DNA from: Escherichia phage SKA64
Sequence record: OM362897.1
Length of the DNA stretch: 64,000 nt
Direction: 5' to 3' (one strand)
Shown: one piece after another, positions 1-64,000 of the stretch
Layout: each line of letters starts with the position of its first letter
How positions within the stretch are numbered: the stretch's first letter is position 1
Position numbers and translations under genes: made by a program
Notes under the pieces: generated by a model
What the model saw: the letters and a program-made list of their open reading frames with translations, nothing else
The model's database searches: none
Told to the model about the DNA's origin: nothing

Positions 1-47
1 CCAGTGTTGATCGTTATCCAGACGCAGAACAAACCACAGGAGGTTAC

Positions 48-1178
48 ATGTTAGATCTGATTCTTAAGAAATCAGGGTTATTGGGAATCGAAGACGTTTT
101 CGTAGATGCAGATAGTTTATCATTAGGAGATGTTGTTAAACTACTGGTAGACTTTAGATTTGCAACAGGTAAAAGCTTCTGGAAGCCAGAAGATGCTGAA
201 CGTTTGAAGACAATCGATCCAAGTATGTATGAACTGCCACAATATAAAGATAAACAATTCCGCAAGGTTATCTTCTTTGATCGTCAAGCAGGCTTAGATG
301 CAATGCATATTGAAGTTGGGGATTTACCACGCCCACACTCTGCTGCTACTGGTGATCGCGGCCTTGTAGAAGTCACGGCTCAAGAATTTAAAAATATGTT
401 TGCTGCGAAATACGATGAAGCTGCGCCTGTGCCAAGTATTGAGGAGCAAGAGGAAGAACAGTTTGTAGCGGAAGATACTGCATTTGAATATCTGCCGAAC
501 ACAGGTGTTATGCCTTCAGAAGATTTCGTGCAGGTTCGCTTCAACAATGGTCAAACAGATGTTGCTAAGGGAACAGTATTCACTTGGAATATCGACAATC
601 TGGAAGAGTGGGCGATTAAAGAATACTTCATTCTCCCGCGCACGGCAAAATACAACTATAATAATGGTGGACACCGCCCTTGTGGTGGTCACGTAGAAGT
701 TCTCTTTCGTGACGGAACTACGGATAGTGGATCGGCTACGCATTTCACTTGGGGTCATGTTGGATATGATCGGGATATTGTTGGTTGGCTTCCAACTAAC
801 AACCCTAAACCACGTTACCGTAAGCCTCGTAAGAAGCCTCCGGTAGGTAAGAAGAGTGTCGTTCGTGTCCTCTACACTACACAACAGACATACACATTTA
901 AAAATGTGGTTGATGTGCAAGTAACCGAGGAGCGGGTTTATATTCAATATGATCGTGAAGTTACAGAGGGTATCAAAGAATCGGTTACTACCGAAATTGA
1001 AAATAAGCTTGTTATGGCTATCATTGTGGAAGAAAGTAAAGTAGAGAACGGTAAAGCCTATACTGTTCGTGATAGCTTCTTGCGTAATATCGATGGAACT
1101 TGGGATTATAATGGACACGATGGGACCGCTGTAAAGAACGGTAAGATCATGGGAAGACAATTCCTCTCCAAACGATAA
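48..1178 (+). CDS. hypothetical protein (376 aa)
   Basis: Long ORF, GGAGG RBS about 6 nt upstream of ATG at 48; no motif recognised. Confidence 0.6.
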   Translation: MLDLILKKSGLLGIEDVFVDADSLSLGDVVKLLVDFRFATGKSFWKPEDAERLKTIDPSMYELPQYKDKQFRKVIFFDRQAGLDAMHIEVGDLPRPHSAATGDRGLVEVTAQEFKNMFAAKYDEAAPVPSIEEQEEEQFVAEDTAFEYLPNTGVMPSEDFVQVRFNNGQTDVAKGTVFTWNIDNLEEWAIKEYFILPRTAKYNYNNGGHRPCGGHVEVLFRDGTTDSGSATHFTWGHVGYDRDIVGWLPTNNPKPRYRKPRKKPPVGKKSVVRVLYTTQQTYTFKNVVDVQVTEERVYIQYDREVTEGIKESVTTEIENKLVMAIIVEESKVENGKAYTVRDSFLRNIDGTWDYNGHDGTAVKNGKIMGRQFLSKR

Positions 1179-1185
1179 AACTTAA

Positions 1186-1207
1186 AGGCGCACTTTGCGC
1201 CTTTTTT
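1186..1207 (+). terminator. rho-independent terminator
   Basis: GC-rich stem AGGCGCA/TGCGCCT with short loop followed by TTTTTT, directly after the stop of the first CDS. Confidence 0.6.
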
Positions 1208-1278
1208 GATTTTCCTCAAAGCTTTTTTCGGTTGGAAGAGGTAGAATAATAGTTCTACTCACAAAATAAGGATTAATA

Positions 1279-3093
1279 ATGAAAGATTTGTACCAAGATG
1301 TTTTTTCTTTTTTAGATCGCACTTCAGAAACATACACTAGAGAGAATGCAAACAAACCTTCCCACCTCGTTAACACACATAGGGATCTCTTGGCGGGGAT
1401 TTTAAGCAAACATATGGCAATGACACAGATACTGCCAAAAAACTTGTCAGAATGGCATACAGAAGGTTTTGGACATATTCACGACTTGGATTATCTGCTC
1501 TCTCCTCTTACAAACTGTTGTCTTGTTAATTATCAAGATATGTTAGAAAATGGTTTTAAGATCGGTGCCGCACAAATAGAAAAACCAAAATCTATTGGAG
1601 TAGCTACCACAGTGCTAACTCAAATCATCCAAGCTGTTGCCTCCAGTCAGTATGGAGGTCAGACGTGTGCGCACATTGATAAAGGTCTTAGTCCTTATGT
1701 TGAAGCTAGTTTCCTTAAAAACATGGAGATAACCAAACGTCGCTACGGTTGTTATGCAAGGAAAGAAGCCCTAGAAATGACCGAACAAGATGTATACGAT
1801 GCTATGCAAACTCTCTTGTATCAGGTTAATACTTTAATGAGTGTTAATGGACAATCTCCTTTTATTACAATCAGTATGGGTCTGGATACCTCTGTTTTTG
1901 GCAGAATGATCACAGCTAACTATCTTAAAGTGCATAGTAATGGTCTAGGCAAAGATCATGTAACGCCTGTATTCCCTAAAGTTATTTTCTTTTTACAAGA
2001 AGGTGTTAACATGAAACCTAGTGATCCTAACTATGACCTTAAGCAACAAGCTTTGGCATGTTGTGCTGATCGTATTTATCCAGATTTTATTTCTGTTCCT
2101 TTGAACAAAGAAGTTACGGGATCAGCAGATGGCACTGTTACGAGTATGGGTTGTCGTTCCTTTTTGTCGTACTATGCCACCGAACAAGGAGAAAAATACG
2201 ATGGACGATTCAACCTTGGAGTAGTTTCTATCAACTTACCTCTGATCGCTGCGGAAGCGAGAAGTAAAGGAGAATCTTTCACCGATCTTCTTAATAAACA
2301 TATGGAGATAGCCTACGATGCTCACATGCTACGTGTAAACCGTATCAGACATACCAAAGCATCTGAAAACCCTATTCTTTTCATGGAAGGGGCTTTAGCT
2401 CGTTTAAATGCCAACGATGAAATTGGTGTTTTGTTTGAAGGTGGTTATGCTTCTATTAGTATTGGTTATGTAGGTCTTGCCGAAGCTTTGGAAATCCTTT
2501 ATCCAGAAGAAAAAGATAAAAAGGAACTTGGTAAAAACATTCTGCAACATATGAAAGATGTGTGTGCTGTGTTTAAAGAACGATCTAATTTGGCGTTTAG
2601 TCTCTATGGAACTCCAGCAGAATCTTTGTGCTATAAGTTTGCAACAGCTTTAAATGAAAAATACCCAGGTTTGGTAGAAAGAGACTATCTTACTAACTCT
2701 TTTCATCAACCTGTGTGGTTGGTAACAAACCCTTTTGAAAAATGGGATTATGAAGCAGGTTTTGCACAGATTAGTAATGGTGGTAACATAAGTTATGTCG
2801 AAACACCAAACTTAAAGAATAACTTAGAAGCTTTGGAGACTTTAGTAGACTACGCTTATGAACATATTCACTATTTTGGTATTAATCAGCCCGTGGATCA
2901 ATGCTTTAAGTGTGGTTTTCATGGGGAATTTAAGGCAACGGCTAAAGGGTTTGAGTGTCCTGATTGTGGCAACCATGAAGAAGAAACTATTTCTGTAGTT
3001 AGACGTGTGTCAGGGTATCTTTCTGCCCCTAACTCACGCCCTTACAACAAAGGTAAAATGCAGGAAGTTTTGCAAAGGGAGAAACATCTTTGA
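1279..3093 (+). CDS. nrdD: anaerobic ribonucleoside-triphosphate reductase (class III), NrdD
   Basis: 604 aa; C-terminal zinc ribbon CFKCG...CPDCG followed by glycyl-radical loop RRVSGYL; size and layout typical of phage NrdD. Confidence 0.85.
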   Translation: MKDLYQDVFSFLDRTSETYTRENANKPSHLVNTHRDLLAGILSKHMAMTQILPKNLSEWHTEGFGHIHDLDYLLSPLTNCCLVNYQDMLENGFKIGAAQIEKPKSIGVATTVLTQIIQAVASSQYGGQTCAHIDKGLSPYVEASFLKNMEITKRRYGCYARKEALEMTEQDVYDAMQTLLYQVNTLMSVNGQSPFITISMGLDTSVFGRMITANYLKVHSNGLGKDHVTPVFPKVIFFLQEGVNMKPSDPNYDLKQQALACCADRIYPDFISVPLNKEVTGSADGTVTSMGCRSFLSYYATEQGEKYDGRFNLGVVSINLPLIAAEARSKGESFTDLLNKHMEIAYDAHMLRVNRIRHTKASENPILFMEGALARLNANDEIGVLFEGGYASISIGYVGLAEALEILYPEEKDKKELGKNILQHMKDVCAVFKERSNLAFSLYGTPAESLCYKFATALNEKYPGLVERDYLTNSFHQPVWLVTNPFEKWDYEAGFAQISNGGNISYVETPNLKNNLEALETLVDYAYEHIHYFGINQPVDQCFKCGFHGEFKATAKGFECPDCGNHEEETISVVRRVSGYLSAPNSRPYNKGKMQEVLQREKHL

Positions 3094-3560
3094 ATTTTGC
3101 AGGATATGAACCTGTAGATCTTATTAATGGCGAGGGAGTTAGGTGCTCCCTCTGGGTTAGTGGTTGTAGCCACGGTTGTCGTGGCTGTTTTAACCAAAAA
3201 GCCTGGTCTTATTCTTATGGGAAACCGTTCACTCACGAAAATGTAGAGCAAGTTTTAAAAGATTTGTCAAGACCGTTTGTAAAAGGTTTAACAATTTTAG
3301 GAGGAGAGCCATTAGATCCACAGAATATTTACAATGTTAAAAACCTTATAGAAAAGGTTAGAGACGTTTATGGGTCAAGCAAAGATATAATGGTGTATAC
3401 AGGGTATACTTTTGAGGAAGTGCCTTTGTATATTAAAAATCTTGTTGACATTATTGTAGACGGAAAGTATGAAATAAACAATCCAACTACAAAACCTTTC
3501 AGAGGGTCAGATAATCAAAGATTATGGACCAAAACGGCAAGTGGTTGGCAATCAGATTAA
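3090..3560 (+). CDS. nrdG: anaerobic ribonucleotide reductase activating protein (radical SAM), NrdG
   Basis: 156 aa; Cys cluster CSHGCRGC (Cx3Cx2C) near N-terminus; TTG start overlapping nrdD stop, AGGGAG RBS upstream. Confidence 0.8.
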   Translation: MNFAGYEPVDLINGEGVRCSLWVSGCSHGCRGCFNQKAWSYSYGKPFTHENVEQVLKDLSRPFVKGLTILGGEPLDPQNIYNVKNLIEKVRDVYGSSKDIMVYTGYTFEEVPLYIKNLVDIIVDGKYEINNPTTKPFRGSDNQRLWTKTASGWQSD

Positions 3561-3573
3561 CTTAGGAGGTTTC

Positions 3574-3765
3574 ATGGTTACATATTTTGCTGTAGGAGAT
3601 AGAGTAGGGACGGCAGGAGAACTTTTGAAGAACAGTGATCGGGACGTTAAGGACATTCTTGCAACCCTTGTGGATATTTTACAAAGAAAAGAGTTGCTTT
3701 CTGATCGAGATGTTGCTAAATTACTTGATATCGGAGGAGATGAACTTCAAAGACTTCCATTTTAA
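3574..3765 (+). CDS. hypothetical small protein
   Basis: ATG at 3574 preceded by AGGAGG; the track ORF from 3541 (GTG) overlaps nrdG, so the internal ATG start is preferred. Confidence 0.5.
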   Translation: MVTYFAVGDRVGTAGELLKNSDRDVKDILATLVDILQRKELLSDRDVAKLLDIGGDELQRLPF

Positions 3766-3780
3766 GTGAGGAGATAAGTA

Positions 3781-4386
3781 ATGCAACATAGTGTAGTAGT
3801 CAACATGCCGAATAGTGGGGATAAATCTTTTGGTGTCCCTGCTAAAAAAGTGTGGAAAGCCCATTTTCATCTTACTTTATCTAACGTTAGTTCTGAAGAG
3901 TTGATGAAAGCAGCTAAGATTATTGGTGCCAAATGCACAACAATTGATTTACATCGGGATACAAAGTCTCAACGTGATCGTATGTTAACAAAGTATCAAA
4001 GCGATCTCGACACTACTTTAATGTTGCAGTGTGTAGAAAAACTTGAGAATGCAGGTTTCAATGTTGTTCGTTACAAACTGGAACGAATGTTTAAACATGT
4101 TGCCTGTGTTCTTTTCATGGATCTAAGTAAAGAAAATTACGGAGAAGTTCACATTAAGACTTCAGCAAGTGATCCCGAAGTAGAAACAAACTTCTTCCGT
4201 ATTTCTTCTAATGCTGAAGAAATTGATTACCGATTTTATAATGCTCGCTTATATTCCGCAGAAGATAAGTTGCGTTTCAATGAAGCGTATGATATGCTCT
4301 TGAACAGTGGGATACAGATAAAAGGCTACCACATAGAACAAGTGGTAGTGGACAGTAATCTTAACTTAGACGCATGGTGGGCTTAA
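3781..4386 (+). CDS. hypothetical protein (201 aa)
   Basis: ORF with GAGGAG RBS; first gene of the HAD/PRTase/macro run; no secure motif. Confidence 0.6.
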   Translation: MQHSVVVNMPNSGDKSFGVPAKKVWKAHFHLTLSNVSSEELMKAAKIIGAKCTTIDLHRDTKSQRDRMLTKYQSDLDTTLMLQCVEKLENAGFNVVRYKLERMFKHVACVLFMDLSKENYGEVHIKTSASDPEVETNFFRISSNAEEIDYRFYNARLYSAEDKLRFNEAYDMLLNSGIQIKGYHIEQVVVDSNLNLDAWWA

Positions 4387-4387
4387 T

Positions 4388-5044
4388 ATGACTATTAAAC
4401 ATATCTCTTTTGATGTATGGAACACACTGATCACAGCAAACTCCAATTACGCAGACATGCGAGCCTGGACTATCGCAAAATATGGAGATATTACGGAAGT
4501 TGAAGCAAGAGCAGCTTATAAAAAGATCAAAAAGGAACTGGATAATGCAGCACTTCAAGGCAAAGCCGAGTGTGCAGCATACGCCTGGGAAAGACTTGGT
4601 TCTGAACTTGGGATAACGCCTTGGAAGTCTGCAAAGCTTCGTTTCGAGTGTGAACAGTGGTTCCTTAAGTTTCCACCACACGTAGCCGTAGATCTGCCGA
4701 TGTACTTGCTGTATCTTTCTGGGCGTTATGATTTGAGTATTAAGAGCAATACCAACTTCATATCAGGGGATATTCTGCGTCGTGCTTGTAAGTTTGATAG
4801 TTGGAATTGTTTTGAGTTCACCCATTTCTCGGATGAAGCTTTACTTTGTAAACCAGATCCGCGATTCTTTGCTCGCACGCTCACGTATTCTCCGATCCCT
4901 CTGTTAGGGCACGAAGTGTTGCACGTAGGCGATAGTGAAGAATATGATGGAAAATGTGTTGACTTAGGGTTTAACTTCTGTCATATTAAGAACCCTAACG
5001 ACTTACTAGAGAAACTTAAAAGAGGAGAAATTGTAAATGCGTAA
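4388..5044 (+). CDS. HAD-like hydrolase (tentative)
   Basis: N-terminal FDVWNTL (variant HAD motif I) and C-terminal VGDSEEYD (HAD motif IV-like); assignment by motif only. Confidence 0.45.
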   Translation: MTIKHISFDVWNTLITANSNYADMRAWTIAKYGDITEVEARAAYKKIKKELDNAALQGKAECAAYAWERLGSELGITPWKSAKLRFECEQWFLKFPPHVAVDLPMYLLYLSGRYDLSIKSNTNFISGDILRRACKFDSWNCFEFTHFSDEALLCKPDPRFFARTLTYSPIPLLGHEVLHVGDSEEYDGKCVDLGFNFCHIKNPNDLLEKLKRGEIVNA

Positions 5045-5864
5045 TCAAACTCAAATTTTTGCAAATAAATTTGATGACCTGGAAACTGCTACTTTTGATA
5101 TCCAAGATTATTCAAAATTGAAATTTGGTAGTAACCAAGCTGCGCGTCGTATGGGTAAAGAATTGGCACTTCAGTTTTTTGCTCAAGTGGCAATGAAACA
5201 TATTGGGGAACAATTTGTTATCATTCCTTCTCCTTACAACCATGTGCATAATGCTGCAACAATGATGACAGATCATTTTATTAATTACTTCAATATGTTG
5301 CAAGCACAATATGATCAAGGTCGTTCAGCAGAACTGGACATTATTCATCGTAAAGTTAGCTATATCAACGATTATGGTTTCTTGGATAAAGCTAGTCGTA
5401 AGAAACTTATTGATGGGGATACATTCTACTGTAACAAAGAATTCTGGGGTGATAAGAAGCTTGTGTTTATTGATGATGTAAATATCACTGGAACTCATGA
5501 AGACAAACTGATTGAGATCCTTGATGAAAATCAAGTTAAAAATGATGTTTACTTCTTGTATTTTGCAAAATACGAAGGTAATCAAGCAGATACCGAAGCT
5601 AAACTGAATTTTAATTATATTAATACACCAGAAGCGTTTGTTAAAATGATTAATGAAGAACGTGATGCACAGTGTCTTGTTCGTCCTATTAAGTATCTTA
5701 TGGGCCAAAATCACGAAGACTTCAAAATCATTCTTAGCCAATTACCACACTACTATGTAGAGCAACTTTTCTTCGGATGTTTGGGAGAAGGTTACAACCG
5801 AATTTCAAAGTATGCCGAAAACTTTGAATTCTTGGATCGTTACACAAAACAACACATTCTGTAA
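5037..5864 (+). CDS. phosphoribosyltransferase-like protein (type I PRTase fold)
   Basis: PRPP-binding signature LVFIDDVNITGTHE (hydrophobic run, DD, TG-T); ATGCGTAA overlap with upstream gene. Confidence 0.55.
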   Translation: MRNQTQIFANKFDDLETATFDIQDYSKLKFGSNQAARRMGKELALQFFAQVAMKHIGEQFVIIPSPYNHVHNAATMMTDHFINYFNMLQAQYDQGRSAELDIIHRKVSYINDYGFLDKASRKKLIDGDTFYCNKEFWGDKKLVFIDDVNITGTHEDKLIEILDENQVKNDVYFLYFAKYEGNQADTEAKLNFNYINTPEAFVKMINEERDAQCLVRPIKYLMGQNHEDFKIILSQLPHYYVEQLFFGCLGEGYNRISKYAENFEFLDRYTKQHIL

Positions 5865-5877
5865 TAAGGAGCTAAAA

Positions 5878-6351
5878 ATGCTTAAAATGAAAACAGGTAA
5901 TCTTATTGATGCCGCTAAAGCAGGTGAAGTAACTGTTATTGCTCATTGTTGCAATTGTATGTGTAATATGGGGGCAGGTATTGCCCCACAAATCAAACGA
6001 GCATTTCCTTACGCATATGCAGCAGACTTAGACACAATGGCTGGTGATCAAAGTAAACTAGGTTGTTTTAGTTTAGGGGTGCCAGACGAACAATCAGATC
6101 CTTTGGTATATAATCTATACGGGCAGTATCGTTATGGATACAATGCTAAAGGTCGTCAGTTGGACTATGATGCACTTTACGATGCACTAATAGCTATGGC
6201 TAACGATTTGCTTCTCCGTGACCAAAAATGTAAGATCGGCTTACCTATGATTGGCGCTGGATATGCTGGAGGTAATTGGGCTATCATCCAAGTGATGATT
6301 GAAGAAACTTTAGTAAAAACAGGTCACGATGTGACTATTTATAAACTTTAA
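5878..6351 (+). CDS. macro domain protein (ADP-ribose binding/processing family)
   Basis: GNLID...VIAHCCNC...MGAGIA...IKRAF and later IGLPMIGAGYAGG match macro-domain motifs; start set at ATG 5878 with AAGGAG RBS rather than track start 5812. Confidence 0.6.
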   Translation: MLKMKTGNLIDAAKAGEVTVIAHCCNCMCNMGAGIAPQIKRAFPYAYAADLDTMAGDQSKLGCFSLGVPDEQSDPLVYNLYGQYRYGYNAKGRQLDYDALYDALIAMANDLLLRDQKCKIGLPMIGAGYAGGNWAIIQVMIEETLVKTGHDVTIYKL

Positions 6352-6363
6352 GAGGAGATTAGT

Positions 6364-6585
6364 ATGGGTGTTTTTGCAGGTATTGTTGCAGTGGTAAGCT
6401 TTTTTGTTATTGCTTTTATGCTTAGTTTGATTCCAGCTTGGTTACTGTTGCTGGCTTACAACTATGTTGCTGAAGTTATGGGTCATGCAGATATCACTGT
6501 CCCAGTAACCTTCTGGACCGTGGTTTGTGTTTCGTTTATTCTGGCTGTATTACGAGGAATCTTTTCCTCTCATTCAACAAAATAA
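6364..6585 (+). CDS. small hydrophobic membrane protein (73 aa)
   Basis: GAGGAG RBS; two predicted transmembrane helices. Confidence 0.55.
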   Translation: MGVFAGIVAVVSFFVIAFMLSLIPAWLLLLAYNYVAEVMGHADITVPVTFWTVVCVSFILAVLRGIFSSHSTK

Positions 6586-6588
6586 GTG

Positions 6589-6616
6589 TTGACATAGTTC
6601 TTAAAAAGAGTAAGAT
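6589..6616 (+). promoter_or_regulatory. sigma70-like promoter (TTGACA-16-TAAGAT) upstream of TerC gene
   Basis: Exact TTGACA -35 in the intergenic gap, acceptable -10 at 16-nt spacing; a 7-bp hairpin (GCGGGGA/TCCCCGC, about 6629-6647) lies in the short leader. Confidence 0.45.
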
Positions 6617-6664
6617 ATATCACATGAAGCGGGGAATAGTTCCCCGCAAAGAGAGGAGAAAAGA

Positions 6665-7639
6665 ATGCAACTTGGTTTCCCCATTATTGATGTAGTTGTT
6701 TTAGTTGGTATTTTAGCATTGTCTATTGGTATCGATTTCTTTGGTCACAAAGAAAATAAAGAAATTTCATTCAAATCCGCAGTTGATTGGTCGATCTTTT
6801 GGATTGGTGTATCATTAGCTTATTATGGTTTTGTATACTTCCAACATGGTGCCGATTTTGCTAACTTGTTTTTAAGTGGATATGTGTTGGAAAAATCTTT
6901 GTCGGTAGATAACTTAGTAGTATTTGTAGCAGTATTCGCAAGTTTTGGTATTAAAAGCACACACTTGCAGCACAAGATTCTACTTTGGGGTATTGCAGGT
7001 GCGATTGTCTTCCGAGGTGTGTTTGTAGCAGTAGGCACTTACTTGTTAAGTTTGGGCTGGTATGTTAATATCTTCTTCGGTGCGGTCATCCTTTTCTGTG
7101 CAGCTAAAATGGTATTTGCTGGAGATAATGACGCAGAAGTTGATTACTCTAAACACTGGGCTACCCGTATTGTTCGTAAACTGTTCCCTGTATCTAATAA
7201 AATGGATGGGGAGAAGTTCTTCACAATCGAAAATGGTGTTCGTGTAGCAACTCCAGCTTTGGTTTGCGTATTCGTGATGGAAATGGTGGATGTAATCTTT
7301 GCAGTAGATTCGGTTCCAGCGGTGATCGCAGTGACACAAGAACCCCTACTTGTATTCTCTTCGATGTTATGTGCAATCTTAGGTCTACGTGCTCTGTTCT
7401 TTGTTCTTAGTGTCGCACTGAAGTATCTGGTTCACTTGGAGAAAGCAGTTATTGTGGTTCTGGTGTTTGTAGGCGTTAAACTGATGTATCACCCGTTTGC
7501 AGAAACATTGCATGAGAAAATGAGTTTCCTGCCAGCACATATTGATCCAACTATTAGTATGTATATCGTGCTTGGTACTTTGGCCCTTGGTGTTATTGCA
7601 AGCTTTATCTTCCCTGAAAAAGAAGAAGCTACTATTTAA
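6665..7639 (+). CDS. TerC-family integral membrane protein
   Basis: 324 aa polytopic membrane protein containing YVLEKSLSVDNLVVF, matching the conserved E-x-SLSVDN signature recalled for the TerC family. Confidence 0.7.
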   Translation: MQLGFPIIDVVVLVGILALSIGIDFFGHKENKEISFKSAVDWSIFWIGVSLAYYGFVYFQHGADFANLFLSGYVLEKSLSVDNLVVFVAVFASFGIKSTHLQHKILLWGIAGAIVFRGVFVAVGTYLLSLGWYVNIFFGAVILFCAAKMVFAGDNDAEVDYSKHWATRIVRKLFPVSNKMDGEKFFTIENGVRVATPALVCVFVMEMVDVIFAVDSVPAVIAVTQEPLLVFSSMLCAILGLRALFFVLSVALKYLVHLEKAVIVVLVFVGVKLMYHPFAETLHEKMSFLPAHIDPTISMYIVLGTLALGVIASFIFPEKEEATI

Positions 7640-7645
7640 TAAATG

Positions 7646-7670
7646 AGCCTCCTTCGGGAGGCTATTTTAT
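7646..7670 (+). terminator. rho-independent terminator
   Basis: Stem AGCCTCC/GGAGGCT with TTCG loop followed by ATTTTAT just after TerC stop. Confidence 0.6.
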
Positions 7671-7681
7671 AGGAGAGACTT

Positions 7682-8032
7682 ATGAGTAATTTTGATGAAA
7701 TTCAAGAACTTGTTTGGGATTTATCTGGTGATGTGGATTACATTTCAGATTATCTTTCAAAAGTTTACCCTGGGGTAAGCGTTATGATTGTGACCAAAGA
7801 TCCAATTAGTTTGCCTCCCAATGTTGTAGCTTGTTGTGGAAGTGGTTCAGGAGAAGTAGAGCCTGTATCTCGTTGGGAATTAACTAAAGCTGTTTCAAAA
7901 CGAAACGGTGAAGTTTTGAATATTGATATTGAGCAAATATGGACTTCTCCAGCAGCCAAATGGAATGATCCAAATGGTTGGGATTTGTTCTTCTGGGATA
8001 ATGAGACTGATGATGAGGTGTTTTTAAAATGA
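7682..8032 (+). CDS. hypothetical protein (116 aa)
   Basis: ORF with RBS; acidic C-terminal half. Confidence 0.55.
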   Translation: MSNFDEIQELVWDLSGDVDYISDYLSKVYPGVSVMIVTKDPISLPPNVVACCGSGSGEVEPVSRWELTKAVSKRNGEVLNIDIEQIWTSPAAKWNDPNGWDLFFWDNETDDEVFLK

Positions 8033-8274
8033 AATACTTGTTGGTTGTGTTTGAAAATATCTGTTTTGCAATAGGGTTGTTTGTTGTAATTTTTGTATTG
8101 ACAAGCGTAATCAACGGCAGTAAAGTGAGTTTATACCGAGATGGAGAGCAACTTTATTGCTTCTCTGGAGATTTCAAACACAGATGTATTAATAGCCAAA
8201 ACGAGGAAAGCAAATATGAAAAAACTAGCCCTGATTTTAATTGGTTGTATCTTTTTAACAGCTTGCGAGGATGA
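8029..8274 (+). CDS. hypothetical small membrane protein (uncertain)
   Basis: ATGA start/stop overlap with upstream gene; hydrophobic N-terminus; overlaps the lipoprotein gene in another frame. Confidence 0.3.
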   Translation: MKYLLVVFENICFAIGLFVVIFVLTSVINGSKVSLYRDGEQLYCFSGDFKHRCINSQNEESKYEKTSPDFNWLYLFNSLRG

Positions 8275-8653
8275 AACAAATCCTGCACAATACCAACAAC
8301 CTCCTCAACAATACGCTCAACAAGGATCTGACGGAGATACAACTATTATCAACAATGGTGGCGGTTCTAGTAGTAGCGGTGTTGGTGAGTTTGCTACAGG
8401 TATGTTGTTAGGGCATATGATGAGTGGCGGTAGTAATCGTAGCAGTGGGGATTATAACGATAACAGAACGATTATTAATAAGCATTATAATACACCTAAA
8501 CCGAAAACTAATTTTTATGGTAAGCCTAAACAAGAGATAAAAACTTATGAAAAGCCGAGACAAACTTTTAAAACAAATAGTAGCTATACAACTCGTAAAT
8601 CTTACAATAGCCCTTTAAGTAAAAAGAGTTCATCTCGTAGCAAGCGACGTTAA
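8216..8653 (+). CDS. putative lipoprotein (Gln/Gly/Ser-rich, basic C-terminus)
   Basis: MKKLALILIGCIFLTAC signal peptide with lipobox LTAC; GAGGAAAG RBS; internal ATG chosen over track start 8141. Confidence 0.6.
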   Translation: MKKLALILIGCIFLTACEDETNPAQYQQPPQQYAQQGSDGDTTIINNGGGSSSSGVGEFATGMLLGHMMSGGSNRSSGDYNDNRTIINKHYNTPKPKTNFYGKPKQEIKTYEKPRQTFKTNSSYTTRKSYNSPLSKKSSSRSKRR

Positions 8654-8667
8654 TAAGGAGAAAAACA

Positions 8668-9261
8668 ATGACAATTTCTATTCGTACTTCCATTACAGGT
8701 GTTAAAAGTTTGCCTAATGCTTTGCAAATCACACGTGCTTTGAGGGATACGTTCTCTGCTGTGGATGAGCATAAGATGCTCGATAATCTCTCAAATTGGC
8801 CCTATTTTCATTATTTTAAAAATGAAGACGACGAGTTTATAGACGCTGTTTCTTACGGTTATGATTTCGGTAAGGAGGTTTCCCCTGAAGAATTTGTAGC
8901 TACGGTGTTCCCAAACGGTTTGCCTACTCGCAGTAAACGTAAAAAAGGACCAAAAAACAAGAAACGTGCTACTAATAAAGCTACCATTTTCTTTACTGAT
9001 GGCACACAATATACGATTAAAGACTTTGAAGAGGTATCTTATACAGCAGGTGGGAGTCTTTCTTTCTACACCATCAAAAAACAAAACTATACGTTCAGCC
9101 ATGTTTCTAACATGATTGAAATGTTAGTAGAAGATATTGAAAGCGTGGCTGTGTTAGGTATGCATAAAAGCTTTTTAATTACAAATATTTCAGATTTCAG
9201 TGCAAGTTTATCTGGCCCTGATTTTGAAGCCACGACCACGCATTTCGCTTTTAAGGTGTAA
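8668..9261 (+). CDS. hypothetical protein (197 aa)
   Basis: ORF with GGAGAAAAA RBS; no motif recognised. Confidence 0.55.
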   Translation: MTISIRTSITGVKSLPNALQITRALRDTFSAVDEHKMLDNLSNWPYFHYFKNEDDEFIDAVSYGYDFGKEVSPEEFVATVFPNGLPTRSKRKKGPKNKKRATNKATIFFTDGTQYTIKDFEEVSYTAGGSLSFYTIKKQNYTFSHVSNMIEMLVEDIESVAVLGMHKSFLITNISDFSASLSGPDFEATTTHFAFKV

Positions 9262-9264
9262 GTT

Positions 9265-9855
9265 ATGCATACCGAGAGAGACTTGCAACTCTTGTGGTGG
9301 GAAGTGATGCAGGAAATAAAAGAAGATTTTCCTGTTTACTACAACATGTTACGTGAAGCAGGATATAAAGCTTGTGTTAGAAACAAAGTGAATAACTCTT
9401 TCGGTTGGTGCAACTACCGAGATAAAATTGTTGTTGTAAATTGGCACTTGCATAAGAACTCCACAAGAGATATGATCGTGGATACAATGAAGCACGAAAT
9501 TGCTCATGCTATTGATGGTTGTATGGGTAAGTTTAGTAGGCACGGTGCTCATTGGCAAAAACTGGCAGCAGAATTAGGGGCTAATCCTAAAGCCACTTCC
9601 AAAGAGCCGTTGAACCACGAATATAAATATGTTCTTGTTCTGGTAGATAGGTTTGCGACAAGATGTGTTAGAGGTTATAATCGTAAACCTAATCGCATGT
9701 ACCCAGGTAAGCAACCTAATATGTGGTTGAAATCAGATAAAGAAGGGACCGAAGGAAAATTATGGTTGTATAAATGGGACGATTGGGTTAAAGTAGCTAA
9801 AGAGTACGGTGTTTCACCATATATAAGAGATGCAGAAGAGGAGAATGAAGAATGA
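9265..9855 (+). CDS. SprT-like zinc metallopeptidase domain protein
   Basis: IVDTMKHEIAHAIDG (HExxH zinc-binding motif in SprT-like context). Confidence 0.55.
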   Translation: MHTERDLQLLWWEVMQEIKEDFPVYYNMLREAGYKACVRNKVNNSFGWCNYRDKIVVVNWHLHKNSTRDMIVDTMKHEIAHAIDGCMGKFSRHGAHWQKLAAELGANPKATSKEPLNHEYKYVLVLVDRFATRCVRGYNRKPNRMYPGKQPNMWLKSDKEGTEGKLWLYKWDDWVKVAKEYGVSPYIRDAEEENEE

Positions 9856-10964
9856 CAAGTCCATTTTTAAAAGCAGCTACTGGTGGTCAGAAGAAGCCTG
9901 AAATGAGCGTATTTGCTGCAACAACAGATGCAAGTAAATCTGTATTCGCTCCAAGCGTGTTAGATGCCAGTCCTGTTTATGCACCAGCGGCACCGCAAGA
10001 AGTTCCAGTTTTGCCTTCTATGACCCGACAAGAGATTGAAGAGATTGGGGCAGAGGCAGGAACAACCTTGCGTTCCTTGAATGCCGAGGTGTTAAAACAT
10101 CAACGTAGTAATCAAGGCGATCAGATGAGTGAACGACTCACAGCTTTGATTAAACAGGCAAAACAACTTGATCCAAACTCTATTAAACAAAGCAAGGGTA
10201 TTACTAAACTCATTAAAAAAGTTATGGGTATGAAAGAAGACCTGTTCGGGGAGTTTGATAATGTTAATAACCGTATTGAAGAGTTGGTAAAGAACCTTCA
10301 AATGGATATTCGCAAAGAAGAAGATTCCTTGGTATATCTTGAAAAGCTACATCAAGCTATTGGACAATATGCTGCAAGTTTGAACCGAGATATGCAGCTT
10401 CTAACAGCAACCTATGAAAAAGAAGAACAAGCTTTGGCTGCTCTTCCAGAAGATGCAGTAGAACAGCGACAAGTGATCCGAGATACTTTGGATCTTCTGG
10501 AGATTCGTATTGCAGATTTAAAAGCATTGCGCCTACTGTGTGTCCAAATGGGACCGCGTGTACAAGGTATGCAAAAAGTTTCTGCAAGCTTAATGCGATC
10601 TGCGCGTAACATAGTAAATAATGTTATTCCTGCTTACTCTGCTAACTTCTCAATGTATATCGAGAGCTTACGTCAAATGAAAGCAGCAGAGACGCAGAAT
10701 AACGTTCTTGATGAATTTAACCTGGCAATTAAACTGGGTAGCGATCTTGCCACACAGAATCAGATCGAAGCAGCAGCACTGGCTAACCGTCAAGTGTTGG
10801 ATATTGAAACTCTGCGTCACGATCAGGAAAACTTGGTTAAGATGCTGGAAGAAACTAACCGCATCAATACGGAAGCCCGTGCTGCTCGTGTTGATTATAT
10901 TAATGAAGTTCAATCTCTGGAAGACGGGATGGTAGCTGCTGTGAAACGAGGGCTTGGTAAATGA
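9852..10964 (+). CDS. TelA/KlaA-like toxic-anion-resistance family protein (tentative)
   Basis: 370 aa, largely alpha-helical/coiled-coil, size and composition consistent with TelA; assignment supported mainly by TerC/TerD context. Confidence 0.4.
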   Translation: MTSPFLKAATGGQKKPEMSVFAATTDASKSVFAPSVLDASPVYAPAAPQEVPVLPSMTRQEIEEIGAEAGTTLRSLNAEVLKHQRSNQGDQMSERLTALIKQAKQLDPNSIKQSKGITKLIKKVMGMKEDLFGEFDNVNNRIEELVKNLQMDIRKEEDSLVYLEKLHQAIGQYAASLNRDMQLLTATYEKEEQALAALPEDAVEQRQVIRDTLDLLEIRIADLKALRLLCVQMGPRVQGMQKVSASLMRSARNIVNNVIPAYSANFSMYIESLRQMKAAETQNNVLDEFNLAIKLGSDLATQNQIEAAALANRQVLDIETLRHDQENLVKMLEETNRINTEARAARVDYINEVQSLEDGMVAAVKRGLGK

Positions 10965-11158
10965 GAATCCGTATCTATATAATTGATGAAGACATTGGTG
11001 TCCGTTATGATGACGAAAAACGATTCGCACCGATGGGAGGCATATATCCCCCAAGTGTTCTAGCAGTTTGTCGTGATTGTTATATTTATGAAGGTTGTCG
11101 TAACTTCCGTAAATTCGAACTCCTTGCAGATATTGACTTCAATGAGGAGGAGGAGTAA
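10961..11158 (+). CDS. hypothetical small protein with Cys pairs
   Basis: 65 aa, CRDCYIYEGC; ATGA overlap with upstream gene. Confidence 0.45.
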   Translation: MRIRIYIIDEDIGVRYDDEKRFAPMGGIYPPSVLAVCRDCYIYEGCRNFRKFELLADIDFNEEEE

Positions 11159-11331
11159 TGAAAATATTACGAGTGAATATTGAAACTGCTTGGTGTGGAT
11201 GCAATGAGGTTGTGGATATCGAAATTGAAGATGATATGTCTCAAGAGGATATAGAAGATCTTGCACACGAAACCTTTCAGGATTATTGTAATTACGGGTT
11301 CCATATTTTAGAGGAGGAAGAAGATGTATAA
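11158..11331 (+). CDS. hypothetical small acidic protein (57 aa, below track cutoff)
   Basis: ATG overlapping upstream TAA, GAGGAGGAGG RBS; found by manual translation. Confidence 0.35.
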   Translation: MKILRVNIETAWCGCNEVVDIEIEDDMSQEDIEDLAHETFQDYCNYGFHILEEEEDV

Positions 11332-11722
11332 TCCAACAGGTATTCTTTTAAAACTTACAGTAACAGACCCTACTCTTTTCATCAAGTTAGCAAGTGGTGA
11401 AGTTTATGAAGTAATGAAAGATGATGACGGTTGGTGTTATCTTTGTGGCTACTTCCTCTGTGATGCAGAAGAGTTAGAATCCATTGTAACTAAAGGTTTT
11501 TATGAAGAACCAGGGTTCCGTGTGGAAACTACGCAGAAACCTGATACCATTACGTTGACTCGACAGGAACTGATCACAATCATTGAAGATGCTTTTATTG
11601 ATGGCTGGAATACACAAGATAATGACTGGGGTGGACCCGAAGCTTTTCTGGAACATCATAAAGCTTATGGAGAATTTTGTGAAACCACTGTAGCTCTTGA
11701 TAATCTGAAGGAGGGTTTGTAA
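11324..11722 (+). CDS. hypothetical protein (132 aa)
   Basis: ORF with GAGGAGGAAG RBS. Confidence 0.55.
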   Translation: MYNPTGILLKLTVTDPTLFIKLASGEVYEVMKDDDGWCYLCGYFLCDAEELESIVTKGFYEEPGFRVETTQKPDTITLTRQELITIIEDAFIDGWNTQDNDWGGPEAFLEHHKAYGEFCETTVALDNLKEGL

Positions 11723-12285
11723 TGGGTTGTTTTAGCTTTTTGTGCAAAGAATCGGGCAAAGCTGCCCTTTCTACTTCTTTCGACGGATCACCTTGCTACC
11801 TCTTTCTTTTGAAGGACGGTGTTGTTATTGAAGAGATGTATGGCAACTATGATAGTTATGGTTGTGTTTTCTCTGGAAAGGAGGATGAAAATGGTGTTCG
11901 TGAACGATTTGAATGGGCTATGGATTGGAGTAAGGTTTGTGATTTGATGCATTCCTCAAATCCAAGAGACGGTATCGCTATGGTGCTGGAAGAGTACTTT
12001 ACAGGTGAAATCCCTACAGAACAATCTGACGGAGATCCTAACCAAGGTTGGGGTGATGGTGAAGAAGATCCAGATTGTTTTTTCAGCACAGAAAAGAATA
12101 AGTTTAAACGTGTTGACAACCCTTATCACAAAGTGCATAATACTCTCATTGAAACAGAAGATGACAAGATGGAAATTGAAGAAGATGATCCTCTTGTAAC
12201 ACTTCCTATAAGTGAGTTACAAAAGATCACTAAGGAAGCTTACGATTTGGGCTTCAAAATTGGTAGAGGAGGTATGCGTGTTTAG
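11722..12285 (+). CDS. hypothetical acidic protein (187 aa)
   Basis: ORF with GGAGGG RBS; Asp/Glu-rich. Confidence 0.55.
   Translation: MGCFSFLCKESGKAALSTSFDGSPCYLFLLKDGVVIEEMYGNYDSYGCVFSGKEDENGVRERFEWAMDWSKVCDLMHSSNPRDGIAMVLEEYFTGEIPTEQSDGDPNQGWGDGEEDPDCFFSTEKNKFKRVDNPYHKVHNTLIETEDDKMEIEEDDPLVTLPISELQKITKEAYDLGFKIGRGGMRV
12113..12141 (+). promoter_or_regulatory. possible sigma70-like promoter (TTGACA-17-CATAAT), intragenic
   Basis: Consensus hexamers at proper spacing about 140 nt upstream of the paralog-A/vWA gene pair, but inside a CDS. Confidence 0.3.
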
Positions 12286-12556
12286 ATTCAATATTCAAGA
12301 AGAAAAAAGTCAAGATTTACCTATTGCTTTCGAAGATCTTGACGTAGGGGCAACATTCATGTATTATGATGCCTATGAAGACGCAGGGTTGGATACGTAC
12401 CGTAACTTGGTGTTCATTAAAAATTCCACAAACAGTGCGATTTGTATTAATGGATCACTAGCACAACGAGGCTATACTCATTGCATCCCACCAGATACAA
12501 ATATGGTGGAAGTAGATTTAGAAGTTACCAATATTACACTTAAGAAGGAGAAATAA
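12278..12556 (+). CDS. small conserved protein, paralog A (pairs with 13578..13847)
   Basis: GTG start with AGAGGAGG RBS; shares DLDVGxTF...GLD...ITLK pattern with paralog B. Confidence 0.5.
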   Translation: MFRFNIQEEKSQDLPIAFEDLDVGATFMYYDAYEDAGLDTYRNLVFIKNSTNSAICINGSLAQRGYTHCIPPDTNMVEVDLEVTNITLKKEK

Positions 12557-12557
12557 T

Positions 12558-13352
12558 ATGTCCGAGAAAATCAGCCTGAAAAAACGTCAAGAAAACCTTG
12601 CTTTCTCTCTGAAAAAGAATAAGAACCTGAATGAAGGTAAGATTGTTCTTCGTGTAGCATGTGCTCTAGATATTTCTGGTAGTATGCATGGTCTATATTC
12701 TAGTGGGGTAGTGAGTGATTTTGTAGGTAAACTGCTTCCTTTTGGTATGTTGTTCGACGATAATCAACAAATTGATATGTGGGCCTTCAATACGAGTTCC
12801 CAAGAGCTTACTCCAGCAACAGCAGACGTTTACGACGACTATGTTGGTAAATGTATGCGTAATGTTCGTATCGGAGGTGGAACAAATTACGCCCCTGTAA
12901 TGGCAGATATCTACGATGAGTATTTTGGCACTGTTACCAAATATATTACCACTAAACAAGTGGTACAAGAGGAGGCTCCAAAGAAAGGCTTCTTTAATCG
13001 TCTGCTTGGTAAAACTGAAACAGTGTCTGTAGAGCGTGAAAAAGTTGTAGCTGTATCAGAACCAGGTGCTGACGTTACCCCTGGTGTTGTATTCTTCCAG
13101 ACGGATGGTGAGAATGGTGATCCTAGTGCTGTTCGTCGTCTTATCGAAGAGAATAAGAATAAACCTATTTATTGGTTCATGGTTGGCGTTGGTAATGAGA
13201 AGTTTGGCTTCCTGAAAGAACTGGCAAATGCTTATGATAATGTTGGTTTTATTGGCATTAAAGATTTAGACTTGACAGATTCAGAGCTTTATGACAAACT
13301 CTTATCTGAAGAGTTCGGAGAGTGGGTTGTTAAAGTAGGTGCTAAAAAATGA
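12558..13352 (+). CDS. TerF-like protein: TerD-type N-terminus fused to von Willebrand factor A domain
   Basis: N-terminal KISLKK segment like TerD; MIDAS motif LDISGSM plus GGGTNY and FFQTDGENGD. Confidence 0.6.
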   Translation: MSEKISLKKRQENLAFSLKKNKNLNEGKIVLRVACALDISGSMHGLYSSGVVSDFVGKLLPFGMLFDDNQQIDMWAFNTSSQELTPATADVYDDYVGKCMRNVRIGGGTNYAPVMADIYDEYFGTVTKYITTKQVVQEEAPKKGFFNRLLGKTETVSVEREKVVAVSEPGADVTPGVVFFQTDGENGDPSAVRRLIEENKNKPIYWFMVGVGNEKFGFLKELANAYDNVGFIGIKDLDLTDSELYDKLLSEEFGEWVVKVGAKK

Positions 13353-13597
13353 TCGACGAGCTTGCCTCTCAAGTCATAGAAAATTATTGGCGCGAGAGAG
13401 AAGCTTTCATTATGCGCAGTCTCAAAGAGTATTTCATTGGGACTGTGCGAATGGAAGATATTGTAAGTAGAGTGGAGATTCATGTATGGCCCGATTATGA
13501 AGAATGGGTTGACAAAGAAAATGAAAATGCTATAATTCTTCGTATATACAAACCGGAGATAACATTAGGAGGAAGAAGTGTTAAACTTCGAAATTGA
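13349..13597 (+). CDS. hypothetical protein (82 aa)
   Basis: ATGA overlap with upstream gene; contains a promoter-like sequence near its end. Confidence 0.45.
   Translation: MIDELASQVIENYWREREAFIMRSLKEYFIGTVRMEDIVSRVEIHVWPDYEEWVDKENENAIILRIYKPEITLGGRSVKLRN
13509..13536 (+). promoter_or_regulatory. possible sigma70-like promoter (TTGACA-16-TATAAT), intragenic
   Basis: Perfect -35 and -10 hexamers upstream of paralog B and TerD, inside a CDS. Confidence 0.35.
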
Positions 13598-13847
13598 TGA
13601 GCAAAAAGTAAATAAACGATGCCTTACCATTAAAGATTTGGATGTAGGAGATACTTTCGTCTATGAAAATGCATTTGACGAAAATGGTTTAGACCTTAGT
13701 GAAATCATTGTTTATTTAAAAGTAGATGATGGGGAAAATGATTATTCTGCTGTAGAACTAAACCATCATGCACAATTAGTATCAATCCAAAGCACATCTA
13801 AGCTTTTGGAAGTAGAATTGACTGTAACTGGTATTACACTTAAATAA
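13578..13847 (+). CDS. small conserved protein, paralog B (pairs with 12278..12556)
   Basis: GTG start with AGGAGG RBS; shared motif pattern with paralog A. Confidence 0.5.
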   Translation: MLNFEIDEQKVNKRCLTIKDLDVGDTFVYENAFDENGLDLSEIIVYLKVDDGENDYSAVELNHHAQLVSIQSTSKLLEVELTVTGITLK

Positions 13848-13862
13848 TAGAGGAGACAAAAG

Positions 13863-14465
13863 ATGACTGATAAAATTTCCCTGAAAAAAGGCTCTAGCGA
13901 AAAAATTTCCCTGAAGAAGGTTGCTCCGGCTCTGAAAGAACTGCGCCTGGAATTCTCTTGGAAGTCTGATTCTAAACTGGATCTGGATGTAAGTGCACTG
14001 GTTTGTCGTCACAATGCCGCTGGCAATCCTGAAATGCTGTCTGCACGTCATCTTGTTTGCTATGCTAACAAGTTTGATCCTGAACGTTCTACCTTCGCTG
14101 GTGACGATGTTCGTGATGGCACTGGCAGCATGGAGCAGATCGATATTACTCTGGCTAAAATCTCTCCTGATGCACAAGAGATTGCCTTTGTTCTGACCAT
14201 TGATGATGATACAGGTCTGAAACGTTTTGGTCATGCTTCTGAAGGTATGCTTAAAATCTTCGACTCCGAGCGCAATGTGGAAATTCTGGATTTTGACTTC
14301 CTGGCTCCTGAAGTAGCTGGCAACACAATCTGCCACGTGGCTTCCTTGGTTCGTGAAGATGGGGAATGGAAGCTGAAAGCATATGGTGTAGGCAAAGCTG
14401 GTCTGGATATTTGTGATGTGGTGATGGCCTTCGGTGGTAAAAAAGAATGGTATGAATGTCCATAA
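13863..14465 (+). CDS. TerD-domain stress protein
   Basis: 200 aa; N-terminal KISLKKG...LDLDVSALV and GDDVRDGTG...IDDD pattern typical of TerD; codon usage biased to CTG/CGT/GGC. Confidence 0.75.
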   Translation: MTDKISLKKGSSEKISLKKVAPALKELRLEFSWKSDSKLDLDVSALVCRHNAAGNPEMLSARHLVCYANKFDPERSTFAGDDVRDGTGSMEQIDITLAKISPDAQEIAFVLTIDDDTGLKRFGHASEGMLKIFDSERNVEILDFDFLAPEVAGNTICHVASLVREDGEWKLKAYGVGKAGLDICDVVMAFGGKKEWYECP

Positions 14466-14483
14466 TAATTAACAAATGATTTT

Positions 14484-14503
14484 GAGGGGGAGAAATCCCC
14501 CTC
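14484..14503 (+). terminator. stem-loop / possible weak terminator after TerD
   Basis: GAGGGGG-AGAAAT-CCCCCTC hairpin; weak U-tract, so efficiency uncertain. Confidence 0.35.
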
Positions 14504-14532
14504 TTGCAATAAAGCCTCTATCGTGTTATACT
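14504..14532 (+). promoter_or_regulatory. sigma70-like promoter (TTGCAA-17-TATACT)
   Basis: Intergenic, immediately after hairpin and upstream of hydrolase gene. Confidence 0.5.
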
Positions 14533-14564
14533 AGAAATTCGTTAACTTAAAAAGGAGGCAAAAT

Positions 14565-15086
14565 TTGCTGATAAAAAACTTTGTAACAGTTGCGTTACTA
14601 TCCTTAACTGCTTTTACATTTACACCTGTTGTGGCGAAAGCCGAAGCTGCAAACGTAAAAACCGCTAAAGTAGTTCACAAATGTACAAAGCAATATAATG
14701 ATAAAATTCTATTAGCTTGTGCAATTTACGCAGAAGGTCGCGGTCTGGGTAAAAAAGGAATGAATGCCGTTGGGAATGTGGTAATCAACAGAAGAAATGA
14801 TACCTACTTCCCTAACACAGTCAGAGGGGTCTTGTTCCAGAAAGGGCAATTCTCATATGCGAAAACTTTTAACGTAACAGAGAAAGATAAGTGGCAGGAA
14901 GCAAAAGCAATAGCGGAGCGTTTACTTTATTTAGAGAAACATTTTCCTGAATTGCGGTCTGTTTTAGATGTTACTAAAGGTGCTCTATACTTCAAGAAAC
15001 GGAATATAAGGACACACTGGGAACGTGATATGCGTCTTGTTTATCGAGATAAAGTGCATGGTTTCTATCTACCAAAGGGGAGTTAA
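14565..15086 (+). CDS. secreted cell-wall hydrolase, SleB-like domain (candidate endolysin)
   Basis: TTG start with AAGGAGG RBS; Sec-type signal peptide ending AKA-EA; AIYAEGRG...VGNVVINR...QKGQFSYA matches SleB-type hydrolase motifs. Confidence 0.65.
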   Translation: MLIKNFVTVALLSLTAFTFTPVVAKAEAANVKTAKVVHKCTKQYNDKILLACAIYAEGRGLGKKGMNAVGNVVINRRNDTYFPNTVRGVLFQKGQFSYAKTFNVTEKDKWQEAKAIAERLLYLEKHFPELRSVLDVTKGALYFKKRNIRTHWERDMRLVYRDKVHGFYLPKGS

Positions 15087-15087
15087 A

Positions 15088-15372
15088 ATGCAAGAAGATA
15101 ATACTGTTGTTGTAGCAAGTTACCTGGTTGTCGGTCTTACTGAAGAGGATGTATACTACACCCGTAAGCATTTAGAAGCATACGCTACTTTGTTTATGGA
15201 AGATGAAAAGGATGTAGATAAATATAGCATTGACATGATCAACGACAGTATTTATCCTTGTATGGTTCTTAAAGTAGATGCTGTGTTGTGGGAGCGTTTT
15301 GCAAGGACTCATGATGCTGTAGAATGCTCCGCAGTAATGTCTCAAAACAACATTTTAGGGGAGATTCATTGA
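15088..15372 (+). CDS. hypothetical protein (94 aa)
   Basis: ATG at 15088 with AAGGGGAG RBS, 1 nt after hydrolase stop. Confidence 0.5.
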   Translation: MQEDNTVVVASYLVVGLTEEDVYYTRKHLEAYATLFMEDEKDVDKYSIDMINDSIYPCMVLKVDAVLWERFARTHDAVECSAVMSQNNILGEIH

Positions 15373-15602
15373 TGGGAGAAGTCATTGAAGTCAATTTTCG
15401 CACTAAACAGAAAGTGCAAAAATATGTCGTTATTAAAAACATTTGCGTTGTCTGCTTCAATACAGTAATATACGACTCACGACGCGGAGAAAACGAAAAT
15501 GAACCTTACATTGAAATTTCTAAGAACAAAGGTCAATGTATTTGTAAGAACTGTGCAGTAGCTATTAAGGAGGTTGTAAATGAAAACGCTTGGGACCAAT
15601 GA
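15372..15602 (+). CDS. hypothetical protein with two Cys pairs (possible zinc ribbon)
   Basis: CVVCF...CICKNC; start overlaps upstream stop. Confidence 0.45.
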   Translation: MGEVIEVNFRTKQKVQKYVVIKNICVVCFNTVIYDSRRGENENEPYIEISKNKGQCICKNCAVAIKEVVNENAWDQ

Positions 15603-15771
15603 AACTGGCGAGATCTCTCTTCAAGAAGTGACAAACGACAAACTGATTAAACTACGGGACGTAGCCCGTGACCATCTCCAAGAATCTTTTAAAGAATATA
15701 TGGAAGCACGAGATCGTGTGATTCAGATCCAACAAGAAATGATTAAACGTGGGATTGTAGCTGACAGTTAA
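15580..15771 (+). CDS. hypothetical small protein
   Basis: AAGGAGG RBS. Confidence 0.45.
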   Translation: MKTLGTNETGEISLQEVTNDKLIKLRDVARDHLQESFKEYMEARDRVIQIQQEMIKRGIVADS

Positions 15772-15787
15772 TATAACGGAGGGGAGA

Positions 15788-16351
15788 ATGATTTATTATA
15801 TTACTCCCTATCTGACAGGAAATATCGGCAAGGCTATCAATGAAGCCATTGCCGTTCTTCCAGATGATAGTTGGGTGTGTTTAAGAGATACCGATACAAT
15901 GTTCCTCCTACCTGATCAACCATCTATGCTTGAAGAGCTTGTTATGTCAAACCCGCCTTTTGATGTAATAGGTGCAACTTGTAACAGGTTAGGTAGTGGT
16001 TATCAGCTTTTCTCTAACCAAATTAACGATGATCCCGATATTCTAAACCATATAGAATATGCTAAGATTGCAAGAGAATATCATAAAGTGAGTGTTGAAG
16101 AAGTTCCTTTCGGAACACCTCTGGCAGGTTTCTTTTTGCTTTTTAGAAAATCATTGTGGAATGAAATTCCTTTCGAAGAAAAATCTATCCAATTCGACTT
16201 AATTTTCTCTCGCACTTTACATGAAAAAGGAAAGAGGTTAGGATTGATGCGGGGAATGTATCTGTTTCACATTTACAGATTAGGTCAAACAAATCCTCAA
16301 CGGTCTATACATCATTTATTACACTGTCATGATCACAGTAAAACTATTTAG
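15788..16351 (+). CDS. putative nucleotide-sugar transferase-like protein (weak)
   Basis: LRDTDTMF DxD-like segment; first gene of glycosyltransferase-like run. Confidence 0.3.
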   Translation: MIYYITPYLTGNIGKAINEAIAVLPDDSWVCLRDTDTMFLLPDQPSMLEELVMSNPPFDVIGATCNRLGSGYQLFSNQINDDPDILNHIEYAKIAREYHKVSVEEVPFGTPLAGFFLLFRKSLWNEIPFEEKSIQFDLIFSRTLHEKGKRLGLMRGMYLFHIYRLGQTNPQRSIHHLLHCHDHSKTI

Positions 16352-16359
16352 GAGAGAAA

Positions 16360-17043
16360 ATGGAAAATATTAAAATCGGAGTGGGTGTTATCACTGTAGG
16401 TGTCCGTCCACTTAAAGACTACCTTGTAACAGATCCACGTGCAGATTTTCGAGTATTCAACGATCCAGATCGTAAAGGTGTAGCTTATGCCAGGAATGAA
16501 CTTATGCACCAGTTTTATGAAGAAGGTTATGATTATTGGTTTATTTTTGACGATGATTGCTACCCAGTCATGGAGGGATGGGAAACATACTTTGTAGATC
16601 AAGCTGTCTCTGGAGGATGGGATTTCTTTGGTATGCCGGAGTATTTCAAAGATAAAGTTGTTGGAAGCAAAGGAGAAGTTATTCTCTGGGAACTTGCAAT
16701 GTGTCAATTTGCAATGTATTCTCGTGCCGTTGTTGAGAAGATGGGTTATTTCCGTCCTTACACTCACGGTTATGGTTTTGAAGATGCTGAATGGGGACAC
16801 CGTTTGCAAGCTGCTGGTTTGAATCATGGTATTCAGGCAACACCTTGTCCACTTCGTATCATGGCTTATATCCACCCAGACGATGTTTTTGGAAACAATC
16901 CTATGCCTTTTGCTAACCTGACAAAAGAAGAGAAAGAGGCTGCTATTGGGATTAACTGGGAAGAATATAAAGCATCTTTAGAGGATATTAAAAATGGGAA
17001 AATCCGAATTTCCTATGAGGAGGCACTAGCACATGTCAAATAA
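16360..17043 (+). CDS. glycosyltransferase family 2-like (GT-A fold)
   Basis: KGVAYARNEL and FIFDDDCYP (DxD) motifs. Confidence 0.5.
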   Translation: MENIKIGVGVITVGVRPLKDYLVTDPRADFRVFNDPDRKGVAYARNELMHQFYEEGYDYWFIFDDDCYPVMEGWETYFVDQAVSGGWDFFGMPEYFKDKVVGSKGEVILWELAMCQFAMYSRAVVEKMGYFRPYTHGYGFEDAEWGHRLQAAGLNHGIQATPCPLRIMAYIHPDDVFGNNPMPFANLTKEEKEAAIGINWEEYKASLEDIKNGKIRISYEEALAHVK

Positions 17044-17980
17044 AAAATGGTCTAAACTAAAAATTGATGCAAAACCTCACAGCGGTTGTGACTATCATCG
17101 TATTGTTATACCATTTAACAACAATAATATTCAACCTAAGAAAGATGTTGTTGTGTTTAACCGTATCCACTCTAAAGGTGCAGAATACGTTTTATCTTTG
17201 AAACGTCAAGGTGTTAAGGTTGTTGTAGACTTAGATGATTTTTACCAACTTAATCCAGAACATTATTTAGCAAGTCTATACGAGTCAAACACTCATGCTA
17301 TTGTAGCTATGGTTAAGCTTGCTGATGTGGTTATTGTGACTACGGAATATTTGGCATATAAGATCCGTCACTTAAATAGGAATGTTGTTGTGATCCGAAA
17401 TGCACTTCCTTTTGATAGCGGACAATTCACTTTGTCAAATGATCGTTCATCCGGTACCCCTGTTGTATGGGCTGGCGGTGCTAGTCACGAACCAGACTTA
17501 CGACTAGTCTCTAATACTTTCGATGATGAACTTCTTACTATTGCGGGATATGAAGCATCACAAAGCATCACGGGACAAGAGTGGATTAAGATTCGCAGAA
17601 ATTTACCAAATGCCAAATATAAAGCCGCTGTAAAAGATTTAGATAATTACATGAGTGTTTACGAAAGTCATGCTATTGCTATAGCTCCTTTGGTAGATAA
17701 TGATTTTAATAATTGTAAAAGTAATCTCAAAATCCTGGAAGCTGGAGCAAAAGGTATTCCAATTGTTTGTTCTAAGGTATTACCTTATTTTAACCCTGTA
17801 GATGCTCGCGCTGTTGCTTACGCAGAGAATAAAGCAGAATGGCATTACGAAATTGTTAAGCTTCTTCGCAATCCAAACTATCGGGAAGATCGTGGCTTGT
17901 TCTTGGCTGAACATGTTCGAACACATTATAATCTGGCAGATGCAAACGAGTTGCGACGCCAGGTTATTGAAAGTTTGTAG
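17033..17980 (+). CDS. glycosyltransferase-like protein, paralog 1 (GT-B-like)
   Basis: NCKSNLKILEAGAKGIPIVCS resembles GT-B donor-binding helix; paralogous to next gene. Confidence 0.4.
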   Translation: MSNKKWSKLKIDAKPHSGCDYHRIVIPFNNNNIQPKKDVVVFNRIHSKGAEYVLSLKRQGVKVVVDLDDFYQLNPEHYLASLYESNTHAIVAMVKLADVVIVTTEYLAYKIRHLNRNVVVIRNALPFDSGQFTLSNDRSSGTPVVWAGGASHEPDLRLVSNTFDDELLTIAGYEASQSITGQEWIKIRRNLPNAKYKAAVKDLDNYMSVYESHAIAIAPLVDNDFNNCKSNLKILEAGAKGIPIVCSKVLPYFNPVDARAVAYAENKAEWHYEIVKLLRNPNYREDRGLFLAEHVRTHYNLADANELRRQVIESL

Positions 17981-17987
17981 GTGAAGT

Positions 17988-18932
17988 ATGGGACAAATAA
18001 TTCTTGACAATCGTAACGGAATCAATTATAGTGTCTGCGATTTCCATAGGGTAGTGCTGCCTTACTCAAGGCAGTTCTCTTCACAACCTAAACACAACGT
18101 TTTCGTTTTTAACGGAGTGCCAACAAAAGGTAAAGAGGGCTTTTTAGCCCTTAAAAACCTAGGCTTTAAAATGGTTATGGATTTGGATGACTCTTTAGTT
18201 ATTCCAAAAGGACACATGTTAGAAGGTATTTTTGAATCAGGTATTCGTGAACATTTAAAATGGTTTTTAGAGCACAGCGATCTTGTTACAACTACGACAC
18301 CTGCTTTGCAAGTTGAACTTTCACAATACAATGATAATGTGCACATAATCCCTAATGGTCTTCCTTACGATGAAGGTCAATTTGTGTTGACCCGTGATCG
18401 CTACTCCAAAACTCCATTAGTCTGGGCGGGAAGTGAAACACATAAACAAGATTTGGCTATCTTGCCCGATTTTGGTAAAGATCTTACGATATGTGGTTTT
18501 CGTAGGGATTCTGAAGTTTTAAGTAGTCGTGAATGGTCTGTGATCAGAGAAAATGTAGCACCAACTTGTGTTTATGAAGGTGTAAGACCATATGCCAACT
18601 ACATGGAATCTTACGATGGTCATCAAATCAGTCTTGCGCCATTGATTGATAACGTGTTTAATAATGCAAAAAGCAATCTTAAAATTCTTGAGGCAGGTGC
18701 TAAGGGTTTACCTTTGATCTGTTCTCCTCGTGAGAATTATCATACACAAGAGTTTAAAGATTTGTTATTCTTTGCTGAAACGCCTTCCGAGTGGAAAGAT
18801 ATTACGGAATACTTATTAAGTGCTCCCGATGTTTGCATGGAGAAAGGATTAGCATTAGCTAAGTATGTCAGGACTCATTATCACATTGATGTGTTGAATG
18901 AGCGTCGTAGACTTTTATTTGAGGAGCTATAA
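17988..18932 (+). CDS. glycosyltransferase-like protein, paralog 2 (GT-B-like)
   Basis: NAKSNLKILEAGAKGLPLICS; conserved N-terminus C-D-F/Y-H-R-V/I with paralog 1. Confidence 0.4.
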   Translation: MGQIILDNRNGINYSVCDFHRVVLPYSRQFSSQPKHNVFVFNGVPTKGKEGFLALKNLGFKMVMDLDDSLVIPKGHMLEGIFESGIREHLKWFLEHSDLVTTTTPALQVELSQYNDNVHIIPNGLPYDEGQFVLTRDRYSKTPLVWAGSETHKQDLAILPDFGKDLTICGFRRDSEVLSSREWSVIRENVAPTCVYEGVRPYANYMESYDGHQISLAPLIDNVFNNAKSNLKILEAGAKGLPLICSPRENYHTQEFKDLLFFAETPSEWKDITEYLLSAPDVCMEKGLALAKYVRTHYHIDVLNERRRLLFEEL

Positions 18933-19210
18933 TGATTAACACTTTTGATTTTGAATACACCACTCGTAACGGGAAAGCTTTAGTCGTGGAGGTGGATTAC
19001 TATTATGAAGAGCCTAACCCGCTTTCTCGTGAAAGTGATTGGGATTACCACGGAGGGCTTTTAATTGACGGTATTCGTTTTTATGAAGGCTCTACAGAAG
19101 TTTTTGAAAAAGATTTAAATGTGACTGTAGCAGAAATTGCTTTCCAATTTAGAAAGCATATGGAAGAACTAGAAGCAGAATATATGATGGAGACTAACGA
19201 ACCATTTTAA
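18932..19210 (+). CDS. hypothetical protein (92 aa)
   Basis: ATGA overlap. Confidence 0.5.
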   Translation: MINTFDFEYTTRNGKALVVEVDYYYEEPNPLSRESDWDYHGGLLIDGIRFYEGSTEVFEKDLNVTVAEIAFQFRKHMEELEAEYMMETNEPF

Positions 19211-19222
19211 CAGGAGAACAAA

Positions 19223-21001
19223 GTGTCGCACATTATAACTAAATATGGATTTGATGTTGATCTTAGCAAGGAAGGGCATACAGGTTGTCCGCGCTGCATG
19301 AAAAATGGCAAGGATCGCTCTCGTAATAACCTGATGGTTTATGGATTAGATTCTAATGGAGAGCATAAAGGTGCTAAGTGCTTTGCGTGTGAATACACTA
19401 TTCCTAGCGTAGAATGGTTACGAGAAAATGGTGAAGTTTTAGAAGAAGAGGAGGAGATTGTGGGTTCGGAATTTAATAAACAGATTCATCGTAAAATTGT
19501 TCAAGAAACATCAACCAACCCACGTGGTTATCGAGGCATTAAAGAAAAAGTTTCATCTTTCTATGGTGTTCGTTATGAATACCGTCAGGAAGGGGATCAG
19601 ATGGTAGTAGAAAGTTGTTTATATCCAACTACTATCGGTAAAGAGTTGGTTGGTTTTAAGCGTCGTATTCATCCTAAAGATTTCAGTAAACCTATTGGTC
19701 AAGTAGGTAAAGATGTAGATCTTTTTGGACAAATTCGTTTTGCAGACCGTTCTCATACTGTGGTAATTACAGGTGGTGAACACGATGCTCTGGCAGCTTA
19801 TCAAATGCTGTCTGAAAACTTGGACAACAAATATGAACTTCCAGCAGTAGTTAGTGGCACAACTGGTGAAACCAGTATGTATAAACAAGTTCAGGCACAA
19901 TATCCTTTCTTTGAAAAATTTAAGAAGATTATTGTTTGCATGGATAATGACAAAGCAGGTAATGAGGCATTTGAAAATATTGTTAAGGTGCTGCCTCGTA
20001 ACAAAGTCTACCGTATGCAGATGGATCTTAAGGATGCCAATCAGTATCTGGAAGAAGGTCGTGCAAAAGATTTCGTAAAAGCTTTTTGGAGTGCTCGTCT
20101 ATACACCCCAGCAGGTGTTTATGCTTCTAATGTCTTGTATGAAGCTGCATTAGAATGCTTGGAATCCAAGATGATTACCTTGCCTCCTTTTATGCGTGTT
20201 GCTGCAAATATGCTGGGTGGTGGTTTAGTAGAGGAAGAGATTACAGTCATCCTGGCAAAGACCAGTATCGGTAAAACTTTGATGGTGAATGAGATCACCA
20301 AACATATTATTGTTGCACACCCAGAACATACCCTAGGTATTCTGTCCTTGGAAGCAACTTATAAGAAATATTCTCGTAACCTGTTGTCCTCGTTCCTGCA
20401 TATTCCTCTACACAGGAAAACACCGGAAGAGAAATTTCAAATCTTGGAAGAGAATAAAGAAAAAATCTTAGATTTTTACGAAAGAGAAGATGGATCGCCA
20501 CGTTTTTATGTGTGTGATGATCGTGGAGCAGATGTGGAGTCTATCAAAGAAAAAGTTTTGGAGATGATCATCTATTTTGGAGTAACAATTCTTGTTATCG
20601 ACCCTTATTCTGATTTGCTTTCTGGTATGGATGTTCAAGCCCAGGAAGAGTTAGCAACATGGTTGAAGCGCATCATGAAAGAGTATGCTATAACTATTAT
20701 CGTCATCTCACACGTTAAGAAATCGGCTAATGGTGGCAATGAACACTTAACAGAGGACGATGCAATGGGTAGTAGTTTCTTGGCTAAAGGTGCTGGTATT
20801 ACCTTGGCTTTGGAACGAGATAAAGCCGCTGAAGATCCTGTAGAACGTAATACGACTCATTGCTTTATCCTAAAAAACCGTGAGTTCTCGGAAACTGGTC
20901 CGGCAGGGCAGTTTTACTATGACATTAGAACTGCAACTCTGCATGACAAAGAGCAGTATTTCAACAATCCTGCTAATTTGCCTACGGATAGCAACTATTA
21001 A
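19223..21001 (+). CDS. bifunctional DNA primase/helicase (T7 gp4-like)
   Basis: GTG start with AGGAG RBS; N-terminal zinc finger CPRC...CFAC, TOPRIM-like VVITGGEHD...CMDNDKAG, helicase Walker A KTSIGKT and ILVIDPYSD. Confidence 0.75.
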   Translation: MSHIITKYGFDVDLSKEGHTGCPRCMKNGKDRSRNNLMVYGLDSNGEHKGAKCFACEYTIPSVEWLRENGEVLEEEEEIVGSEFNKQIHRKIVQETSTNPRGYRGIKEKVSSFYGVRYEYRQEGDQMVVESCLYPTTIGKELVGFKRRIHPKDFSKPIGQVGKDVDLFGQIRFADRSHTVVITGGEHDALAAYQMLSENLDNKYELPAVVSGTTGETSMYKQVQAQYPFFEKFKKIIVCMDNDKAGNEAFENIVKVLPRNKVYRMQMDLKDANQYLEEGRAKDFVKAFWSARLYTPAGVYASNVLYEAALECLESKMITLPPFMRVAANMLGGGLVEEEITVILAKTSIGKTLMVNEITKHIIVAHPEHTLGILSLEATYKKYSRNLLSSFLHIPLHRKTPEEKFQILEENKEKILDFYEREDGSPRFYVCDDRGADVESIKEKVLEMIIYFGVTILVIDPYSDLLSGMDVQAQEELATWLKRIMKEYAITIIVISHVKKSANGGNEHLTEDDAMGSSFLAKGAGITLALERDKAAEDPVERNTTHCFILKNREFSETGPAGQFYYDIRTATLHDKEQYFNNPANLPTDSNY

Positions 21002-21020
21002 GGGCTTCGGCCCTTTTATT
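21001..21020 (+). terminator. rho-independent terminator
   Basis: AGGGC-TTCG-GCCCT hairpin followed by TTTTATT. Confidence 0.55.
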
Positions 21021-21031
21021 AAAAATACCTG

Positions 21032-21060
21032 TTGACAACTTTACGGAAGGGACTTATACT
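21032..21060 (+). promoter_or_regulatory. sigma70-like promoter (TTGACA-17-TATACT)
   Basis: Consensus hexamers in intergenic gap just after terminator. Confidence 0.55.
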
Positions 21061-21093
21061 TGTCTCATCAACCAAACAAGAGGAGAAGTAAAA

Positions 21094-21525
21094 ATGCGTA
21101 TGACAATCGATCTGAATGCAAAAGTTAAAGCTGCTGGTGCTCTGGGTGCTGGTGTTATTAAACACAAACAAGCGTTGGCATTTGCCATCCCACATATGAT
21201 TGTTGAGGATCATCCTGAAGAGTTTGCTGTAAAAGTTGTTGAGAACAATGTCTCTGTTATTGAACATCTTCCAACTGGACGTTCTTACCGTGTTGTTTCT
21301 TCTAAAGGTTTCCGTTTCGATGTAAGCCCTTCTTTCACAAAAGGTGCTGGTCGTAGTAAAGTGGGTATTCTTTCTTACAAATATTATATCGATAAAGTTG
21401 CAGATGGTGTCGCATTCTGTCGTGTAAGTGAAGGTAAAGTAGATATCATCTTTAAAAATACCAAAAACATGGTTATTTCTGACGATGGTAAAGTTGACCT
21501 CACTATTGAGTTCGCTAACAACTAA
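21094..21525 (+). CDS. hypothetical protein (143 aa), probably highly expressed
   Basis: Strong promoter and AGAGGAG RBS; codon usage biased to CTG/CGT/GGT. Confidence 0.6.
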   Translation: MRMTIDLNAKVKAAGALGAGVIKHKQALAFAIPHMIVEDHPEEFAVKVVENNVSVIEHLPTGRSYRVVSSKGFRFDVSPSFTKGAGRSKVGILSYKYYIDKVADGVAFCRVSEGKVDIIFKNTKNMVISDDGKVDLTIEFANN

Positions 21526-21534
21526 GGAGGACTA

Positions 21535-22329
21535 TTGAGCAAGTTGAATACACTTGATCAATATTACACTAACCCCGCTTATGCGGGGTTCTTATGTGAT
21601 AAGATCAAAGAAATTTTTGGAGAGGAAGCTAACTACGTAGAACCATCTGCGGGAGAAGGAGCTTTCTCTTCTTGTTTTAAAAACATAACTTCTTTTGATA
21701 TTGACCCTAAGTTTGAAGATTGTATTGAGGCAGATTTTTTAGCTCAATCTGTTGAGTCTGTTGGCAGTGTAACTGCTTTTGTCGGTAATCCTCCGTTTGG
21801 AAAAAATGCCAGTCTTGCCATTAAGTTCTTTAACCATTGTGCTGAAATGTTGGATAACGAAGGTGGTATTTGTTTTATCTTGCCTCGCACATTTCAAAAA
21901 ATCTTTTTTGCACACAAACTAAATCCCCACATGCATCTTCTTTACGAAGAAGAATGTCCAAAAGGATCTTTTATTCTTCATGGAGAACCTTGGGATGTTC
22001 CTTGTGTATTCCAGATATGGATTAAACGCAACGAGAAGCGTTCTCCCGTTGTTTTAGGAGAGAATCGACTGTTCGTATTAGGTAACAGTAAAGACTACGA
22101 TATAGCCGTTAGGAGAGCGGGAGCAAGTGCAGGTAAAGTGTTATCAGAAGAGGATTCTTTATCTGAAGCATCTACCTATTTTTTAAAAACCTTGACTTCT
22201 GATCTTAAAACGCGTATCATTGAGGCTTACCCGTTACTTAAAGCTGAAGCTAGTAAAACTGCGGGAGTAAGAAGTTTAAGTTTAAAAGAACTTCAGTGGG
22301 TTCTGGAGAACATTAGAAAGGAGGAATAG
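21535..22329 (+). CDS. orphan DNA N6-adenine methyltransferase
   Basis: TTG start with AAGGAGG RBS; motif order DQYYTNP, VEPSAGEGAF (SAM binding), GNPPFG (catalytic NPPF); no adjacent restriction enzyme. Confidence 0.7.
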   Translation: MSKLNTLDQYYTNPAYAGFLCDKIKEIFGEEANYVEPSAGEGAFSSCFKNITSFDIDPKFEDCIEADFLAQSVESVGSVTAFVGNPPFGKNASLAIKFFNHCAEMLDNEGGICFILPRTFQKIFFAHKLNPHMHLLYEEECPKGSFILHGEPWDVPCVFQIWIKRNEKRSPVVLGENRLFVLGNSKDYDIAVRRAGASAGKVLSEEDSLSEASTYFLKTLTSDLKTRIIEAYPLLKAEASKTAGVRSLSLKELQWVLENIRKEE

Positions 22330-24926
22330 TGAGTAAGTTTACATGGGATATTGAAGCAAACGGATTGTTGAATAATGACACTATTGATTATTTAGCTAGT
22401 CCTTATCGTCTCAAAGACACATTTCAAATGCACTGTATTGTCTTAGAGAACCATGAAACAGGAGAAATAGTAGCTTTCCACGATGGCCCTAAATACATCT
22501 TTGATGGGCGTCCTTATGAAGAGTCAGATGGTAAATACACATATGTTCTTAAAGAGTATGTGGCGCAAGATTACACACATTTTCAACTAAAAGATTTCCC
22601 AGATTTTATTAATCATGAAGGTTATTTTAAAGACAAGCCTGAATATCTGGTTGAAATGGCTGTGGCTCACAACGGTATCAACTACGACTGGTTGGCTACA
22701 AAACTGTTTTATGGATTAGATTACAGTGTTAAATATAATACGTGGGGCAAAAATAAGGTAAAACTTATTGACTCCTTGATTTTGAGTAAAGTGTTAAACC
22801 CAGATCGAAAGATTGAGGGCAAATCAGGACATAGCTTGGCAGCACTTTCTCGAAAAGCAGGTGGTGATGTAAAAATAGATTTCCGTAAAGAGATCCCAGA
22901 AGAAGATCGATTTAAGACTTTTGCTGCGGATATGCTTTATTACTGTATCTATGACAACAAAGCCAATACGAGCGTATATAATTACCTTATGGAAGAATGG
23001 GGTGATTATGATAAATGGGAAGGTCCATTTGAACTTGAACAACGGGTAGCAGACATTATTACACGCCAGGAACACCGTGGGTTTGCTTTTAACATGAAAC
23101 AAGCAGAAGAGAACCTTGCTTTTTTGGATGCAGAAATGGAGCGTCTTCGTTTACTCGTTGAGCCTATTTTGCCACCTAAACCAGCAACAAAAGGTTATCT
23201 TAAGGCTTTTATTCCACCTAAGTTGCAAATTAAAAAGAACTTAGAGCCAACTAACCATATGATCAATTTTGCTAAGAAACATGATGGTCATTTGGAAGAG
23301 AGGGATGGCGATTGGTGGTTAGTTATGTTGGGGAAAGAGTGGAAACTGCCAGTTGCAGCAGATGAGCCTCTATGTGATCCTAACATTCCTGCAACATTGA
23401 ACGATACAACCCATATTAAAAACTGGCTTGTAGGATTAGGTTGGGTACCGTCTGAATATAAAGATAAAGACTTGACTCTTAAATCTGGCACCAAGATTAA
23501 AAAGAGCGAGGAAGAACTTCAGAAAGGTATTCGAGCTTACGTTGAGCAAACTCTATCTTCTAATTTTTGTCAGGATCGTTGTGATCATCTGGAGTGCACA
23601 CCGGAAACCCTGGAAAGGAAGATTCAAGAGCGTATAGCAAAAGGTAAAGGTCGCGGTCTTAAAGTATTGACTAACCCATGTTTTACCAAAGGTCAGGAAA
23701 AAGAAATTTGTCCTAACCTGCAAGCTTTGGGTGAGAAGTTTCCTTATGCTACACAGATTGTAGAATACTTAACGTATAAACATCGTAGGAACTCTATTTT
23801 AGGTGGCGGTGCTGATTGGGAAGAAGATGAAGAAGATCAAGAATACGATAAAGGTTTCTTAGCCGCAGTAAGGGCGGATGGGCGTATTCCTACCCCAGCC
23901 GCTACATGTGATGCTGCAACCTCTCGTATGAAGCATAGATCTGTAGCTAATATTCCTCGTGTCACATCTTTGTTTGGATGGGAGATGCGTAACTTGTTTG
24001 GTGTAGAGGTTCCTAAATACTTCCAGATCGGCTACGACTTCGACTCTTTGGAAGCAAAAATTGAATCACACTACTGTTGGCGGTACGAGCCGGAGCCACA
24101 CGAATATTGTAACGCTCTGTTGTTAGAGAAACCTAACGATGTTCACACAATGATGGCAAAACGTATCACTGAAACTATTGGACGTAAATTTGAACGTAGT
24201 CCTGCTAAATCTGTTAAGTATGGTATTACCTATGGTGCACAAGCCGACAAGGTTGCTAAAACAATTGGTAGCGATAAGTTTACAGGTCAATTAGTGTTTG
24301 ATGCTTTCTGGGAAGCTGCATTCCCATTGGCGCGTCTTAAAGAACGTTTAAACGATTTCTGGGTTAAGACTGGTAAACAATATGTTTTGGGTATTGACGG
24401 TCGTAAGGTTCCTACTCGTTCTGCTCACGCGATTCTTAACTCTCTGTTCCAAAGTGGTGGGGTTATCTGTGCTAAACGTGCAATGGTTATTTATGACGAC
24501 ATGATCGAAGAAGAAGGACTAAGTGTTGACTTCTTTAAAGATGACTGGAAGAATAAAGACTTCGTGCAACAAATGATTGCATATCACGATGAAGCCCAGC
24601 TTGAAGTTTCTCGTAACCTCGTAGAATTTAAATGGTTTTCACCTGAATCATTAGGTTGGAAGAAAGTAGACGATCCTGAAGAACAAAAGAAAATTGATAA
24701 AGAATGCCTTGCTAAAGTTGAAGAATGGAAGCATAATAAGGAAAAAGAGACGGGACAAATTTGGGCTAACATTCATGAATCTCCCAAAGGTGGATGGTTT
24801 ACAGCCTATAGTCGGGCAGGTGAACTTGCTGCCTTAGCTGTTACTAAGGCTGGAGAATTTTACAATCTTAATGTTCAGCTTACTGCCGGATATGATGTGG
24901 GTAATTCCTGGGCATCCTGTCATTGA
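22329..24926 (+). CDS. DNA polymerase, family A, with 3-prime-5-prime exonuclease domain
   Basis: GTG start; exo motif WDIEANGL; pol motifs GYDFDSLEAKI (A), KSVKYGITYG (B), YHDEAQLE (C). Confidence 0.85.
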   Translation: MSKFTWDIEANGLLNNDTIDYLASPYRLKDTFQMHCIVLENHETGEIVAFHDGPKYIFDGRPYEESDGKYTYVLKEYVAQDYTHFQLKDFPDFINHEGYFKDKPEYLVEMAVAHNGINYDWLATKLFYGLDYSVKYNTWGKNKVKLIDSLILSKVLNPDRKIEGKSGHSLAALSRKAGGDVKIDFRKEIPEEDRFKTFAADMLYYCIYDNKANTSVYNYLMEEWGDYDKWEGPFELEQRVADIITRQEHRGFAFNMKQAEENLAFLDAEMERLRLLVEPILPPKPATKGYLKAFIPPKLQIKKNLEPTNHMINFAKKHDGHLEERDGDWWLVMLGKEWKLPVAADEPLCDPNIPATLNDTTHIKNWLVGLGWVPSEYKDKDLTLKSGTKIKKSEEELQKGIRAYVEQTLSSNFCQDRCDHLECTPETLERKIQERIAKGKGRGLKVLTNPCFTKGQEKEICPNLQALGEKFPYATQIVEYLTYKHRRNSILGGGADWEEDEEDQEYDKGFLAAVRADGRIPTPAATCDAATSRMKHRSVANIPRVTSLFGWEMRNLFGVEVPKYFQIGYDFDSLEAKIESHYCWRYEPEPHEYCNALLLEKPNDVHTMMAKRITETIGRKFERSPAKSVKYGITYGAQADKVAKTIGSDKFTGQLVFDAFWEAAFPLARLKERLNDFWVKTGKQYVLGIDGRKVPTRSAHAILNSLFQSGGVICAKRAMVIYDDMIEEEGLSVDFFKDDWKNKDFVQQMIAYHDEAQLEVSRNLVEFKWFSPESLGWKKVDDPEEQKKIDKECLAKVEEWKHNKEKETGQIWANIHESPKGGWFTAYSRAGELAALAVTKAGEFYNLNVQLTAGYDVGNSWASCH

Positions 24927-24944
24927 TCTAACGTATTGTTTTAT

Positions 24945-24965
24945 AAGGGGCTTCTGCCCCTTTAT
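24945..24965 (+). terminator. stem-loop / probable terminator after DNA polymerase
   Basis: 7-bp stem AAGGGGC/GCCCCTT with TTCT loop and short T-run. Confidence 0.45.
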
Positions 24966-24975
24966 AGGAGAAGAT

Positions 24976-25167
24976 ATGAGTTACGATTTAGATTATTTTG
25001 GTATGCCTTACCTACCAGATGAATTTGAAGGTGAAGAAGAACGTGAATGGGACGATGGGGATATCCGTTGTTGGTCTTGTGGTAAAGATATGTCTTATGA
25101 ACAACATATGCACAATGATGGTTTCTGTATACATTGTTATAATGAAATTGATCTGGAGGAAGATTAA
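24976..25167 (+). CDS. small Cys-rich protein (possible zinc ribbon)
   Basis: AGGAG RBS; CWSCGKD...CIHCYNE; internal start chosen over track start 24871. Confidence 0.45.
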   Translation: MSYDLDYFGMPYLPDEFEGEEEREWDDGDIRCWSCGKDMSYEQHMHNDGFCIHCYNEIDLEED

Positions 25168-25325
25168 TGGGAAATGGTATCATGATTTGCTATAAAATTG
25201 TGCGTATTGTCGGAGACGAAGTTACCACTCGGTATTTTATGATAGAGTCTCAAGCCGATGAGGTTTACAATGACTGGCTTGAAAAGGTGGATACGATTTT
25301 GTATCTAAAGAAACTTTCCGTTTAG
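25167..25325 (+). CDS. hypothetical small protein (52 aa, below track cutoff)
   Basis: ATG overlapping upstream TAA, GGAGG RBS; manual translation. Confidence 0.3.
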   Translation: MGNGIMICYKIVRIVGDEVTTRYFMIESQADEVYNDWLEKVDTILYLKKLSV

Positions 25326-25343
25326 AAGTATAAGGAGAAAACA

Positions 25344-25562
25344 ATGCGTAAATTAGTGAGCTTTAATGTTTCAATTCTTGTTGATGAACAAAATGAAGAT
25401 GTTATTAAAGGTCTTGCAAATAAGATTGCAGGTGGAATGACGGAAGCTGAAGTGTGGGAAGAATGCGCTCGACTTTATGAGGAAGGTGTTATTGAGGTCT
25501 TGGGGGATGAGATTAATATGGACGATGTTGTAAAAGTAACTGTGGAGCGTATCAATGACTAA
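25344..25562 (+). CDS. hypothetical protein (72 aa)
   Basis: AAGGAGAAAA RBS. Confidence 0.5.
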   Translation: MRKLVSFNVSILVDEQNEDVIKGLANKIAGGMTEAEVWEECARLYEEGVIEVLGDEINMDDVVKVTVERIND

Positions 25563-26148
25563 ATCAAAACAAATCAATATTGCCAAAGAAATTCTTACCA
25601 TACTAAAGATCGCTGATCCTAATTCTGTCTTGGCTGGCGGTGCTGTTCGTGATTGGCGTATTCTTGATATTGCTGGACGTGATCTGGATTTCTATACATC
25701 CCTTCCTGCACATCGGACTGAAGAACAAATACAAGGATTAATTGCATCTGCTTTAATGGGAACCAATATTCGTAAACTAGGAAACAAAGAGGCTTCTGAC
25801 AATTATGAAGGTGTTACTGGTCTTAAACACGTTTTTGAGTTTGAACGTGATGGTCAGCTTTGCAACCTTATGATTATGGAACCAAGCGTAATGACAACCT
25901 TTCTAAATGAGTTCGATCTGTCCATCTGCCAGGCTGCATTTGATGGGAAGGACTGTTATTATTCTAAAGATTTTGAAACAACCTTGGAAACAGGGATCTG
26001 CTTCTTGCACAAAGATGTTAGAGAAGATGCCAAACATGTTATTAAAATTGCTACACGTTTCCCATATCTTCGTTTTGTGAAAGAGGTTAAGGTTCCACGT
26101 CCACCTCAAGTAGATACCAGATTGGAAGAAGATGATATTCCTTGGTAA
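25555..26148 (+). CDS. hypothetical protein (197 aa)
   Basis: ATGA-type overlap; no motif recognised. Confidence 0.55.
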   Translation: MTKSKQINIAKEILTILKIADPNSVLAGGAVRDWRILDIAGRDLDFYTSLPAHRTEEQIQGLIASALMGTNIRKLGNKEASDNYEGVTGLKHVFEFERDGQLCNLMIMEPSVMTTFLNEFDLSICQAAFDGKDCYYSKDFETTLETGICFLHKDVREDAKHVIKIATRFPYLRFVKEVKVPRPPQVDTRLEEDDIPW

Positions 26149-26155
26149 TTAAAGC

Positions 26156-26185
26156 TTGACAATATTAAACATTTTATGATAGGAT
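26156..26185 (+). promoter_or_regulatory. sigma70-like promoter (TTGACA-18-TAGGAT with upstream TG)
   Basis: Intergenic; -10 lies only about 8 nt before the ATG at 26194, implying a leaderless or near-leaderless transcript. Confidence 0.4.
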
Positions 26186-26193
26186 AGCATTCA

Positions 26194-26586
26194 ATGACTG
26201 AACGTTCTAAGATAGCTGTTGAAACTGTTTATGGAAACTATACCAGTTTGACACTAGTTGAGAAAAATGTTGTAGGTCTTGACAACTCTTTTTATTTTCA
26301 AATTTTGGTTATTCAAGGTGGAAACAAGAAGCTAACTGCTCGTGTCGAAACATCTGAAATAATTGAAACCACTGTTACAAACAAAGAATTCATTTCACTG
26401 CAAGATACAATCCGAAACGTTATAGACGAAGAAGGCAAAGCTGCCACAATTAAACTCGGAGGTTTCCCAGTGCAAATAGTTCATTTTCCTAATGGTGAAA
26501 TTGGAGTTGGAATAGGTAAAGGTAAATACCTGTTAGAGCAAGATGATATGGAAAGACTCCGCTCTTTCTGTGCAAAATTAATGTAA
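26194..26586 (+). CDS. hypothetical protein (130 aa)
   Basis: ORF after promoter; no obvious SD. Confidence 0.5.
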   Translation: MTERSKIAVETVYGNYTSLTLVEKNVVGLDNSFYFQILVIQGGNKKLTARVETSEIIETTVTNKEFISLQDTIRNVIDEEGKAATIKLGGFPVQIVHFPNGEIGVGIGKGKYLLEQDDMERLRSFCAKLM

Positions 26587-26602
26587 TGTAGAGGAGATAA
26601 TA

Positions 26603-27490
26603 ATGTCCGTAATTAATACTGAAACTGATCGTAAAGGCAAAACCGTAACTTATGCAACTGGTATCGTAGACTACGTTAAACTGGATAAATTCGCTGAACC
26701 TAAAACCTTCCATTGGGAAGGAAAAACGATTGTTTCAACTCACCGAGCTTCTCTTGTTCTGAAAGAGAAAGGTGCTAAACCAGATGAGAAAGGTGTTTGG
26801 ATTTCTCTTGGTGACATTGAACTGAAAGAAGGTTATGAAAACCTGCAAGTCAAAGAAGGTGATAATTGGATCACTATTGAAAAAGGTGTAGAAGTAAGTA
26901 TTGATATTGATCGCGTTGATAATAAAGGCGGTAAAACTTACTACAATACTAAAAAATCTCGTATTACAGTATTGTCTACCGATGGTGTTCAGAAGTCTAA
27001 CAAATCTTCTGGCAATAAAGGTTCCAACGATGCTGCTCCTAAGCAGTCCTATAAAAAACGTGATACCGTAGGTCTGGAAACTGGTCACGCAGTAAATGGT
27101 GCACTGGAACTGATTCGTAATGGTGTTAAAGGCGATGCTTTCGATATCGCTGGGGTTGTTCAATCTGCAACTGTCACGCTGAAATCTGAAATTGCTGAAT
27201 CTCGTGGCGTTGATATTAATGATTATGATCTTGGGGCATCTGTTGGTCACGCTATTCTCAATGCTTGTAAAGACCATACCATTAAGACTGTCTCTGTAGA
27301 AGATCTGATTGATTCTGCTCGTAAAGTTCTGGCTCTGTCTGATAAAGTTGCTGCTGCCATTCGTGGTTCCGCAGAACAACCTAAGAAAGAAGAGAAGAAA
27401 GAAGTTAAGAAACCTGAACCACAACCAGAACCAACTCCAAGCAATCAAGAAGAACCTCCAATGGACTTCGACGATGATATTCCGTTCTGA
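26603..27490 (+). CDS. single-stranded DNA-binding protein-like, with E. coli SSB-type C-terminal tip
   Basis: C-terminus ...EEPPMDFDDDIPF equals the host SSB interaction tail; GAGGAG RBS; highly biased codon usage; N-terminal body not E. coli SSB-like. Confidence 0.55.
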   Translation: MSVINTETDRKGKTVTYATGIVDYVKLDKFAEPKTFHWEGKTIVSTHRASLVLKEKGAKPDEKGVWISLGDIELKEGYENLQVKEGDNWITIEKGVEVSIDIDRVDNKGGKTYYNTKKSRITVLSTDGVQKSNKSSGNKGSNDAAPKQSYKKRDTVGLETGHAVNGALELIRNGVKGDAFDIAGVVQSATVTLKSEIAESRGVDINDYDLGASVGHAILNACKDHTIKTVSVEDLIDSARKVLALSDKVAAAIRGSAEQPKKEEKKEVKKPEPQPEPTPSNQEEPPMDFDDDIPF

Positions 27491-27520
27491 TCTTATTGAT
27501 TTATAAAGAGTTTTTATAAA

Positions 27521-27553
27521 AGAAAAGGGAACCTTTGCTGGTTCCCTTTTTTA
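27521..27553. terminator. bidirectional rho-independent terminator between convergent gene blocks
   Basis: Stem GGGAACC/GGTTCCC with 6-nt loop, flanked by A-run upstream and T-run downstream; functional in both orientations. Confidence 0.65.
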
Positions 27554-30229
27554 TTAGTCGTAATATTTCAAACCTGTAATGAACTTCGATCCCCAATCCG
27601 CACTTGCGGCGGTGAACGTCAACATCCAAGTTGTAGCTGTACCAGTGAAGACCTCTCGTTGCACAGTACCATCAGTGTGGTAAATGTCCACGCCAGTATG
27701 TCCATTCTTAGGAATAGTGAAGGTAACAGCACTGGTAGTGTCTCGTGCATAAGAACAAACAAATGGTGTCCCCGCCCAAACTGGATTTGTCATATCGCCC
27801 ATCTCAAGCTGTGGAACCCAAGCAATAAGACCTGCCGTACCATCTCCTGCGAAAGTGTCTGATCCACTTGCATTCAAAGCTATAATCTCATAGGTTATAG
27901 ATGCTTGTTTGGCAACTGTCACTTTGTGTAGAATTACACGATACCAACCATTCCCCATATCGATTATGTTTGCATCTGCACCTGTAAATGTTCCAGCTAC
28001 AAGATCATAAGTCCCTTCGTTAATCTCATCTCCTGAAGTCAATTTGAGTTTCACTTTAGTGATCCCATCTGGCTTCAAGAATACGGATGCCGCCCAGTGC
28101 TTACCTGCTGTAATATCAGAAGCTGTATTCACTGCTGATAAAATATGTTGTCCTGAAGTTGTAGAAGGTGTTAACTTGTAAGTGTTAGCTGTAGTTCCAA
28201 CCGGAGAGTTGATTGTTGATGCTGTGACTGTCAAGTTCGTCTTCAACCACGGGGAAGCTGTTGTCAAGTTATTGTTGATAAAGATATGTGTACGGTTGGC
28301 TGCTACAACACGTCTACCTTGTGGAGTTGTACCAACATATTCTAAAGGTGCTACGGGAGCAGAACTCTCTGTAGGTACAAGGATATCTCCAGAAGCCCTG
28401 GCATAACGGTTACTCCTGTTGACCTTTACATCCGCCGGAATAGTTTCTTGCGTCAAATCATAGTCCATCACAATCACCACAGCATTCACTGTGAGATAAG
28501 AACTATCTTCGGCAGTTACCACACCTTGATAAGTTGCTCTACAACCGATACGACAACCTCCATCAGCAACCGCTGTAATAACGCCTGTAACGGGGTCAAC
28601 TGTTGCTACCGTAGGGTCATTAGAGAAATACTCAACAACCATACCAGGTAAGCTTGCTGCTCCTGTTGGCGTTATTTCTGCTACCATTGTTTGTGTTGTT
28701 CCTACATCCATCGCAGATAAGCTAGGAGTGTAAACGCTCAATGTTGAAGCATATCCTCCAGAGGTATCTGATAAAGTTGTTCCTTCGGCGTTTAAGGCTG
28801 TCATACCTGCATCAAAACCACCTTCTGCATGGAAAGTCATTAAACCAGTAGATGATATTGTCATGTTTGCAGGGGCAGAAGAAGTGTATTTAATATTGAA
28901 AAGTTTACCTCCTTCTGGGCTAACAGAATGTGTCAACTGTTTAGTTCCACCTACAATACAAATTCCTAAAGAATCTGTAGTTAAGCCAGTTGCCAGAATA
29001 TCACCCGTAATCACGGAGCTTGCTATTGGTGTGAATTTATTATAGTTTAGACCGCTATTGAACAGATACGAGGCTTTCCCATCTTTCCAAATACCGGAAT
29101 AATACATATCTCCATTATAAACGAAAAAGGTTCCTTGATAACCTAATTGGTTAGTAACATCCATATTCAGCGTATGAACGCTTGTGAGCTTGTTTATATC
29201 CCAAGAACCCACTCCTTCAGGTTTAACTGGTTTTCCCACTTGGAGTGGATCTCCGCTCGCAGAATCATACCCCAAACCTAAGTTTGCAGTGTAGTTCTTA
29301 CCAATAGCCCACAAGGAATTATTGATCCCAACGAAAAAAGAGTGGCGGCTTGGTGGAAACTTCCATGTTGAGAAACCTGCTGCAAAGGTATCCAGTTTAG
29401 TGTAGGTTGTTTCTGTATTAGACCTAACATATAAGTAGTTTACTGTACCCGTGCCACCGGAGGTATCTCCTACAACTATTGTCTGGGAAACTGTATTGAT
29501 GTAATCTTTGACATACACTGTTTCAGTAGCGGATATCTTAGCATTGACAAAAGCTGTTGTTGTGTTATTATTACCTGCTAAACCTTTACTAGCTCCACAA
29601 ACACGCAAGGTTCCCACATTGTTGACATAAGAGCATTGGTTGTAACCTGCATCAAAAGCAACTGCTGCACTTGTTATCTGACGAGGAGTAGAAACTTCGT
29701 TAGTAGTACTTGCACCTAAACTACCTACTGTGTTTTGACCAGATCCGTAAAGAACACCACTATTCATTAACCAGAGAGTGTTGTTATATCCTCCCTTAAC
29801 CTCTTTAAGATTGGCTAAAGAGATAGTCCCTGTTATTACAGATGGAAAGCTGGTCCAAGTAGTTACACATGCGTCCGTACCACCTGCTGCTATAGATCCT
29901 ACCAATCCTGCTGTCAATCCTGAATATTGCCATCCCCCACTGTTAGTTTTAATAACAAAACAACGATCTGCGGTAAACACATCCGCTACTACAGTAGAAG
30001 CTAAGTGGAAATTATTGAATCGTGCACTACGAGTTCCATCTGCAATTTCACCAAAAAGGTTTGCGCCTTGAGTAAACAATCTACCATCATTAAGCAAAAT
30101 TGCTAAACTGCTATTAGAATTACCAGCATTATCTGGGTAATCTAAAGTGATTACTTTTTTAACAATACCCGCTGGCAGAGGAACGACACCAGTGCTGGTC
30201 ATAATAGTAAATATTGGAATTGGAAACAT
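27554..30229 (-). CDS. tail fibre protein (891 aa)
   Basis: Last gene of late operon; Gly/Thr/Ser/Asn-rich beta-rich composition; GGAGGG RBS. Confidence 0.45.
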   Translation of the reverse strand: MFPIPIFTIMTSTGVVPLPAGIVKKVITLDYPDNAGNSNSSLAILLNDGRLFTQGANLFGEIADGTRSARFNNFHLASTVVADVFTADRCFVIKTNSGGWQYSGLTAGLVGSIAAGGTDACVTTWTSFPSVITGTISLANLKEVKGGYNNTLWLMNSGVLYGSGQNTVGSLGASTTNEVSTPRQITSAAVAFDAGYNQCSYVNNVGTLRVCGASKGLAGNNNTTTAFVNAKISATETVYVKDYINTVSQTIVVGDTSGGTGTVNYLYVRSNTETTYTKLDTFAAGFSTWKFPPSRHSFFVGINNSLWAIGKNYTANLGLGYDSASGDPLQVGKPVKPEGVGSWDINKLTSVHTLNMDVTNQLGYQGTFFVYNGDMYYSGIWKDGKASYLFNSGLNYNKFTPIASSVITGDILATGLTTDSLGICIVGGTKQLTHSVSPEGGKLFNIKYTSSAPANMTISSTGLMTFHAEGGFDAGMTALNAEGTTLSDTSGGYASTLSVYTPSLSAMDVGTTQTMVAEITPTGAASLPGMVVEYFSNDPTVATVDPVTGVITAVADGGCRIGCRATYQGVVTAEDSSYLTVNAVVIVMDYDLTQETIPADVKVNRSNRYARASGDILVPTESSAPVAPLEYVGTTPQGRRVVAANRTHIFINNNLTTASPWLKTNLTVTASTINSPVGTTANTYKLTPSTTSGQHILSAVNTASDITAGKHWAASVFLKPDGITKVKLKLTSGDEINEGTYDLVAGTFTGADANIIDMGNGWYRVILHKVTVAKQASITYEIIALNASGSDTFAGDGTAGLIAWVPQLEMGDMTNPVWAGTPFVCSYARDTTSAVTFTIPKNGHTGVDIYHTDGTVQREVFTGTATTWMLTFTAASADWGSKFITGLKYYD

Positions 30230-30240
30230 TTAAACCCTCC

Positions 30241-30267
30241 ATAAAAAGAAAGCCCCTTTCGGGGCTT
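30241..30267 (-). terminator. rho-independent terminator after collagen-like fibre gene
   Basis: Minus-strand hairpin AAGCCCC-GAAA-GGGGCTT followed by TCTTTTTAT. Confidence 0.5.
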
Positions 30268-30270
30268 CTG

Positions 30271-31920
30271 TTATCGTGTTACAACAACCATGTCCACGAT
30301 ATCACCCACACCAGGATACGTTAATTGCAAAATTGTTACTGCGTTAGCAGTAGTTGCTATTTCTGTATCATTTAGTGCTCCATAAGACGCATCTAGTGTA
30401 ACCGTGTGTCCCGTTGTATCTTGAATCAAATAAATCATTGCTGAAAACGCTTTAGGTTTTGTAGAGCCAGTGACACCAGGCCATGCTCCAACTGTCAGAG
30501 CGTCAGTTACTGTAACAACATACATATTGGAAGTTCCAGAAGGAGTCCAAGATGCTCCAGAGTTGGCAGTAGTTGTTTCAAGTTCCATGAAACCTGCTGT
30601 AACTCTAGTTGGTGTTATAGCTTCCGTAGGATCTGATCCTGATATTTCGATCCAGTTTCCATCAGAACGACCATACGTCAAGCCGTCTTGAGGGGCTTCT
30701 GGTATACTAGGAAGAGTTCCTATAAGTGTCCACGTAGAAGAATCTGTTTTCTTAAACACTGCTCCAGTGGTAGTATTGAAGGCGTAATCATTGATAACAC
30801 CGTCTCCTGCGACTGGATTAGTTGTTGCTACAAACCACTGTGCGCCGTCCTTACCGTTGGTCCCATCAGTACCGTTGGTTCCGTTTGTTCCAGGATCACC
30901 CTTATCTCCTTTATCCCCTTTTTCACCTTTGTCGCCTTTAATACTTCCCATGTCAACAAAAGATGCGGAATTGGTGTCTTGATCGTAGGTATAGATGTAA
31001 AGATTACTAGTGTCTTCAGTTAAGTAAGCATCACCATAGTTATTGTAAACAGGGAGAGCTTCACTGTTCGGAACATGACCTTTAGCTGTAATTGATGTTC
31101 CTCCGAGACTGCCAACATTCATCCATTCCGTAGCATCTTGGACCCAAACATACAAATCATTATTAATTTTATATGCATCACCTACTTCTCCCGTCGGAGG
31201 AAGTTCAGCTTCGCTGTTCAGAACCCCGATAATCTCTAAGCCTGATCCTGTTGCGCCTACTGGTCCTTGTGGACCTAATTCGCCTTGTGGACCTCGCTCT
31301 CCTTGATCACCCTTGTCTCCTTTTGGACCTTTAAGCGAGGCAATAAAATCTACTTCTGTCCCTTCATTACCAGCATCCAGCCAACTTTGATATGCAGATT
31401 TCCCTTCATCTCCATCTGTTCCATCTAGACCGTCTTTACCTGCCTCACCTTGTGGACCTTGAGGACCAACAATATTACCCATGTTGACCCAAGCTGTCCC
31501 ATTAGAGACATAAAGATTACCACTGATAGAATAAGCTTGGCTTACGTTTTCAGAGTTAGGTTGTGGTAAGTTACTTGTAGAAGGCAAATCTCCACGATAA
31601 TCAAAACCGTTGGCGTTAACACCAGGTGCTCCCTGTGGCCCTGTAGGACCAACATCGCCTTTATCACCTTTTATAGAGGTAAGAAAATCATAAACAGATC
31701 CTGTATTACCATCTGCCAACCATACCTCGTAAGCTGATTTACCTTCTGGTCCAAGAGAAGAAATAAGTTTCCAAACAGAACCATCCCAAGCGTAGATTAC
31801 ATCGCCTACGATATAACCATCCCCTGCAACGTTACCTGTAGATGGTAGTTCACTAGTGCTTGCTAATGATCCTTTAATATTGAGTTGAGCACCAGTATCC
31901 CTTTCAAAGAGGCAAGCCAT
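30271..31920 (-). CDS. tail fibre protein with collagen-like Gly-X-Y repeats and phage-fibre repeats
   Basis: Runs such as GPQGPQGEAGKDGLDGTDGDEG, GDKGEKGDKGDKGDPGTNGTNG; repeated GKSAY..WL..GN.G...F..SLKG modules. Confidence 0.65.
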   Translation of the reverse strand: MACLFERDTGAQLNIKGSLASTSELPSTGNVAGDGYIVGDVIYAWDGSVWKLISSLGPEGKSAYEVWLADGNTGSVYDFLTSIKGDKGDVGPTGPQGAPGVNANGFDYRGDLPSTSNLPQPNSENVSQAYSISGNLYVSNGTAWVNMGNIVGPQGPQGEAGKDGLDGTDGDEGKSAYQSWLDAGNEGTEVDFIASLKGPKGDKGDQGERGPQGELGPQGPVGATGSGLEIIGVLNSEAELPPTGEVGDAYKINNDLYVWVQDATEWMNVGSLGGTSITAKGHVPNSEALPVYNNYGDAYLTEDTSNLYIYTYDQDTNSASFVDMGSIKGDKGEKGDKGDKGDPGTNGTNGTDGTNGKDGAQWFVATTNPVAGDGVINDYAFNTTTGAVFKKTDSSTWTLIGTLPSIPEAPQDGLTYGRSDGNWIEISGSDPTEAITPTRVTAGFMELETTTANSGASWTPSGTSNMYVVTVTDALTVGAWPGVTGSTKPKAFSAMIYLIQDTTGHTVTLDASYGALNDTEIATTANAVTILQLTYPGVGDIVDMVVVTR

Positions 31921-32053
31921 TGTGCTTCTGTTCCAACAAAACCATTATCAAGTGCGATCTGATAAGCCGATTTACCCCTTTCAAAGAGGCAAGCCATTGT
32001 GCTTCTGTTCCAACAAAACCATTATCAAGTGCGATCTGATAAGCCGATTTACC
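31899..32053. repeat. exact 77-bp direct tandem duplication (two copies)
   Basis: Copy 1 about 31899-31975 and copy 2 about 31976-32052 are identical by eye; spans the 3-prime end of ORF 31904..32371 and the ATG of ORF 30271..31920. Confidence 0.85.
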
Positions 32054-32371
32054 AGCTTCAGGTATTGTTTCCGACAGATCATCAATTTGTTGCTGCATTG
32101 CCGTAAACTTGGCATTGATAATTGCTATGTCATCAGCGGTCCCAACACTTTGCCATGCAAGGGAAGAAATACCACCTGTGGTGGCTGGCGTAGAGTTTGC
32201 TGGAACTACTTTAGGAAAAGTTCCTTTCCATTGGTAATAATTCCCTTCTGCTGCTAACAGCAAAACTTCACGGGAATTACGTAATGTAAAACCTGCCTCA
32301 AAGCTGCGACGTTTTCGATAAGTAGCTTCTACCAGATCGGCTATCGCACTATTAGGTCTTGTTAAATTCAT
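31904..32371 (-). CDS. tail fibre N-terminal segment (155 aa), C-terminus altered by tandem duplication
   Basis: Ends with a GKSAYQIALDNGFVGTEAQWLASLKG fibre module, then 23 out-of-frame residues derived from the second repeat copy. Confidence 0.45.
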   Translation of the reverse strand: MNLTRPNSAIADLVEATYRKRRSFEAGFTLRNSREVLLLAAEGNYYQWKGTFPKVVPANSTPATTGGISSLAWQSVGTADDIAIINAKFTAMQQQIDDLSETIPEAGKSAYQIALDNGFVGTEAQWLASLKGVNRLIRSHLIMVLLEQKHNGLPL

Positions 32372-32432
32372 TTATCTCTCCTATCATTAGACCATTCTAT
32401 TGGAAGAAGAGGGGAGATTCCCCTCTATTCCA

Positions 32433-35400
32433 TTAGGTTGTTGGCACATCTACTACTGGCGTTGGGCGAATAACCGCAGTATTACCTACAGAAACATTAC
32501 TGGAATCATTAGGTATGGTTTTAATTCTAACTCCAGCACTTGTAGGCGTTACAATTGGATCTGCAATGTCTATTTTAACTGGGTTAGTCCACGTATCATT
32601 ATCTTGATAAGGTGCACGAGTAATAACTGTGTCCAAATCTGCTCCACCTACGCCAGCACCAGGAATACGAATACGTGTCCCTGCTGACAGAGGGTAATGA
32701 TACAACCAAGAAGCATTTGTTGCTGTCCCGTTAGGAGTCAAGTTCTGTGTCAGGAAGGTATCTCCTGCCTGTGTAGCTCGAATACCGAAAGCTGGGATAT
32801 CTGGAATATATGCCCCACTTGTTGTTACAAGGAAGAACGTATTATCCGCCTTGACTATCATATCACCTTTGTCAAACTCTTTCCCTGTTGGGAAATGCAT
32901 TCCATCAATGTTTCGACTAGGATTAGGCTCTAAGTAATAAACTTTGCCCGTTGTCCCTACAATAGCTCCAATACCACCTGCGATATTGGTATACATATTA
33001 GCTTCAACATTACAGTTGACACGATGAATATCCGAGTAACGGCAACGGCTCCACTGTGGACGACCAGTAACCATCGTCTTGCCATCTGGGTAACAGTTTA
33101 CGTTAACCATTTCAAGAACAGATTTTTCTCTACGGAAGAATCCATCATAAAATGTCCCTGGACCAGATTCAGGTTGACCAACACAATCGAAGATATTACA
33201 GGTGATGTTAGACATTGAAAGCCAAGAAGCTATACCGAACAACTGCAATGCAGCGCAACGAATATTTTCAAAGCTAACTCTGTTTTCATAACCTGGCCCA
33301 GCGGAAACTCCCGCAAAAACACGCCCAGTTTTGGTGTGAATGTTACGAACAGAATAGTTAAAGCATGGGTTTGAAGGTCTACCCTGTGCCGGAACTACCG
33401 GATTACCCTCTTCGTCCAGAACTGCGTTAGTTCCCCACTCCAAATAAATCATACGGATATTACTTGCAAGTGTGCTACCGTCTGTTTTAGGCTCTCCGTA
33501 AACACCGTCAATCGTAAAATCTTTACTTCCATACATTACAACTGCGCCAGTTGCCAAACCTGTCCCAACAGATACGGTCTGGTCTGGATCGCCATGAATG
33601 TTTTCGATAGAGATATTACGACCAACTTCTACGTGGACAATCTGACGACAACGTTTTGCAAAAACGTTACGAATTGTAATATTCTTACAATATTGATCAT
33701 CAGGGATTCCGTAACCATATGGTCCTTTACCAGCTACACCGATACCGATACCCCAGTTGGACAGAGGAATAGGAGCGTTAGTCCCATCGATATTAGACAG
33801 GTAAATATTCTCAATCACACAACCATCGTCATAATGTTTATTGATGACGTTCAGTTCTATTGCATCACCTTGCATGTCCATGAAGGTAAGGTTACGGAAG
33901 ACACCACGTGTTACTGGTTCCCCTGTTCCTTGTTGAAGGATGCCATACAACCCGTTTTTAAAAGTACAGTTATCAATTTCAAAAGTACCTGATATTGGGT
34001 TGCCTTGGAATACCAAGCTACCAACTTGACCTGCGCGAGGAGCACCGTCCCACAAACAATCGAACATGCGCACAGCACCACCCCAATACATAACACGAGA
34101 GTTACGGAAAGTTGTGCCTTCTACTGTAGCATTTTGCACACGATAGTCGCGTTGACCACGGAACACACCCCCACGCAAAGTGATACCTTGAATATCAAAA
34201 GAGCTTGTCGTGAAAGTCATATCGCAACCGTAAGCATCGAGAATCTTGCTTTTCGAAGCTTTTGCTGCTAACAGTGCCGCCTGGAAAGCTGCTTCTGGTG
34301 TGGTATAGGTAGTTGTATTGTTAGCAAATTCTGACAAGTAGACAACATCGAATAAATCGTTGTATGTTCCACCACGAGGGGTTAACAGTCCTTCCGTATT
34401 AGTTAGAACCCATGCGTTTGGACCTAATCCACCGCTTGTCTCTAATGTGTCAGAGGCCAAAATACTTTTTGGTAAACTTCCAGCCCAACGATAACGACCA
34501 GCACCACGTCCAATCGTCTGATTTTTAGCTGTCAGGGTTACGTTATTACCAAAGCTTGTAGGCAAATGGACAAATTGTCCACGTTCAACAGCCAGTGCGG
34601 AAAGATCTACAGATCCCCCAGAATAAGTCATTACTCCAGAAACAGACAAAGATGTTAAAGTTCCTGTGATGTTAGGAGGTAATGTGTAGGAAGACTGTGC
34701 TACCGGATCATACAGAGCTTTAATCCCTGTTAACGATTGCCCTGCTGTTGCGTAAGCCACCTCATCATCTAACAAACCATATTTACGAGCAATAGTTTGC
34801 AGAGGGACTTTATCCATGCTTTCTGTTAGTTCTTCCGTTTTTGTTTCTAAACTAACAAGACGGTTCTCTAGATTAGGATCTGTATCTGCTGAAGCTACGA
34901 TTTTACCAATATAAGCGAAAAGCTTGTTTGGCAGTCCTGTTGCAGGATCGTGTCCCAAAGGTTCAGATAAGATGATCTTACTATCTTCTATACGGAAAGC
35001 TTCCCCCAGAACCTGAATAACACCATTGATCGTAACAATAGCACTATCAAAGATGTAAGGAGGACTGATTACTGTTTCATAACCAGTTGCACCAGAATAT
35101 ACCCAAGGTGTGACTTCTGTTGCCAATTGTTCTGTCTTCAATCCCCACAATACCCAGTTGTTATCTCCTACTGGAGTACCTTGCATAGGGATTGGGTTTA
35201 CCAATGTAGCATTAGGAGCATAATAATAACCGCTCAATACCCCATTCTGAAAATAACGAAGTTGGTTAAAAACTGTTTCGTTTGTGCCTTGCGCCCAATC
35301 CAATGGGCTTTTAAAGAAAAAGTTGTCAACAAGGGCTTTTCTCAGGGTTGGTATCAACCCTGATTCTGTTTCAATACTCTCTGTAGCACTTCCATTAATA

Positions 35401-35486
35401 ACATCATGGAGTTGGTTAGATGAGAAAATAACCAGGTCTACGCCCTGTTCGAGAGACGTTGCTGGATATGTTGGGAATGTTGCCAT
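32433..35486 (-). CDS. tailspike protein (1017 aa), probable beta-helix enzymatic spike
   Basis: Size, Asn/Gly/Thr/Val-rich repetitive composition, position among receptor-binding genes; no catalytic motif assigned. Confidence 0.45.
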   Translation of the reverse strand: MATFPTYPATSLEQGVDLVIFSSNQLHDVINGSATESIETESGLIPTLRKALVDNFFFKSPLDWAQGTNETVFNQLRYFQNGVLSGYYYAPNATLVNPIPMQGTPVGDNNWVLWGLKTEQLATEVTPWVYSGATGYETVISPPYIFDSAIVTINGVIQVLGEAFRIEDSKIILSEPLGHDPATGLPNKLFAYIGKIVASADTDPNLENRLVSLETKTEELTESMDKVPLQTIARKYGLLDDEVAYATAGQSLTGIKALYDPVAQSSYTLPPNITGTLTSLSVSGVMTYSGGSVDLSALAVERGQFVHLPTSFGNNVTLTAKNQTIGRGAGRYRWAGSLPKSILASDTLETSGGLGPNAWVLTNTEGLLTPRGGTYNDLFDVVYLSEFANNTTTYTTPEAAFQAALLAAKASKSKILDAYGCDMTFTTSSFDIQGITLRGGVFRGQRDYRVQNATVEGTTFRNSRVMYWGGAVRMFDCLWDGAPRAGQVGSLVFQGNPISGTFEIDNCTFKNGLYGILQQGTGEPVTRGVFRNLTFMDMQGDAIELNVINKHYDDGCVIENIYLSNIDGTNAPIPLSNWGIGIGVAGKGPYGYGIPDDQYCKNITIRNVFAKRCRQIVHVEVGRNISIENIHGDPDQTVSVGTGLATGAVVMYGSKDFTIDGVYGEPKTDGSTLASNIRMIYLEWGTNAVLDEEGNPVVPAQGRPSNPCFNYSVRNIHTKTGRVFAGVSAGPGYENRVSFENIRCAALQLFGIASWLSMSNITCNIFDCVGQPESGPGTFYDGFFRREKSVLEMVNVNCYPDGKTMVTGRPQWSRCRYSDIHRVNCNVEANMYTNIAGGIGAIVGTTGKVYYLEPNPSRNIDGMHFPTGKEFDKGDMIVKADNTFFLVTTSGAYIPDIPAFGIRATQAGDTFLTQNLTPNGTATNASWLYHYPLSAGTRIRIPGAGVGGADLDTVITRAPYQDNDTWTNPVKIDIADPIVTPTSAGVRIKTIPNDSSNVSVGNTAVIRPTPVVDVPTT

Positions 35487-35489
35487 TAA

Positions 35490-35825
35490 TTACCCCTTAT
35501 TCTGTGTACGTTTAACTATGTCATCTAGCATCATTTGGATAGTCGCATTCTTGAGGTCCATAATCTTTTCAATTTTTTGCTCAAGGGTGTTGTTATTTGC
35601 CATTAATGTAGAGTTAATTTGATTTAGCATCTGGGTAAGTTCGGCTTTAGTTGCGTAAGTTGATTCAACAAAGACCAACTTCTTCTCTAGCTCTCGACTT
35701 TTCTCCTCCATTTCCTCAAGATCAGAGCCGAATTTATCCATTTTTTGTTTGAAAAAGAACCAGATGACTCCGATTAAAGGGATTATTGCATCCTTTGCAA
35801 GTCCCCATGCTTCTTGAAATTCCAT
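35490..35825 (-). CDS. hypothetical membrane-anchored coiled-coil protein (111 aa)
   Basis: N-terminal hydrophobic helix IIPLIGVIWFFF then charged helical region. Confidence 0.4.
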   Translation of the reverse strand: MEFQEAWGLAKDAIIPLIGVIWFFFKQKMDKFGSDLEEMEEKSRELEKKLVFVESTYATKAELTQMLNQINSTLMANNNTLEQKIEKIMDLKNATIQMMLDDIVKRTQNKG

Positions 35826-35834
35826 AGTGATCCC

Positions 35835-36380
35835 TTATTCCGTCGGTAATGTAGGCCAATCTATAGTGTAAGGATAATCTTTTTGAAGCGGAACACGATT
35901 TAGTTTAACCACATAAACTTGAAGATTTTTAAGATAAGCTAATTCTTCTTCAGTAGCCATTTCTAAATCTTTAGCATACTGTAAAGGTGTTATAAGTGCT
36001 ACCGCTGTTTCTTGTAAAGAGCGAATTTTTGCACTAGCTTGTGTCATCAACTCTTCACGGGAATACTCTTTATCCTTAAGAGTCAAAGTTTCTAAATCCA
36101 GAACCTTGTTTCTAATATCCTCAAAAGTGTCTATATTAAAGTCCACTTGTGCTATAGAAAGATCTTCAGGGCAAAGTAATGTAGGATCAGTGTTCCAAAA
36201 CACAATACGATTTTGATCGTCAAAAACGACTTTCATTTTATCGTTATTGAATTCTGTGCTACGTAAATCATACCAATCGTAACCTTGATCGCAACGAAGA
36301 AAAAGAATGTTCTCTACTTCTACCAATTCTTTTAGTTCGGGATCTTCGGGAATATATCTTTTAAAATTTGTAAATATCAT
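35835..36380 (-). CDS. hypothetical protein (181 aa), possibly tail fibre assembly
   Basis: Position downstream of fibre-like gene. Confidence 0.35.
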   Translation of the reverse strand: MIFTNFKRYIPEDPELKELVEVENILFLRCDQGYDWYDLRSTEFNNDKMKVVFDDQNRIVFWNTDPTLLCPEDLSIAQVDFNIDTFEDIRNKVLDLETLTLKDKEYSREELMTQASAKIRSLQETAVALITPLQYAKDLEMATEEELAYLKNLQVYVVKLNRVPLQKDYPYTIDWPTLPTE

Positions 36381-37442
36381 TTAGCCTCCGATATCGTACC
36401 AGTTTCCGTTAACGTTGCGCTGGAGGCGTTTGAAATAAACCCCACCGATGTTATCCGCAGAACTACGCCCTGTTTCCTGGACAATAATACCAGAAAGAAC
36501 ATAACCAGAAGAACAGATATAAGTCCAAGAAACTTCGTTCCCTGGTGGATAATACACACCTTGGCTAGTGTAACGAATATCTCTTACAAAGGTTCCGTTA
36601 GCATAATTGTAGTTGTTTGTAATCTGACTTTGATGATTACTTTCTACATTGTTTATACGGGAAGAGAGGTTGCTGTTAACACTATTCAGGTTGTTTTGAA
36701 CAGTGTTAATATTCGTCTGCAATGTGTTCTGAAGAGAAGTCAAACGAGAATTCAGATAATCTAAGCGAACTAAAGCATTTCCGTTAGAAGTATCTTGTCC
36801 ACTGTTTGATCTTGGACTGTCTATTAGAACATAACCTGCATCATATAAACGAACACCTGCTGATACACTACCTGTGCTAGGATTTCTACGATAAATATAA
36901 AGCTGACCTCCACTTTGGTATTCGGCAGAAATCTCACCATTAGTTTGTCCTGCAAAGTTTTTGAAAAACAGTGTCGCAGGATCTGTTGTGGAAGTACCGT
37001 TAACATAAACATCACCACCATAAATAGCACCACCCGCATCACGTTTTACCAACACGTTTGGTGTTACTGTTGAACTAGTGGCATCTGTAATGTTTGCCGA
37101 CAAGTGATTATGACTGTTATCTTGAACTTGGATAGATAAAGTAACTTCTTTATTACCATTCCAAGTAGCCTCACCAGTAGCATCACCTGCCATTGTAATC
37201 TTAGTTCCAACTAAAGGCAAGTAAGTATCAGGTAAAGTTGGAAGAAAGTCATCCACCAAATAGCGAATCCATAAACCGATATTATTAAGAATCCAGTTCA
37301 TTTCTTCGCAAGTCATGATTTGACCATAATCCATACCAACTGTGCGGATGGTTTCTTTAGGTCTAATTTTGTTTGTGTTTAAAGTTCCTGGGAGCGTTAC
37401 AGTTTGTGTAGCCCAGTCAGGATAATATATTGGCTTCGCCAT
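36381..37442 (-). CDS. tail fibre-like protein (353 aa)
   Basis: Asn/Ser/Thr-rich with heptad-like LNSRLTSLQNTLQTNINTVQNNLNSV segment. Confidence 0.4.
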   Translation of the reverse strand: MAKPIYYPDWATQTVTLPGTLNTNKIRPKETIRTVGMDYGQIMTCEEMNWILNNIGLWIRYLVDDFLPTLPDTYLPLVGTKITMAGDATGEATWNGNKEVTLSIQVQDNSHNHLSANITDATSSTVTPNVLVKRDAGGAIYGGDVYVNGTSTTDPATLFFKNFAGQTNGEISAEYQSGGQLYIYRRNPSTGSVSAGVRLYDAGYVLIDSPRSNSGQDTSNGNALVRLDYLNSRLTSLQNTLQTNINTVQNNLNSVNSNLSSRINNVESNHQSQITNNYNYANGTFVRDIRYTSQGVYYPPGNEVSWTYICSSGYVLSGIIVQETGRSSADNIGGVYFKRLQRNVNGNWYDIGG

Positions 37443-37451
37443 TTAAACTCC

Positions 37452-38081
37452 TTAATCTATTTGCTTGAGAAGCGTACACATGCGTCCTGTTTCATCCCCA
37501 GTAGATTCCATGTACAGGGAACCTAAACCACCAATACCATGAGGCGGTTTGGTAGCATAATAAGAACTAAAACCAAAAGCTGATCCTGCTTTTGCTCCAA
37601 GACGGTAGCTACTAATAATAGGGAAAACACTTAGCAACTGCTCTAAAGCTTGATCAGATTGAAGACACAGGTTGTAGAAAAACACATCAAAGGTTTTATT
37701 CAAACCTACGTAAGTATTAAGCGTTTCACGCTCTGTTCCTGTGAAACGGGCGAAGATATCAATTATGTCACCACGAGTCCCCGATGAGGCTACGCGGTAA
37801 GCCCTGATTTTTAATATTGTTCTATACTCTTCATCATCAGAGCCATTACGTTCGATCCCCATTTCTTCTCCTAAGATATCTAGGTATTTGCCTGTGGCTG
37901 TGGAGATCAAGCGGTGTTTAGCAAGATAGATCATTGCCTGATCTATCTTTTGCTTTTCACTGGATACGATGTAGAGGAGCTTGACAATGTTAGGAGAAGA
38001 TTTAAAATCTTCAATCAGAAGGTTTTTAACATCTTCATTGATACTGGCCCAAGTTGTTACATGGTCAACACTCACTGCCAT
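37452..38081 (-). CDS. baseplate/tail structural protein (209 aa)
   Basis: Position in baseplate region. Confidence 0.35.
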   Translation of the reverse strand: MAVSVDHVTTWASINEDVKNLLIEDFKSSPNIVKLLYIVSSEKQKIDQAMIYLAKHRLISTATGKYLDILGEEMGIERNGSDDEEYRTILKIRAYRVASSGTRGDIIDIFARFTGTERETLNTYVGLNKTFDVFFYNLCLQSDQALEQLLSVFPIISSYRLGAKAGSAFGFSSYYATKPPHGIGGLGSLYMESTGDETGRMCTLLKQID

Positions 38082-38083
38082 TT

Positions 38084-39571
38084 TTACACTCCATACTCGT
38101 AAGAAATGTTATCAAGGTCAAAAGAAGGGACAACATTATAAGCAGGAACTATATTATTCTCTGTATATTTACTGTCATCCTCAGTATTAAGTTTAACATA
38201 AACACGAAGAGAAGTCAAGCGTCCAAAAGCAAGTGCTGCATAAATAACACCTTTGATTTGATCGTTCGTTACTGAAGAACCTAACTCAAAGTAAGCTTGC
38301 AGGTTTTGTAAAGCTTCTACGATGTTTTGTTTTTCTGTTCCACTTAAAGTTGTTCCGTTGACAGTTTGATAAACAAGTTTTACGGAATACGTAGCAGAAG
38401 CACCAGGAGAAAAACGAATAATTTCTTGTCCTCCGTCTTCTGTTGTAACAGTTATGTTGGTTGTTCCATGTGTCAAACTGTTGATTGGTTTAGTTTTGTA
38501 AATAACTTCAGCAACTTCTTCAGCACTCCCTCCATAAACTATAGTCTGGAAAGTCATAGCTGGAGCATGTTCTTGATCATGTAACGTAGGGTTATCATAA
38601 ATCTTCACCTTAGTAACACCATCTGTAAGTAGCAGAGCTTTCACAATAGCTGCTCGTGTCCCTGCGTTAGCTTCATCAACGTTGTCATTGAAACGAGAGC
38701 GGAATTCTGCGTCTGTCTCAACATCTCGACCAGGAGAAAATGAATAGAAGTTACCACTGTCAAGATAACCTGTAAAGGTAGAAGATATCCCTGTAATAGA
38801 CTCCACACCAACAGGATTGTATCCTTTCTCTGCTGCAACTACCGGAATCTCACTCCACTTGGTTCCAACCGGAACACTAGCATAAAATTTAATGGGAGTT
38901 ACCAGTCCCACTGGCGTATCACTGGTTAAAGAAGTAAAACCAACTGATAAGTTACCCGAATCAGAAAATACAAGACTACGATCAGCTTCTGTTAAATTCG
39001 CCTTGATAAAAGTTTCAAGATCTGTTATAAATGTAGAAGAACCAGGTGCAAGTGTTTTACTGTTTAGTCCTCCGTCTACCGCACTTTGTGCATAAAAAGT
39101 AATATTTGGAACACCTGTAGCAGTTGCATTAGCACGAGAGATTTGATAAGCTGCAATCTTAGCATTCAACATAGTTGGTGTGCTAACATAGTAGTTCATA
39201 TCACTATCAGAGTTGAAGTAAATATCCGTGCCTAACTCATAAGTCCAAGCTGCTTTGTTATTACTCTTAACATAGGCATAACCTGTACTTGCTGCTGCCC
39301 CTGCTCGATAGAAACCGCGTTTAGAAAAGATTTCGTCAAGATAAATACCTTCTGCACCATCCAGTGTTTGAGTATTATAAACCCCTTGCATACCTTCCCA
39401 CAATGTGTAATCTGTGTATGCAATTATTCTAAACAGTTGTCCGATCACAGTATCTTCCGAAGTGGCTGCATCTGCACCAAATGTGTTTTTTACTGCTGTC
39501 ATGTAGTTGTTTAAAACATCGTCAAAAGTCGGGATTACAAATCCCGCATCTGTCAAACCATATTCGTCCAT
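38084..39571 (-). CDS. baseplate wedge-like structural protein (495 aa)
   Basis: Size and position. Confidence 0.35.
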   Translation of the reverse strand: MDEYGLTDAGFVIPTFDDVLNNYMTAVKNTFGADAATSEDTVIGQLFRIIAYTDYTLWEGMQGVYNTQTLDGAEGIYLDEIFSKRGFYRAGAAASTGYAYVKSNNKAAWTYELGTDIYFNSDSDMNYYVSTPTMLNAKIAAYQISRANATATGVPNITFYAQSAVDGGLNSKTLAPGSSTFITDLETFIKANLTEADRSLVFSDSGNLSVGFTSLTSDTPVGLVTPIKFYASVPVGTKWSEIPVVAAEKGYNPVGVESITGISSTFTGYLDSGNFYSFSPGRDVETDAEFRSRFNDNVDEANAGTRAAIVKALLLTDGVTKVKIYDNPTLHDQEHAPAMTFQTIVYGGSAEEVAEVIYKTKPINSLTHGTTNITVTTEDGGQEIIRFSPGASATYSVKLVYQTVNGTTLSGTEKQNIVEALQNLQAYFELGSSVTNDQIKGVIYAALAFGRLTSLRVYVKLNTEDDSKYTENNIVPAYNVVPSFDLDNISYEYGV

Positions 39572-39813
39572 TAGTCATCCTCTTTGGTAGATTGTGATCT
39601 GCCCCAGCGTAAATCAATAAGATTTTTCATGAGGCGAGAAGGAGTTATCATGAAAACAAAAGCCCAACCCATCCATTCAGGAATTTCTTTTTCTATTCCT
39701 AAAAAGATAAACATGCCTGTCATAACCGACATGCCTACAGCGTTCCAGACTTTCGTAGAACTGACTTTATTATCAGGATATGTACAGAACATACCTATTA
39801 AAAATTTTCTCAT
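39571..39813 (-). CDS. small membrane protein (80 aa)
   Basis: Two hydrophobic segments and charged C-terminus. Confidence 0.4.
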   Translation of the reverse strand: MRKFLIGMFCTYPDNKVSSTKVWNAVGMSVMTGMFIFLGIEKEIPEWMGWAFVFMITPSRLMKNLIDLRWGRSQSTKEDD

Positions 39814-40154
39814 AGTGCGTTCTCATTACTTTTTAAATCACGATATACAGCTAATTCCCCAAGGTCTACAGAACCCGCTGAATGCACAAGTACAGCAGCA
39901 CTAAGACTAATGGCAGTAGTACCTGGGGCAATATCAGCAGGTAGGGAATACGCCCTTTGCGTCTCCTTATCATAGATAACCTTATACCCACCCAAATCCA
40001 CACCAATCTGGACAATGGTGTACGCGATAGCTGCAACGTAGAACCATTCGTTCAGTGTAAATCCGAAGAAGAACCGACTGGCACCATCAGCCGCAGCGGT
40101 CCCGACGATAGGAGAGGCTTTAAGGATCTCATTCTTGAAGTCTAACTCAATCAT
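39810..40154 (-). CDS. hypothetical membrane protein (114 aa)
   Basis: Hydrophobic central region. Confidence 0.4.
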   Translation of the reverse strand: MIELDFKNEILKASPIVGTAAADGASRFFFGFTLNEWFYVAAIAYTIVQIGVDLGGYKVIYDKETQRAYSLPADIAPGTTAISLSAAVLVHSAGSVDLGELAVYRDLKSNENAL

Positions 40155-40201
40155 AAAAACTCCAGTTTAAAGCGGGTCGTCCTTGACCCAAAGTTGTTAC
40201 C

Positions 40202-42751
40202 CTACGTTCGTGAGAACCCAAAGTTGGCTTCCATTTCCACCAGATAAGTACCAGCAGTACGCTTGAACACACCGATTTTACCTGAAGTCACCGCAGTGGT
40301 GTATAAAGGTGTCGCAATGACTCTGCCATCATCTGTTACAATTGTAAATGAGTAGCGACCGCTAGCGTCTGTGTAGACCCACACAGTAAACCCGACACCA
40401 ACGAAGTTAGTGGTCGTAATATCACCGAGTAAAGTCCAGTCAGTTGGTTCAGCGCCCATCCATGTACCAATGGCCATTCTGCCATCACTTGCTACACCAA
40501 CAAGAACAGCGGTCCCAGACAGCGAGTCCCAGTTCAGTGCAACGTAGGTGTTTAGGCCAAGACCAGACTTGACGTATACTCTGCCTACCAGTGTTTGTTG
40601 GTTAATATAAGCATCAGACGTCATTGCCCCAGCAGAGCCAGAGAATACGTTAGACAGCACATGGTCATCAAACTGGTTCCCGTCAGAGATAAAGCTAGTT
40701 GGAGCACTAGACTGGGAGATTGCTAAACGTGTCATCGGAATGTTGATACCATCGGTTCGCACACTGCCAAACTTGAGAGCGGGATACCATACATTTGGTA
40801 ACTGACCGCCATTAATTATGGTTATAAGATTTAACCCCTTACGCAGGCGTCCAGCATAAGTTGTAAGGGTCTTAGATCCTCCAAGATATGATGAGGCCAG
40901 CTTACCTACAGCAAATTTAGCGTATGAGTTTATTTTAGTATTCCTTTCAGAATATGATGGGTCAGATTCATTCAGCTCGATGCCAGCAGGTGCAATAACC
41001 CTTAAGTGGTTGTAATCCCCAACCTTACCTGCACCACTCCAAGGCTCCAGCACTGTCAGTGTCATATCCTCCTCCTCACACCATACAAACGTGTTGAATG
41101 TAATATTCTCACCATTTGTTGGTGCCAGAGGTATATATCCAAAGGTATTCAGCTTCGGAGTACCACTAGCTTTATGGTAATGAGGACGGAGGTGATTCTG
41201 TGATGGATAAGTCACGGCATCCCAATAGTTCTCTACCACTGACGTGTTCATCATATCACCCGGACGTACACGGCGAACGTACTTCTCACCAATGGTCTGC
41301 ATGAACATGGAGCCACCCATAACCCTCTGTCCCAACTCTTGTGGGTGAGTAGTATCGTACTGAGGTTCCTTCTTCACGTAGTAATAATCCATGCCTTGCA
41401 TGTTGATGTTAGACATCTCGGTAAGGTCTGGACCTAAGTTGAAGTAGTCGATACCCAATGTCTCGCACATCTGACGCTTGGTAGCTCCCTCGAAACCAAT
41501 ACGCGACCAGTCGTTGTCGTTAACAGTCACGATACCAACCGTGCATCCATAACCCCATGCCTTGCGTACAAACATGTCAATCTGATCTCGGTATGTCGCC
41601 ATGTCCTGACTTGAGTCATTCCACCCCATCGCTAAGAGACAGACGCGAGGTGCTTTGGCCCCATATCGAATGTTACCGAAGAACCCTCGGTCAAAGTTAC
41701 GGTATCCCCACCCATCGGATAACTTAGCTCCTGATAGAGACGCGTTATAAACTTGGAAGATAGCCTCACTAGACCAGCGTGACTGGACCGTGTTCATAAG
41801 CCACTGCCAGTGAGCACACCAAGAGTGTGAACCTCCAGCCAGACTGTGGTTGTAGTCTATCGGAGCAGCCAAGTCTCGATTGGAATCCAGAGGAGGGGAA
41901 CTCCAGTTCTGTTTACCCCAAGCACCGTCAGTGATGGAGTCACCAACAATGCCAATAGTACCATCTTCATACCTTTGAGAACGAACAGCTTCTAATAGAA
42001 CGGATTTAACAGAACGTCCATTACCATTGGTTGCCTTCTCTACGTCAAACAGCATGTCACCACCGTAGAACTGGTTCTTGACGATAAGTTTACCTTCGCC
42101 AACGAACTTACGGACATCATCATCAGGCAGCAGGTTTACACGGATAGTTACATCACGAGGGATGTAAATCTTACCGGCAAACGCATAGGCTGCAGCACGG
42201 TTATCAACCGAAGTGTTAAAGTTGATGTTCGGTACATAATAGACGGACTCAGCTCCTTCGAACTTGAAGCGTCCCCTCAGCATTTCTGTACGCAACGTTG
42301 CATCACCAACATTAACCCACGCGCCTAATCCAATTCCACCAGTGCTATCTGGAGTTGAACCAGCAGCTACTGTTTTGGGAAATTCGCCCCCCCACGTATA
42401 GCATTGACCGCCAGCAATGTGCCAAACAGCATCTGTTGCCTTAGTGACTGTAGCCCCTTCTTCAAAACTACCATCAACAAGAGTTAACCCAGCCTCGGCA
42501 AGACTACGACGCCACTGTTCACGATCATTAAGAAGATTGTTATTCAACTCTTCCTGAACAGTATTACCATTTGAGGATTGTATTAAATCTGCTCCATCTG
42601 TATCTTTCAACTGGGTGGCTAAAACCACCCCAGTGTCAGTAAGAAAGTTGGAAACTGTGCTTTTAACAGTTTTATCAGGTTGATCTAAAACCAGGTAATC
42701 TGAACCATTAACTTTTGATGTTTCGGGTAAATTAGTAATTGTAGTTGACAT
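40202..42751 (-). CDS. tailspike protein with SGNH/GDSL esterase domain
   Basis: GIVGDSITDGAWG (GDS block I) and downstream DTTHPQ (DxxH block V); N-terminal anchor region. Confidence 0.6.
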   Translation of the reverse strand: MSTTITNLPETSKVNGSDYLVLDQPDKTVKSTVSNFLTDTGVVLATQLKDTDGADLIQSSNGNTVQEELNNNLLNDREQWRRSLAEAGLTLVDGSFEEGATVTKATDAVWHIAGGQCYTWGGEFPKTVAAGSTPDSTGGIGLGAWVNVGDATLRTEMLRGRFKFEGAESVYYVPNINFNTSVDNRAAAYAFAGKIYIPRDVTIRVNLLPDDDVRKFVGEGKLIVKNQFYGGDMLFDVEKATNGNGRSVKSVLLEAVRSQRYEDGTIGIVGDSITDGAWGKQNWSSPPLDSNRDLAAPIDYNHSLAGGSHSWCAHWQWLMNTVQSRWSSEAIFQVYNASLSGAKLSDGWGYRNFDRGFFGNIRYGAKAPRVCLLAMGWNDSSQDMATYRDQIDMFVRKAWGYGCTVGIVTVNDNDWSRIGFEGATKRQMCETLGIDYFNLGPDLTEMSNINMQGMDYYYVKKEPQYDTTHPQELGQRVMGGSMFMQTIGEKYVRRVRPGDMMNTSVVENYWDAVTYPSQNHLRPHYHKASGTPKLNTFGYIPLAPTNGENITFNTFVWCEEEDMTLTVLEPWSGAGKVGDYNHLRVIAPAGIELNESDPSYSERNTKINSYAKFAVGKLASSYLGGSKTLTTYAGRLRKGLNLITIINGGQLPNVWYPALKFGSVRTDGINIPMTRLAISQSSAPTSFISDGNQFDDHVLSNVFSGSAGAMTSDAYINQQTLVGRVYVKSGLGLNTYVALNWDSLSGTAVLVGVASDGRMAIGTWMGAEPTDWTLLGDITTTNFVGVGFTVWVYTDASGRYSFTIVTDDGRVIATPLYTTAVTSGKIGVFKRTAGTYLVEMEANFGFSRT

Positions 42752-42759
42752 TTTTACTC

Positions 42760-44913
42760 CTATATATAAAATTTTTGTGTTGTTACTAAATCTTCTCCAG
42801 ATTTAGTGGCTAATGTAATTCCACTTATGGTGGCAATCTCAACATTTACCTGTTTAAGAGTGATATCCTGTAAATAAACGTTCAAAGGCACGTTACCCAT
42901 ATAGAAAACTTGGGATTGAGAATTAACTACCGTGATAGAATCATGCATTATTTGAGGATAGGCCCATATATATTGTGTAAGTCCGTCAAACTTATTGGCG
43001 TTCAACACTATATTACCTATAATCATTTTCCAAAGATACGTGCGGTAGTTTGATTCAGGATCAAAGCCATACAAAGGTGCAAGAGTAGCATCTGGAACAA
43101 AACCTGCAAGATAGTGAATATCAGAATATTCAAAACCTAATTTTTCATGTGGTATGGTAATTGCATCAAATGCTTTCATCATTTTACCTTCCAGAAGCCA
43201 GTCGTAACACTCTGAACAGTAAAAATCAAAAGCTTCAGGAATGTAGTAATCAGACGGAAAGTTAACTTTCTCCATCAAACCGTTGCCGATAATCGATGGT
43301 AAGAACGGAAGCAATGTTACTTTAGCTCCTGGGTAAGTTGCTCTAGTATCTGTTGCAAACTTTGTAACTCTTAATCCTAGTTTACGAGACAAAAACGCAT
43401 AGTATTCGTCAAACGGCGTTCCTGTTTTATAATTATCTATTGTTCCTGCATCTTGTGCAAATAAGCCAGTTTCTGTGTTGAATGCCAGTTTGGTAGTGTA
43501 ATCGTATATGCAAGGCATTTTACTTGCTGTATTATACCACCACCAAGGTTCACCAATTTGAATGACGACTGGAATGTTATTAGCTTGAGAAATAGATGCT
43601 ATTTTGTTAATAACATTTTGCAAATATTCCATGCCTTCGTCAATAGTTGGAGACAACACGTAACTAGGAGGCTTATACCCTGTTGCTGCAAGAGCATCGT
43701 TCCAATCATGCTGGACCCATTCAACAGGACAAACTGTGCTCATCAACTCAAAACTCAAAGAGTTCATTATTGTGTAGCCATTTTCATTAGCTATAGAATG
43801 GAAACTGTTAAGCCAAGCTTCTGTAGCCGGATTCAGGAAAACAGATCTATTTAAAGCCCAAGATGTTCCGTTCCATGAGAACTCATAATAGTGAGACATT
43901 CCGTTGTAATGGTTAATCATTCCACGATAACCTAGTGCATATGTATTATAAATAACTCTCTCTGGAGTCAGGTTATACATATCATCATAAGATGTGCACA
44001 TGCGAATATCATGTTCAGGCTGGACAAGGTTGCTGACTTTCATCATACTGTAACCAGAAGTAGGTTCAAGAAGAGTGAAAGTAAACCAAGCCTCTTGACT
44101 GGCAATAGGTACAATCTCTTCTATTTCTTCATACCTTGCTGTAATCAAAGAGAAGAAAATATTATCTACAGCATTCATATCCAAAGGAATATCATTATTA
44201 GGGCCAGAAAAGATATTACCAAAATCTAACTTTATTGTGGCTGTTTTACCATCTTCTGAAATATCTGAAGCGTAGAATCCTAAACTGACATAATGAACAC
44301 TTTTATCCAGGAGAGTTACAGTCAAAGTCGGCACCAAAGGTTCTTCTTTAAAACCTGGCATGTTTTGACTAATTTCCATTTTAAACCAAAGTTTCTCTGA
44401 ACTTAAATCTGTGTGAGGCAAATACCCAACACCTTTATGGTCATATTTGTCAACTGTGCTCCAGATAACCCCTGCCAAACCTGCTGTTGTTCTGTTTACA
44501 AATCTTGCAGTAAAAGAGTCTCCATGAGATACAATAGAACAACTTTCCGTTGCTTGAGAATCTATTGTCCAATACATAGGAGAGAACATTTTAACGTCTT
44601 TTGTAGTCCAAGTTATTGGAGTAGTATTTTCTTGGATAGTAGTTATAATACAATTGATGGTTGTTTCAACCATCATGTTATTTTGACTAATCCCTGAAAC
44701 TTGGAGGGAGAAGTTAAGATCTATTGAGTTCTTTGGTCGTTCAAATACTTCAACCACAATAGTAGCAGAATCAGCATCATCAGGGAACACAAGTGTTCCC
44801 GATTTTGCAATATAATCTCTACCAGCGACTGCTGTTCCGTCAACAGTCGTGTAGTTAAATGAACTCGCATTTACTCTCTTGTCTCGCGTGACAGTAAATA
44901 TAGCTTGTTTCAT
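42760..44913 (-). CDS. large tail-associated protein (717 aa)
   Basis: Size and position between baseplate and tailspike genes. Confidence 0.45.
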   Translation of the reverse strand: MKQAIFTVTRDKRVNASSFNYTTVDGTAVAGRDYIAKSGTLVFPDDADSATIVVEVFERPKNSIDLNFSLQVSGISQNNMMVETTINCIITTIQENTTPITWTTKDVKMFSPMYWTIDSQATESCSIVSHGDSFTARFVNRTTAGLAGVIWSTVDKYDHKGVGYLPHTDLSSEKLWFKMEISQNMPGFKEEPLVPTLTVTLLDKSVHYVSLGFYASDISEDGKTATIKLDFGNIFSGPNNDIPLDMNAVDNIFFSLITARYEEIEEIVPIASQEAWFTFTLLEPTSGYSMMKVSNLVQPEHDIRMCTSYDDMYNLTPERVIYNTYALGYRGMINHYNGMSHYYEFSWNGTSWALNRSVFLNPATEAWLNSFHSIANENGYTIMNSLSFELMSTVCPVEWVQHDWNDALAATGYKPPSYVLSPTIDEGMEYLQNVINKIASISQANNIPVVIQIGEPWWWYNTASKMPCIYDYTTKLAFNTETGLFAQDAGTIDNYKTGTPFDEYYAFLSRKLGLRVTKFATDTRATYPGAKVTLLPFLPSIIGNGLMEKVNFPSDYYIPEAFDFYCSECYDWLLEGKMMKAFDAITIPHEKLGFEYSDIHYLAGFVPDATLAPLYGFDPESNYRTYLWKMIIGNIVLNANKFDGLTQYIWAYPQIMHDSITVVNSQSQVFYMGNVPLNVYLQDITLKQVNVEIATISGITLATKSGEDLVTTQKFYI

Positions 44914-44921
44914 TTTACCCC

Positions 44922-47798
44922 TTACTCGGTAACGTCCACACTAATGTTTGCCATTGTCAAAACAGTAAGTGCAGGAATATTGCTCGAATCCAAAACAGGT
45001 AATGCATTTTGGGGATTAAGTTTTTTGTATAAAGCATACAACCCAAAACCACGTAACAACTCTCCAGCGTGGAAGCCAAAGAAGACTCCGTTATCACTGT
45101 CTGGTCTAGGAGCAGCACTCCAACAACCATTCATAACGTGATTAGGACCAAGAACAATATAGTTTTCCTGAATAAGTTCAAAACAGCGGTCTGCTACTAT
45201 TTTAATGTTAGGAATTTCTGAATCATATCCAGCCATCCCCATTATAGCACATCCCGCCATAAAGAGCGCAGACATGTGACTTGTAAAGTCATCTACAGGT
45301 GCAGCCACTTCTCCGTTGGGATAAAATATTGTTGGTGTTCTTCCTTCGTTGTTATCTTGGAACCACTTCAGGTAGTTGATCCAGTTTTTACAAACTGTTA
45401 AAAGTTTTTCAGGAACTTCGGCTCCTCGTCGCTTTAGTTCGTATACCGTATGACACGCACAGAAGAATGCTCGTGCTTCATAACCATCCCAAGCTTTATC
45501 GTTCCAATGATACATTGTGAACTCATTTTTGTTTCCATATTTATGAGCATCCCAACGATCCCAAACATAAGCTTGTGCCATTGGCCCAGGCATTACAGGG
45601 GCAAACTTATTATAAAACCACATTTGTGAATCATATAAAAAGTCTATACTGTTGTTCATACGAACCCAGTCAATATCTCTCCCTTTAAAACAATATAAGG
45701 ATGGGTATTGATAACCTGGGTAAGGAATACCACGCCAACCGTCATATAATGCTGTGTTAGGATCACTAATATTGGAAAATGGAATGATTCCTGGAGTATA
45801 ATTCAAACTGTCAAGTTTGTAGTCCAGTATTGTACAATCTCCAAGTTTTGCTGTATAAGGATTTTCAGATGAAACTGTAACCCTGAAATACATTGTGTAA
45901 TCATCGCCAGCGGCTGAAGAATACAAAGATGGGATATCGTTAACGCAATAAAAGTCGATTGCCCCTGTCAAGCCATTTGCAGGTTCAGAATCCAATGCAA
46001 TATTGATCTGATCAACAGCAGTCAGGTTTATTGACGAAGGTTTTGCCTCTGTGTCTTCGTGATTAGGTTGCCAAGTACTTAATTTGAAATCGGCAGGACT
46101 TAAAGCTTTAGTAACCCATGCAGAATTTGTTTTTTCTAACATGGCCCACCATCTCCAACCTGCGGAATCCGTAATAGTGATGTTAAAATCATCTGCGTAT
46201 GAACGATACGTAATAGATTTTAAATTGGCTGTTTTAGTTGGTGTTAACCAAAACCCAACAGTAAAACCACCATCTGAATCCATATTAGCAGAAACTATCT
46301 GATCACTATTTGTCCCAGCAATACCAGTTGCATATTTATATTGTATCACAGTATTGCTTCCCCAGTCAACAATAATTCTGGGTTCAGCAATAATATATAC
46401 ACCACCTCCAGGAGGTTCGGTGCGCATAAAACTAGATAAAGGTATATCCATCTTAGTCATATTAGCTGCACCAAGAGGTAAGCCACAACGATATGTCACT
46501 GTGTCTGTTTCACTCTTAGTTTTGCTTAATTCTAGCTCTGGACGGAAAAGAACACCTTCCCCTGCATCATCTACACCTTGAAACTCAATACGCAGTTTTG
46601 AATTCTGATCTACTCTGAACCAAACTGCCTGTTGTTCTAGAGTTGTTTGTGCTGAAACATCTTGGCGAATTACTGTGTATCCTAATTCGTCACGAGAATA
46701 TTTAGGTATTGCTGTAGATGGGTATGAGTAATCATACGAGATACCATCTGTAAAAGGAATTATTGCTGTCGTAGATCTACGGAAGAATTTATCAAACATA
46801 TCGATGTTTGAGTAGTCTTGACACAACAATAAAGAAGATTGCCAGCAAAGCCAGTATTTTCTCTCTCCTGTGATCTGATACATCAAGTAGTTTGCATCAC
46901 ACCACCACGTTTCAGCATCGGAAGCATTGTCTTGATAACCTAACTCTACCGGAACGTTTACAGGACGGTTATGCCACATCTCATTACGCTTAAGCAGATA
47001 TCCACCGTGTTCTACAGGGTTGCATGTAGCGTAGTTGAATTTATAGTCACCGTTCACAGAAGCGTTTTTAAGTTGCACTGTTCCATATTCTGCAAAGCTA
47101 TGCCCAGTGGATAAAATATTACCATCCCAATCAACTTTACGTCCTAGACGATCTATAATCCATTCAACGTCCCACTGATCTCCATATTCTTTCCAGTTGG
47201 TTGAACCATCTGGGTTAGTTGCATACACTGTTGCGTTAACAGAGTTCCAACCAAGATTACCATTGAAAGCAAACCAAGCTTTATCTAAGTATTCTCCCCA
47301 ATGTGGCGCACCTTTAGGAATAACAGTCCTTCCGTTAATCCAAGTCATCATGCTACCTTTGAACCCGCCGTGCGTAGGATACCCATCATCTGTGAGAGGG
47401 TAATGTGCTAAACGTGGTTCTTTACCATTGATGATCCAATTGGGACGATATTTAGCTGGAGGATCAGGAATAGGTTGGCCCCCGAAGAAGTGATCTATAT
47501 AGGCTTGCCAATACTTCTCGGCAGATTCAAGATATTTTTTATCCCCTGTAGCCAAATATGCATAAGCAAAACCAGTGATAAGCACAGATTGACCTTCGGT
47601 AGTAGCGTCACCGTTTGGTTGCCCTTCCTGCGCTGTCCAGTTAATAAAGTGTCTGTTGTTCGCCAATACGTTTTGTGGGTTGATAATGTAATGCTGAACC
47701 GTAGGATCTATGGTAAGCCCAGTATTTCTTTCCAAAAACTGAACCAACCCTTCAATCAACTGAAACGTGTTGTCAATATTGTGCTTAACTCTTGACAT
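44922..47798 (-). CDS. large tail-associated protein (958 aa), possibly polysaccharide-degrading
   Basis: Trp/Tyr/Asp-rich composition; no catalytic motif assigned. Confidence 0.45.
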   Translation of the reverse strand: MSRVKHNIDNTFQLIEGLVQFLERNTGLTIDPTVQHYIINPQNVLANNRHFINWTAQEGQPNGDATTEGQSVLITGFAYAYLATGDKKYLESAEKYWQAYIDHFFGGQPIPDPPAKYRPNWIINGKEPRLAHYPLTDDGYPTHGGFKGSMMTWINGRTVIPKGAPHWGEYLDKAWFAFNGNLGWNSVNATVYATNPDGSTNWKEYGDQWDVEWIIDRLGRKVDWDGNILSTGHSFAEYGTVQLKNASVNGDYKFNYATCNPVEHGGYLLKRNEMWHNRPVNVPVELGYQDNASDAETWWCDANYLMYQITGERKYWLCWQSSLLLCQDYSNIDMFDKFFRRSTTAIIPFTDGISYDYSYPSTAIPKYSRDELGYTVIRQDVSAQTTLEQQAVWFRVDQNSKLRIEFQGVDDAGEGVLFRPELELSKTKSETDTVTYRCGLPLGAANMTKMDIPLSSFMRTEPPGGGVYIIAEPRIIVDWGSNTVIQYKYATGIAGTNSDQIVSANMDSDGGFTVGFWLTPTKTANLKSITYRSYADDFNITITDSAGWRWWAMLEKTNSAWVTKALSPADFKLSTWQPNHEDTEAKPSSINLTAVDQINIALDSEPANGLTGAIDFYCVNDIPSLYSSAAGDDYTMYFRVTVSSENPYTAKLGDCTILDYKLDSLNYTPGIIPFSNISDPNTALYDGWRGIPYPGYQYPSLYCFKGRDIDWVRMNNSIDFLYDSQMWFYNKFAPVMPGPMAQAYVWDRWDAHKYGNKNEFTMYHWNDKAWDGYEARAFFCACHTVYELKRRGAEVPEKLLTVCKNWINYLKWFQDNNEGRTPTIFYPNGEVAAPVDDFTSHMSALFMAGCAIMGMAGYDSEIPNIKIVADRCFELIQENYIVLGPNHVMNGCWSAAPRPDSDNGVFFGFHAGELLRGFGLYALYKKLNPQNALPVLDSSNIPALTVLTMANISVDVTE

Positions 47799-48271
47799 TA
47801 AATAACTCCTGCTAAAACTAAGCTACCTGTCCAAGTTGCTCCATTATCATAACTGATAAACTCAAAAGTGTCTGTTGCACCTTGACGATAACTCAAAACT
47901 GGGGGGCGACCAAAACTCCATTTTACAGAAGAAGGCCATACGACTTTATTTGCACCACTTCCTTGACGCAAAGCTAAAGTAAAGTTTAAAACTGCATTTG
48001 TTGCTACTGGAATATTAGTAAAACTAATTGTGCACGTTGCAGAAGATAAAGTTGCAGAAAAATATTCTGCTGAACTAATATCTAATGCCAAGGTGCTAGT
48101 TACTGTTCCCCGTGCATTCAGACGGTTTCTAGTTACCCCTGCACCACTCAACAGCACTTTCAAAGAAGTTTTCTTTGTTATTCCAGCCTGATCTGTTACA
48201 AAGAAATCTGTATCAGACACAGAGGTTGTTTGTGTAAGATCAGAAATTTTGATCGTAGTTAAATCTGCCAT
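47798..48271 (-). CDS. baseplate protein (157 aa)
   Basis: Position; overlapping start/stop. Confidence 0.4.
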   Translation of the reverse strand: MADLTTIKISDLTQTTSVSDTDFFVTDQAGITKKTSLKVLLSGAGVTRNRLNARGTVTSTLALDISSAEYFSATLSSATCTISFTNIPVATNAVLNFTLALRQGSGANKVVWPSSVKWSFGRPPVLSYRQGATDTFEFISYDNGATWTGSLVLAGVI

Positions 48272-48897
48272 TACTCTTCTACTCCTGTCATAGCTGTTAT
48301 ACCGAAGTCATTGTTTGTAGCTAATGCATCACCTTTTTCGTTAACCATGATTCTTTCCACTGCTGACTCTGTAGACCATTCATTCCACCAAGTAGAGTAG
48401 GTATCACGTGGCAAACCAACAAAGTTGATAAAGCGATAAAGTCTATTCGAATTCTCAACAATACTGTAAGCTTCACAAATGATCGCTGCATTGTCTTCAC
48501 CAGCTTCAGGGTAAATAAACTCTTCAGAAGGTTGAGTATTGAATATAGATGTTACTGTATCTGCTCCAACTGTGACCATAACTGTCATTGAGTAATAACG
48601 TTGGTCCATATCATAAGCAGATTTATAACTGTTTATTGTATCTACGTAAACGTTTTTGGCAATCTCTGCTAAAAATATTCTATCTACAATATCTTTCTTT
48701 CTGGCAACACCAATAATCTCTTGTAAATAAGGAACACCGAAGTTAGTATTTAAAAACCACTCTCCACGATACGTGTTCAGAGTTATCCCAAGAGTTTGTG
48801 CTGCAATTTCTGTTCTGGTTGTGGTAAGGACCAAATCCCCATCGTCCATGATGAGGTCGTTGTTTGGTCCAAGTTTTAAGTCAAAAGGGATTCCCAT
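48271..48897 (-). CDS. baseplate protein (208 aa)
   Basis: Position. Confidence 0.4.
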   Translation of the reverse strand: MGIPFDLKLGPNNDLIMDDGDLVLTTTRTEIAAQTLGITLNTYRGEWFLNTNFGVPYLQEIIGVARKKDIVDRIFLAEIAKNVYVDTINSYKSAYDMDQRYYSMTVMVTVGADTVTSIFNTQPSEEFIYPEAGEDNAAIICEAYSIVENSNRLYRFINFVGLPRDTYSTWWNEWSTESAVERIMVNEKGDALATNNDFGITAMTGVEE

Positions 48898-48898
48898 G

Positions 48899-49633
48899 TT
48901 AGGCTCCTGTTGGTTTTAAGGACTCGGCACTTGAGCTACCGCTCTGAATATTACGAACCGTGTGCGTGTGAGTATGGAATCCGATGCCATTACCATCTGT
49001 CATCAAACCGTTCTGATCTATTTTAAGACCATTGATATCTGCTACGCCGCCTTTGAAAGTTAAATTACCACCTTTTAGATCCAAAGTCCCTGTGCCGTCT
49101 GTAATAGTAATACCGGAGGTAGTAATATCTATTTTCATCCCTTGACTATTCCATATTGAAATATTACCTGTAGGGTCGAAAGAAGCGTACGTGTTTTTGT
49201 TATTAGAAATAACTACCTTTTCAGAATCTACAGCTTCTGTTGAATCTGTTCCTGTAGCTATTTTAGGAATAAAACAAATAGGGTATAATCCACAAGGCTG
49301 CATAAAAGTGGATGATGAAGAGGTTTCCCCACTAGTTTGCAGTGCATTAGAAGGATCTCTTTCAGAAAATATAACAGTTCCTAAATCGCCAGCTTTAATA
49401 GGGAATGAGATTCTTCCTGTCCCACCACCATTAACCATAAAAGGAACATCTTCAAAAGTAGGATAATCTATTTCATCTTCACTAGATCGTGTGTTTTTAA
49501 CAATAGATTCTAAGGTGACAGTTTTAGCACCATAATTAACGCCAGTCACACGGACTGGCAAGGCTGTATGGACTTCTGCTAATTGTTCTGTCATTAAGCC
49601 ACGCATTGCTGTGACAAAATTCAATGCATCCAT
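48899..49633 (-). CDS. baseplate spike-like protein (244 aa)
   Basis: Gly/Thr-rich beta-helix-like repeats ITITDGTGTLDLKGGNLTFKGG and His-rich HTHTHT near C-terminus. Confidence 0.45.
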   Translation of the reverse strand: MDALNFVTAMRGLMTEQLAEVHTALPVRVTGVNYGAKTVTLESIVKNTRSSEDEIDYPTFEDVPFMVNGGGTGRISFPIKAGDLGTVIFSERDPSNALQTSGETSSSSTFMQPCGLYPICFIPKIATGTDSTEAVDSEKVVISNNKNTYASFDPTGNISIWNSQGMKIDITTSGITITDGTGTLDLKGGNLTFKGGVADINGLKIDQNGLMTDGNGIGFHTHTHTVRNIQSGSSSAESLKPTGA

Positions 49634-50643
49634 TATTTCTCCTTAGTCATTATTTCAGACACGGATACACATTCCACTTCAGTAACCCACTCTTTACCTT
49701 CTTTATCTCCGTTGTGAGAAACAGAAACTACTTTAAATGGACCATCATAATCTCGGCTTTTTAACCAGATTGTTTTTTCTGGTAATATTGCACCATTCAT
49801 TTGGCATTTGAATTTAACACCATCTGTAGGTTTCTTTGCCTTCTTAGAGGATTTGGTAACTTTTTTAGTAGGTTTTATATCGTTGTGGAATGGTTCTGGA
49901 CTTCCTATCAGACCAGTTTCAGGGCTAATATAGGCGCTACGTGCACTAGACATTTGTGAACGAGGAGTGACATAAACAGACCCATCTTGTATTGACACAT
50001 TGTGATCAATACTTTTACAAATATGTTCTAGGTAATGTGAAGTGTTTCCACACATAGCTGTTGCTGAAGATAAGGTTTGATCATTATCTACGTGTATATT
50101 ACCTTCTGTAGTTCCTAAATCCTTTACCAAATCTGTCACAACACGTTTGATTTTAGTTCCTTTTGGATAACTGCGGCTTGTTCTTGCTTCTGCAATGTTA
50201 ATACCGCCATCCAAACAGTGTAAAGTGGTTTTCCTGTCTACCGAGTCAAAAGTATCACTAACCCACTGGATAGTTCCTTTGAAGATCATAACCAACTCTT
50301 CACCTTCGTATCCTACCGCTAAAGCAACAGCCAAGTTATTTCGGATACCACGGTTTATATAGTTAACAGTATCATCCGAAAGGTTATAAACTACAATCTC
50401 TGCTTGGTTAGGATCTTTGTTATTATCTTTCTTAATACTGAAGGTTATTTGATGGTCTTGCAACAAATACAAATTAGAAGAGGATTTTTCTGTTGTCCCT
50501 AACTTGGTATCCAAATCTACTGTAGATTTAAATGCCGAGTTCTTAGTTCTCTTCTGTATTGTGTTTGTGGCAGAACCAATTAATAATTTGTATGCCCTGT
50601 TTAAATTAGGGGCAGGAGCTTTTGTATACTCTCTTTCTGCCAT
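49633..50643 (-). CDS. baseplate hub-like protein (336 aa)
   Basis: Position after tape measure. Confidence 0.35.
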   Translation of the reverse strand: MAEREYTKAPAPNLNRAYKLLIGSATNTIQKRTKNSAFKSTVDLDTKLGTTEKSSSNLYLLQDHQITFSIKKDNNKDPNQAEIVVYNLSDDTVNYINRGIRNNLAVALAVGYEGEELVMIFKGTIQWVSDTFDSVDRKTTLHCLDGGINIAEARTSRSYPKGTKIKRVVTDLVKDLGTTEGNIHVDNDQTLSSATAMCGNTSHYLEHICKSIDHNVSIQDGSVYVTPRSQMSSARSAYISPETGLIGSPEPFHNDIKPTKKVTKSSKKAKKPTDGVKFKCQMNGAILPEKTIWLKSRDYDGPFKVVSVSHNGDKEGKEWVTEVECVSVSEIMTKEK

Positions 50644-50652
50644 ATTATCTCC

Positions 50653-51066
50653 TTACGCCTGATTAGGTTTGTTATCAATATAAACCAATACAAAACGTTT
50701 ATCTCGACCTGTAGTTGTATACCCAGGACGACCATTAATCTTAACTGTATCTACTATATACAATTGACCATCTGGCACACTTTCAAGATATTTATAAGGT
50801 TTAAGAAGATCTAAACCATTTGTAACTTTGAAACTTATACTTGGATCATCTCCAGATAATCCAATCTGACATTGCCAAGACTCGTCCCTAGTGTTCCACC
50901 TTAAACGAATGTCATAATCAACTCCATCCAATGTAACCGTATATGTTTGATCAGGATACTCTTCAGTTTTCAGGTACCATGCAAAATAAGTAGAATGGTC
51001 CTCTAGATAAACTGCACTGTAGCCTGTATTACTTGTAGACCTTGTTGTTTTAGAATAAGTTGTCAC
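50653..51066 (-). CDS. tail structural protein (137 aa)
   Basis: Position. Confidence 0.4.
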   Translation of the reverse strand: MTTYSKTTRSTSNTGYSAVYLEDHSTYFAWYLKTEEYPDQTYTVTLDGVDYDIRLRWNTRDESWQCQIGLSGDDPSISFKVTNGLDLLKPYKYLESVPDGQLYIVDTVKINGRPGYTTTGRDKRFVLVYIDNKPNQA

Positions 51067-51068
51067 TA

Positions 51069-51770
51069 TTAACCTCCGTTGTTTGTTGGGGTATTAGTAG
51101 CTTCAGCAGTTCTTACTGTAATATCTGACTTAGGCCCATTCGAAGCAACTTGACCTTTCACATCACCACCCGTCGATTTATTTGGTGCTGTTTTTACAGC
51201 AATAGCATTAGTAGTGGCCTTAGAAACGAGACGGATTTGTTCAAACTCTAAATCAAATTGCATAGCAAATTCAGATTTATAATCATACGAATAACCTTTG
51301 AGAATAACATTTTCAAAAGTTCTGTGTTCTGTCAAAAGAACTATTGGTTGTCTTGACTCAAATATTTGATCTAGATATTCTATTGCTTGAGAAATCCTTG
51401 CACCATTTACACCTGCACTGTATAATTGATCTCGCATAAGCCGAATTGGTGTTTCGGTAATTATACCTGAAAGTTTAAATCTGTTGTTTTTTATTTGAAC
51501 GTGGTCACTTACATCCGATCCTGATTCTACTGGAAAACTTGTAACATCTGCCTCACGAGTTACACCTACTTCAGGGACCGAATCGAAAGTAATTGCTTTA
51601 AAGTTTTGAATGTATTGATCACTTGAACTATTATAAACACTTGCTAAAATGCAGAAACCATTATCACCCTTTACAGTAGATGCCGAGGTATTTTTATTCT
51701 CGGTAGAGTTGATTTCCTGTTCTGCCTTATAGACGGCTCTCACCGACTGTTGTGGAGTCATTGCTGCCAT
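51069..51770 (-). CDS. tail structural protein (233 aa)
   Basis: Position after tape measure. Confidence 0.4.
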   Translation of the reverse strand: MAAMTPQQSVRAVYKAEQEINSTENKNTSASTVKGDNGFCILASVYNSSSDQYIQNFKAITFDSVPEVGVTREADVTSFPVESGSDVSDHVQIKNNRFKLSGIITETPIRLMRDQLYSAGVNGARISQAIEYLDQIFESRQPIVLLTEHRTFENVILKGYSYDYKSEFAMQFDLEFEQIRLVSKATTNAIAVKTAPNKSTGGDVKGQVASNGPKSDITVRTAEATNTPTNNGG

Positions 51771-51829
51771 GATAACCTCGTAGTAATGATAATGCCAAAA
51801 GGAAGATGCAAGATCTTCCCATATTGATT

Positions 51830-51859
51830 ATTGTAACACATATAGAAACTTCGTGTCAA
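51830..51859 (-). promoter_or_regulatory. sigma70-like promoter on minus strand (TTGACA-18-TACAAT)
   Basis: Intergenic, just after the tape-measure terminator. Confidence 0.4.
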
Positions 51860-51865
51860 GGGAAA

Positions 51866-51890
51866 CGAAAAAACCCCGCCGAAGCGAGGT
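51866..51890 (-). terminator. rho-independent terminator after tape measure gene
   Basis: Minus-strand RNA stem CCUCGC/GCGGGG (one G-U pair) with UUCG loop followed by TTTTTT. Confidence 0.55.
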
Positions 51891-51896
51891 ATTTTA

Positions 51897-53885
51897 TTAA
51901 CCACCAGTGTTAGATTGTCCACTTAGAGTTGAAAGAGACAAACGTTGGAAAATACTATTTCCGCTATTTTGAATTCTTGCATCAAGAATATTTCCAAACT
52001 CTGAAGAAGGGCTGATCGTAACTTTGATAAGATCACTTGGTATTGCTACCGTATTCTCAACAACAGGTTGATTACGAGCCAAACTTACGTTAGGTGTATA
52101 GGCTGATTCACGTAAATCTTCAAGAGGATTACCAAATCCAAAAGCACGTGTCCTTGTTTGTTCTCCTCTCCACATACGACCAATATCTTGTGTATCAATA
52201 CCTGTTAAATTGTACAACCAATCTGCTACAGGATTGCTGTCTCCACTTTGCGTTGCCTCGTATGCTTTTTGTGCCATAGATTTATTAGGATCTGTGTTGT
52301 CTCCAAATGTATCTGGGAATGTTTCTTTAAGCCAATTGGTAAAAGATCCGAAACCATCTCCCAATTCTTTAGCAAAACCTCCTAATTGAACTGTTGTCTT
52401 ACCGAGTTCTTCACCTAAATCTTTGGCAAACTGATCTAGCACTTTAACGTTATCCAGCCAAGAATCATCTTTAGGTAAGGCTTTCACAAAACCCTCTAAG
52501 AAGTGGTTCTGCATACCTTGACCTACAAGCTGAACTGTTGCAGCAAAACGAGTAAACTCTTTAGAAGCATCTATTTGTTCTTGAGTTAATGTTGCACCTG
52601 TTCTTTGAAGCATTTTCAATACTTCATTATACCCTTCGCCGTTTTTACTAAACATACGTTGGTAGTGCATAAGGTCATCACCAAGGTTTTCAAGAAGTCG
52701 CCCGATTTGAGCAGAGTTCATACCTCGACGCTCACCTTCATTAACAGTAGCCTGAATAAAAGCTAAAGGATCGTTCTGTAAAGGTTTAAGCTGTTCTGGA
52801 TTCCATCCAAACAAGTTCATAATGTCATTTATGCCATTATCACCGCCTTTCCACTTCCCTTCTTTCTCATTCCATTTTGAGGCTAAAACTGTATTACCAA
52901 GACGTTCACGAACGTCTTTAATATTATCTATTGACTTAATAATATTTGCAGAGTCTACACCGTTCTGTTCACCCCAAGCTGTCATTGCCAAAATAGCGTT
53001 GGCGTTTGTCTGAACGTTTTCAGCACCACGACTTACAAGTTTAATTCTTTCGTTAGTATTCATCAACGTGTTACCAACTACAGAACCACCTGCAAACAGC
53101 CCAGCACCTATCAAAGAGGATGCAATCATGCGTGGATTAAGACCTGCTGCACCTTCTTTTAATTGTCCATATCGACGATCACGATCACGTTTTTGTTGAG
53201 CTAATTCACGCTTACGGTTGCGTTCTATATCTCTAAGTTCACGATTTCGCATACGTATACGCATTTTAGCTTCTGCTTCTAGCTCTCTACGAATACGGCG
53301 ACGACCGCGAACCTCGTCTTCTATTTCGGCATTCTTTTCACGATGAGATCTGCGTAAGGCATCTAACTGGTGAGCAAGAGCTTGGTTCATACGTTGAAGA
53401 GTTATTTCACCCTTTTTGTATTGCTCTACAGCTTTACCCATAACGTCCCTAGCTTCTTGCATAGCACCAGGACTGGCTTTACTAAATGCTCTTGCTCGGT
53501 AGTTAAAGTTCTGCAAACGAAGATTACCTAAATCTTCCCTACGTGCTGCTGCTTTAGCTTCGCGTTCAGCAGCTTTACGAGCTTTTTCTTCTTCTCTTCC
53601 TTGCGGGGTTTTAGGAGTTCTAGGTCTACCAGATCCGCCTACAGGAGCACCCGCTCCAGCGGGAGTAGGTGCTCGCATAGGTTTTTGACTTTGAGTTTGA
53701 GCTTTCTTAAGTTCACGCTCAATCTCTTTCATTTGTTGTCTAAACTTGGTCATGTTCATAGTGGGTTGCATTTTATTTGCAAACTTCTGAACACTCAACA
53801 CGGCATCTTTTGCTTCCTTGAGACTGTTCTTGTCCACCTTAAACGTAACCACGTTACTAATTTTGGAGGCGTTAATTTCTAACAA
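51897..53885 (-). CDS. tail tape measure protein (662 aa)
   Basis: Immediately after frameshifted chaperone pair; long Arg/Glu/Lys coiled-coil region. Confidence 0.7.
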   Translation of the reverse strand: MLEINASKISNVVTFKVDKNSLKEAKDAVLSVQKFANKMQPTMNMTKFRQQMKEIERELKKAQTQSQKPMRAPTPAGAGAPVGGSGRPRTPKTPQGREEEKARKAAEREAKAAARREDLGNLRLQNFNYRARAFSKASPGAMQEARDVMGKAVEQYKKGEITLQRMNQALAHQLDALRRSHREKNAEIEDEVRGRRRIRRELEAEAKMRIRMRNRELRDIERNRKRELAQQKRDRDRRYGQLKEGAAGLNPRMIASSLIGAGLFAGGSVVGNTLMNTNERIKLVSRGAENVQTNANAILAMTAWGEQNGVDSANIIKSIDNIKDVRERLGNTVLASKWNEKEGKWKGGDNGINDIMNLFGWNPEQLKPLQNDPLAFIQATVNEGERRGMNSAQIGRLLENLGDDLMHYQRMFSKNGEGYNEVLKMLQRTGATLTQEQIDASKEFTRFAATVQLVGQGMQNHFLEGFVKALPKDDSWLDNVKVLDQFAKDLGEELGKTTVQLGGFAKELGDGFGSFTNWLKETFPDTFGDNTDPNKSMAQKAYEATQSGDSNPVADWLYNLTGIDTQDIGRMWRGEQTRTRAFGFGNPLEDLRESAYTPNVSLARNQPVVENTVAIPSDLIKVTISPSSEFGNILDARIQNSGNSIFQRLSLSTLSGQSNTGG

Positions 53886-53905
53886 AGTATGTTCCTCGTG
53901 TTGGA

Positions 53906-54654
53906 TTAAACAAGTTTCTTAAACAAATCTGACATTTTATTTGTCTGGTTTTGATGTTTTCTCTTTATTGAAGTGTCTTTAACATACATGGCTTCAACAT
54001 ACTCTTCGTATGTTAAATACTCATATAGTTTTAAAAGATAATCTACACCGTAGTTATCCAATGTTTTCAGTGTTTCCGAGGTATCTTTAACGACTTTGCA
54101 AAGAATAACCTCATACCACTTCAAAGTAAGGGTTTTCGTTGCTGTGTCGATAGCATGTTCAATCGCAGGTGTTAATTTGCTGCTAAACTCGTCATCGCCT
54201 GAAGCTGTGTGAACAGTTTTCCGAAACCTCGTTTGAAAAAAGGGCCGTAGTTTACCTCCAGAACTTTAGCAGTAAGATCTAACACTAGTTCTGGGTGAGC
54301 CATAAATAATTCATCAAAATTTTCTGCAACGTTATAACCGTCTTGAGTATAAACCTCATCTAAAATTTTACGCAAAAAGACCGTTAAATTCTTTTCTTCC
54401 AAACCTGCAAAAAGTTGGATCAGTGCCATAGCAATACGTGACTCAAGGTCTTCGTCTGCGGACATTGTTGCTGTGCTATACATAGTCATAGGAACAACCA
54501 GAACACTACCCAATTCTGGAATCCTGTCAAACACTTTAGATGGACTCCACTTCATAATACGGAAAGTAACAGATCTGTTTCCATCTAACGGAATCTCAAC
54601 TACTTCTTCTGGTCGAGCATATTTTTGAATTGTGTTATCTTGTTCTTGTGACAT
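53906..54654 (-). CDS. tail assembly chaperone, -1 frameshift-extended product (GT-like)
   Basis: -1 frame is open from the slippery site through ORF 53906..54124; manual translation across the junction gives ...YGPFF-QTRFRKTVH...TLTLKWYEVILCK... Confidence 0.45.
54172..54654 (-). CDS. tail assembly chaperone (G-like, 160 aa)
   Basis: Located between tube and tape measure; acidic. Confidence 0.55.
   Translation of the reverse strand: MSQEQDNTIQKYARPEEVVEIPLDGNRSVTFRIMKWSPSKVFDRIPELGSVLVVPMTMYSTATMSADEDLESRIAMALIQLFAGLEEKNLTVFLRKILDEVYTQDGYNVAENFDELFMAHPELVLDLTAKVLEVNYGPFFKRGFGKLFTQLQAMTSLAAN
54235..54241 (-). other. -1 programmed ribosomal frameshift slippery heptamer T_TTT_TTC
   Basis: Zero-frame codons CCT TTT TTC (P-F-F) about 20 codons before the chaperone stop. 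Confidence 0.5.
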
Positions 54655-54671
54655 ATTTTCCTCTCTAATGA

Positions 54672-54697
54672 TAAAAAGGGCATTTCTGCCCTTTATT
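54672..54697 (-). terminator. stem-loop / attenuating terminator after tail tube gene
   Basis: AAAGGGCA-GAAA-TGCCCTTT hairpin followed by T-rich run. Confidence 0.5.
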
Positions 54698-54699
54698 TA

Positions 54700-55179
54700 T
54701 TATTGAATTGTCAGAGCAGAGATTGAGTTAAGGGTGCTCAAACCTACACCAACTTCATTACGCAGAAGGCTTGCATCTTTAAGACCAATAACCCATTGGT
54801 TCTCTGTAATCATTTCGCCAATAGTATCTTCAGGCTGACTTTGAATCCATCCAATCGTGCTAATGTAATAGCCACGTGGGTCTTCCAAGTAAACACTGAA
54901 CGCTACTTGACGAGTAGAATACATTGTTTGTGCATATGTTGCAAGTACTTCGTTAGCTGGAGATGTGCGTTGCAAAGACATTGTGAGTGTTCCTAAACGG
55001 TTACGACTCAAAGCTAGTGAAACGTCGCCATCAGTCCCTGAATAAGGGTTGATAATATCGTTAGATTTAGCAATAACGATTTTAGTATCAGCCGCAAAAC
55101 CCCACGGTTCCCAACCACCTAATGAAAGGATAACTTGAGATGGGTCGTAGGCCATTACGCCAGTAAGCATTTTATCCAT
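54700..55179 (-). CDS. tail tube protein (159 aa)
   Basis: Small gene between sheath-sized gene and chaperones. Confidence 0.5.
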   Translation of the reverse strand: MDKMLTGVMAYDPSQVILSLGGWEPWGFAADTKIVIAKSNDIINPYSGTDGDVSLALSRNRLGTLTMSLQRTSPANEVLATYAQTMYSTRQVAFSVYLEDPRGYYISTIGWIQSQPEDTIGEMITENQWVIGLKDASLLRNEVGVGLSTLNSISALTIQ

Positions 55180-55225
55180 TATAGATCCTCTTTATTTTGA
55201 TAACGGGGGCTTAACCCCCGCCGTA

Positions 55226-56599
55226 TTAGTTTGCAGTACGGTTAGTCAGGACGTTGACCTGAACTTTAACGTAATGGAAGAAGCCAGCGTAAACATATTC
55301 AATCTTCATCCCATCGACCAGACGAGCATTGATTTGCGCATCAGTCATATCGGCACGAGAAGGAATATAAACAATAGGTTTCAGATCGACACGCAAACCA
55401 GTCTCTTCAGAAGTAACAACTTCATTAGCGATGGAACCGTTGAGGATACCTACTTGGATCGGGTTAGCCAGAACAGCTTGTCGGATCAAAGCCAGACCGT
55501 TTGAAGTAGCACGAACACCACCACCCAGCATAGACTGTTGTTTAAACAGTGTAAACAGTGATTCTTCTGTGCGAGCTTTAAACCACAAAGCATGAACAAC
55601 ATAGTCAACAAAGAAACCGCTAACCATCAATCCATCACGATAGAACAGAGTTCCATGCTCTTTACGATAGATGTTACCGTTCTGTTGAACAATATTGTTT
55701 TCCGAAGTCTGATCCAGTTTCTCGATCTCTACACCTACCAGTGTTTTACCGTGAAGAGTAGTTAAACCAGGTTGACGAGAACAGATTGCACCAACAACTG
55801 CTGCTTCTGGGAATACAGAATCTGCATCGGTCATCCACAAAGCAAAGCAAGTGTTATTATAACCGAGGTCATTCAGTCGTTCCAGAACGTTATCTTCTGC
55901 TTTCGTTTTAATTCCAGGTTCAGAGCTAGAGAAGAAGTAAACTTTATCATTCTCTTCTACCCATGCAGCCAAAGCTAGAACATCTTCTGTTTCATGGGAA
56001 TCTGAAAGGGTCCAGAACCAGCTACTATCAATATCATGCAGAGCAGCAATATCTTCCGTAATAGCATTAGCATAGACAGTTTCTTGGGTGAAACCTGTGC
56101 TGTCAATAGAACCAAACTTACCTTCTACTGGAGTGAAAGTCATTGCAGCGCCGTTGTTAGCTACTGTAAACAGTGGGCCATAAACAAGATCTGCATTGAT
56201 CATTTCAGTCAGACCAACTACAATCTCTTGTGCAGTTGCAGTGTCATCAGCAATGAATTTAAATTCTTTTTTCTTGGTACCATTTTTGATGGTAATTGTG
56301 TAAGTTGCACTATCTTCTACGATTGGAGTTAGAGTAAAGTTTGTAACTTCACGCTTACCAACCATGACTTGATCTGGTGGGAACAAACCGTTAAACAGTT
56401 TGACTGCCATAATATACGCTGGATCATTTAATCCATAACCTGCTTCCAAAAGTGCATCGGAAGAAGAGTAATATTGAATCGCTTCGCCAGTTACGTTCTG
56501 ACCTGTAAGGATCAGGGGAATATCGAACTGGGTTTCACGAATTGATGTAGCACCATACAGTAAAGTTACGGTTGCTACCTTTTCACGAAAAGTTGCCAT
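55226..56599 (-). CDS. tail sheath protein (457 aa)
   Basis: Sheath-sized gene upstream of tube/chaperone/tape-measure order typical of contractile tails. Confidence 0.55.
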   Translation of the reverse strand: MATFREKVATVTLLYGATSIRETQFDIPLILTGQNVTGEAIQYYSSSDALLEAGYGLNDPAYIMAVKLFNGLFPPDQVMVGKREVTNFTLTPIVEDSATYTITIKNGTKKKEFKFIADDTATAQEIVVGLTEMINADLVYGPLFTVANNGAAMTFTPVEGKFGSIDSTGFTQETVYANAITEDIAALHDIDSSWFWTLSDSHETEDVLALAAWVEENDKVYFFSSSEPGIKTKAEDNVLERLNDLGYNNTCFALWMTDADSVFPEAAVVGAICSRQPGLTTLHGKTLVGVEIEKLDQTSENNIVQQNGNIYRKEHGTLFYRDGLMVSGFFVDYVVHALWFKARTEESLFTLFKQQSMLGGGVRATSNGLALIRQAVLANPIQVGILNGSIANEVVTSEETGLRVDLKPIVYIPSRADMTDAQINARLVDGMKIEYVYAGFFHYVKVQVNVLTNRTAN

Positions 56600-56633
56600 T
56601 TATGCTCCTGTTAGAAACTTAATTCCAATGAGT

Positions 56634-57293
56634 TTATTCGGTAGGGTTGTTAAATAATGATCCATTTTGATTGACTGACGAGTATTCGCCTGGAACCAAA
56701 GTAATTGCATAAACCCTGTTTAGAATTAAATCTAAAGGGATAGGATCATTGTAACTATCTCTGAATGAACGGATGTGCATGTTGATTGCTTCTATTGGTG
56801 TAGTAGCAATATCTTCAATACTCATACGAGTGTTGAACGTCATAACCATACGCGCTCTTAATTCAGTCTTATCTCCGTCTACAATTGTATTGGCTTGAGC
56901 TATATTAGAGGCTCCTAAAAAACCAAGACCTTTAGAATAGAGATGTTTGTATTTTAATTCCTCTGCACCACGGAGAGCAGCCAGAACATAGCTCATCAAA
57001 GTGGTAGGTCTTCCACGATAGGCTACAAGTTCAATCTCGTAGGTATTATCCATCTCGTAGGAATACATATCATTTTGAATAGAGCTTCGGTAAGACCAAC
57101 CTCCAGAATCGCTGGAAGTGATAATACGTAGTGCTAGGTAAGGAGTATCCGGTTTAATGAATGGCTTATCCATAACATAGACTGGCAACCCCACTAATTC
57201 TTGAAGGAAGCCACCTATATTTAAGTAGATGGCATTTTCGTATGCTTCTATTTGTTGGTAAATATTAGCCAAAGTTTCCTCCTTCTGTTCCAT
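56634..57293 (-). CDS. neck/tail completion protein (219 aa)
   Basis: Position between head and sheath genes. Confidence 0.4.
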   Translation of the reverse strand: MEQKEETLANIYQQIEAYENAIYLNIGGFLQELVGLPVYVMDKPFIKPDTPYLALRIITSSDSGGWSYRSSIQNDMYSYEMDNTYEIELVAYRGRPTTLMSYVLAALRGAEELKYKHLYSKGLGFLGASNIAQANTIVDGDKTELRARMVMTFNTRMSIEDIATTPIEAINMHIRSFRDSYNDPIPLDLILNRVYAITLVPGEYSSVNQNGSLFNNPTE

Positions 57294-57714
57294 AAGACCA
57301 GGAGTTGTTTTGATCGTCTAATATTGCAACACAGTGATGATGGACTAAGAAAGATGTTCTGGTCCAATCTTTAAGGGAATAAACAGAATACCATTTACCA
57401 TCTATCAATATCTGATCTGATAACTGTTCTGTTCCTTGTTGTAACCCCTTCATTTCTGTTTTAGTCCAGAAACTATATTGAGCCTTAGATCTGTAACCTT
57501 CAGGTAGTGCATTCAGTGTTTTACCAGATATCGGTTGTAAGCTTGCAGCTTCAATAGTAAATGGTTCATATTCTACACTACTTTCTAAGTTAGCAATAAC
57601 TGAACCAACGGCCTCTTTGTAGACTCGTCTACGACCTTGGTATTCAGTTAGATCAAGGAGAGTAAATTGATCTAGTAACACTTGTATCTCCTTTTTAGTA
57701 TACATCAAAAACAA
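57265..57714 (-). CDS. neck protein (149 aa)
   Basis: Position. Confidence 0.4.
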   Translation of the reverse strand: MFLMYTKKEIQVLLDQFTLLDLTEYQGRRRVYKEAVGSVIANLESSVEYEPFTIEAASLQPISGKTLNALPEGYRSKAQYSFWTKTEMKGLQQGTEQLSDQILIDGKWYSVYSLKDWTRTSFLVHHHCVAILDDQNNSWSYGTEGGNFG

Positions 57715-57726
57715 AGTTTATGCAAG

Positions 57727-58215
57727 TTATTTTTTAGACTTGCTTTTTGTGATTTTTGTTTCGATTGCATTTATCATGTGTGCCGTATCTATTAAGATAT
57801 GATTAGAATAGTTGCCTTTATCTTGTCGTATCTTAATTGTCACAGGAGATAAAGGACGATAACGTTGCATTGCAATCGCTTGAGCTATTCCTTCTCTAGA
57901 GGCTCTCGCTATAGGCTCAAAAACAGCTAACCCGACATTATTCATTAAGTAATTTGCAAACACCTGCTTCATCTTTTTAGCGATATCGTTCTGTGAGATA
58001 ACAGCACCATCTGTTATAAAAGGGCGAGCAGGTATGTTATTTGTTTCATTACCATATTGTTGAATAGCTGCTATTGCAGGAATAGTGAGATCTGATTCAG
58101 GATGCCTTTTGTTTGTTAAAAAACCAGCTTCGATTTGAACTTGTTCAAGGTCCATCATCTTTTTGATAATGGTTTCCCAATCTGTATCGTCACCTGGTAA
58201 GATCTCACTTTCCAT
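57727..58215 (-). CDS. head-tail connector protein (162 aa)
   Basis: Position. Confidence 0.4.
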   Translation of the reverse strand: MESEILPGDDTDWETIIKKMMDLEQVQIEAGFLTNKRHPESDLTIPAIAAIQQYGNETNNIPARPFITDGAVISQNDIAKKMKQVFANYLMNNVGLAVFEPIARASREGIAQAIAMQRYRPLSPVTIKIRQDKGNYSNHILIDTAHMINAIETKITKSKSKK

Positions 58216-58763
58216 TATTTGTCCCTACGATAAAAAGAAACAGGTCCGTAATTTCGCAAATAATTAACGTTGCGTGTATTACGATCAACACTTGCAACAT
58301 TACCAAGACCATTTACAGAGTTAGGATCACTGTTTACTCGATCAATCTCACGAGCATCAACACCACCAATAAGAACTTTACTGGTTGCTCCTCGTCCTGC
58401 CGTGCACCCAGGGATCACCATAAGACCATTTAAATAGTTATGATAGATATCTTCCCACGGAGATTTATAAGTGACTTGACCGTTGTTAAATTTAACTTCA
58501 ACTTCGACTTCACCCATCTTTTCTCTGCGGGACATAGCTCCTCCTGTTTGAGTACTGTTGTTAAGAACATCGTTGTTCCATAAATACTCTAAAACAGAAA
58601 TCAAGCTGTTCCACAATACTGCACACTTATCCTTATCTTCATTCCCTATAATATCAATCCAAGTTTGGATGATCTGAATCAGCATTGCATCTGGCAACAC
58701 TTCTTGAGAAGGGTTATAAACAAGAATTCGGATCAGTGGTGCCAACTCTACCGCATTCAGCAT
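58215..58763 (-). CDS. head-tail connector protein (182 aa)
   Basis: Position. Confidence 0.4.
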   Translation of the reverse strand: MLNAVELAPLIRILVYNPSQEVLPDAMLIQIIQTWIDIIGNEDKDKCAVLWNSLISVLEYLWNNDVLNNSTQTGGAMSRREKMGEVEVEVKFNNGQVTYKSPWEDIYHNYLNGLMVIPGCTAGRGATSKVLIGGVDAREIDRVNSDPNSVNGLGNVASVDRNTRNVNYLRNYGPVSFYRRDK

Positions 58764-58772
58764 AAGCCCACC

Positions 58773-59171
58773 TTATTTTTTACGAAGGGAACGTTTTTTA
58801 GCTGGAGTGTCTACCGCTTCTACTTTTAAAACTTCTTCTTTGATTTTTACAGGTGCATAGTCTTCGTAACTTACAAGATAGTAACCCATGTGTTCTTCAC
58901 TTGCAAAAGGATGCACAAGAATACCTGTTTCTTCTCTCAAACGCGTGAGGAAGTGAATGAAGTTTCCACCTAATGCAATACGACCATCTTTCAGATAGAA
59001 AGACATTGGTGGCGCAGATACTAATGTTTTATCAGCATCAATCAGTGGTGAAAGCGATTCGAAATCACGAATCATTTCGTGATAACTAAAGTAACGTTTC
59101 AATTCTGGGTTTGACATATCAATCTCCTCATTGTAAACTCTTATTGTAAACAGAAAAGGCTCGCCCATCAC
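58773..59171 (-). CDS. head completion protein (132 aa)
   Basis: GTG start lying inside the hairpin that follows the capsid gene. Confidence 0.4.
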   Translation of the reverse strand: MMGEPFLFTIRVYNEEIDMSNPELKRYFSYHEMIRDFESLSPLIDADKTLVSAPPMSFYLKDGRIALGGNFIHFLTRLREETGILVHPFASEEHMGYYLVSYEDYAPVKIKEEVLKVEAVDTPAKKRSLRKK

Positions 59172-59190
59172 GGACGAGCCTCTAATCTTA
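59150..59190 (-). terminator. hairpin after major capsid gene (terminator/attenuator)
   Basis: Minus-strand GGCTCG...CGAGCC stem with 11-nt loop followed by TTTTCTGTTT; loop contains GTG ATG of the next gene. Confidence 0.45.
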
Positions 59191-59201
59191 ACAGAGTTCT
59201 A

Positions 59202-60203
59202 TTAAGCCGTAGTCAGTTTAACTACCAGTTCTGGACGGGTGTTAACTGCGAGCAGCGAGAATTCAGACTGAAGCTGAATAGTGCGGTGCTGGCTGATCAT
59301 GAAGGTATACAGTTCACGAGCCTGGGTGTTAGCCAGTTCTGGAGTATCCGCAGGAGCGTAGTGCGCCTGGAACATACCTTCGATACCCATAGGCAGAACA
59401 TATGCTTCACCAGCAGGGATGTTACCGTGGATATCTTCAATGTAAGTTACACCGTTCCATTCGAACACCTGAACATCCATGTTACCGCTAAGGCGGTCAC
59501 GCAGAAGGTTAGGAGTTCCCTGGAAATACTGATATGCCTGGCGAACAAATGGAGAGTTAACCAGAGATGCGAAAAACTCACGAGAACACAGAGCTACGAT
59601 ACGGGTAGCGGTAGAGCCATCTTGTTTAGTATCGATGATGTAAGCACGAGCTTCTTGTTCGATAGTGGCTGCTGGAGAAACAGTGGTAGAAGCAAAGTCT
59701 ACAGCAACAGATTTCTGGGTAGCACCCCATTCGGTATACCAGTTGTATGCAGAGTTAGCTGCACCACCTACGCCGTTATAGGCACGACCCATAACTGCTT
59801 CTGCAAAGATTTTCTCTTTGGTTTTTGCTACGTCACGCAGAATCTGGGACATATAGCGGTTAACAACTTCAGCGTCTGTGCGCAGAGAGTCATTGATTCC
59901 TGCCATTGCAAAGCTACGGAAAGATTGAATATCTTGAGCTTTGATGTTTTTATCCAGAGGGAAGAACGGAATGCGGAACGCTTTCAGTTCTGGATTTTTC
60001 ATGGTCAGGAAGTTACGCTCACCACCACGCTCACGAGCGGAGATCAGAGCATCTTCAGCTTTTTCTTTACCGATTTCAATAGCGGTAGTTGAATGATAGT
60101 CAACACTGAACAGATTCAGGCTGGCAATCAGTGTATCAGGGGAATCCTGAAGTTCGATCATAGGGCTGAAATCTACAACCTGATCTAAAATTACTGCTGG
60201 CAT
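59202..60203 (-). CDS. major capsid protein (lambda gpE-like by size and gene order)
   Basis: 333 aa; follows portal/scaffold/decoration-sized genes; highly biased codon usage. Confidence 0.65.
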   Translation of the reverse strand: MPAVILDQVVDFSPMIELQDSPDTLIASLNLFSVDYHSTTAIEIGKEKAEDALISARERGGERNFLTMKNPELKAFRIPFFPLDKNIKAQDIQSFRSFAMAGINDSLRTDAEVVNRYMSQILRDVAKTKEKIFAEAVMGRAYNGVGGAANSAYNWYTEWGATQKSVAVDFASTTVSPAATIEQEARAYIIDTKQDGSTATRIVALCSREFFASLVNSPFVRQAYQYFQGTPNLLRDRLSGNMDVQVFEWNGVTYIEDIHGNIPAGEAYVLPMGIEGMFQAHYAPADTPELANTQARELYTFMISQHRTIQLQSEFSLLAVNTRPELVVKLTTA

Positions 60204-60224
60204 TATATTAATCTCCTATTAAAA

Positions 60225-60623
60225 TTAAGAAGTGAAAACGACTTTTTCGGTCAGTTTCAGATCATGTGTTTCCAGTGCTGCTACGCCAGCGTCATCTACC
60301 AGGGAGCCATCTTTGTAGTATACTGCAAAGCGGTTCAGAGTAAGATCACGTACGCCAACAACTGCGGTGAAAGTGTCACCTACTGCTACATCGTCAATAC
60401 CGAACAGAGCATCAGTCCAAATCAGAACTTTAGCAGCATCGGCAGCTTCAGCTTTAGCAGCTTCAGTGTTGTCAGCTTTCAGGATAGAACCAATTTTCAT
60501 GGTTGCTGTTTTAACCAGGTTAACTTCACGTACACAGTGTCCAAGGTCAGAGCTAAACACTCCACCCAGAACCAGGTGTCCGAATTCCTGGCGAGAGTTA
60601 GATAAAGTAATTCCTTTAGCCAT
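60225..60623 (-). CDS. head decoration protein (132 aa, tentative)
   Basis: Small gene immediately upstream of capsid gene as in lambda D-E order. Confidence 0.4.
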   Translation of the reverse strand: MAKGITLSNSRQEFGHLVLGGVFSSDLGHCVREVNLVKTATMKIGSILKADNTEAAKAEAADAAKVLIWTDALFGIDDVAVGDTFTAVVGVRDLTLNRFAVYYKDGSLVDDAGVAALETHDLKLTEKVVFTS

Positions 60624-60642
60624 TTAATTTAATCTCCTAAGA

Positions 60643-61758
60643 TTATTGTTTCTGGGCTTTTTTAAGTTCAGCAGCTTTCTGACTAATCAGTTCAGAAGAA
60701 GATTTAGCTACAGGTTGAGTATTGATCACATCAACACCACGTTCTGTTCCAAATTCTTTCTTAACTGCGTCCACTTCTGCACGTGCTTTTTCGAATGCTT
60801 TGACGATAGTTTCAGCGATATCTTTATTGTCTACCAGATATTTAACGAGAGCTTCAACTTTGTCTTCTTCTACGAAAGAATAGGATTTAACAACAGTTGT
60901 ATATTCTTCTTCGATACGAGCTTGTTCAGCTTTACGAAGTTCTTCTGCTTCCTGTTCTGCCTTAGCGATTTTTTCCTGTGCTTCAAGTTCTGCGGCTGCA
61001 CGTGCATCTGCTGCTGCTTTTTCTACAGCTTCAGCGATCTGTGCTTTCATCAGTTCTTGGAATTCAGCAGATTTCAGGAATTCTTCTTTGTTGATATTTT
61101 CCAAAGGGGTTTCTCCTTTATTGATTCCAGTTGTGTTTGCAGATTTATCACCTGCGGGGTTAGCCTCTGCATCCACAGAGTTTGTATTAGCTTTAGCGTG
61201 AGCTTTCACTAAATAATCTTTAACTTGACTTTGTTTCAAGGAACTCTTAACGAGATTACTCAAAGCATCGTCTAAAACGTCCTCAAAGAAATCAATGGAG
61301 ATCATTACATCACCATCAACAACTTGATAATCAGTAACACGAACAACAGGTTTAGCAACCTCTTCAACTTCAACATTCAGTCCGTCAACTTTAAAGCCAA
61401 CAGAGAACATACCGTTATCTGAACAGAAAATTGCAACGTTCGCATCGAAGTCAGCATCAATAACGTAAACCCAATCCCAACCAGCTTCAAATTTTTCACG
61501 CACTTTTTCAGAAATGCGATCCATCACTTGTTGAATATAGCTTTTACGTAACTCTGTAACATCTTCTCCCATTTTAGTGAGAGCTTCTAACTTTTCAAAA
61601 GTTATGTCTGGAGATCCGTCTGACTTAAATAAAAGGGGGGTATTGTAACCAGATGCCGCTCCACCTTGAAAATCAAAAGTGTAAGCAATATGAGCACCTA
61701 GTGACTCTTCCGTAGCTTTTCCAGAAAAGTCTACGTTAGTTAAATATGTATTTGCCAC
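60643..61758 (-). CDS. scaffolding protein (possibly protease-scaffold fusion)
   Basis: 371 aa with C-terminal Ala/Glu/Lys coiled coil AKAEQEAEELRKAEQARIEEE; between portal and capsid. Confidence 0.5.
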   Translation of the reverse strand: MANTYLTNVDFSGKATEESLGAHIAYTFDFQGGAASGYNTPLLFKSDGSPDITFEKLEALTKMGEDVTELRKSYIQQVMDRISEKVREKFEAGWDWVYVIDADFDANVAIFCSDNGMFSVGFKVDGLNVEVEEVAKPVVRVTDYQVVDGDVMISIDFFEDVLDDALSNLVKSSLKQSQVKDYLVKAHAKANTNSVDAEANPAGDKSANTTGINKGETPLENINKEEFLKSAEFQELMKAQIAEAVEKAAADARAAAELEAQEKIAKAEQEAEELRKAEQARIEEEYTTVVKSYSFVEEDKVEALVKYLVDNKDIAETIVKAFEKARAEVDAVKKEFGTERGVDVINTQPVAKSSSELISQKAAELKKAQKQ

Positions 61759-61760
61759 GA

Positions 61761-62240
61761 TTAGTCCTTCTTGACTTTAACGCCCATTGCGCCTATACTC
61801 AAACCTTTAAGAACGCCGTCTTTACGAGCTTGATATAATTCAGGGTCGTTGAATTGGATTTTAACGAGGGGAGTTCCTTCCACAACGAGTTCGTCACCAA
61901 TGTAACAATCGACTTCATTTACCCAAGCTTTAATTGGAGAAAACTTATCGGTGTTCTTCATGTGACCAAGATTACCACTAATGTTGGTAATATTCTCATT
62001 GAAGTTGTCAACCATCTTCCTGATTTCCAAATCAGACATGCGCTCTCCGTGGAGATCGTCTTCTTCAGGTGGACAATACAAGACCTCAATAACCTGCATC
62101 TTTTCTTCATCAAATTTATTTTGTTTGACTAGAGTTTCAGGTTTTTGAGATGGTATAGAATCTTGTTGGGATTCAGAATTCTCTTTAAAACCAGCGAAGG
62201 TTTTGAAGAGTTCCCACAGTGTATCTTTATTGAGTTCCAT
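61761..62240 (-). CDS. head morphogenesis protein (159 aa)
   Basis: Position between portal and scaffold. Confidence 0.4.
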   Translation of the reverse strand: MELNKDTLWELFKTFAGFKENSESQQDSIPSQKPETLVKQNKFDEEKMQVIEVLYCPPEEDDLHGERMSDLEIRKMVDNFNENITNISGNLGHMKNTDKFSPIKAWVNEVDCYIGDELVVEGTPLVKIQFNDPELYQARKDGVLKGLSIGAMGVKVKKD

Positions 62241-62275
62241 TTGAAACCTCTTAAAAACAGATATCCCATAAATCT

Positions 62276-62304
62276 TAGTCTACAGGATATTTGTTGTTTT
62301 GTCA
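62276..62304 (-). promoter_or_regulatory. sigma70-like promoter on minus strand (TTGACA-17-TAGACT)
   Basis: AT-rich intergenic gap between portal and downstream head genes. Confidence 0.4.
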
Positions 62305-62333
62305 ATAGAAAAATTAAAAAATATTAAATATTT

Positions 62334-63899
62334 TTAATTCGACAGGTTTTGTGCTGAAGGATCTAAAGCAGAAACAGTATCAGATGTTCCAGTTCCCGCT
62401 GTAGCTAAACCATCTCCTGATCGTGAAGTTTTGTCAGGCATATAGTTATCCATGAATTCAAAGAATTTCTCTTTATTGGCAACAATATCGTCAGGGATAC
62501 GATATTCAAAACCAATTTTTTCAAGGAACTCGTTAATAACTTCTGGGGTTAAAGGTATTGCACCAGAGGCTACCAACTGCTGAATAGCTTTAGCATTTAC
62601 TTCAATATCAGGATCACCCATTTCACCACTGACAAACTTAGGCATATCTTCATCAGAAAGGAAGATATTGTTTAGTCGTAGTGTTTGAGGGATTAGTTGA
62701 GAGTTTATAGCTTCTACAACAATATCTACATCTCGCTCAATAAAATGAGACAATAGTGTTTGTTTGTTGTCAGAAAGCGCAAAACTTCCTGCATCACCAT
62801 CACCCATAATCAACACACCCGCACCAAAGCGGTTATAAATATCTAGCTTGCGTTGTTTGATTAGTGCTTGAGTGTCAAACTGTTTACCCGTGCCATCAAC
62901 ACCTTGGAATACAAGATCGTATTGACGCATCACTGTGCCTTCATAAACGTCTGAAGGCAATACCATATAGGCTTGCTCACCAGAGTGCAGGTTAGCGATG
63001 TTGGCTTGGAGAACTCGAAGAGATTGTGCTTCATCCCCAGCAGGATCTAAAGATGCCCTGTTTAGAATGTCACTTGGAACCTTAAGAACTGGCATACCAC
63101 CTAAATCTTTAGATACCCCAATAACCTCAAATTCCTGAATAAGAGATTTTTCACGCCAGCTACGATATACAGCTAAAAGCGGACTAACTCCTAGTGGGTT
63201 ATTCTCTGTAATGTTGCTACCAACAAATAAAACTTTACTGAAAGGAATTTCTTTAATACCAGTTTCTAAAGTTTTATTACCTGGAGCTAACATCGTGTTG
63301 GTGATATTCTGGTTAACAGATAGAATAGAACGTCCGTCTGCCGAATATGTAAAAGGTTGAGCCATGTGAAGAGTGTCTTGTGGTCTAAAAGCCAGTTTGG
63401 TTAATCGCCAATACCCAAAGTAAGGACTTTTAGGATCTTCATCCAACTCATAAACTTTCTCTGCAAATGCAAAACCATATTGCTTATATGTCAAAAGTGA
63501 TCTAACATATTGACGTAGAGGGGCTTGCATATTGCGTAACATGTAATCAATAAACTTAGCAGCTTTTCTTGACTTTGCCGAGTTTACATTGTATTTTATC
63601 TTGAAATCAAAGAATGCTCTATCTACAAAGATATATGTAGCGTCAAGAGCAGTAGCTACATCAGGGTCTTCACCCATCTCTTTAAAAGTGCGAATACATT
63701 CTGGGAAACGAGTCTCATAAGGTTGCATGAAATTCGTAAATGCTTTGATTGAGTTTAATCCGATCGTTCCTATTTCAGGTGACAGGAGTAACGTTTTCTC
63801 TTTCTCTGCCTCTTTTGTTGGAGAGAGAGCAGCTTTATTTGCAGCACCTTTGTCCCAGTATTCTGACTTTTTAGTGTACGTTCTTTTTCCTGTTGACAC
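62334..63899 (-). CDS. portal protein (521 aa)
   Basis: GTG start with GGAGG RBS; size and position ahead of scaffold and capsid. Confidence 0.6.
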   Translation of the reverse strand: MSTGKRTYTKKSEYWDKGAANKAALSPTKEAEKEKTLLLSPEIGTIGLNSIKAFTNFMQPYETRFPECIRTFKEMGEDPDVATALDATYIFVDRAFFDFKIKYNVNSAKSRKAAKFIDYMLRNMQAPLRQYVRSLLTYKQYGFAFAEKVYELDEDPKSPYFGYWRLTKLAFRPQDTLHMAQPFTYSADGRSILSVNQNITNTMLAPGNKTLETGIKEIPFSKVLFVGSNITENNPLGVSPLLAVYRSWREKSLIQEFEVIGVSKDLGGMPVLKVPSDILNRASLDPAGDEAQSLRVLQANIANLHSGEQAYMVLPSDVYEGTVMRQYDLVFQGVDGTGKQFDTQALIKQRKLDIYNRFGAGVLIMGDGDAGSFALSDNKQTLLSHFIERDVDIVVEAINSQLIPQTLRLNNIFLSDEDMPKFVSGEMGDPDIEVNAKAIQQLVASGAIPLTPEVINEFLEKIGFEYRIPDDIVANKEKFFEFMDNYMPDKTSRSGDGLATAGTGTSDTVSALDPSAQNLSN

Positions 63900-63968
63900 T
63901 TGTTCCTCCAGTCAGGTATAAAATCGTTAAGGCAAGGCTGTATTATATACAACCTCACCTATCTAGTT

Positions 63969-63997
63969 ATAATACACTTTAAAGTGACTTTTGTCAA
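63969..63997 (-). promoter_or_regulatory. sigma70-like promoter on minus strand (TTGACA-17-TATTAT)
   Basis: Exact -35 and near-consensus -10 about 70 nt upstream of portal start. Confidence 0.5.
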
Positions 63998-64000
63998 CAA

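Follow-up and report, generated by a model that had tools for sequence, protein, structure and literature searches.

A predicted Sec-exported SleB-type murein hydrolase of Phapecoctavirus, probably accessory to a classical lysis system encoded elsewhere in the genome

Background

Bacillus SleB, a germination-specific lytic transglycosylase (PDB 4F55, 4FET), is made with a signal peptide and requires the muramic-delta-lactam of the spore cortex. Lys44 of the Oenococcus phage fOg44 is exported by Sec by means of a cleavable signal peptide and is the only endolysin of that phage, whose host is Gram-positive. In the SAR endolysins P1 Lyz and phage 21 R21, which act in a Gram-negative host, a hydrophobic N-terminal segment directs Sec-dependent export.

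We analysed a 64,000-nucleotide stretch of the genome of Escherichia phage SKA64, hereafter referred to as the window, and compared a SleB-like gene that it carries with these systems. In nucleotide comparisons, many Phapecoctavirus genomes matched the region at 99.0-99.7% identity, and the window belongs to this group of phAPEC8-like E. coli myoviruses (genomes of ~150 kb; subfamily Stephanstirmvirinae). The SleB-like gene is 99.8% identical in DNA, over all 522 nt, to the 'putative cell wall hydrolase SleB' of phAPEC8 (JX561091 / NC_020079), and at a threshold of at least 95% identity it was found in 64 records. The phAPEC8 gene and its ~64 Phapecoctavirus orthologues (e.g., tuntematon gp109) are thus the same gene, and the neighbours in the phAPEC8 group match those in the window, with a TerD-like gene upstream, small ORFs and glycosyltransferases downstream, and no substantive difference.

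The presence of a SleB-like enzyme is therefore ordinary and already known: annotation of the gene goes back to the phAPEC8 genome of 2012, and both the two lytic enzymes and the signal peptide of a homologue are in the literature. A Phapecoctavirus genome announcement lists two lytic proteins with PF00959 and PF07486 domains (PMC10793346), and two lytic enzymes in such phages are also stated in PMC12210895. Our literature search found no experiment on the SleB-like protein or on any Phapecoctavirus mutant. The reading that we favour, with a probability of roughly 0.7, is that the protein is a Sec-exported accessory periplasmic murein hydrolase and not the principal endolysin, acting beside a classical lysis system whose genes are dispersed.

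Identity of the SleB-like protein

The following features were assigned to the gene and its catalytic part.

14565..15086, + strand: complete coding sequence of a SleB/CwlJ-family (Hydrolase_2) cell-wall hydrolase (Pfam, PHROG, PDB and AlphaFold/Foldseek matches)
14649..15083, + strand: mature catalytic domain of ~145 aa, 16.8 kDa and pI 10, predicted to be periplasmic (domain, fold and conservation)
14733..14735, + strand: GAA codon of Glu57, the predicted catalytic glutamate in IYAEGRG (invariance in 104 homologues and SleB alignment)

The gene is real, and its product is a SleB-type cell-wall hydrolase by domain, fold, catalytic residue and conservation. The initial annotation had placed a gene with a SleB-type catalytic region here, and the ORF reading of the window agrees exactly, giving 173 aa plus a stop codon from a TTG start 6 nt downstream of AAGGAGG. 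The catalytic assignment was likewise borne out, as PF07486 (Hydrolase_2) matched residues 62-168 over profile positions 3-100 of 100 (E = 1.9e-17; 64.1 bits against a gathering cutoff of 27 bits), PHROG 938 'endolysin' matched the 173-aa protein (E = 1.2e-18), and the only PDB matches in a phmmer search were Bacillus SleB 4F55 and 4FET. In these alignments the phage motif IYAEGRG (Y55-A-E57-G-R) falls on VYGESRG of SleB. The family is large (17,198 representatives at E <= 0.001), and Y55, E57, R76 and Q95 were invariant across an alignment of 104 diverse homologues, with E57 occupying the position of the catalytic Glu in the motif Y-x-E-(S/A/G)-R-G.

A first AlphaFold model built from an alignment of 18 close relatives was poor (pLDDT 57.8) and was replaced by one from the 104-sequence alignment, which reached a pLDDT of 86.7 and left residues 1-30 alone disordered or of low confidence. 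A Foldseek search of the PDB with this second model returned 4F55 and 4FET only (prob 1.0; TMt 0.71-0.76), consistent with a SleB fold. The alignment of relatives further showed that C40 and C52, both in the mature part, are invariant.

The phage protein shares the catalytic fold and the Y-x-E motif with Bacillus SleB, but is only 26-28% identical to it and has neither a YpeB partner nor a spore context. It also lacks the N-terminal peptidoglycan-binding domain expected of a SleB orthologue, consisting only of a signal peptide and one catalytic domain, and its gene neighbours are TerD-like and uncharacterised. Unlike the substrate of Bacillus SleB, the murein of the phage's host contains no muramic-delta-lactam. 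Given the need of SleB for this modification, activity of the phage protein on ordinary E. coli murein is assumed here, and the protein is presumably muralytic on it.

Predicted signal peptide and export

One further feature covers the N-terminus.

14565..14648, + strand: predicted signal peptide, residues 1-26 or 1-28 (hydropathy, -3/-1 rule, AxA conservation and low model confidence at 1-30)

The protein has a sole hydrophobic segment, at residues 6-24 (Kyte-Doolittle 1.9-2.2), with K4 before it; P21 is followed by two possible cleavage sites, between AKA and EA and between AEA and AN. The parts can be read as an n-region MLIK, an h-region NFVTVALLSLTAFTF and a c-region TPVVAKA(EA), from which cleavage by SPase I is predicted after A26 or A28. 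In an alignment of 17 relatives (59-89% identity), the small residues at -3 and -1 (AxA) were kept, while the c-region was the most variable stretch of the whole protein. The low AlphaFold confidence at residues 1-30 fits a signal peptide. A hydrophobic N-terminal start was also found in 110 of the 150 most similar family representatives. The n-h-c anatomy, P21 and the AxA kept in 17 relatives support the cleavable signal peptide claimed in the initial annotation, and in these sequence features the protein resembles the cleavable type I class of Lys44. Sec export and cleavage of the SleB-like protein are therefore likely.

These observations support reading the protein as a SleB-type murein hydrolase exported by Sec, and export of such an enzyme should need no holin, as in Lys44, which shares the predicted cleavable signal peptide and holin-independent export. 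The SleB-like homologue CB7_83 of Pectobacterium phage CB7 is reported to have a signal peptide and to be toxic upon expression in E. coli, although that study does not show the data (PMC7344957). Holin-independent export, as proposed initially, is thus favoured by the signal-peptide anatomy, the AxA, the two invariant cysteines of the mature part and the CB7_83 report; the part of the proposal that did not survive is that the protein serves as the phage's lysis enzyme without holin or spanins.

SAR endolysins and the phage protein have in common an N-terminal hydrophobic segment for Sec-dependent export, and we considered whether the segment might stay uncleaved and tether an inactive enzyme, which depolarisation by a holin or pinholin would release and activate. 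Eight of the 20 h-region residues are Thr, Ser or Ala, the column identity of the h-region is 0.92 against 0.78 in the mature part, and the N-terminal TM segment of a more distant homologue from Pakpunavirus lacks an obvious cleavage site, all of which would suit a SAR-type enzyme. However, a SAR domain is an uncleaved, weakly hydrophobic TMD rich in Gly, Ala and Ser, whereas the h-region here has no Gly and contains three Phe, three Leu and four Val. Known SAR domains (P1 Lyz, R21) are less hydrophobic than this segment with its Kyte-Doolittle values of 1.9-2.2. In addition, the AxA that follows is preserved within an otherwise freely varying c-region, the N-terminal segment has no Cys, the catalytic family is a different one, and the rV5-like and T5-like homologues carry textbook cleavable signal peptides. 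A SAR-type mechanism is accordingly very improbable.

Classical lysis genes of the phage group

The initial annotation had described the SleB-like protein as the only recognisable lysis enzyme in the window and had noted that no holin or spanin gene adjoins it. Both descriptions hold: ten tail/baseplate proteins of the window were without a muralytic Pfam domain, and the flanks of the gene encode the TerD-like protein and soluble uncharacterised proteins, with no membrane or lysis proteins among them. The puzzle of a missing holin partner that was drawn from this is nevertheless an artefact of the window, given that a lysozyme and Rz/Rz1 are encoded in a near-identical genome and a T7-type holin homologue lies in the window itself. 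The gene appeared to encode the phage's sole lysis enzyme because just 64 kb of a genome of roughly 150 kb was seen.

The complete annotation of phage tuntematon, 99.4% identical to the window over the region, was read as a reference. This genome encodes a soluble T4 e-type lysozyme (166 aa, PF00959, 124983..125483) that shows the T4 e signature and lacks a hydrophobic N-terminus. It also encodes an overlapping Rz/Rz1 spanin pair adjoining terL (97928..98555), in which an Rz-like i-spanin of 130 aa with an N-terminal TMD overlaps a 114-aa o-spanin lipoprotein with an LMMTGC lipobox. In tuntematon the lysozyme gene is ~77 kb away from the SleB-like gene. By the offset of the portal gene, the window ends just before terL, with the spanins ~2 kb and the lysozyme ~29 kb past its right end. 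A comparable placement has been described for CB7, rV5 and PVP-SE1, whose spanins adjoin the terminase gene and are not in a lysis cassette (PMC7344957).

At a threshold of at least 95% identity, the lysozyme gene was found in 64 phage records, including OR062526.1 (the closest to the window) and phAPEC8, a count equal to that of the SleB-like gene. With relatives at least 99% identical, the lysozyme and spanins are most likely present in the window's own phage. Unlike the Lys44 system, Phapecoctavirus thus has a separate soluble lysozyme and spanins, and the SleB-like protein is not a sole endolysin, the T4 e-type lysozyme occurring in all 64 close relatives.

Holin candidates in the window

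Two ORFs on the minus strand bear on the question of a holin.

39810..40154, - strand: 114-aa chimeric ORF, homologue of the T7 gp17.5-family class II holins (PF10746, E = 7.5e-20; PHROG 920 holin)
39571..39813, - strand: 80-aa membrane protein with two TMDs and a charged C-terminus, a holin/antiholin candidate only (PHROG 1322 'membrane protein')

In the first ORF, residues 4-52 match PF10746, and over residues 1-60 the identity to gp17.5 of T7-like phages is 87%, while the C-terminal half is similar to tail-spike N-termini. The ORF lies outside the SleB locus, most Phapecoctavirus genomes do not conserve it, and just 2 database records contain it at full length. For the stretch 40003..42366, nucleotide identity of ~80% was seen to the 'tail spike | holin class II' region of two T7-like podophages, Pisces and Penshu1, and the highest coverage of 39500..42800 by any Phapecoctavirus record was 31%. 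Given this similarity and the low Phapecoctavirus coverage, we conclude that the window's phage acquired a tail spike and a holin together, as a cassette of T7-like origin. The holin fragment itself may or may not be functional. As a conserved holin partner, the ORF was rejected, being part of a T7-like tail-spike cassette import and full-length in only 2 records, and no conserved Phapecoctavirus holin was identified. The second ORF, which gave no Pfam match, had been listed as a candidate in the initial annotation; the holin homologue directly adjoins it upstream and had been omitted there.

Homologues in other phage lineages

Homologues in Vequintavirinae (bas54_0065, bas48_0065 of Bas48, CB7_83 and CR3_087 of Cronobacter phage CR3) and T5.083 of T5 have the same architecture as the window's protein, a signal peptide and a single Hydrolase_2 domain. 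These Vequintavirinae and T5-like hydrolases are 34-37% identical to it (35-37% for Vequintavirinae) and are likewise second murein hydrolases apart from the lysis genes. The predicted signal peptide is VKIKIFAIILSALLSLPVVA followed by AP in Vequintavirinae, and MKAALLLTAALAFSFNSHA followed by TH in T5.083. Their neighbourhoods are unlike that of the window, the gene lying between a MoxR ATPase and rIIA/rIIB in Vequintavirus and in the tRNA region in T5. In all four phage lineages compared, the homologue has early-type or DNA-metabolism genes around it, and the lysis genes lie elsewhere. Each of the other lineages has further endolysins: the modular PVP-SE1gp146 and lysozymes in rV5-like phages, T5.040 in T5, and gp28/gp29 in PAK_P3/PAK_P4, with holin and spanin candidates downstream. 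Transcriptomic work on PAK_P3/PAK_P4 assigns the endolysin to a gene other than the SleB-like homologue. The classical endolysin of Vequintavirinae and T5-like phages differs from the T4-like lysozyme of Phapecoctavirus.

Genetic evidence comes from the Vequintavirus Bas54, in which HIDEN-SEQ found the SleB-like gene bas54_0065 to be non-essential (32 of 36 TA sites hit), whereas the classical endolysin bas54_0202 (0 of 24 TA sites hit) and both spanins were essential (10.1101/2025.11.20.689424). The protein of bas54_0065 is 37% identical to the window's SleB-like protein and comes from another subfamily, and the Bas54 endolysin shows no sequence similarity to the T4-like lysozyme of Phapecoctavirus. 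Carried over from Bas54, the gene would probably be dispensable in Phapecoctavirus as well. In T5, CRISPRi-ART gave T5.083 the score 'Not Fit'; because T5.040 (lys), the true endolysin, received the same score, the assay is uninformative on this point. Two further transposon-mutagenesis preprints contained nothing on this gene family. The initial annotation had named in advance what would count against it, namely a classical endolysin and holin elsewhere and a gene dispensable for lysis. A classical endolysin and a holin were indeed found elsewhere, while dispensability was seen for the 37%-identical Bas54 homologue only.

With this evidence we weighed the opposite assignment, in which the SleB-like protein would be the effective endolysin, exported by Sec and causing lysis without a dedicated holin in the manner of Lys44, and the T4-like lysozyme would be redundant or otherwise employed. 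The combination of signal peptide and muralytic domain, the RefSeq name 'endolysin', the toxicity of CB7_83 on expression and the lack of an identified conserved Phapecoctavirus holin all point in this direction, and the T4-like lysozyme is sometimes annotated as 'baseplate hub + tail lysozyme'. However, that lysozyme is a soluble 166-aa T4 e-type enzyme in every close relative and is too small for a gp5-type baseplate protein. There are also Rz/Rz1 spanins, the SleB-like gene is unlinked to lysis genes in four lineages, and Bas54 can do without its SleB-like homologue but not without its classical endolysin. We consider this assignment unlikely. An accessory role for the SleB-like protein is preferred because the lysozyme occurs in every close relative, spanins are present and the Bas54 homologue is dispensable.

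We also searched for a plasmid link to conjugation or type IV secretion, which was rejected, the matches being limited to distant chromosomal-type 'cell wall hydrolase' proteins and one probable misfiled phage.

Putative transcription and translation signals

Three features precede the gene.

14484..14503, + strand: GC-rich hairpin GAGGGGG-agaaat-CCCCCTC, after the TerD-like gene and abutting the promoter-like element (sequence reading)
14504..14532, + strand: sigma-70-type promoter-like element with TTGCAA, a 17 nt spacer, TATACT and an extended -10 TG (scan; putative function)
14552..14558, + strand: Shine-Dalgarno sequence AAGGAGG, 6 nt before the TTG start (sequence reading)

The 99-nt gap that holds these features is the longest in the + strand block. 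We compared it with 12 homologous loci and found that a G-rich/C-rich hairpin at the equivalent site and GGAGG with the TTG start were kept in them, and that the -35 CTTGC(A/C)A and the -10 TGnTAnAnT were kept in 12/12, whereas the surrounding intergenic DNA diverges. The hairpin itself has no U-tract, is absent from the terminator scan list and was not called a terminator. Conservation of the -35, -10, Shine-Dalgarno and TTG amid diverging DNA suggests that the SleB-like gene is probably the first of a separate transcription unit and that its translation begins at a weak start codon. Near-consensus sigma-70-like promoters equally precede portal, head and tail genes, and inference of early or late timing from the promoter type was rejected, since equally good promoters stand before structural genes.

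The 5' coding end of the gene is conserved at the nucleotide level. Among codons for identical amino acids, the fraction with synonymous differences was 0.11-0.20 at codons 2-21 and 0.18-0.28 at codons 30-43, compared with 0.45-0.54 at codons 44-173 and 0.43-0.48 in the c-region. RNAfold and RNAalifold proposed two stems, one sequestering the Shine-Dalgarno sequence and the other a long-range pairing of 13 bp between the two conserved blocks. RNA structure was unsupported as a cause (z = +0.32; counts no better than those of shuffles): the proposed stems showed no compensatory changes, and the stem is broken in the most divergent homologue. Conserved rare codons for Sec targeting and a recombination block are possible alternatives.

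Proposed role in infection

In our favoured reading, that of a Sec-exported accessory hydrolase, the gene would have a sigma-70-like promoter of its own and open a block that continues into small uncharacterised genes, glycosyltransferases and a primase/helicase, and would be translated from the conserved weak TTG start. The product would comprise a cleavable type I signal peptide and then a single catalytic domain with the lytic-transglycosylase-type Glu57. Export and cleavage would yield a basic enzyme of ~17 kDa acting on the sacculus from the periplasmic side, independently of a holin. Timed lysis would be left to the soluble, holin-requiring T4 e-type lysozyme together with Rz/Rz1, both encoded outside the window. 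The SleB-like enzyme would most likely remodel or pre-weaken the murein, with a conditional fitness benefit and no requirement for plaques. The accessory role, like the level and timing of expression, is what we infer from these comparisons.

A periplasmic role unrelated to lysis was considered as well, in which the enzyme would remodel murein and any lytic effect would be incidental; blocking superinfection, countering an envelope defence and supporting the Ter-like or glycosyltransferase neighbours are examples. Dispensability in the laboratory together with conservation across Stephanstirmvirinae, Vequintavirinae and Demerecviridae, despite differing endolysins, would be in keeping with such a role, as would the conserved promoter of its own and the weak TTG start, and the position between the MoxR ATPase and rIIA/rIIB in Vequintavirus. 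Synteny points the same way. In five of the six metagenomic relatives with a flank read, TerD is followed by a ~95-nt intergenic gap and the SleB-like gene; the sixth (L012) has a 204-aa gene between the two. The order is also kept in tuntematon, and a vWA-TerF gene lies upstream of TerD in the 4 metagenomic relatives read with wider flanks. However, synteny varies between lineages and phage gene neighbourhood is a weak guide to function, and the intact catalytic machinery is equally compatible with an auxiliary lytic role. Taken jointly, these lysis-unrelated roles are doubtful.

A broader, rather unlikely proposal is that Sec-exported SleB-type hydrolases form a conserved periplasmic auxiliary class in large virulent coliphages of the groups Stephanstirmvirinae, Vequintavirinae and T5-like Demerecviridae, dispensable for plaques and encoded apart from the lysis cassette. 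Rather than serving timed lysis, such enzymes might remodel host murein in the course of infection, for example to exclude superinfecting phages, evade defences or enlarge the cell, and the conserved TTG together with the nucleotide-level constraint on codons 1 to ~43 might keep their expression low.

The contrast between the RefSeq label 'endolysin' and the evidence for an accessory enzyme calls for caution in enzybiotic mining and in the annotation of lysis cassettes. Across records, the gene is labelled 'hypothetical protein', 'cell wall hydrolase', 'endolysin' (RefSeq) or 'spore cortex-lytic enzyme precursor'.

Genomic context of the SleB-like gene

We found that this virulent phage carries a Ter-like stress-response cluster (6665..14465, + strand), which includes the following genes.

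Members of the Ter-like cluster
6665..7639, + strand, TerC-like membrane protein
9852..10964, + strand, TelA
12558..13352, + strand, vWA-TerF-like protein
13863..14465, + strand, TerD

The SleB-like gene (14565..15086, + strand) lay directly downstream of TerD in five of the six metagenomic relatives for which the flank was read. Its neighbours differ between genera: in Phapecoctavirus, vWA-TerF and TerD precede it, whereas in Vequintavirus it is flanked directly by a MoxR ATPase region on one side and by rIIA/rIIB, labelled "membrane integrity protector", on the other.

Vequintavirus neighbourhoods of the SleB-like gene
3495..7190, Escherichia phage CarlMeissner (L004)
58858..62553, phage Bas54

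MoxR proteins are commonly partnered with vWA proteins, and thus the contexts of the SleB-like gene in both genera are envelope- or stress-related. A statement in PMC10698182 conflicts with the sequence features of the SleB-like protein and with the report on the CB7 homologue (PMC7344957).

Conservation at the 5' coding end

Across six homologous loci, the SleB-like gene showed suppressed synonymous variation at codons 2-21 and 30-43 (14565..14693; 0.11-0.28), against 0.45-0.54 over the remainder of the gene in the same loci. Near-invariant nucleotide blocks were present at this 5' end in all 12 homologous loci (12/12). Two structures predicted here, a stem sequestering the SD and a 13-bp long-range stem, found support in neither z-score nor covariation.

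Small proteins and the tail-spike region

Small proteins described below
6364..6585, + strand, 73-aa protein containing two or three hydrophobic segments, encoded shortly before the TerC-like gene
35490..35825, − strand, 111-aa protein of the tail-fibre module, annotated "lipoprotein" (PHROG 15210)
39810..40154, − strand, 114-aa ORF, gp17.5-type class II holin fused to a tail-spike N-terminal segment

The 73-aa protein, named only as a holin or spanin candidate in the initial annotation, is a member of PHROG 16065 (unknown function) with no match in a Pfam search, and it showed no link to lysis. Inspection of the 111-aa protein revealed no cysteine and no lipobox; its N-terminal TM segment leads into a coiled-coil-like region, a predicted topology resembling that of i-spanins.

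Residues 1-60 of the 114-aa ORF share 87% identity with the gp17.5-type class II holin, and the full ORF is present in only two database records. The DNA at 40003..42366 shares ~80% identity with phages Pisces and Penshu1, in a region labelled "tail spike | holin class II", and none of the Phapecoctavirus records covered more than 31% of 39500-42800. Together, 39810..40154 and 40003..42366 appear to be a tail-spike-plus-holin cassette that the phage acquired from a T7-like podophage.

Promoters and a gap in the structural region

Upstream of the portal, head and tail genes (− strand) lie near-consensus sigma-70-type promoters, in which TTGACA and TAnnnT are spaced by 17 nt and a TG is frequently found upstream. 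Early-type genes have such promoters as well; temporal classes are therefore not separable by promoter type in this phage.

Promoters preceding portal, head and tail genes
63900..64000, − strand
62241..62333, − strand
51771..51896, − strand

An apparently non-coding gap of 286 nt (53886..54171, − strand) separates the tail assembly chaperone gene (54172..54654) from the tape-measure gene (51897..53885). Its sequence looks coding, and it is therefore possibly a frameshifted extension of the chaperone.

Follow-up and report, generated by a model that had tools for sequence, protein, structure and literature searches.

A glycosyltransferase gene cluster in Escherichia phage SKA64 contains a portable phage module: virion proteins as a tentative acceptor

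Organization of the glycosyltransferase cluster

The analyzed window, a stretch of 64,000 nucleotides from Escherichia phage SKA64 (OM362897.1), represents a phAPEC8-like coliphage of the genus Phapecoctavirus and is 99.4% identical to phage tuntematon. Its replication block contains four closely spaced open reading frames on the plus strand, with primase/helicase located downstream. We refer to these genes as GT1 (15788..16351, 187 aa), GT2 (16360..17043, 227 aa), GT3 (17033..17980, 315 aa) and GT4 (17988..18932, 314 aa) according to their 5' to 3' order in the cluster, while the terms “GT4-like” and “GT2/GT7-like” denote enzyme families. The original prediction, made from the sequence of the window, of four tandem glycosyltransferase-like genes upstream of the replication genes is borne out by folds, motifs and RefSeq annotation: GT1–GT4 are real glycosyltransferases, two of GT-A type and two paralogous ones of GT-B type. 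All four genes already carry a glycosyltransferase annotation in RefSeq, so that this identity was known at annotation level, and our finding confirms that annotation while supplying a more sharply defined hypothesis that can be tested. Our literature search found no experimental study of the four genes. Folds, motifs and paralogy were computed here, as were the mobility and position of the module, the co-distribution with rml genes and the absence of ThyA-type enzymes described below.

Assignment by HMMs and structure, a check proposed with the original prediction, placed GT1 and GT2 in the GT-A and GT3 and GT4 in the GT-B class, with many of the Pfam scores remaining sub-threshold. None of the four proteins contains a transmembrane segment (top 19-residue Kyte-Doolittle mean 1.65) or matches an NCBIfam model, and three of them are acidic. 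Searching PDB chains with the sequences of GT2 and GT4 and with the GT2 profile yielded chance-level matches only.

The boundary of the cluster is formed by orf92 (18932..19210, plus strand), which shows translational coupling to GT4 and encodes a small acidic protein (pI 4.2) of phrog_4240, a family whose function is not known. Homologues with an ESDWDY motif sit before primase/helicase at L005 and L034, and are missing beside the glycosyltransferase pair in the small phages examined. We considered orf92 as a carrier or acceptor and rejected it, because its partner is primase/helicase and not the pair; it probably lies outside the glycosylation module. A promoter and terminator scan around the cluster gave nothing above chance, and we therefore draw no inference on expression timing.

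Two GT-A-type enzymes

GT1 had been listed as a fourth, weaker candidate and proved to be a glycosyltransferase as well. Its structure model predicts a minimal, single-domain GT-A fold with one Rossmann-like alpha/beta/alpha nucleotide-sugar-binding domain, and its DxD-like motif D34-T-D36 is invariant across 24 sequences. In Pfam, GT1 matched neither Glycos_transf_2 nor Glyco_transf_7C; structures resembling that of GT1 include RmlT, a wall-teichoic-acid rhamnosyltransferase, and TarP/TarS.

Motifs and remote homologues characterize GT2 as a probable GT-A enzyme of the GT2/GT7 type. The DDD stretch with its DxD motif, from which a GT2-type gene had been proposed, is invariant in 17 sequences (D64-D65-D66), as are Y138, G139, E141 and D142 of the YGFED motif (138-142). 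GT2 corresponds to phrog_2456 (“glycosyltransferase”, E 1.2e-78), and the profile search retrieved 527 cluster representatives at E<=1e-10. All Pfam scores of GT2 itself are sub-threshold, including Glyco_transf_7C (13.6 bits, gathering cut-off 23) and Glycos_transf_2 (13.3 bits, cut-off 23.3), but remote members of the family clear these thresholds (P0126 with 43 bits for Glyco_transf_7C, P0219 with 40.6 bits for Glycos_transf_2), which argues for GT-A (GT2/GT7-like) membership at superfamily level only. GT2 falls outside the TAGT family (PF20691), since its score of 19.5 bits does not reach the cut-off (27.5) and only 37 residues surrounding the DxD motif are matched. A comparison of the GT1 and GT2 families by hhalign revealed no detectable relationship (probability 0.2%), indicating that the two GT-A proteins are not recent paralogues.

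Two paralogous GT-B-type enzymes

GT3 and GT4 share 41% identity, in agreement with the predicted pair of GT-B-like paralogues, and GT4 is modelled as a GT4-like GT-B fold with two Rossmann-like domains and a cleft between them. GT3 belongs to phrog_7162 (E 1.2e-148) and stays sub-threshold for Glyco_trans_1_4 (22.8 bits, cut-off 27) and Glyco_trans_1_2 (20.4 bits, cut-off 25), while GT4 reaches PF13524 marginally (25.2 bits, cut-off 25). The EX7E signature is incomplete in both proteins: the second Glu (E235) is present and nearly invariant, and eight residues upstream GT4 has Ala and GT3 has Cys. Two lysines, K228 and K232, are invariant instead. When searched against viral structure models using Foldseek, GT4 retrieved mostly uncharacterised “group 1” glycosyltransferases and no clue to the acceptor.

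GT3 is orthologous to the lone GT-B enzyme of a mobile gene pair in other phages. The GT-B of a Serratia prophage is 51% identical to GT3 versus 39% to GT4, and the corresponding values for the phage locus L007 are 40% and 35%. GT4, the second GT-B copy found in Stephanstirmvirinae-type clusters, is a diverged paralogue of GT3 and would represent a lineage-specific duplicate of it.

GT2 and GT3 form a portable phage module

The new result of this study is comparative: GT2 and GT3, sometimes together with GT1, are a portable phage module. Searches with HMMs from three glycosyltransferase families detected the pair in Mu-like, lambdoid, HK97-like, P22-like and L055-type phages, where it adjoins structural genes. 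A Serratia prophage carries GT1-GT2-GT3 flanked by lysis genes and HNH/TerS/TerL; in four Pseudomonas Mu-like prophages, GT2-GT3 lies immediately upstream of TerL-portal-MuF-MCP; in lambdoid phages it is inserted between Q and the lysis genes, and in L007 between TerL and portal. The Pseudomonas Mu-like cassette is directly preceded by the gene of an Ig-domain protein. In IMG/VR, the pair was located 0.6-4.1 kb upstream of TerL/TerS in 7/7 loci, these being the loci at which the pair, TerL or TerS, and portal were all detected, and its site there is the late operon, beside head genes. Cargo genes (morons) of temperate phages typically occupy such late-operon positions as well, which counts against the virion reading given below. 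The SKA64 cluster itself is situated in the replication block, away from structural genes, and phi92-like phages, which form a sister genus, carry an orthologous cluster.

The small temperate phages with the module are devoid of nucleotide-metabolism genes, and L034 and L047 contain a dTDP-glucose-4,6-dehydratase-like gene within the cluster. Bacterial MAGs encode GT-B domains fused to domains of the GT2 family in multi-glycosyltransferase proteins of 900-1700 aa. GT2 and GT3 may constitute the ancestral core, with GT1 as a frequent third member.

A phage-encoded supply of dTDP-rhamnose

The tuntematon genome encodes a complete rmlBACD operon for dTDP-rhamnose synthesis, whose position outside the window made it invisible to the original prediction. 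All four proteins pass the NCBIfam equivalog cut-offs (given in brackets), with 431 (365) bits for RmlB, 464 (361) for RmlA, 225 (156) for RmlC and 237 (224) for RmlD. RmlD and GT4 are distributed almost equally among phage records (155 versus 140) and Escherichia phage records (106 each). At least one donor in this lineage is probably dTDP-L-rhamnose from the phage's own rmlBACD, a link to rhamnose that consists in co-occurrence only. In the flanks examined, the small phages carrying the pair showed no rml genes.

Candidate acceptors

The leading suggestion of the original prediction was sugar hypermodification of DNA as an anti-restriction measure. In this reading, the glycosyltransferases would move rhamnose or other sugars onto phage DNA bases. 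Olsen et al. 2020 reportedly also suggested DNA hypermodification; in the literature searched, rhamnosyl-DNA appears as a single speculation (PMC7552041). Searches by tblastn with ThyA and gp42 queries, run on the window and the tuntematon genome, gave no hit with an E-value under 0.5, ThyX is the only thymidylate synthase-type gene annotated, and a Pfam scan of ten candidate ORFs revealed no TET/JBP domain. Across these searches of the near-identical complete genome, no ThyA-type or TET-type enzyme able to supply a hydroxyl acceptor was found; the earlier observation that the window lacks a hydroxymethylase thus held, and the proposed search of the remaining genome likewise returned nothing in tuntematon. 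Furthermore, phi92-like phages, which carry the same cluster, have been reported to be exceptionally sensitive to restriction-modification (RM) systems, their “putative dTDP glycosylation machinery” notwithstanding (PMC8594841), and we also count PMC13463889 against DNA as the acceptor. Considering that the core pair also resides beside head and packaging genes in small temperate phages, DNA is the least supported of the three options originally named (DNA, virion and host surface). Most likely, the sugars are added to something other than DNA, and the anti-restriction reading is very unlikely; even further from probable is that the pair glycosylates DNA without a hydroxymethyl- or hydroxy-pyrimidine precursor and in a way that does not block the restriction systems so far tested.

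We tentatively favor an explanation in which GT1–GT4 are soluble cytoplasmic enzymes that would assemble a short glycan by stepwise addition of single sugars, probably with rhamnose among them, and in which virion proteins are the best-guess acceptor; donor sugar, stepwise action and acceptor are inferred here. The proteins would be glycosylated in the cytoplasm while the particle is assembled or earlier, a route also taken by some mycobacteriophages. In favor of this explanation we count the lack of TM segments, the late-operon position of the pair beside head genes in other phages and the link to sugar-nucleotide supply through rml. Extended to all carriers of the pair, this leads to the doubtful proposal that GT2 and GT3 are a portable virion-glycosylation module of Gram-negative phages, which the Stephanstirmvirinae expanded to four enzymes plus their own dTDP-rhamnose. 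Against virion proteins speaks the position of the SKA64 cluster in the replication block and not by structural genes, as well as the presence of the module in phages with unrelated virion proteins, for which a host-conserved acceptor is the easier explanation. Our literature search yielded no report that virion proteins of a Stephanstirmvirinae phage are glycosylated, and the scan of the window's structural proteins revealed nothing distinctive, with no Ser/Thr-rich acceptor tails evident.

The main rival, which we consider rather unlikely, is a remodelling of host envelope glycans, with the glycosyltransferases modifying lipid-linked or lipid A-core intermediates (LPS core, O-antigen, ECA/NGR, capsule) from the cytoplasmic side, so that infected or lysogenic cells would display altered receptors, limiting superinfection or the loss of progeny on debris. 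Classical seroconversion genes generally adjoin att/int and not the late operon, which we count against this rival. Many of the top structural neighbours of GT4 use lipid-linked or wall-polymer acceptors (PglA, WlaC, PimA, TarM, WaaG, WaaB), wall-teichoic-acid enzymes are among the structural neighbours of GT1, and the multi-glycosyltransferase fusions of the MAGs are typical of polysaccharide synthesis. A host-derived acceptor would also explain how the module works in unrelated Escherichia, Serratia and Pseudomonas phages, although one acceptor common to these three hosts is not obvious. While the receptors of these phages are surface glycans (PMC8594841; PMC11990801), which fits envelope remodelling, the four proteins lack any membrane segment, and no flippase or GtrA/B-like partner was seen among the neighbouring genes with an annotation or Pfam label. 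Glycosylation of a soluble metabolite, yielding a disaccharide or another glycoside, or of a host or phage protein without a structural role, for instance to disarm a defence or signalling component, appears unlikely: three to four different glycosyltransferases exceed the needs of a single disaccharide, the module occurs in small phages without Ter genes, and no candidate small-molecule pathway accompanies the pair.

Implications

Among coliphages, those of the Phapecoctavirus and phi92-like types belong to the ones most frequently isolated and proposed for therapy. If their particles bear phage-made glycans, immune recognition, stability and adsorption would be affected; a portable virion module would mean that broad-host-range therapeutic coliphages are glycan-coated particles, and virion glycosylation would extend from mycobacteriophages to Gram-negative phages. 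Should the glycosyltransferases act on a host envelope glycan, SKA64 would be an uncommon example of a lytic phage that alters the landscape of its own receptors. For both alternatives, our results suggest that a glycosyltransferase cluster by replication genes, combined with a sugar-nucleotide operon, does not automatically indicate DNA hypermodification.

Comparison with known systems

Compared to retaining GT-B enzymes of the GT4 family (PglA, PimA, WaaG, BshA, TarM, sucrose-phosphate synthase), GT3 and GT4 are shorter (~315 aa), carry Ala or Cys at the first Glu of EX7E, score at or below the Pfam thresholds and show identities of <=15% to any solved structure. In contrast to the T4 alpha- and beta-glucosyltransferases, the arabinosyl-5hoC systems (RB69, DLP3, HY126) and TET-associated glycosyltransferases, no ThyA-type or TET partner was found for SKA64 in the searches described above. 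Its enzymes resemble these DNA glycosyltransferases no more than they resemble GT4-type enzymes in general, and sister-genus phages with a SKA64-like cluster are restriction-sensitive. Prophage seroconversion of the GtrABC type relies on a membrane glycosyltransferase, a flippase and a bactoprenol-linked carrier, whereas the SKA64 proteins have no TM helix and no such genes were seen among the annotated or Pfam-assigned neighbours.

Freeman et al. 2023 (Cell Host Microbe 31:1216) are said to have described virion glycosylation in the mycobacteriophages Che8, Corndog and Myrna, a study cited in PMC12582341 and PMC11256854. These systems resemble the one proposed here in relying on a few phage-encoded soluble glycosyltransferases in phages without DNA-hypermodification genes, and the small-phage relatives of the SKA64 module adjoin head and packaging genes. 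The putative SKA64 system differs in its Gram-negative hosts, in its own dTDP-rhamnose pathway and in that no Ser/Thr-rich tails were seen in the window, and a sequence relationship between the two sets of enzymes did not emerge here. Chloroviruses and giant viruses, which infect eukaryotes and have demonstrated N-linked capsid glycans, encode glycosyltransferases together with sugar-nucleotide synthesis, including that of rhamnose (PMC7019647). Their enzymes are unrelated to those of SKA64 beyond the fold class, but the two share an architecture of several cytoplasmic glycosyltransferases and an own activated-sugar pathway, independent of the host machinery.

Organization of the glycosyltransferase cluster

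All four proposed plus-strand genes were found as ORFs exactly at the predicted coordinates: GT1 (15788–16351, 187 aa, GT-A fold), GT2 (16360–17043, 227 aa, GT-A type), GT3 (17033–17980, 315 aa, GT-B) and GT4 (17988–18932, 314 aa, GT-B). The predicted location upstream of the replication genes also holds, with a primase/helicase gene following at 19223–21001. GT1 and GT2 are separated by 8 nt, GT2 and GT3 overlap by 11 nt, and GT3 and GT4 lie 7 nt apart; each ORF is preceded by a Shine-Dalgarno-like sequence, and a promoter/terminator scan revealed no convincing internal promoter or terminator in the cluster. Via an ATGA overlap, GT4 is translationally coupled to orf92 (18932–19210, plus strand), which encodes 92 aa (pI 4.2, ESDWDY motif, phrog_4240). 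This ORF is kept directly upstream of the primase/helicase gene in three large-myovirus lineages and is absent from small phages carrying the GT2-GT3 pair.

None of the four proteins contains a TM segment, all are soluble, and GT1, GT2 and GT4 are acidic. No relationship between GT1 and GT2 was detectable. The DDD motif previously noted in GT2 is present and invariant across its family, accompanied by a YGFED motif. A GT2 profile search yielded 527 cluster representatives at E ≤ 1e-10, and remote family members exceeded Pfam's Glycos_transf_2 and Glyco_transf_7C thresholds, which places GT2, as judged from its sequence, in the GT2/GT7-like GT-A group. GT3 and GT4, described earlier as paralogous GT-B-like genes, indeed share 41% identity (E 1e-77) and the KSNLKILEAGAKG motif; no DNA repeat was found beneath this motif, which argues that it is maintained by selection on the protein.

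In the GT3/GT4 alignment, the database proteins P0044, P0045, P0046 and P0052 are chimeric, with a GT3-like N-terminal and a GT4-like C-terminal part. The switch point lies at or next to KSNLKILEAGAKG in P0046 and P0052 and further upstream in P0044 and P0045; they could stem from natural recombination of GT3 with GT4 or from errors of assembly. The Justusliebigvirus record OZ035770.1 (H79) contains a single GT3/GT4 copy (60% identity).

Just upstream of the cluster lies a Ter-type (‘tellurite resistance’-associated) module (4388–14465, plus strand) comprising a HAD-like hydrolase (weak match), ComF-like PRTase_3, Macro domain, TerC, SprT-like, TelA, vWA-TerF-like and TerD proteins. It is followed by a SleB-type cell-wall hydrolase gene (14565–15086, plus strand; PF07486, E 2e-17; hydrophobic N-terminal segment), which sits in the early/replication block, a long way from where a related genome has its annotated lysozyme and spanin genes. 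The plus-strand ORF at 21535–22329 is labelled DNA N6-adenine methyltransferase in relatives and has an NPPF motif, with no Pfam match at E ≤ 1e-3; a related genome carries several more methyltransferase genes. At 40000–42500 (minus-strand genes, tail-fibre/tailspike locus), the GC content rises to 0.45–0.50 versus about 0.38 elsewhere, suggesting a horizontally acquired receptor-binding module.

Conservation and public annotation

In a sequence search, window positions 15500–19300 matched 11 phage genomes over the full length with 99.0–99.6% identity, and 64 phage genomes in total were >95% identical. The matches include Escherichia phages tuntematon (position 48175 corresponding to window position 15500) and phAPEC8 (genus Phapecoctavirus, subfamily Stephanstirmvirinae). 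Public records also list near-identical genomes as phages of Campylobacter, Acinetobacter, Klebsiella (ZCKP1) and Pseudomonas; these host labels are probably wrong or due to contaminating coliphages.

The four-gene cluster is confirmed, though not new to public annotation: RefSeq versions of matching genomes label all four genes ‘glycosyltransferase’, and the phi92-like orthologues in the BASEL annotation are given as ‘putative glycosyltransferase’ (two) and ‘putative disaccharide synthase’ (two). Full-text literature searches turned up no experimental study of it. New here are the structural confirmation of GT1 (predicted structure), the definition of GT2-GT3 as a mobile pair, its constant position next to terminase in small phages, and a case against DNA hypermodification. 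To specialists the cluster as it stands will be unsurprising.

A portable gene pair in other phages

HMMs built from three family alignments (A1, GT1; A3, GT2; A2, GT3/GT4) were run against the retrieved loci. A prophage of Serratia sp. M24T3 retains the order GT1-GT2-GT3 (41%, 34% and 51% identity), flanked by lysis genes on one side and HNH/TerS/TerL/capsid genes on the other. In Mu-like prophages of four Pseudomonas species, an Ig-domain protein gene, GT2-GT3 and TerL-portal-MuF-protease-MCP directly adjoin one another. The protein upstream of the pair (L010, 8645–9271; homologous in L009, L011 and L012) comprises 208 aa with a phage Ig-like domain and may serve as an acceptor or as a decoration protein. 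Lambdoid phages carry GT2-GT3 with the Q antiterminator region on one side and the holin/lysozyme genes on the other, and one further locus (L007) has the pair between terminase and portal.

Among 27 IMG/VR loci, 12 showed the window order GT1-GT2-GT3-GT4-orf92-primase/helicase, down to 54% identity, with PolA next in 11 of these within the locus stretch examined; one had the arrangement of L034, a locus of a second large-myovirus lineage. In all seven loci where both the pair and TerL or TerS (plus portal) were detected, the pair lies 0.6–4.1 kb upstream of TerL/TerS. The lone GT-B of small phages is nearer to GT3 than to GT4, which by sequence marks GT3 as the ancestral copy and GT4 as a lineage-specific duplicate. 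In bacterial MAGs, distant GT-B-domain relatives occur within multi-GT proteins (900–1700 aa), joined to GT2 domains. In five Gammaproteobacteria contigs (L025–L029), the GT3/GT4-like domain is C-terminal, accompanied by Glycos_transf_2 and further group-1 GT domains, and these proteins resemble polysaccharide-polymerising multi-GT enzymes.

Potential donor and acceptor

Outside the window, tuntematon carries rmlB-A-C-D (121282–124560), all four above the NCBIfam equivalog cut-offs. The distributions of RmlD and GT4 in the phage collection nearly coincide (155 versus 140 records): each is present in 106 Escherichia phage records, and the Klebsiella, ‘Campylobacter’ and Justusliebigvirus sets are identical. 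In the second large-myovirus lineage (L034, L047), a dTDP-glucose-4,6-dehydratase-like gene lies between GT1 and GT2. Judged by co-occurrence alone, the donor is likely dTDP-rhamnose or a related dTDP-sugar.

In no fewer than five independent phage lineages the genes occupy a late-operon site beside packaging/head genes, which suggests that the enzymes act during particle building. Glycosylation of virion proteins by the cluster is our best single guess, albeit a tentative one. Its main rival, in which the enzymes would modify an envelope glycan of the host or a lipid-linked intermediate, is possible though rather doubtful; it accounts better for a module that works in phages whose structural proteins are unrelated, and it agrees with the lipid-acceptor enzymes found as structural neighbours. 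Formation of a soluble product, or action on a non-structural protein, is unlikely.

DNA, one of the acceptors suggested by the original prediction, appears the most improbable. The known routes of pyrimidine glycosylation begin with 5-hmC, 5-hmU or 5-hoC, products of ThyA homologues (PMC13326640). The earlier failure to see a hydroxymethylase extends to the near-identical tuntematon genome: a tblastn search detected no ThyA- or gp42-like sequence in the window or in tuntematon, where ThyX alone is annotated, and none of ten candidate ORFs has a TET/JBP domain. Moreover, the pair also lies beside head genes in compact temperate phages; among its neighbours there with Pfam or PHROG labels, no ThyA-type gene or other gene of nucleotide metabolism occurs. 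The acidity of three of the four proteins likewise argues against DNA, and the sole family-level hint, a TAGT match, is below threshold and confined to the DxD region. Finally, phi92-like BASEL phages possess the orthologous four-gene cluster and reportedly show exceptional RM susceptibility ‘despite a putative dTDP glycosylation machinery’ (PMC8594841). Druantia III and ARMADA II, both of which recognise unmodified DNA in the authors' view, are further systems to which these phages are sensitive (PMC13463889).

Follow-up and report, generated by a model that had tools for sequence, protein, structure and literature searches.

A probable SSB of Escherichia phage SKA64 with a divergent body and the C-terminal tip of the host SSB

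The gene at positions 26603-27490 of the window, which is the whole 64,000-nt stretch of Escherichia phage SKA64 (OM362897.1) that was analysed, probably encodes the phage's own SSB, assembled from non-bacterial parts and ending in a tip that would dock the partners of the host SSB; we put the probability of this reading at about 0.6. It sets out from what was observed, namely the absence of another SSB, the predicted folds, the sequence features and the conservation pattern. The product of this gene is referred to below as the window protein.

Organisation of the gene and its surroundings

The gene is a complete ORF with a plausible ribosome-binding site, and its product divides into five segments. 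The features of the region are as follows.

25555-26148, plus strand: nucleotidyltransferase of 197 aa ending in ...LEEDDIPW (phrog_10174, E = 7.9e-63), with the tip codons at 26131-26145
26194-26586, plus strand: ORF of 130 aa between the nucleotidyltransferase and the SSB-like gene (phrog_16560, E = 1.1e-76)
26591-26596, plus strand: Shine-Dalgarno sequence GAGGAG, read from the sequence, 6 nt before the ATG of the SSB-like gene
26603-27490, plus strand: complete ORF for the SSB-like protein of family phrog_4477, from ATG to TGA (27488-27490), 295 aa
26603-26977, plus strand: predicted OB-fold domain, residues 1-125, the presumed ssDNA-binding module
26978-27067, plus strand: disordered basic linker, residues 126-155 (pLDDT below 50 at 135-149; pI of the segment 9.9)
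27068-27361, plus strand: four-helix domain, residues 156-253, the best-conserved part of the family and the presumed oligomerisation or partner-binding module
27362-27451, plus strand: disordered K/E/P-rich linker, residues 254-283 (pLDDT 44-72), varying in length and sequence across the family
27452-27487, plus strand: SSB-Ct tip EPPMDFDDDIPF, residues 284-295, the same 12 residues with which E. coli SSB ends
27523-27550, strand not assigned: terminator-like hairpin with a G+C-rich 11-bp stem and T/A runs on both sides

The SSB-like gene is the last in a rightward block that also holds a primase/helicase, small ORFs, the nucleotidyltransferase and the 130-aa ORF, as well as a protein annotated as a 3'-5' exonuclease, whose product gives just a faint DNA_pol_A match. 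The gene order around the 130-aa ORF is kept in phAPEC8_ev052 and in locus L002. Downstream, the hairpin separates the SSB-like gene from a convergent gene of the tail-fibre region (27554-30229, minus strand); the scan placed this hairpin on the minus strand, and the T run on the plus strand is our own reading of the sequence.

The C-terminal tip is identical to that of E. coli SSB

The window protein ends in ...TPSNQEEPPMDFDDDIPF (in a longer stretch, ...PEPTPSNQEEPPMDFDDDIPF), that is, in a disordered linker that terminates in an acidic D-D-D-I-P-F tip. When aligned by HMMER with E. coli SSB (PDB 1eqq), all 12 of its terminal residues are identical, and the PSN just before them is also common to both proteins, which bears out the claim of an earlier note on this DNA that the protein ends with the exact host SSB tip. 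The tail by itself reached E = 0.004 when the family profile was compared with PDB sequences, and the match to the NCBIfam SSB model PRK09010 is confined to the tail (residues 254-295), at 22.8 bits against a cut-off of 260. The terminal hexapeptide DDDIPF is, to our knowledge, found in nearly all bacteria; just the extended EPPMDF...PSN context points to Enterobacterales.

Among 52 diverse homologues, P294 and F295 are invariant and D288-D292 are at least 87% conserved. Nearly all family members end in an acidic run followed by [ILV]PF, and many retain exactly PPMDFDDDIPF. The linker ahead of the tip varies freely, while the tip itself is kept across the phrog_4477 family, remote relatives included; because the tip is conserved where the linker diverges, it is a selected motif rather than a chance match, and the pattern in these alignments is the one expected of a functional short linear motif. 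Five remote members of ~190 aa (P0137, P0158, P0169, P0178 and P0180) stop after the helical domain and have neither linker nor acidic tip.

As to the origin of the tail, some family members and E. coli SSB have 16 residues in common, APSNEPPMDFDDDIPF. This identity exceeds the part known to contact partners and is therefore a hint that an ssb gene may at some time have donated the tail by recombination. At the DNA level, the tip-coding sequence is 85% identical over 40 nt to the chromosomal ssb of E. coli, 85-92% identical to the ssb genes of P1, P7, Seszw-like and many other phages, and, for the ssb genes of plasmids and phages taken together, 85-94% identical over 35-40 nt. These values give no support to the tail having been taken recently from the host ssb, as the identity is about that of the same peptide with free codon choice; an older recombination may still have been the source. 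It is conceivable that the OB-like domain binds RNA, dsDNA or protein, and that the tail is just a functionless leftover of such recombination with ssb. This explanation is, however, very improbable: the two terminal residues are invariant and residues 288-292 stay acidic in homologues as distant as 30% identity, whereas the linker next to them changes.

The host-type tip is in itself common among phage SSBs. In a sample of 80 canonical SSB genes from viral contigs, 70 of the encoded proteins end in an acidic xPF tip, nearly always (N/S)EPPMDFDDDIPF. Together with the similarity of the tip-coding DNA, this figure makes a host-identical tip on a phage SSB ordinary, and a phage SSB bearing the host tip is an already known idea.

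A second protein with an SSB-tip-like C-terminus is encoded nearby. When the window and the rest of the OM386656.1 genome were searched for other acidic-IP[FW] tips, just one further ORF was found, the nucleotidyltransferase two genes upstream of the SSB-like gene. (OM386656.1 is a phage that encodes the identical SSB-like protein, and its other 87 kb served for the rest-of-genome searches.) The PolyA_pol head match of this enzyme is weak. DDIPW or a close variant is kept in 10 of its homologues at 58-97% identity, with a variable linker before it, and two remote homologues have no DDIPW tip. Judged by this C-terminus, the nucleotidyltransferase is a non-SSB enzyme bearing an SSB-tip-like end. 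It could be a CCA-adding or tRNA-repair enzyme serving a tRNA cluster; at least 10 tRNA genes are clustered in OM386656.1 (L008, 41987-43915).

The body has no detectable sequence homology to bacterial SSBs and a predicted OB fold

Outside the tail, sequence searches with SSB models and profiles gave no match. Pfam returned no SSB (PF00436) match at E <= 1 and no Pfam family for the window protein, the matches to the PHROG and NCBIfam SSB models were limited to residues ~250-295, and a profile of 52 homologues matched the SSBs in the PDB in the tail alone. A distant relationship in sequence between the OB domain and canonical SSBs was dismissed, since a profile of the N-terminal domain aligned to 55 canonical viral SSB OB domains with an hhalign probability of just 0.4%. 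The OB domain accordingly shows no PF00436 or PRK09010 sequence match.

The earlier note had proposed a fold prediction of the N-terminal domain as a check. In the AlphaFold2 model built from the family alignment, with a mean pLDDT of 83.6, residues 1-125 are predicted to form an all-beta domain and residues 156-253 a four-helix domain; the basic linker between them (126-155) and the tail (254-295) are predicted to be disordered. Foldseek searches of the PDB gave weak OB matches, the best at E = 0.015, and neither homology nor a close fold match to T7 gp2.5 or Enc34 ORF6 was found. The all-beta prediction and the weak OB matches combined suggest an OB fold of the nucleic-acid-binding type, as in bacterial-type SSBs, that has no close solved relative; the N-terminal domain is hence predicted to be a divergent OB fold. 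The note's description of the body as otherwise unrelated to SSB holds for the sequence and does not hold for the predicted fold, while its designation of the protein as SSB-like is supported.

Conserved aromatic (W66, W89, Y113, Y114) and basic (K34, K41, K84, K111) residues of the N-terminal domain would fit an ssDNA-binding surface. In the helical domain, a G-H-A-(V/I)-(N/L)-(G/N)-A motif occurs at the starts of helices 1 and 3, and this repeated G-H-A-x-x-N-A motif suggests a duplicated helical hairpin.

Family and distribution

The window protein matches phrog_4477, a family of "unknown function", over its full length (E = 2.7e-97) and has the architecture of that family: OB domain, helical domain, disordered linker and acidic xPF tip. 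The helical domain is marked by the motifs RD..G.E.GHA.NGA and DYDLGASVGHA.LNA. We retrieved 137 homologues from a large protein database and, by tblastn, 337 phage records, which span Stephanstirmvirinae, Vequintavirinae (rV5-like) and related 135-155 kb phages of Klebsiella, Cronobacter, Pectobacterium, Serratia and Salmonella. The helical domain alone, searched by phmmer against 1.84 billion cluster representatives, matched 65 clusters, almost all of the same architecture. In members of ~370-425 aa, the first linker is interrupted by an additional small beta domain, which is missing from the window protein.

Two sets of apparent relatives were set aside. The "SSB" of Salmonella phage 40, in which the helical domain seemed to sit on another body, stems from a fragmented Vequintavirinae assembly with split ORFs. 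Long proteins of 650-2000 aa were taken as compositional or repeat matches, given signal-peptide-like starts and cell-wall-anchor-like ends; the helical domain is matched weakly 2-8 times over in P0148 (1955 aa), P0157 (2003 aa), P0161 (656 aa) and P0184 (407 aa), one of which has such a start and end.

At the nucleotide level, megablast of the gene returned 70 phage records, 64 at >=95% identity and 6 at 80-90%. These are mostly phAPEC8-like myoviruses of E. coli (Phapecoctavirus, Stephanstirmvirinae), several of which encode a protein 100% identical to the window protein, and the enterobacterial host that had been read from the tip was thereby confirmed. The GenBank label of the gene is mostly "hypothetical protein"; it is called SSB in a few records, including some of identical proteins. 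In several records labelled "Campylobacter phage" (MG065650.1, MG065645.1, MG065656.1 and others), the encoded proteins have 62-99.7% identity to the window protein; these genomes are sized like E. coli phages, and their C. jejuni host labels look doubtful.

Capped tips and downstream homing endonucleases

The tip does not end the protein in all members of the family. In about 15 family clusters, 14-17 extra residues follow IPF, namely APIGLQYGRNFLHCF and variants of it, giving a capped tail of the form …DDDIPFAPIGLQYGRNFLHCF; in sister phages the conserved cap measures 15 aa. Over phrog_4477-type and canonical SSBs together, the cap reads APIGLQYGRNFLHCF, APVGLQYGRNLLHVI, APVTLPFPRHAIHAI or APIGLPYPRHAIYVI. 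Capped members include P0001, P0013, P0029, P0041, P0048 and P0053, and one capped cluster is 99% identical to the window protein, which is itself uncapped. The cap also occurs on canonical SSBs, for instance those of Vibrio phage V039C (…NEPPMDFDDDIPFAPVGLQYGRNLLHVI) and of lambdoid phages such as HK75 (APVTLPFPRHAIHAI), and was present on 10 of the 80 sampled canonical viral SSBs. A literature search for the cap or junction sequence found no paper. The capped SSB genes and the endonuclease genes found downstream of SSB-like genes lie as follows.

alia, L007 625-1572: capped SSB gene
L002 4001-4933: capped SSB gene
V039C, L005 577-1125: capped SSB gene
HK75, L006 1066-1572: capped SSB gene
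L002 4905-5399: downstream endonuclease
L090 and L091, from 1536: downstream endonucleases
L092, from 1544: downstream endonuclease

In several Phapecoctavirus and Vequintavirus genomes, the SSB-like gene is directly followed, or overlapped at its end, by a gene of the homing-endonuclease type. Examples are the HNH/EndoVII-like gene (phrog_2340) of ZCKP1, Mt1B1_P17, nieznany and L002 and the genes of Bas51, Bas54 and Bas58 that are annotated "putative homing endonuclease". The 3' end of the SSB-like gene thus looks like a homing hot-spot, and in the window the gene has no homing endonuclease downstream. As the endonuclease ORF of L002 starts inside the extension, we considered whether the cap is an artefact of HNH insertion; this was rejected, since alia, V039C and HK75 are capped and have no downstream endonuclease. 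The same combination of a cap and no downstream endonuclease is seen in Justusliebigvirus phages. By our count, the cap codons of alia and V039C differ by 7 synonymous and 4 conservative changes. The cap, which occurs without an endonuclease and with codon differences that are mostly synonymous, is thus a selected peptide common to unrelated SSB bodies.

Recognition of the SSB C-terminus uses the free carboxylate of the terminal Phe. Since the cap would bury this residue, it should block canonical docking in the host pockets. An AlphaFold2 model of the capped homologue P0013 gives the cap no structure, at a pLDDT of ~50 that makes it uninformative on this point.

One may ask whether these observations belong together, with a portable SSB-tail cassette moving among unrelated bodies in a free and a capped form (AP[IV]GLQYGRN[FL]LH.. 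/ APVTLPFPRHAIHAI), the DDIPW enzyme forming part of the network and homing driving the exchange. We regard this as a speculative and, on the whole, unlikely account. Were it true, the cap would either switch the protein from the network of host SSB partners to another receptor or hide it, the nucleotidyltransferase would use its DDIPW to enter the same network of tips under phage control, and the downstream homing endonucleases would drive the exchange of cassettes. The capped tip, the homing endonucleases downstream of the gene in relatives and the tip-bearing nucleotidyltransferase are more unusual than the host tip itself, and new knowledge would come from the capped variant and from the non-canonical architecture.

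A homologue is the trigger of DRT10 defence

A relative of the window protein has recently been studied. Bas52_0087 (QXV84166.1), an SSB-like protein of the BASEL phage Bas52 (Vequintavirinae), triggers the DRT10 (UG17) defence, and two Bas52 escapers of this reverse-transcriptase defence carry D252V or Y351C in it, both placed by the authors at a putative oligomerisation interface (bioRxiv 10.64898/2026.04.29.721553). In AlphaFold2 and Phold predictions the protein resembles an SSB: it has two OB folds, its C-terminus is disordered, and its tip is FDDDIPF; the dosage of SbcB (ExoI) modulates DRT10, the phage protein is suggested to compete with SbcB, and Stephanstirmvirinae are also restricted by DRT10 (bioRxiv 10.64898/2026.04.29.721553).

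We assigned Bas52_0087 through its orthologues in three BASEL phages and in FV3, four sister Vequintavirus genomes in which the gene has the same index. D252 and Y351 occur in all four of these 408-aa homologues (Bas51_0089, Bas58_0088, Bas57_0085 and FV3_195), and Bas51_0089, the homologue scanned, matches phrog_4477 over its full length (E = 4e-173); from this match and the two residues in the four homologues we infer that Bas52_0087 almost certainly belongs to phrog_4477. The escape sites map to the helical domain of the window protein, D252 to D154, in the near-invariant RD at the domain start, and Y351 to A250 in the last helix. The idea of the earlier note that the protein could engage host SSB partners is therefore already published for a homologue of ~35% identity.

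It follows for the phAPEC8-like phages that they may be sensed via their SSB-like protein, and that escape may map to the helical domain. The BASEL phage PaulScherrer (MZ501100.1, 150 kb) carries the capped form of the tail; if it belongs to the Stephanstirmvirinae and the trigger is the same, triggering would not depend on a free tip.

Function of the protein and alternative explanations

No canonical SSB was found elsewhere in the genome: tblastn with the OB domain of E. coli SSB against the window and the 87 kb of OM386656.1 gave a best E of ~0.8, and no SSB is annotated in those remaining 87 kb. This absence, the position at the end of the replication module and the presence across the sampled genera make the gene product most likely the replicative SSB.

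The C-terminus of SSB is recognised by ExoI/SbcB, RecQ, PriA, the Pol III chi subunit, RecO, RecJ, Ung and topoisomerase III. In the mechanism that we propose, the divergent N-terminal domain, with its predicted OB fold, would bind ssDNA, and the four-helix domain would multimerise the protein or hold a phage partner, a role suggested by its conservation and by the site of the DRT10-escape substitutions in Bas52_0087. The disordered linker of ~40 residues would then present several copies of the host-identical tip, which, in keeping with established SSB-Ct hub biology, would dock host readers of the SSB C-terminus onto phage ssDNA in competition with the host SSB. Two findings count against this mechanism in its full form. 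The phage has its own primase/helicase, polymerase-like protein, ligase, exonucleases and UvrD-type helicase, and so may need few host partners. Furthermore, the capped tips of sister phages (Justusliebigvirus and some Phapecoctavirus) indicate that docking by a free tip is not essential to the family.

The same findings lend themselves to a phage SSB whose tip works chiefly within the phage system, through phage partners, fold-back onto the OB domain, or both; the identity with the host tip would in that case reflect how the tail was acquired and not hijacking. T7 gp2.5, T4 gp32 and the HK620 SSB-Sak4 pair are the models for such internal use or autoregulation. The phage's own replication and recombination proteins, the viability of capped variants in sister phages and the conserved DDIPW of the neighbouring enzyme, which suggests a phage-encoded tip receptor, are all in line with it, as is the recruitment of a phage recombinase by the tail of HK620 SSB (PMC5928155). 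Nevertheless, the identity of 12 residues plus PSN exceeds the ~6-9 generally needed for pocket binding, the exact PPMDFDDDIPF recurs in many family members, and the genetics of the homologue, which tie it to the dosage of host ExoI, fit an interplay with the host. We consider a chiefly phage-internal tip unlikely, though it is the main rival reading.

It is also possible to see in the protein a decoy with no replicative role, which would titrate host SSB-interacting proteins such as ExoI and RecQ by drawing them off the host SSB or the ends of phage DNA. An oligomer that displays many tips would sequester such proteins efficiently, and the preprint on DRT10 suggests that Bas52_0087 may displace or compete with SbcB. 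On the other hand, the protein is the sole SSB candidate in a 150-kb lytic phage with its own replication module, its OB domain is conserved, including the aromatic and basic residues, and the gene is present across the sampled related genera (Vequintavirinae, Stephanstirmvirinae and similar ~145-150 kb phages). Moreover, both Bas52 escape mutants (n = 2) are missense and not knock-outs, as an essential gene would give. A pure decoy is thus improbable, and a replicative SSB with a host-type tip remains the preferred explanation. It would give a probable function to a gene that is mostly "hypothetical" in the GenBank records of phAPEC8-like therapeutic phages.

Comparison with known systems

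Like E. coli SSB (PF00436; 1eqq, 1kaw), the window protein combines an OB fold, in its case a predicted one, with a disordered linker and the identical 12-residue acidic tip, and the hub logic is presumably the same. It differs in that its OB domain has no detectable sequence homology to that of E. coli SSB and in the extra four-helix domain that follows the OB fold and precedes the linker; the OB-OB tetramer interface is probably not involved in oligomerisation. The canonical SSBs of enterobacterial phages and prophages (P1 Ssb, HK75, Seszw and IMG/VR contigs) have the same tip as the window protein, but their bodies are clear homologues of the host SSB, at 64-87% identity, whereas the body of the window protein is not.

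The closest studied system is that of the Vequintavirus homologues, which are ~35% identical to the window protein and have the N-terminal OB domain, the helical domain, the disordered linker and an (F)DDDIPF tip in common with it. These proteins are longer, at 408 aa, with an extra beta domain (the "second OB fold" of the preprint) in the first linker, which the window protein does not have, and their tip context is AFDDDIPF or EFDDSIPF as against the full host-identical EPPMDFDDDIPF.

Finally, HK620 SSB (with Sak4) and T7 gp2.5 are, like the window protein, divergent phage SSBs in which an acidic, Phe-ending tail recruits partners. Removal of the last six residues of HK620 SSB abolishes the stimulation of Sak4 (PMC5928155), and the terminal Phe of gp2.5 is reported to be required for the interaction with the polymerase. 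In contrast to the window protein, neither has a helical domain, and their tails (NDYPPF in HK620) are not identical to that of the host and serve phage partners.

Follow-up and report, generated by a model that had tools for sequence, protein, structure and literature searches.

The six large open reading frames (ORFs) considered here in Escherichia phage SKA64 (OM362897.1; the window is the whole 64,000-nucleotide stretch that was analyzed) very probably belong to a late-operon host-recognition locus of Phapecoctavirus (Stephanstirmvirinae), which, judging from homology, would encode a multivalent adsorption apparatus on a P2/Mu-type baseplate wedge. As a whole, this locus is the already published adsorption apparatus of phAPEC8-like and phi92-like phages, and nothing in it is new at that level. 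It is ordinary for the family except for an apparently podophage-derived tailspike and a fibre gene broken by a 77-base duplication, the latter maybe an assembly error. The original prediction, which saw in the region a receptor-binding arsenal, was broadly right, but the system is known and only one position in it is variable.

The window derives from a phAPEC8-like myovirus of the genus Phapecoctavirus. The 20.2-kb locus is 97.5-98.8% identical in DNA, over 85-89% of the locus, to about 25 listed Phapecoctavirus records, and 49 genome records cover at least 80% of it (DNA search). Annotated gene tables and per-gene tblastn revealed synteny with Ro121c4YLVW, phAPEC8, P3322, and PaulScherrer. 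The conserved order is hub, spike, sheath initiator, the proteins of 157, 958, and 717 aa, the variable spike, the wedge pair, the short fibre with its chaperone, a lipoprotein, the gp150-like spike, the collagen fibre, and the terminal fibre. Per-gene identity to relatives is 99-100% throughout, the body of the 849-aa spike excepted. The phAPEC8 genome record dates from 2012.

All six ORFs (891, 549, 1017, 849, 717, and 958 aa) were found on the minus strand exactly where they had been predicted (Table 1). They are genes and not chance frames, as DNA identity to annotated Phapecoctavirus genomes is 98% and all of the proteins have strong homologues. Five are intact tail proteins, but the 549-aa ORF is the 3′ part of a broken gene of about 674 aa. 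The six share one locus of about 20 kb without being contiguous: the genes of the baseplate wedge, of a Mu-type short fibre with its chaperone, and of a lipoprotein lie in between, as do small ORFs. Their domain make-up differs in every case (Pfam, PDB, and PHROG), as the prediction of a different body for each protein had it.

Table 1. Features in and around the host-recognition locus, in positions of the 64,000-nt window
Feature	Position	Strand	Basis or remark
Terminator-like hairpin, end of late operon	27523-27550	-	consensus scan
891-aa terminal fibre protein (TfpM1)	27554-30229	-	RCC1-like propeller, Ig-like domains, neck, head
Second terminator-like hairpin, past collagen fibre gene	30249-30268	-	consensus scan
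Collagen-like tail fibre gene (TfpM2, phi92 gp151 position), split into 155-aa and 549-aa ORFs	30271-32371	-	
549-aa ORF, 3′ part of split fibre gene	30271-31920	-	collagen repeats
155-aa ORF of split fibre gene	31904-32371	-	Tail_spike_N, 71.8 bits
Perfect 77-bp tandem duplication (2.0 copies), then G4-to-G3 loss	31899-32053		net +76 nt, frameshift
1017-aa tailspike: long N-terminal stalk, CBA120-like docking domains and Tail_spike_N, phi92 gp150-like body	32433-35486	-	
Mu-like short tail fibre of the fibre III type (353 aa) with its assembly chaperone (181 aa)	35835-37442	-	phrog_4465 (tail fibre, 353 aa), phrog_136 (tail fibre assembly protein, 181 aa)
Baseplate wedge pair, 495 aa (gpJ-like) and 209 aa (gpI-like)	37452-39571	-	phrog_6, phrog_4056
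114-aa chimeric ORF: T7-type class II holin N-terminus (aa 1-52) and resident C-terminal part	39810-40154	-	
Putative imported T7-like podophage cassette: spike body and 5′ part of holin gene	40003-42366		blastn, GC
849-aa variable tailspike: resident anchor (aa 1-154, with Tail_spike_N) and putative imported SGNH esterase body of G7C gp63.1 type	40202-42751	-	
717-aa conserved lateral-fibre protein (putative): Calx-beta, NCTSP_N, TIM barrel	42760-44913	-	PF03160, PF23844, PF23845
958-aa conserved lateral-fibre/baseplate-periphery protein (TfpL, putative)	44922-47798	-	predicted glycosidase-like (alpha/alpha)6 barrel, inserted beta-sandwich domains
157-aa small fibre-like protein (TfpS3), head of fibre block	47798-48271	-	phrog_9017 tail fiber protein
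Tail sheath gene	55226-56599		annotated tail sheath in Ro121c4YLVW

Among the interspersed genes, the wedge pair has orthologues labelled baseplate wedge subunit or baseplate protein in Ro121c4YLVW and phAPEC8, is 80-87% identical between genera, and by the precedent of phi92 would be the attachment site of the fibres. TfpS3 is 99% identical to its relatives and 83% identical to the PaulScherrer protein. The phAPEC8 annotation has terminators at positions matching both minus-strand hairpins, and a promoter scan returned no enrichment (43 sites vs. 48.4 expected).

The 849-aa spike is the sole protein of the six that is new in this setting, and by homology it occupies the one exchangeable tailspike slot. 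Its anchor (aa 1-154) is 89% identical to the Ro121c4YLVW spike, and over residues 72-847 the protein shares 80% identity with the Kayfunavirus Pisces spike. The body taken by itself is 84% identical to that of Pisces and 55% identical to that of G7C gp63.1, a level of identity from which the substrate cannot be read, and O-antigen deacetylation by the spike is a prediction. The match to PDB 4QNL extends over aa 91-842 (E = 5.1e-255), and Pfam returned G7C_GBD (151.9 bits), G7C_C (106.8 bits), and Gp63_3rd_G7C (99.4 bits; cut-offs 26-27), together with Tail_spike_N (PF18668, 69.9 bits). Lipase_GDSL stayed under its Pfam cut-off (19.4 vs. 23.6 bits). The SGNH blocks are GDSITDG at 270, SLSGAK at 338 (with G at about 341), GWNDS at 376, and DTTHP at 466, all of them conserved in the alignment with the Pisces spike. 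Homology to 4QNL and these motifs suggest that the body is an SGNH esterase. This body is absent from all other Stephanstirmvirinae and myovirus records in a set of 50,697 phage records, and an exact-sequence look-up of the whole protein gave no match; an independent metagenome contig carries a spike with 847 of 849 residues identical, along with the same chimeric ORF described below.

The spike body was very probably gained by recombination from a T7-like (Kayfunavirus-like) podophage. Positions 42366-40000 of the window are 78% identical in DNA to Pisces (blastn), the homology to resident genomes stops at 42300 and starts again at 40006, and the GC content of the cassette is 47.5% vs. 39% in its flanks. 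The left junction lies in the conserved end of the anchor domain and the right junction inside the donor holin gene. At the right junction stands the 114-aa chimeric ORF, which is 85% identical to the Pisces holin and matches Pfam Phage_holin_2_2 and phrog_920 (holin) as well as tailspike phrogs. Its resident partner is a 102-aa protein resembling a tailspike N-terminal domain; residues 30-114 of the chimera match the Ro121c4YLVW version of that protein (76% identity where the two align, with hardly any differences from about aa 51 on). Such a composition marks the ORF as the putative recombination scar of the cassette import. An identical ORF was returned once by the exact-sequence look-up, from an independent ENA contig (L006). 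A chimeric assembly as the origin of the spike-holin junction is unlikely, because the independent contig has the same junction.

We regard this as a clear case of cassette capture, in which a myovirus has acquired a predicted O-antigen esterase spike from a T7-like podophage and the holin-fragment scar is present in two independent sequences. It also narrows the proposal that the region suits host-range engineering, which holds for the spike slot (about 40.0-42.4 kb), the sole naturally exchangeable position, with defined junctions at the end of the Tail_spike_N anchor and just downstream of the spike gene, but not elsewhere in the locus. The expectation of new depolymerases was not supported. 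Five of the six large proteins are not new ones, because they are 99-100% identical to proteins of phAPEC8, Ro121c4YLVW, or P3322, and the sole variable body is that of a predicted esterase. The halo assay proposed with the prediction would probably come out negative for the 849-aa spike because an esterase deacetylates and does not depolymerize.

The second departure from the family is in the collagen-like fibre gene, which is out of frame in the sequence as deposited. Relatives have a single gene of 2025 nt (Ro121c4YLVW gp043, about 674 aa; TfpM2 is 681 aa in PMC12695924). Here, both ORFs match the same family, phrog_15437, the 155-aa ORF at 1-132 of 656 and the 549-aa ORF at 131-655 of 656. 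At the site of the lesion the closest relative, 3A1_SA_NWU, reads GAAAGGGGATACT. Removing one 77-bp copy and adding one base gives an intact ORF of 674 codons. The G-run counts at both junctions ruled out that the frameshift stems from a plain 76-nt duplication; they call for 77 nt and a lost G. A frame-restoring or programmed event was rejected as well: the frame stays closed with either lesion, with both together, and with a third copy, and the shifted copy contains a stop codon.

We lean slightly towards the duplication being an artefact of assembly or circularization, with no duplication of the fibre gene in the real phage. SPAdes usually has 77 as its largest k-mer, and an untrimmed k-mer overlap of a circular or terminally redundant contig before rotation yields exactly such a perfect tandem copy. 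The observed copy is perfect (TRF: 100% match, score 310), has a period equal to that k-mer, is the sole such repeat in the 64-kb window, and occurs in none of the 60 matching records of related phages; the 155-aa frameshift product found no match in the exact-sequence look-up. Furthermore, a second lesion, in a G4 run, falls right on the border of the repeat, and the reading frame is lost with either lesion alone or with both. If the duplication is an artefact, the adjacent G loss would be a contig-end error or a genuine polymorphism at which the assembly graph broke. Three points argue the other way. The other compared genes of the region are intact and as long as in relatives, so the sequence is not generally error-prone; the -1 frameshift persists once the duplication is removed; and the gene natively has related repeat units (GKSAY...LKG), which could favour real slippage. 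Whichever origin applies, the broken gene calls for caution from anyone annotating or using this genome, and the reads are needed as a check.

General indel errors had also been suspected from a split-looking DNA polymerase (ORFs of 264 and 865 aa), and this was ruled out: the polymerase is intact, and it is the Ro121c4YLVW polymerase that has an in-frame insertion of about 245 codons, absent in the window and without a Pfam match.

The 1017-aa protein is, by homology, a tailspike of the phi92 gp150 type, with its body matching PDB 6E0V (phi92 gp150; aa 426-1000, E = 1.4e-79) and the protein matching phrog_6117, "colanic acid degradation" (E = 1e-282). The link to colanic acid is putative, and for phi92 gp150 itself this degradation is given as a "potential role" (PMC13450770). 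Its N-terminal aa 226-399 match 4QNL, 5W6F, 4OJ5, and 5W6H, the N-terminal matches include CBA120 TSP1, TSP3, and TSP4, Tail_spike_N scores 37.6 bits, and a generic Beta_helix match is weak (16 bits). The protein is 100% identical to phAPEC8 gp088 and has only aa 1-215 in common with PaulScherrer. The 891-aa protein consists of a seven-bladed RCC1-like propeller, two Ig-like domains, a flexible neck, and a C-terminal beta-sandwich head. Pfam returned RCC1, Big_2, and WD40_RLD, the last at 42.4 bits and below its 150-bit cut-off; the AF2 model (pLDDT 78.6) retrieved UVR8 and RCC1 in Foldseek (TM about 0.70, normalized to target), and the C-terminal part matches the RcGTA head spike fibre 6TB9 (E = 5.7e-14). 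Its homologues agree in the N-terminal two thirds and vary in the C-terminal third, and a different PaulScherrer protein shares residues 586-891.

Conservation of the 958-aa and 717-aa proteins extends beyond the genus. The 958-aa protein is 83% identical over its full length to that of the other genus and 43-55% identical to homologues from distant hosts. It has a predicted (alpha/alpha)6 barrel fold (GH8-, GH76-, and GH105-like) at 9-14% identity, and the family alignment contains invariant Asp and Glu residues. The 717-aa protein is 99% identical to its relatives and 76% identical to that of PaulScherrer, also over its full length, with all three Pfam matches above cut-off (PF23844 at 60.2 bits and PF23845 at 265.9 bits, vs. 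a cut-off of 27; and PF03160). It matches both proteins in PDB 9lc0 (chains M and I; gp64, E = 5.5e-30; gp65, E = 1.7e-12); the gp65 match covers only about 72 of its 1382 residues. N4 gp64 and gp65 form a heterodimer (PMC13434306), and a BASEL fibre protein is homologous to the N4 gp64 deacetylase domain (PMC8594841). As judged from these matches, the 717-aa protein has domains in common with N4 gp64/gp65 and is not a member of that family: it comes from a contractile-tailed myovirus with a sheath gene of its own, and the ten-domain architecture of gp65 is missing. That it forms a sheath is unlikely.

Two fusions found in nature bear on where these two proteins sit: P0087 combines a Tail_P2_I wedge domain with a 958-like protein, and P0100 combines a 958-like with a 717-like protein. 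Because of them, we tentatively propose that the 958-aa and 717-aa proteins may form the proximal arm of fibre I, possibly also the branch base of fibre II, as a non-trimeric scaffold that is anchored to the wedge, processes glycans, bears the exchangeable spike, and is common to many myoviruses and prophages of Gammaproteobacteria. In phi92, the fibre I arm and the entire fibre II still lack an assigned protein (PMC13450770); the screen in that 2026 study was limited to fibre-shaped proteins, and proteins of the 958-aa and 717-aa types are not mentioned there. The fusions and the predicted folds offer a testable hypothesis for the unassigned phi92 baseplate densities.

The conservation of these two proteins also bears on the larger claim that the set comprises six independent, host-variable receptor binders, each for a different polysaccharide serotype, and a reservoir of new depolymerases. 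Every protein does have a distinct body, modules have been replaced between genera past aa 157 in the 849-aa protein, past aa 215 in the 1017-aa protein, and ahead of aa 586 in the 891-aa protein, and the family is known for broad host range. Nevertheless, we consider the claim improbable, since five of the six are nearly invariant within the genus despite hosts that include STEC O121, APEC, and Klebsiella- and Acinetobacter-labelled records, and the 958-aa and 717-aa proteins are conserved between genera much as the wedge proteins are, the former even across distant hosts. In addition, one of the six genes is broken, and the only variable body is an esterase by prediction and not a depolymerase. 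What stands of the predicted arsenal is a host-recognition locus with several fibres and spikes, not six independent serotype-specific binders.

At the other extreme, the six might be purely structural baseplate parts that neither bind receptors nor act as enzymes. Conservation of the 958-aa and 717-aa proteins is at the level of baseplate proteins, one 958-aa homologue is fused to a wedge domain, and catalytic residues are only predicted. We give this reading almost no credence, as the 849-aa protein is homologous over its full length to an experimentally characterized esterase tailspike (4QNL) and has its SGNH motifs intact, the 1017-aa protein matches phi92 gp150, and the 717-aa protein has its match in the receptor-binding sheath pair of N4; glycan-active or glycan-binding folds occur in at least four of the six proteins.

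For the host-recognition locus that we favour, we infer the placement of each protein in the virion of this phage from sequence homology. [quoted passage not shown] The gp150-like spike, the collagen-like fibre, and the 891-aa protein would form a second set of appendages, docked through shared domains of the Tail_spike_N type. A comparison of N-terminal anchors, suggested with the original prediction, did find Tail_spike_N (PF18668) in three proteins, the 849-aa, 1017-aa, and 155-aa ORFs (Pfam and internal blastp). During infection, the enzymes would strip or modify the glycan layers in turn (colanic acid, O-acetyl groups on O-antigen, and NGR), and the short fibre would then bind the LPS core and trigger contraction.

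The closest known systems are the loci of phi92 (a Justusliebigvirus), phAPEC8, and the BASEL phage PaulScherrer. The orthologous locus of the BASEL phages has been called a "nanosized Swiss army knife" (PMC8594841), and the 2026 cryo-EM study of phi92 found the gp145/gp146 wedge to bear three fibre types, each in six copies, with gp147 as fibre III and fibre II branching off at the base of fibre I (PMC13450770). All of these loci have the same gene order from the tape measure to the last fibre gene, an exchangeable spike slot upstream of the wedge genes, a gp150-like spike, a collagen fibre, a Mu-type short fibre, and a chaperone, and phAPEC8 shares five of the six large proteins at 99-100% identity. 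They differ in the occupant of the slot, which is a predicted G7C-type SGNH esterase here, the endosialidase gp143 in phi92, a 762-aa spike in Ro121c4YLVW, and a 921-aa spike in phAPEC8, and in the collagen fibre gene, which is out of frame only in SKA64. Justusliebigvirus is reported to lack the 891-aa propeller protein (PMC12695924), although the C-terminal head is shared.

[quoted passage not shown] As in CBA120 TSP1-4 and G7C gp63.1/gp66, Tail_spike_N and preceding docking-type N-terminal domains occur in the 1017-aa protein and the 102/114-aa ORF, and Tail_spike_N occurs in the 849-aa spike and at the N-terminus of the collagen fibre; branching has been seen in phi92. Unlike in SKA64, CBA120 has no counterparts of the 958-aa and 717-aa proteins, and the appendages of SKA64 would sit on a P2/Mu-type wedge. 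With the N4 gp64/gp65 sheath (9LC0, 9YF4), the 717-aa protein shares a gp65 N-terminal-like segment and a gp64-like TIM barrel, a domain that the literature ties to recognition of a conserved glycan, whereas the sheath of SKA64 is contractile and the 717-aa protein is half the length of gp65 and has an extra Calx-beta domain.

We recovered six large ORFs, all on the minus strand, by an ORF check of the window, exactly where the original prediction had placed six large tail proteins; the one of 549 aa, however, proved to be a gene fragment (see below). Over this 20.2-kb stretch, about 25 listed genomes published for Phapecoctavirus, vB_EcoM-P3322, Ro121c4YLVW, and phAPEC8 among them, show 97.5-98.8% DNA identity, and at least 80% of the stretch is covered in 49 records. 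The window is therefore assigned to a myovirus of the phAPEC8 type (Stephanstirmvirinae, Phapecoctavirus). On sequence evidence, the six genes are real genes, and other tail genes are interspersed among them (Table). GC skew changes sign in the window near 27.5 kb, which fits plus-strand replication genes giving way to a minus-strand late operon. The plus-strand gene of the family A DNA polymerase (22428-24926) lacks an in-frame insertion of ~245 codons present in Ro121c4YLVW (window 24073-24077 vs. 3790-4519 in that genome); a Pfam search of the inserted segment, possibly an intein or another kind of insertion, returned no match.

Table. Coordinates and content of the tail locus and its boundaries in the window
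Feature	Position	Strand	Remarks
Tape-measure, hub, and central-spike genes	48-54 kb		boundary on one side
958 aa	44922-47798	minus	
717 aa	42760-44913	minus	Calx-beta, NCTSP_N, TIM-barrel_NCTSP (Pfam)
849 aa	40202-42751	minus	
Imported segment	~42300-42366 to ~40003		first end inside region coding the conserved anchor end
114-aa chimeric ORF	39810-40154	minus	donor holin start plus tail of resident 102-aa ORF
1017 aa	32433-35486	minus	
155-aa ORF			first part of split fibre gene; carries Tail_spike_N anchor domain
549-aa ORF		minus	second part of split fibre gene; internal ATG start, no anchor
891 aa	27554-30229	minus	
Wedge pair (495 and 209 aa)			interspersed among the six large genes
Mu-type short fibre (353 aa) and chaperone (181 aa)			interspersed among the six large genes
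Lipoprotein gene and small ORFs			interspersed among the six large genes
Terminator	27.5 kb		boundary on other side

The ~11% of the locus left uncovered by relatives consists mainly of the 849-aa spike body, together with a 77-bp duplication, and this body is, as far as the compared genomes indicate, the only variable position of the locus. Along its full length, the spike is homologous to gp63.1, the esterase tailspike of G7C (4QNL, E = 5e-255), with every Pfam domain of that family present and the SGNH motifs intact. Residues 1-154 form the resident anchor (89% identity to the Ro121c4YLVW spike), and beyond it the protein shares 80% identity (78% at the DNA level) with the tail spike of Pisces, a T7-like Kayfunavirus; GC content is 47.5% in the imported segment and 39% in its flanks. 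Along with the spike body came the first 52 holin codons of the donor (T7-type, class II), transmembrane segment included; these now read in frame into the end of a 102-aa resident ORF, and the 114-aa chimera that results is a scar left by the import. The identical chimera recurs on an independent metagenome contig (ENA ERZ27275855), again in this phage context and together with a spike that matches at 847 of 849 residues, which marks the swap as a real feature of a lineage. At the protein level, this body type occurs in 16 of 50,697 phage records searched, none of them from Stephanstirmvirinae.

The resident 102-aa ORF lies downstream of the spike slot (20181-20489 in Ro121c4YLVW, 16978-17283 in L005) and is missing from phAPEC8. 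Its annotation reads "tail protein" or "tailspike protein", and homology links it to residues 249-302 of the 1017-aa spike. It resembles a piece of a tailspike N-terminal domain and is probably an older scar, the remnant of a previous spike exchange; alternatively, it may be a small docking adaptor.

The 549-aa ORF belongs to a collagen-like fibre (named TfpM2, 681 aa; PMC12695924) that is encoded by one 2025-nt gene in all relatives. Within this gene, the window has a perfect 77-bp tandem duplication (31899-32053; TRF: 2.0 copies, 100% identity), the sole repeat of its kind in the 64 kb, and right after it one G is missing from a run of four (GAAAGGGGATACT in the closest relative vs. GAAAGGGATACT in the window). 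Together, the duplication and the lost base (net +76 nt) split the gene into two ORFs, and deleting one repeat copy and inserting one base in silico restored an ORF of 674 codons. The duplication was present in none of 60 phage records matching the 31899-32053 stretch, and an exact-sequence look-up found no record of the truncated product anywhere. At 77, the period coincides with the largest k-mer that SPAdes usually applies, a common assembler setting, which makes an artefact a serious possibility, and we lean, without much conviction, towards an untrimmed circularisation overlap of contig ends as the origin of the duplication. The -1 shift, however, persists even when the duplication is taken away, and the remaining genes compared in the region are intact. 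The lesion could also be a real knock-out of the fibre in the phage.

The 1017-aa protein is 100% identical to phAPEC8 gp088; its body matches phi92 gp150 (6E0V, E = 1.4e-79) and its N-terminal region those of CBA120 TSP1, TSP3, and TSP4 and of G7C gp63.1. The 891-aa protein is predicted to combine a seven-bladed propeller like that of RCC1 with two Ig-like domains, a neck of low model confidence, and a beta-sandwich head that resembles the RcGTA head spike fibre. Domain and structure searches found no enzymatic domain in it, and it is therefore probably an adhesin. Its homologues vary in the C-terminal third, and PaulScherrer (Justusliebigvirus) carries the same head on a different protein.

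The 958-aa protein, which returned neither Pfam nor PDB sequence matches, is strongly conserved, with 99% identity within the genus and 83% to its PaulScherrer counterpart; phages and prophages of marine bacteria and of Enterobacter, Pseudomonas, and Stenotrophomonas carry homologues at 43-55% identity. A glycosidase-like (alpha/alpha)6 barrel is predicted in it, and Asp and Glu residues are invariant in its family alignment. Some homologues bear a P2 gpI wedge domain at the N-terminus (P0087), and others continue at the C-terminus into a protein like that of 717 aa (P0100; 52% identical to it). From these natural fusions and the conservation, we infer that the 958-aa protein is attached to the wedge and acts together with the 717-aa protein. 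In E. coli and Enterobacter, close homologues of ~940 aa (P0016-P0042; 53% identity) are encoded on chromosomal contigs as large as 5 Mb, and the family thus probably also occurs in prophages or tailocin-like elements. Homologues of 1,600 aa (P0089-P0107; P0093 searched for domains) extend a similar body at the C-terminus by a Gly_rich_2 domain (PF21722), a further sign that the conserved body may carry variable distal modules. The 717-aa protein matches N4 gp64 (E = 5.5e-30) and, over a short part only, gp65; it thus has domains in common with the two proteins forming the heterodimeric receptor-binding sheath of N4 (PMC13434306). As the BASEL study had noted (PMC8594841), a lateral fibre protein conserved in this phage group has the deacetylase domain predicted for N4 gp64, and later work tied the N4 glycan receptor to these phages (PMC11990801).

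The original prediction of an arsenal of several receptor-binding proteins on a branched organelle is right in general, and is already textbook knowledge for Stephanstirmvirinae. The expectation of new depolymerases fared less well: for five of the six proteins an essentially identical counterpart had already been published, and the variable 849-aa body is, by homology to G7C gp63.1, a predicted deacetylase of a known family, an enzyme type from which halos would not be expected. Nor do the six appear to be separate receptor binders, two behaving like conserved components of the baseplate periphery and one being broken in the window. Two modest leads are left: a spike cassette that passed from podophage to myophage and left a holin scar, and evidence from folds and fusions on the 958- and 717-aa proteins, which may help place the fibre I arm in phi92-type baseplates.

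Homology points to an exchangeable O-antigen esterase spike (849 aa), a gp150-type spike (1017 aa), N4 gp64/gp65-like domains (717 aa), and a Mu-type short fibre mounted on a P2/Mu-type wedge. The 958- and 717-aa proteins would form a conserved proximal part bearing the 849-aa spike, and a second appendage set would comprise the 1017-aa spike, the collagen-like fibre, and the 891-aa protein, docked through Tail_spike_N-type domains. Enzymes may first deal with successive glycan layers, after which the short fibre would bind the LPS core. In phi92, a member of this subfamily, the wedge bears three fibre types, six of each: the L-shaped fibre I, tipped by the variable spike, fibre II with its branch point at the base of fibre I, and the short fibre III, which reorients at contraction (PMC13450770).
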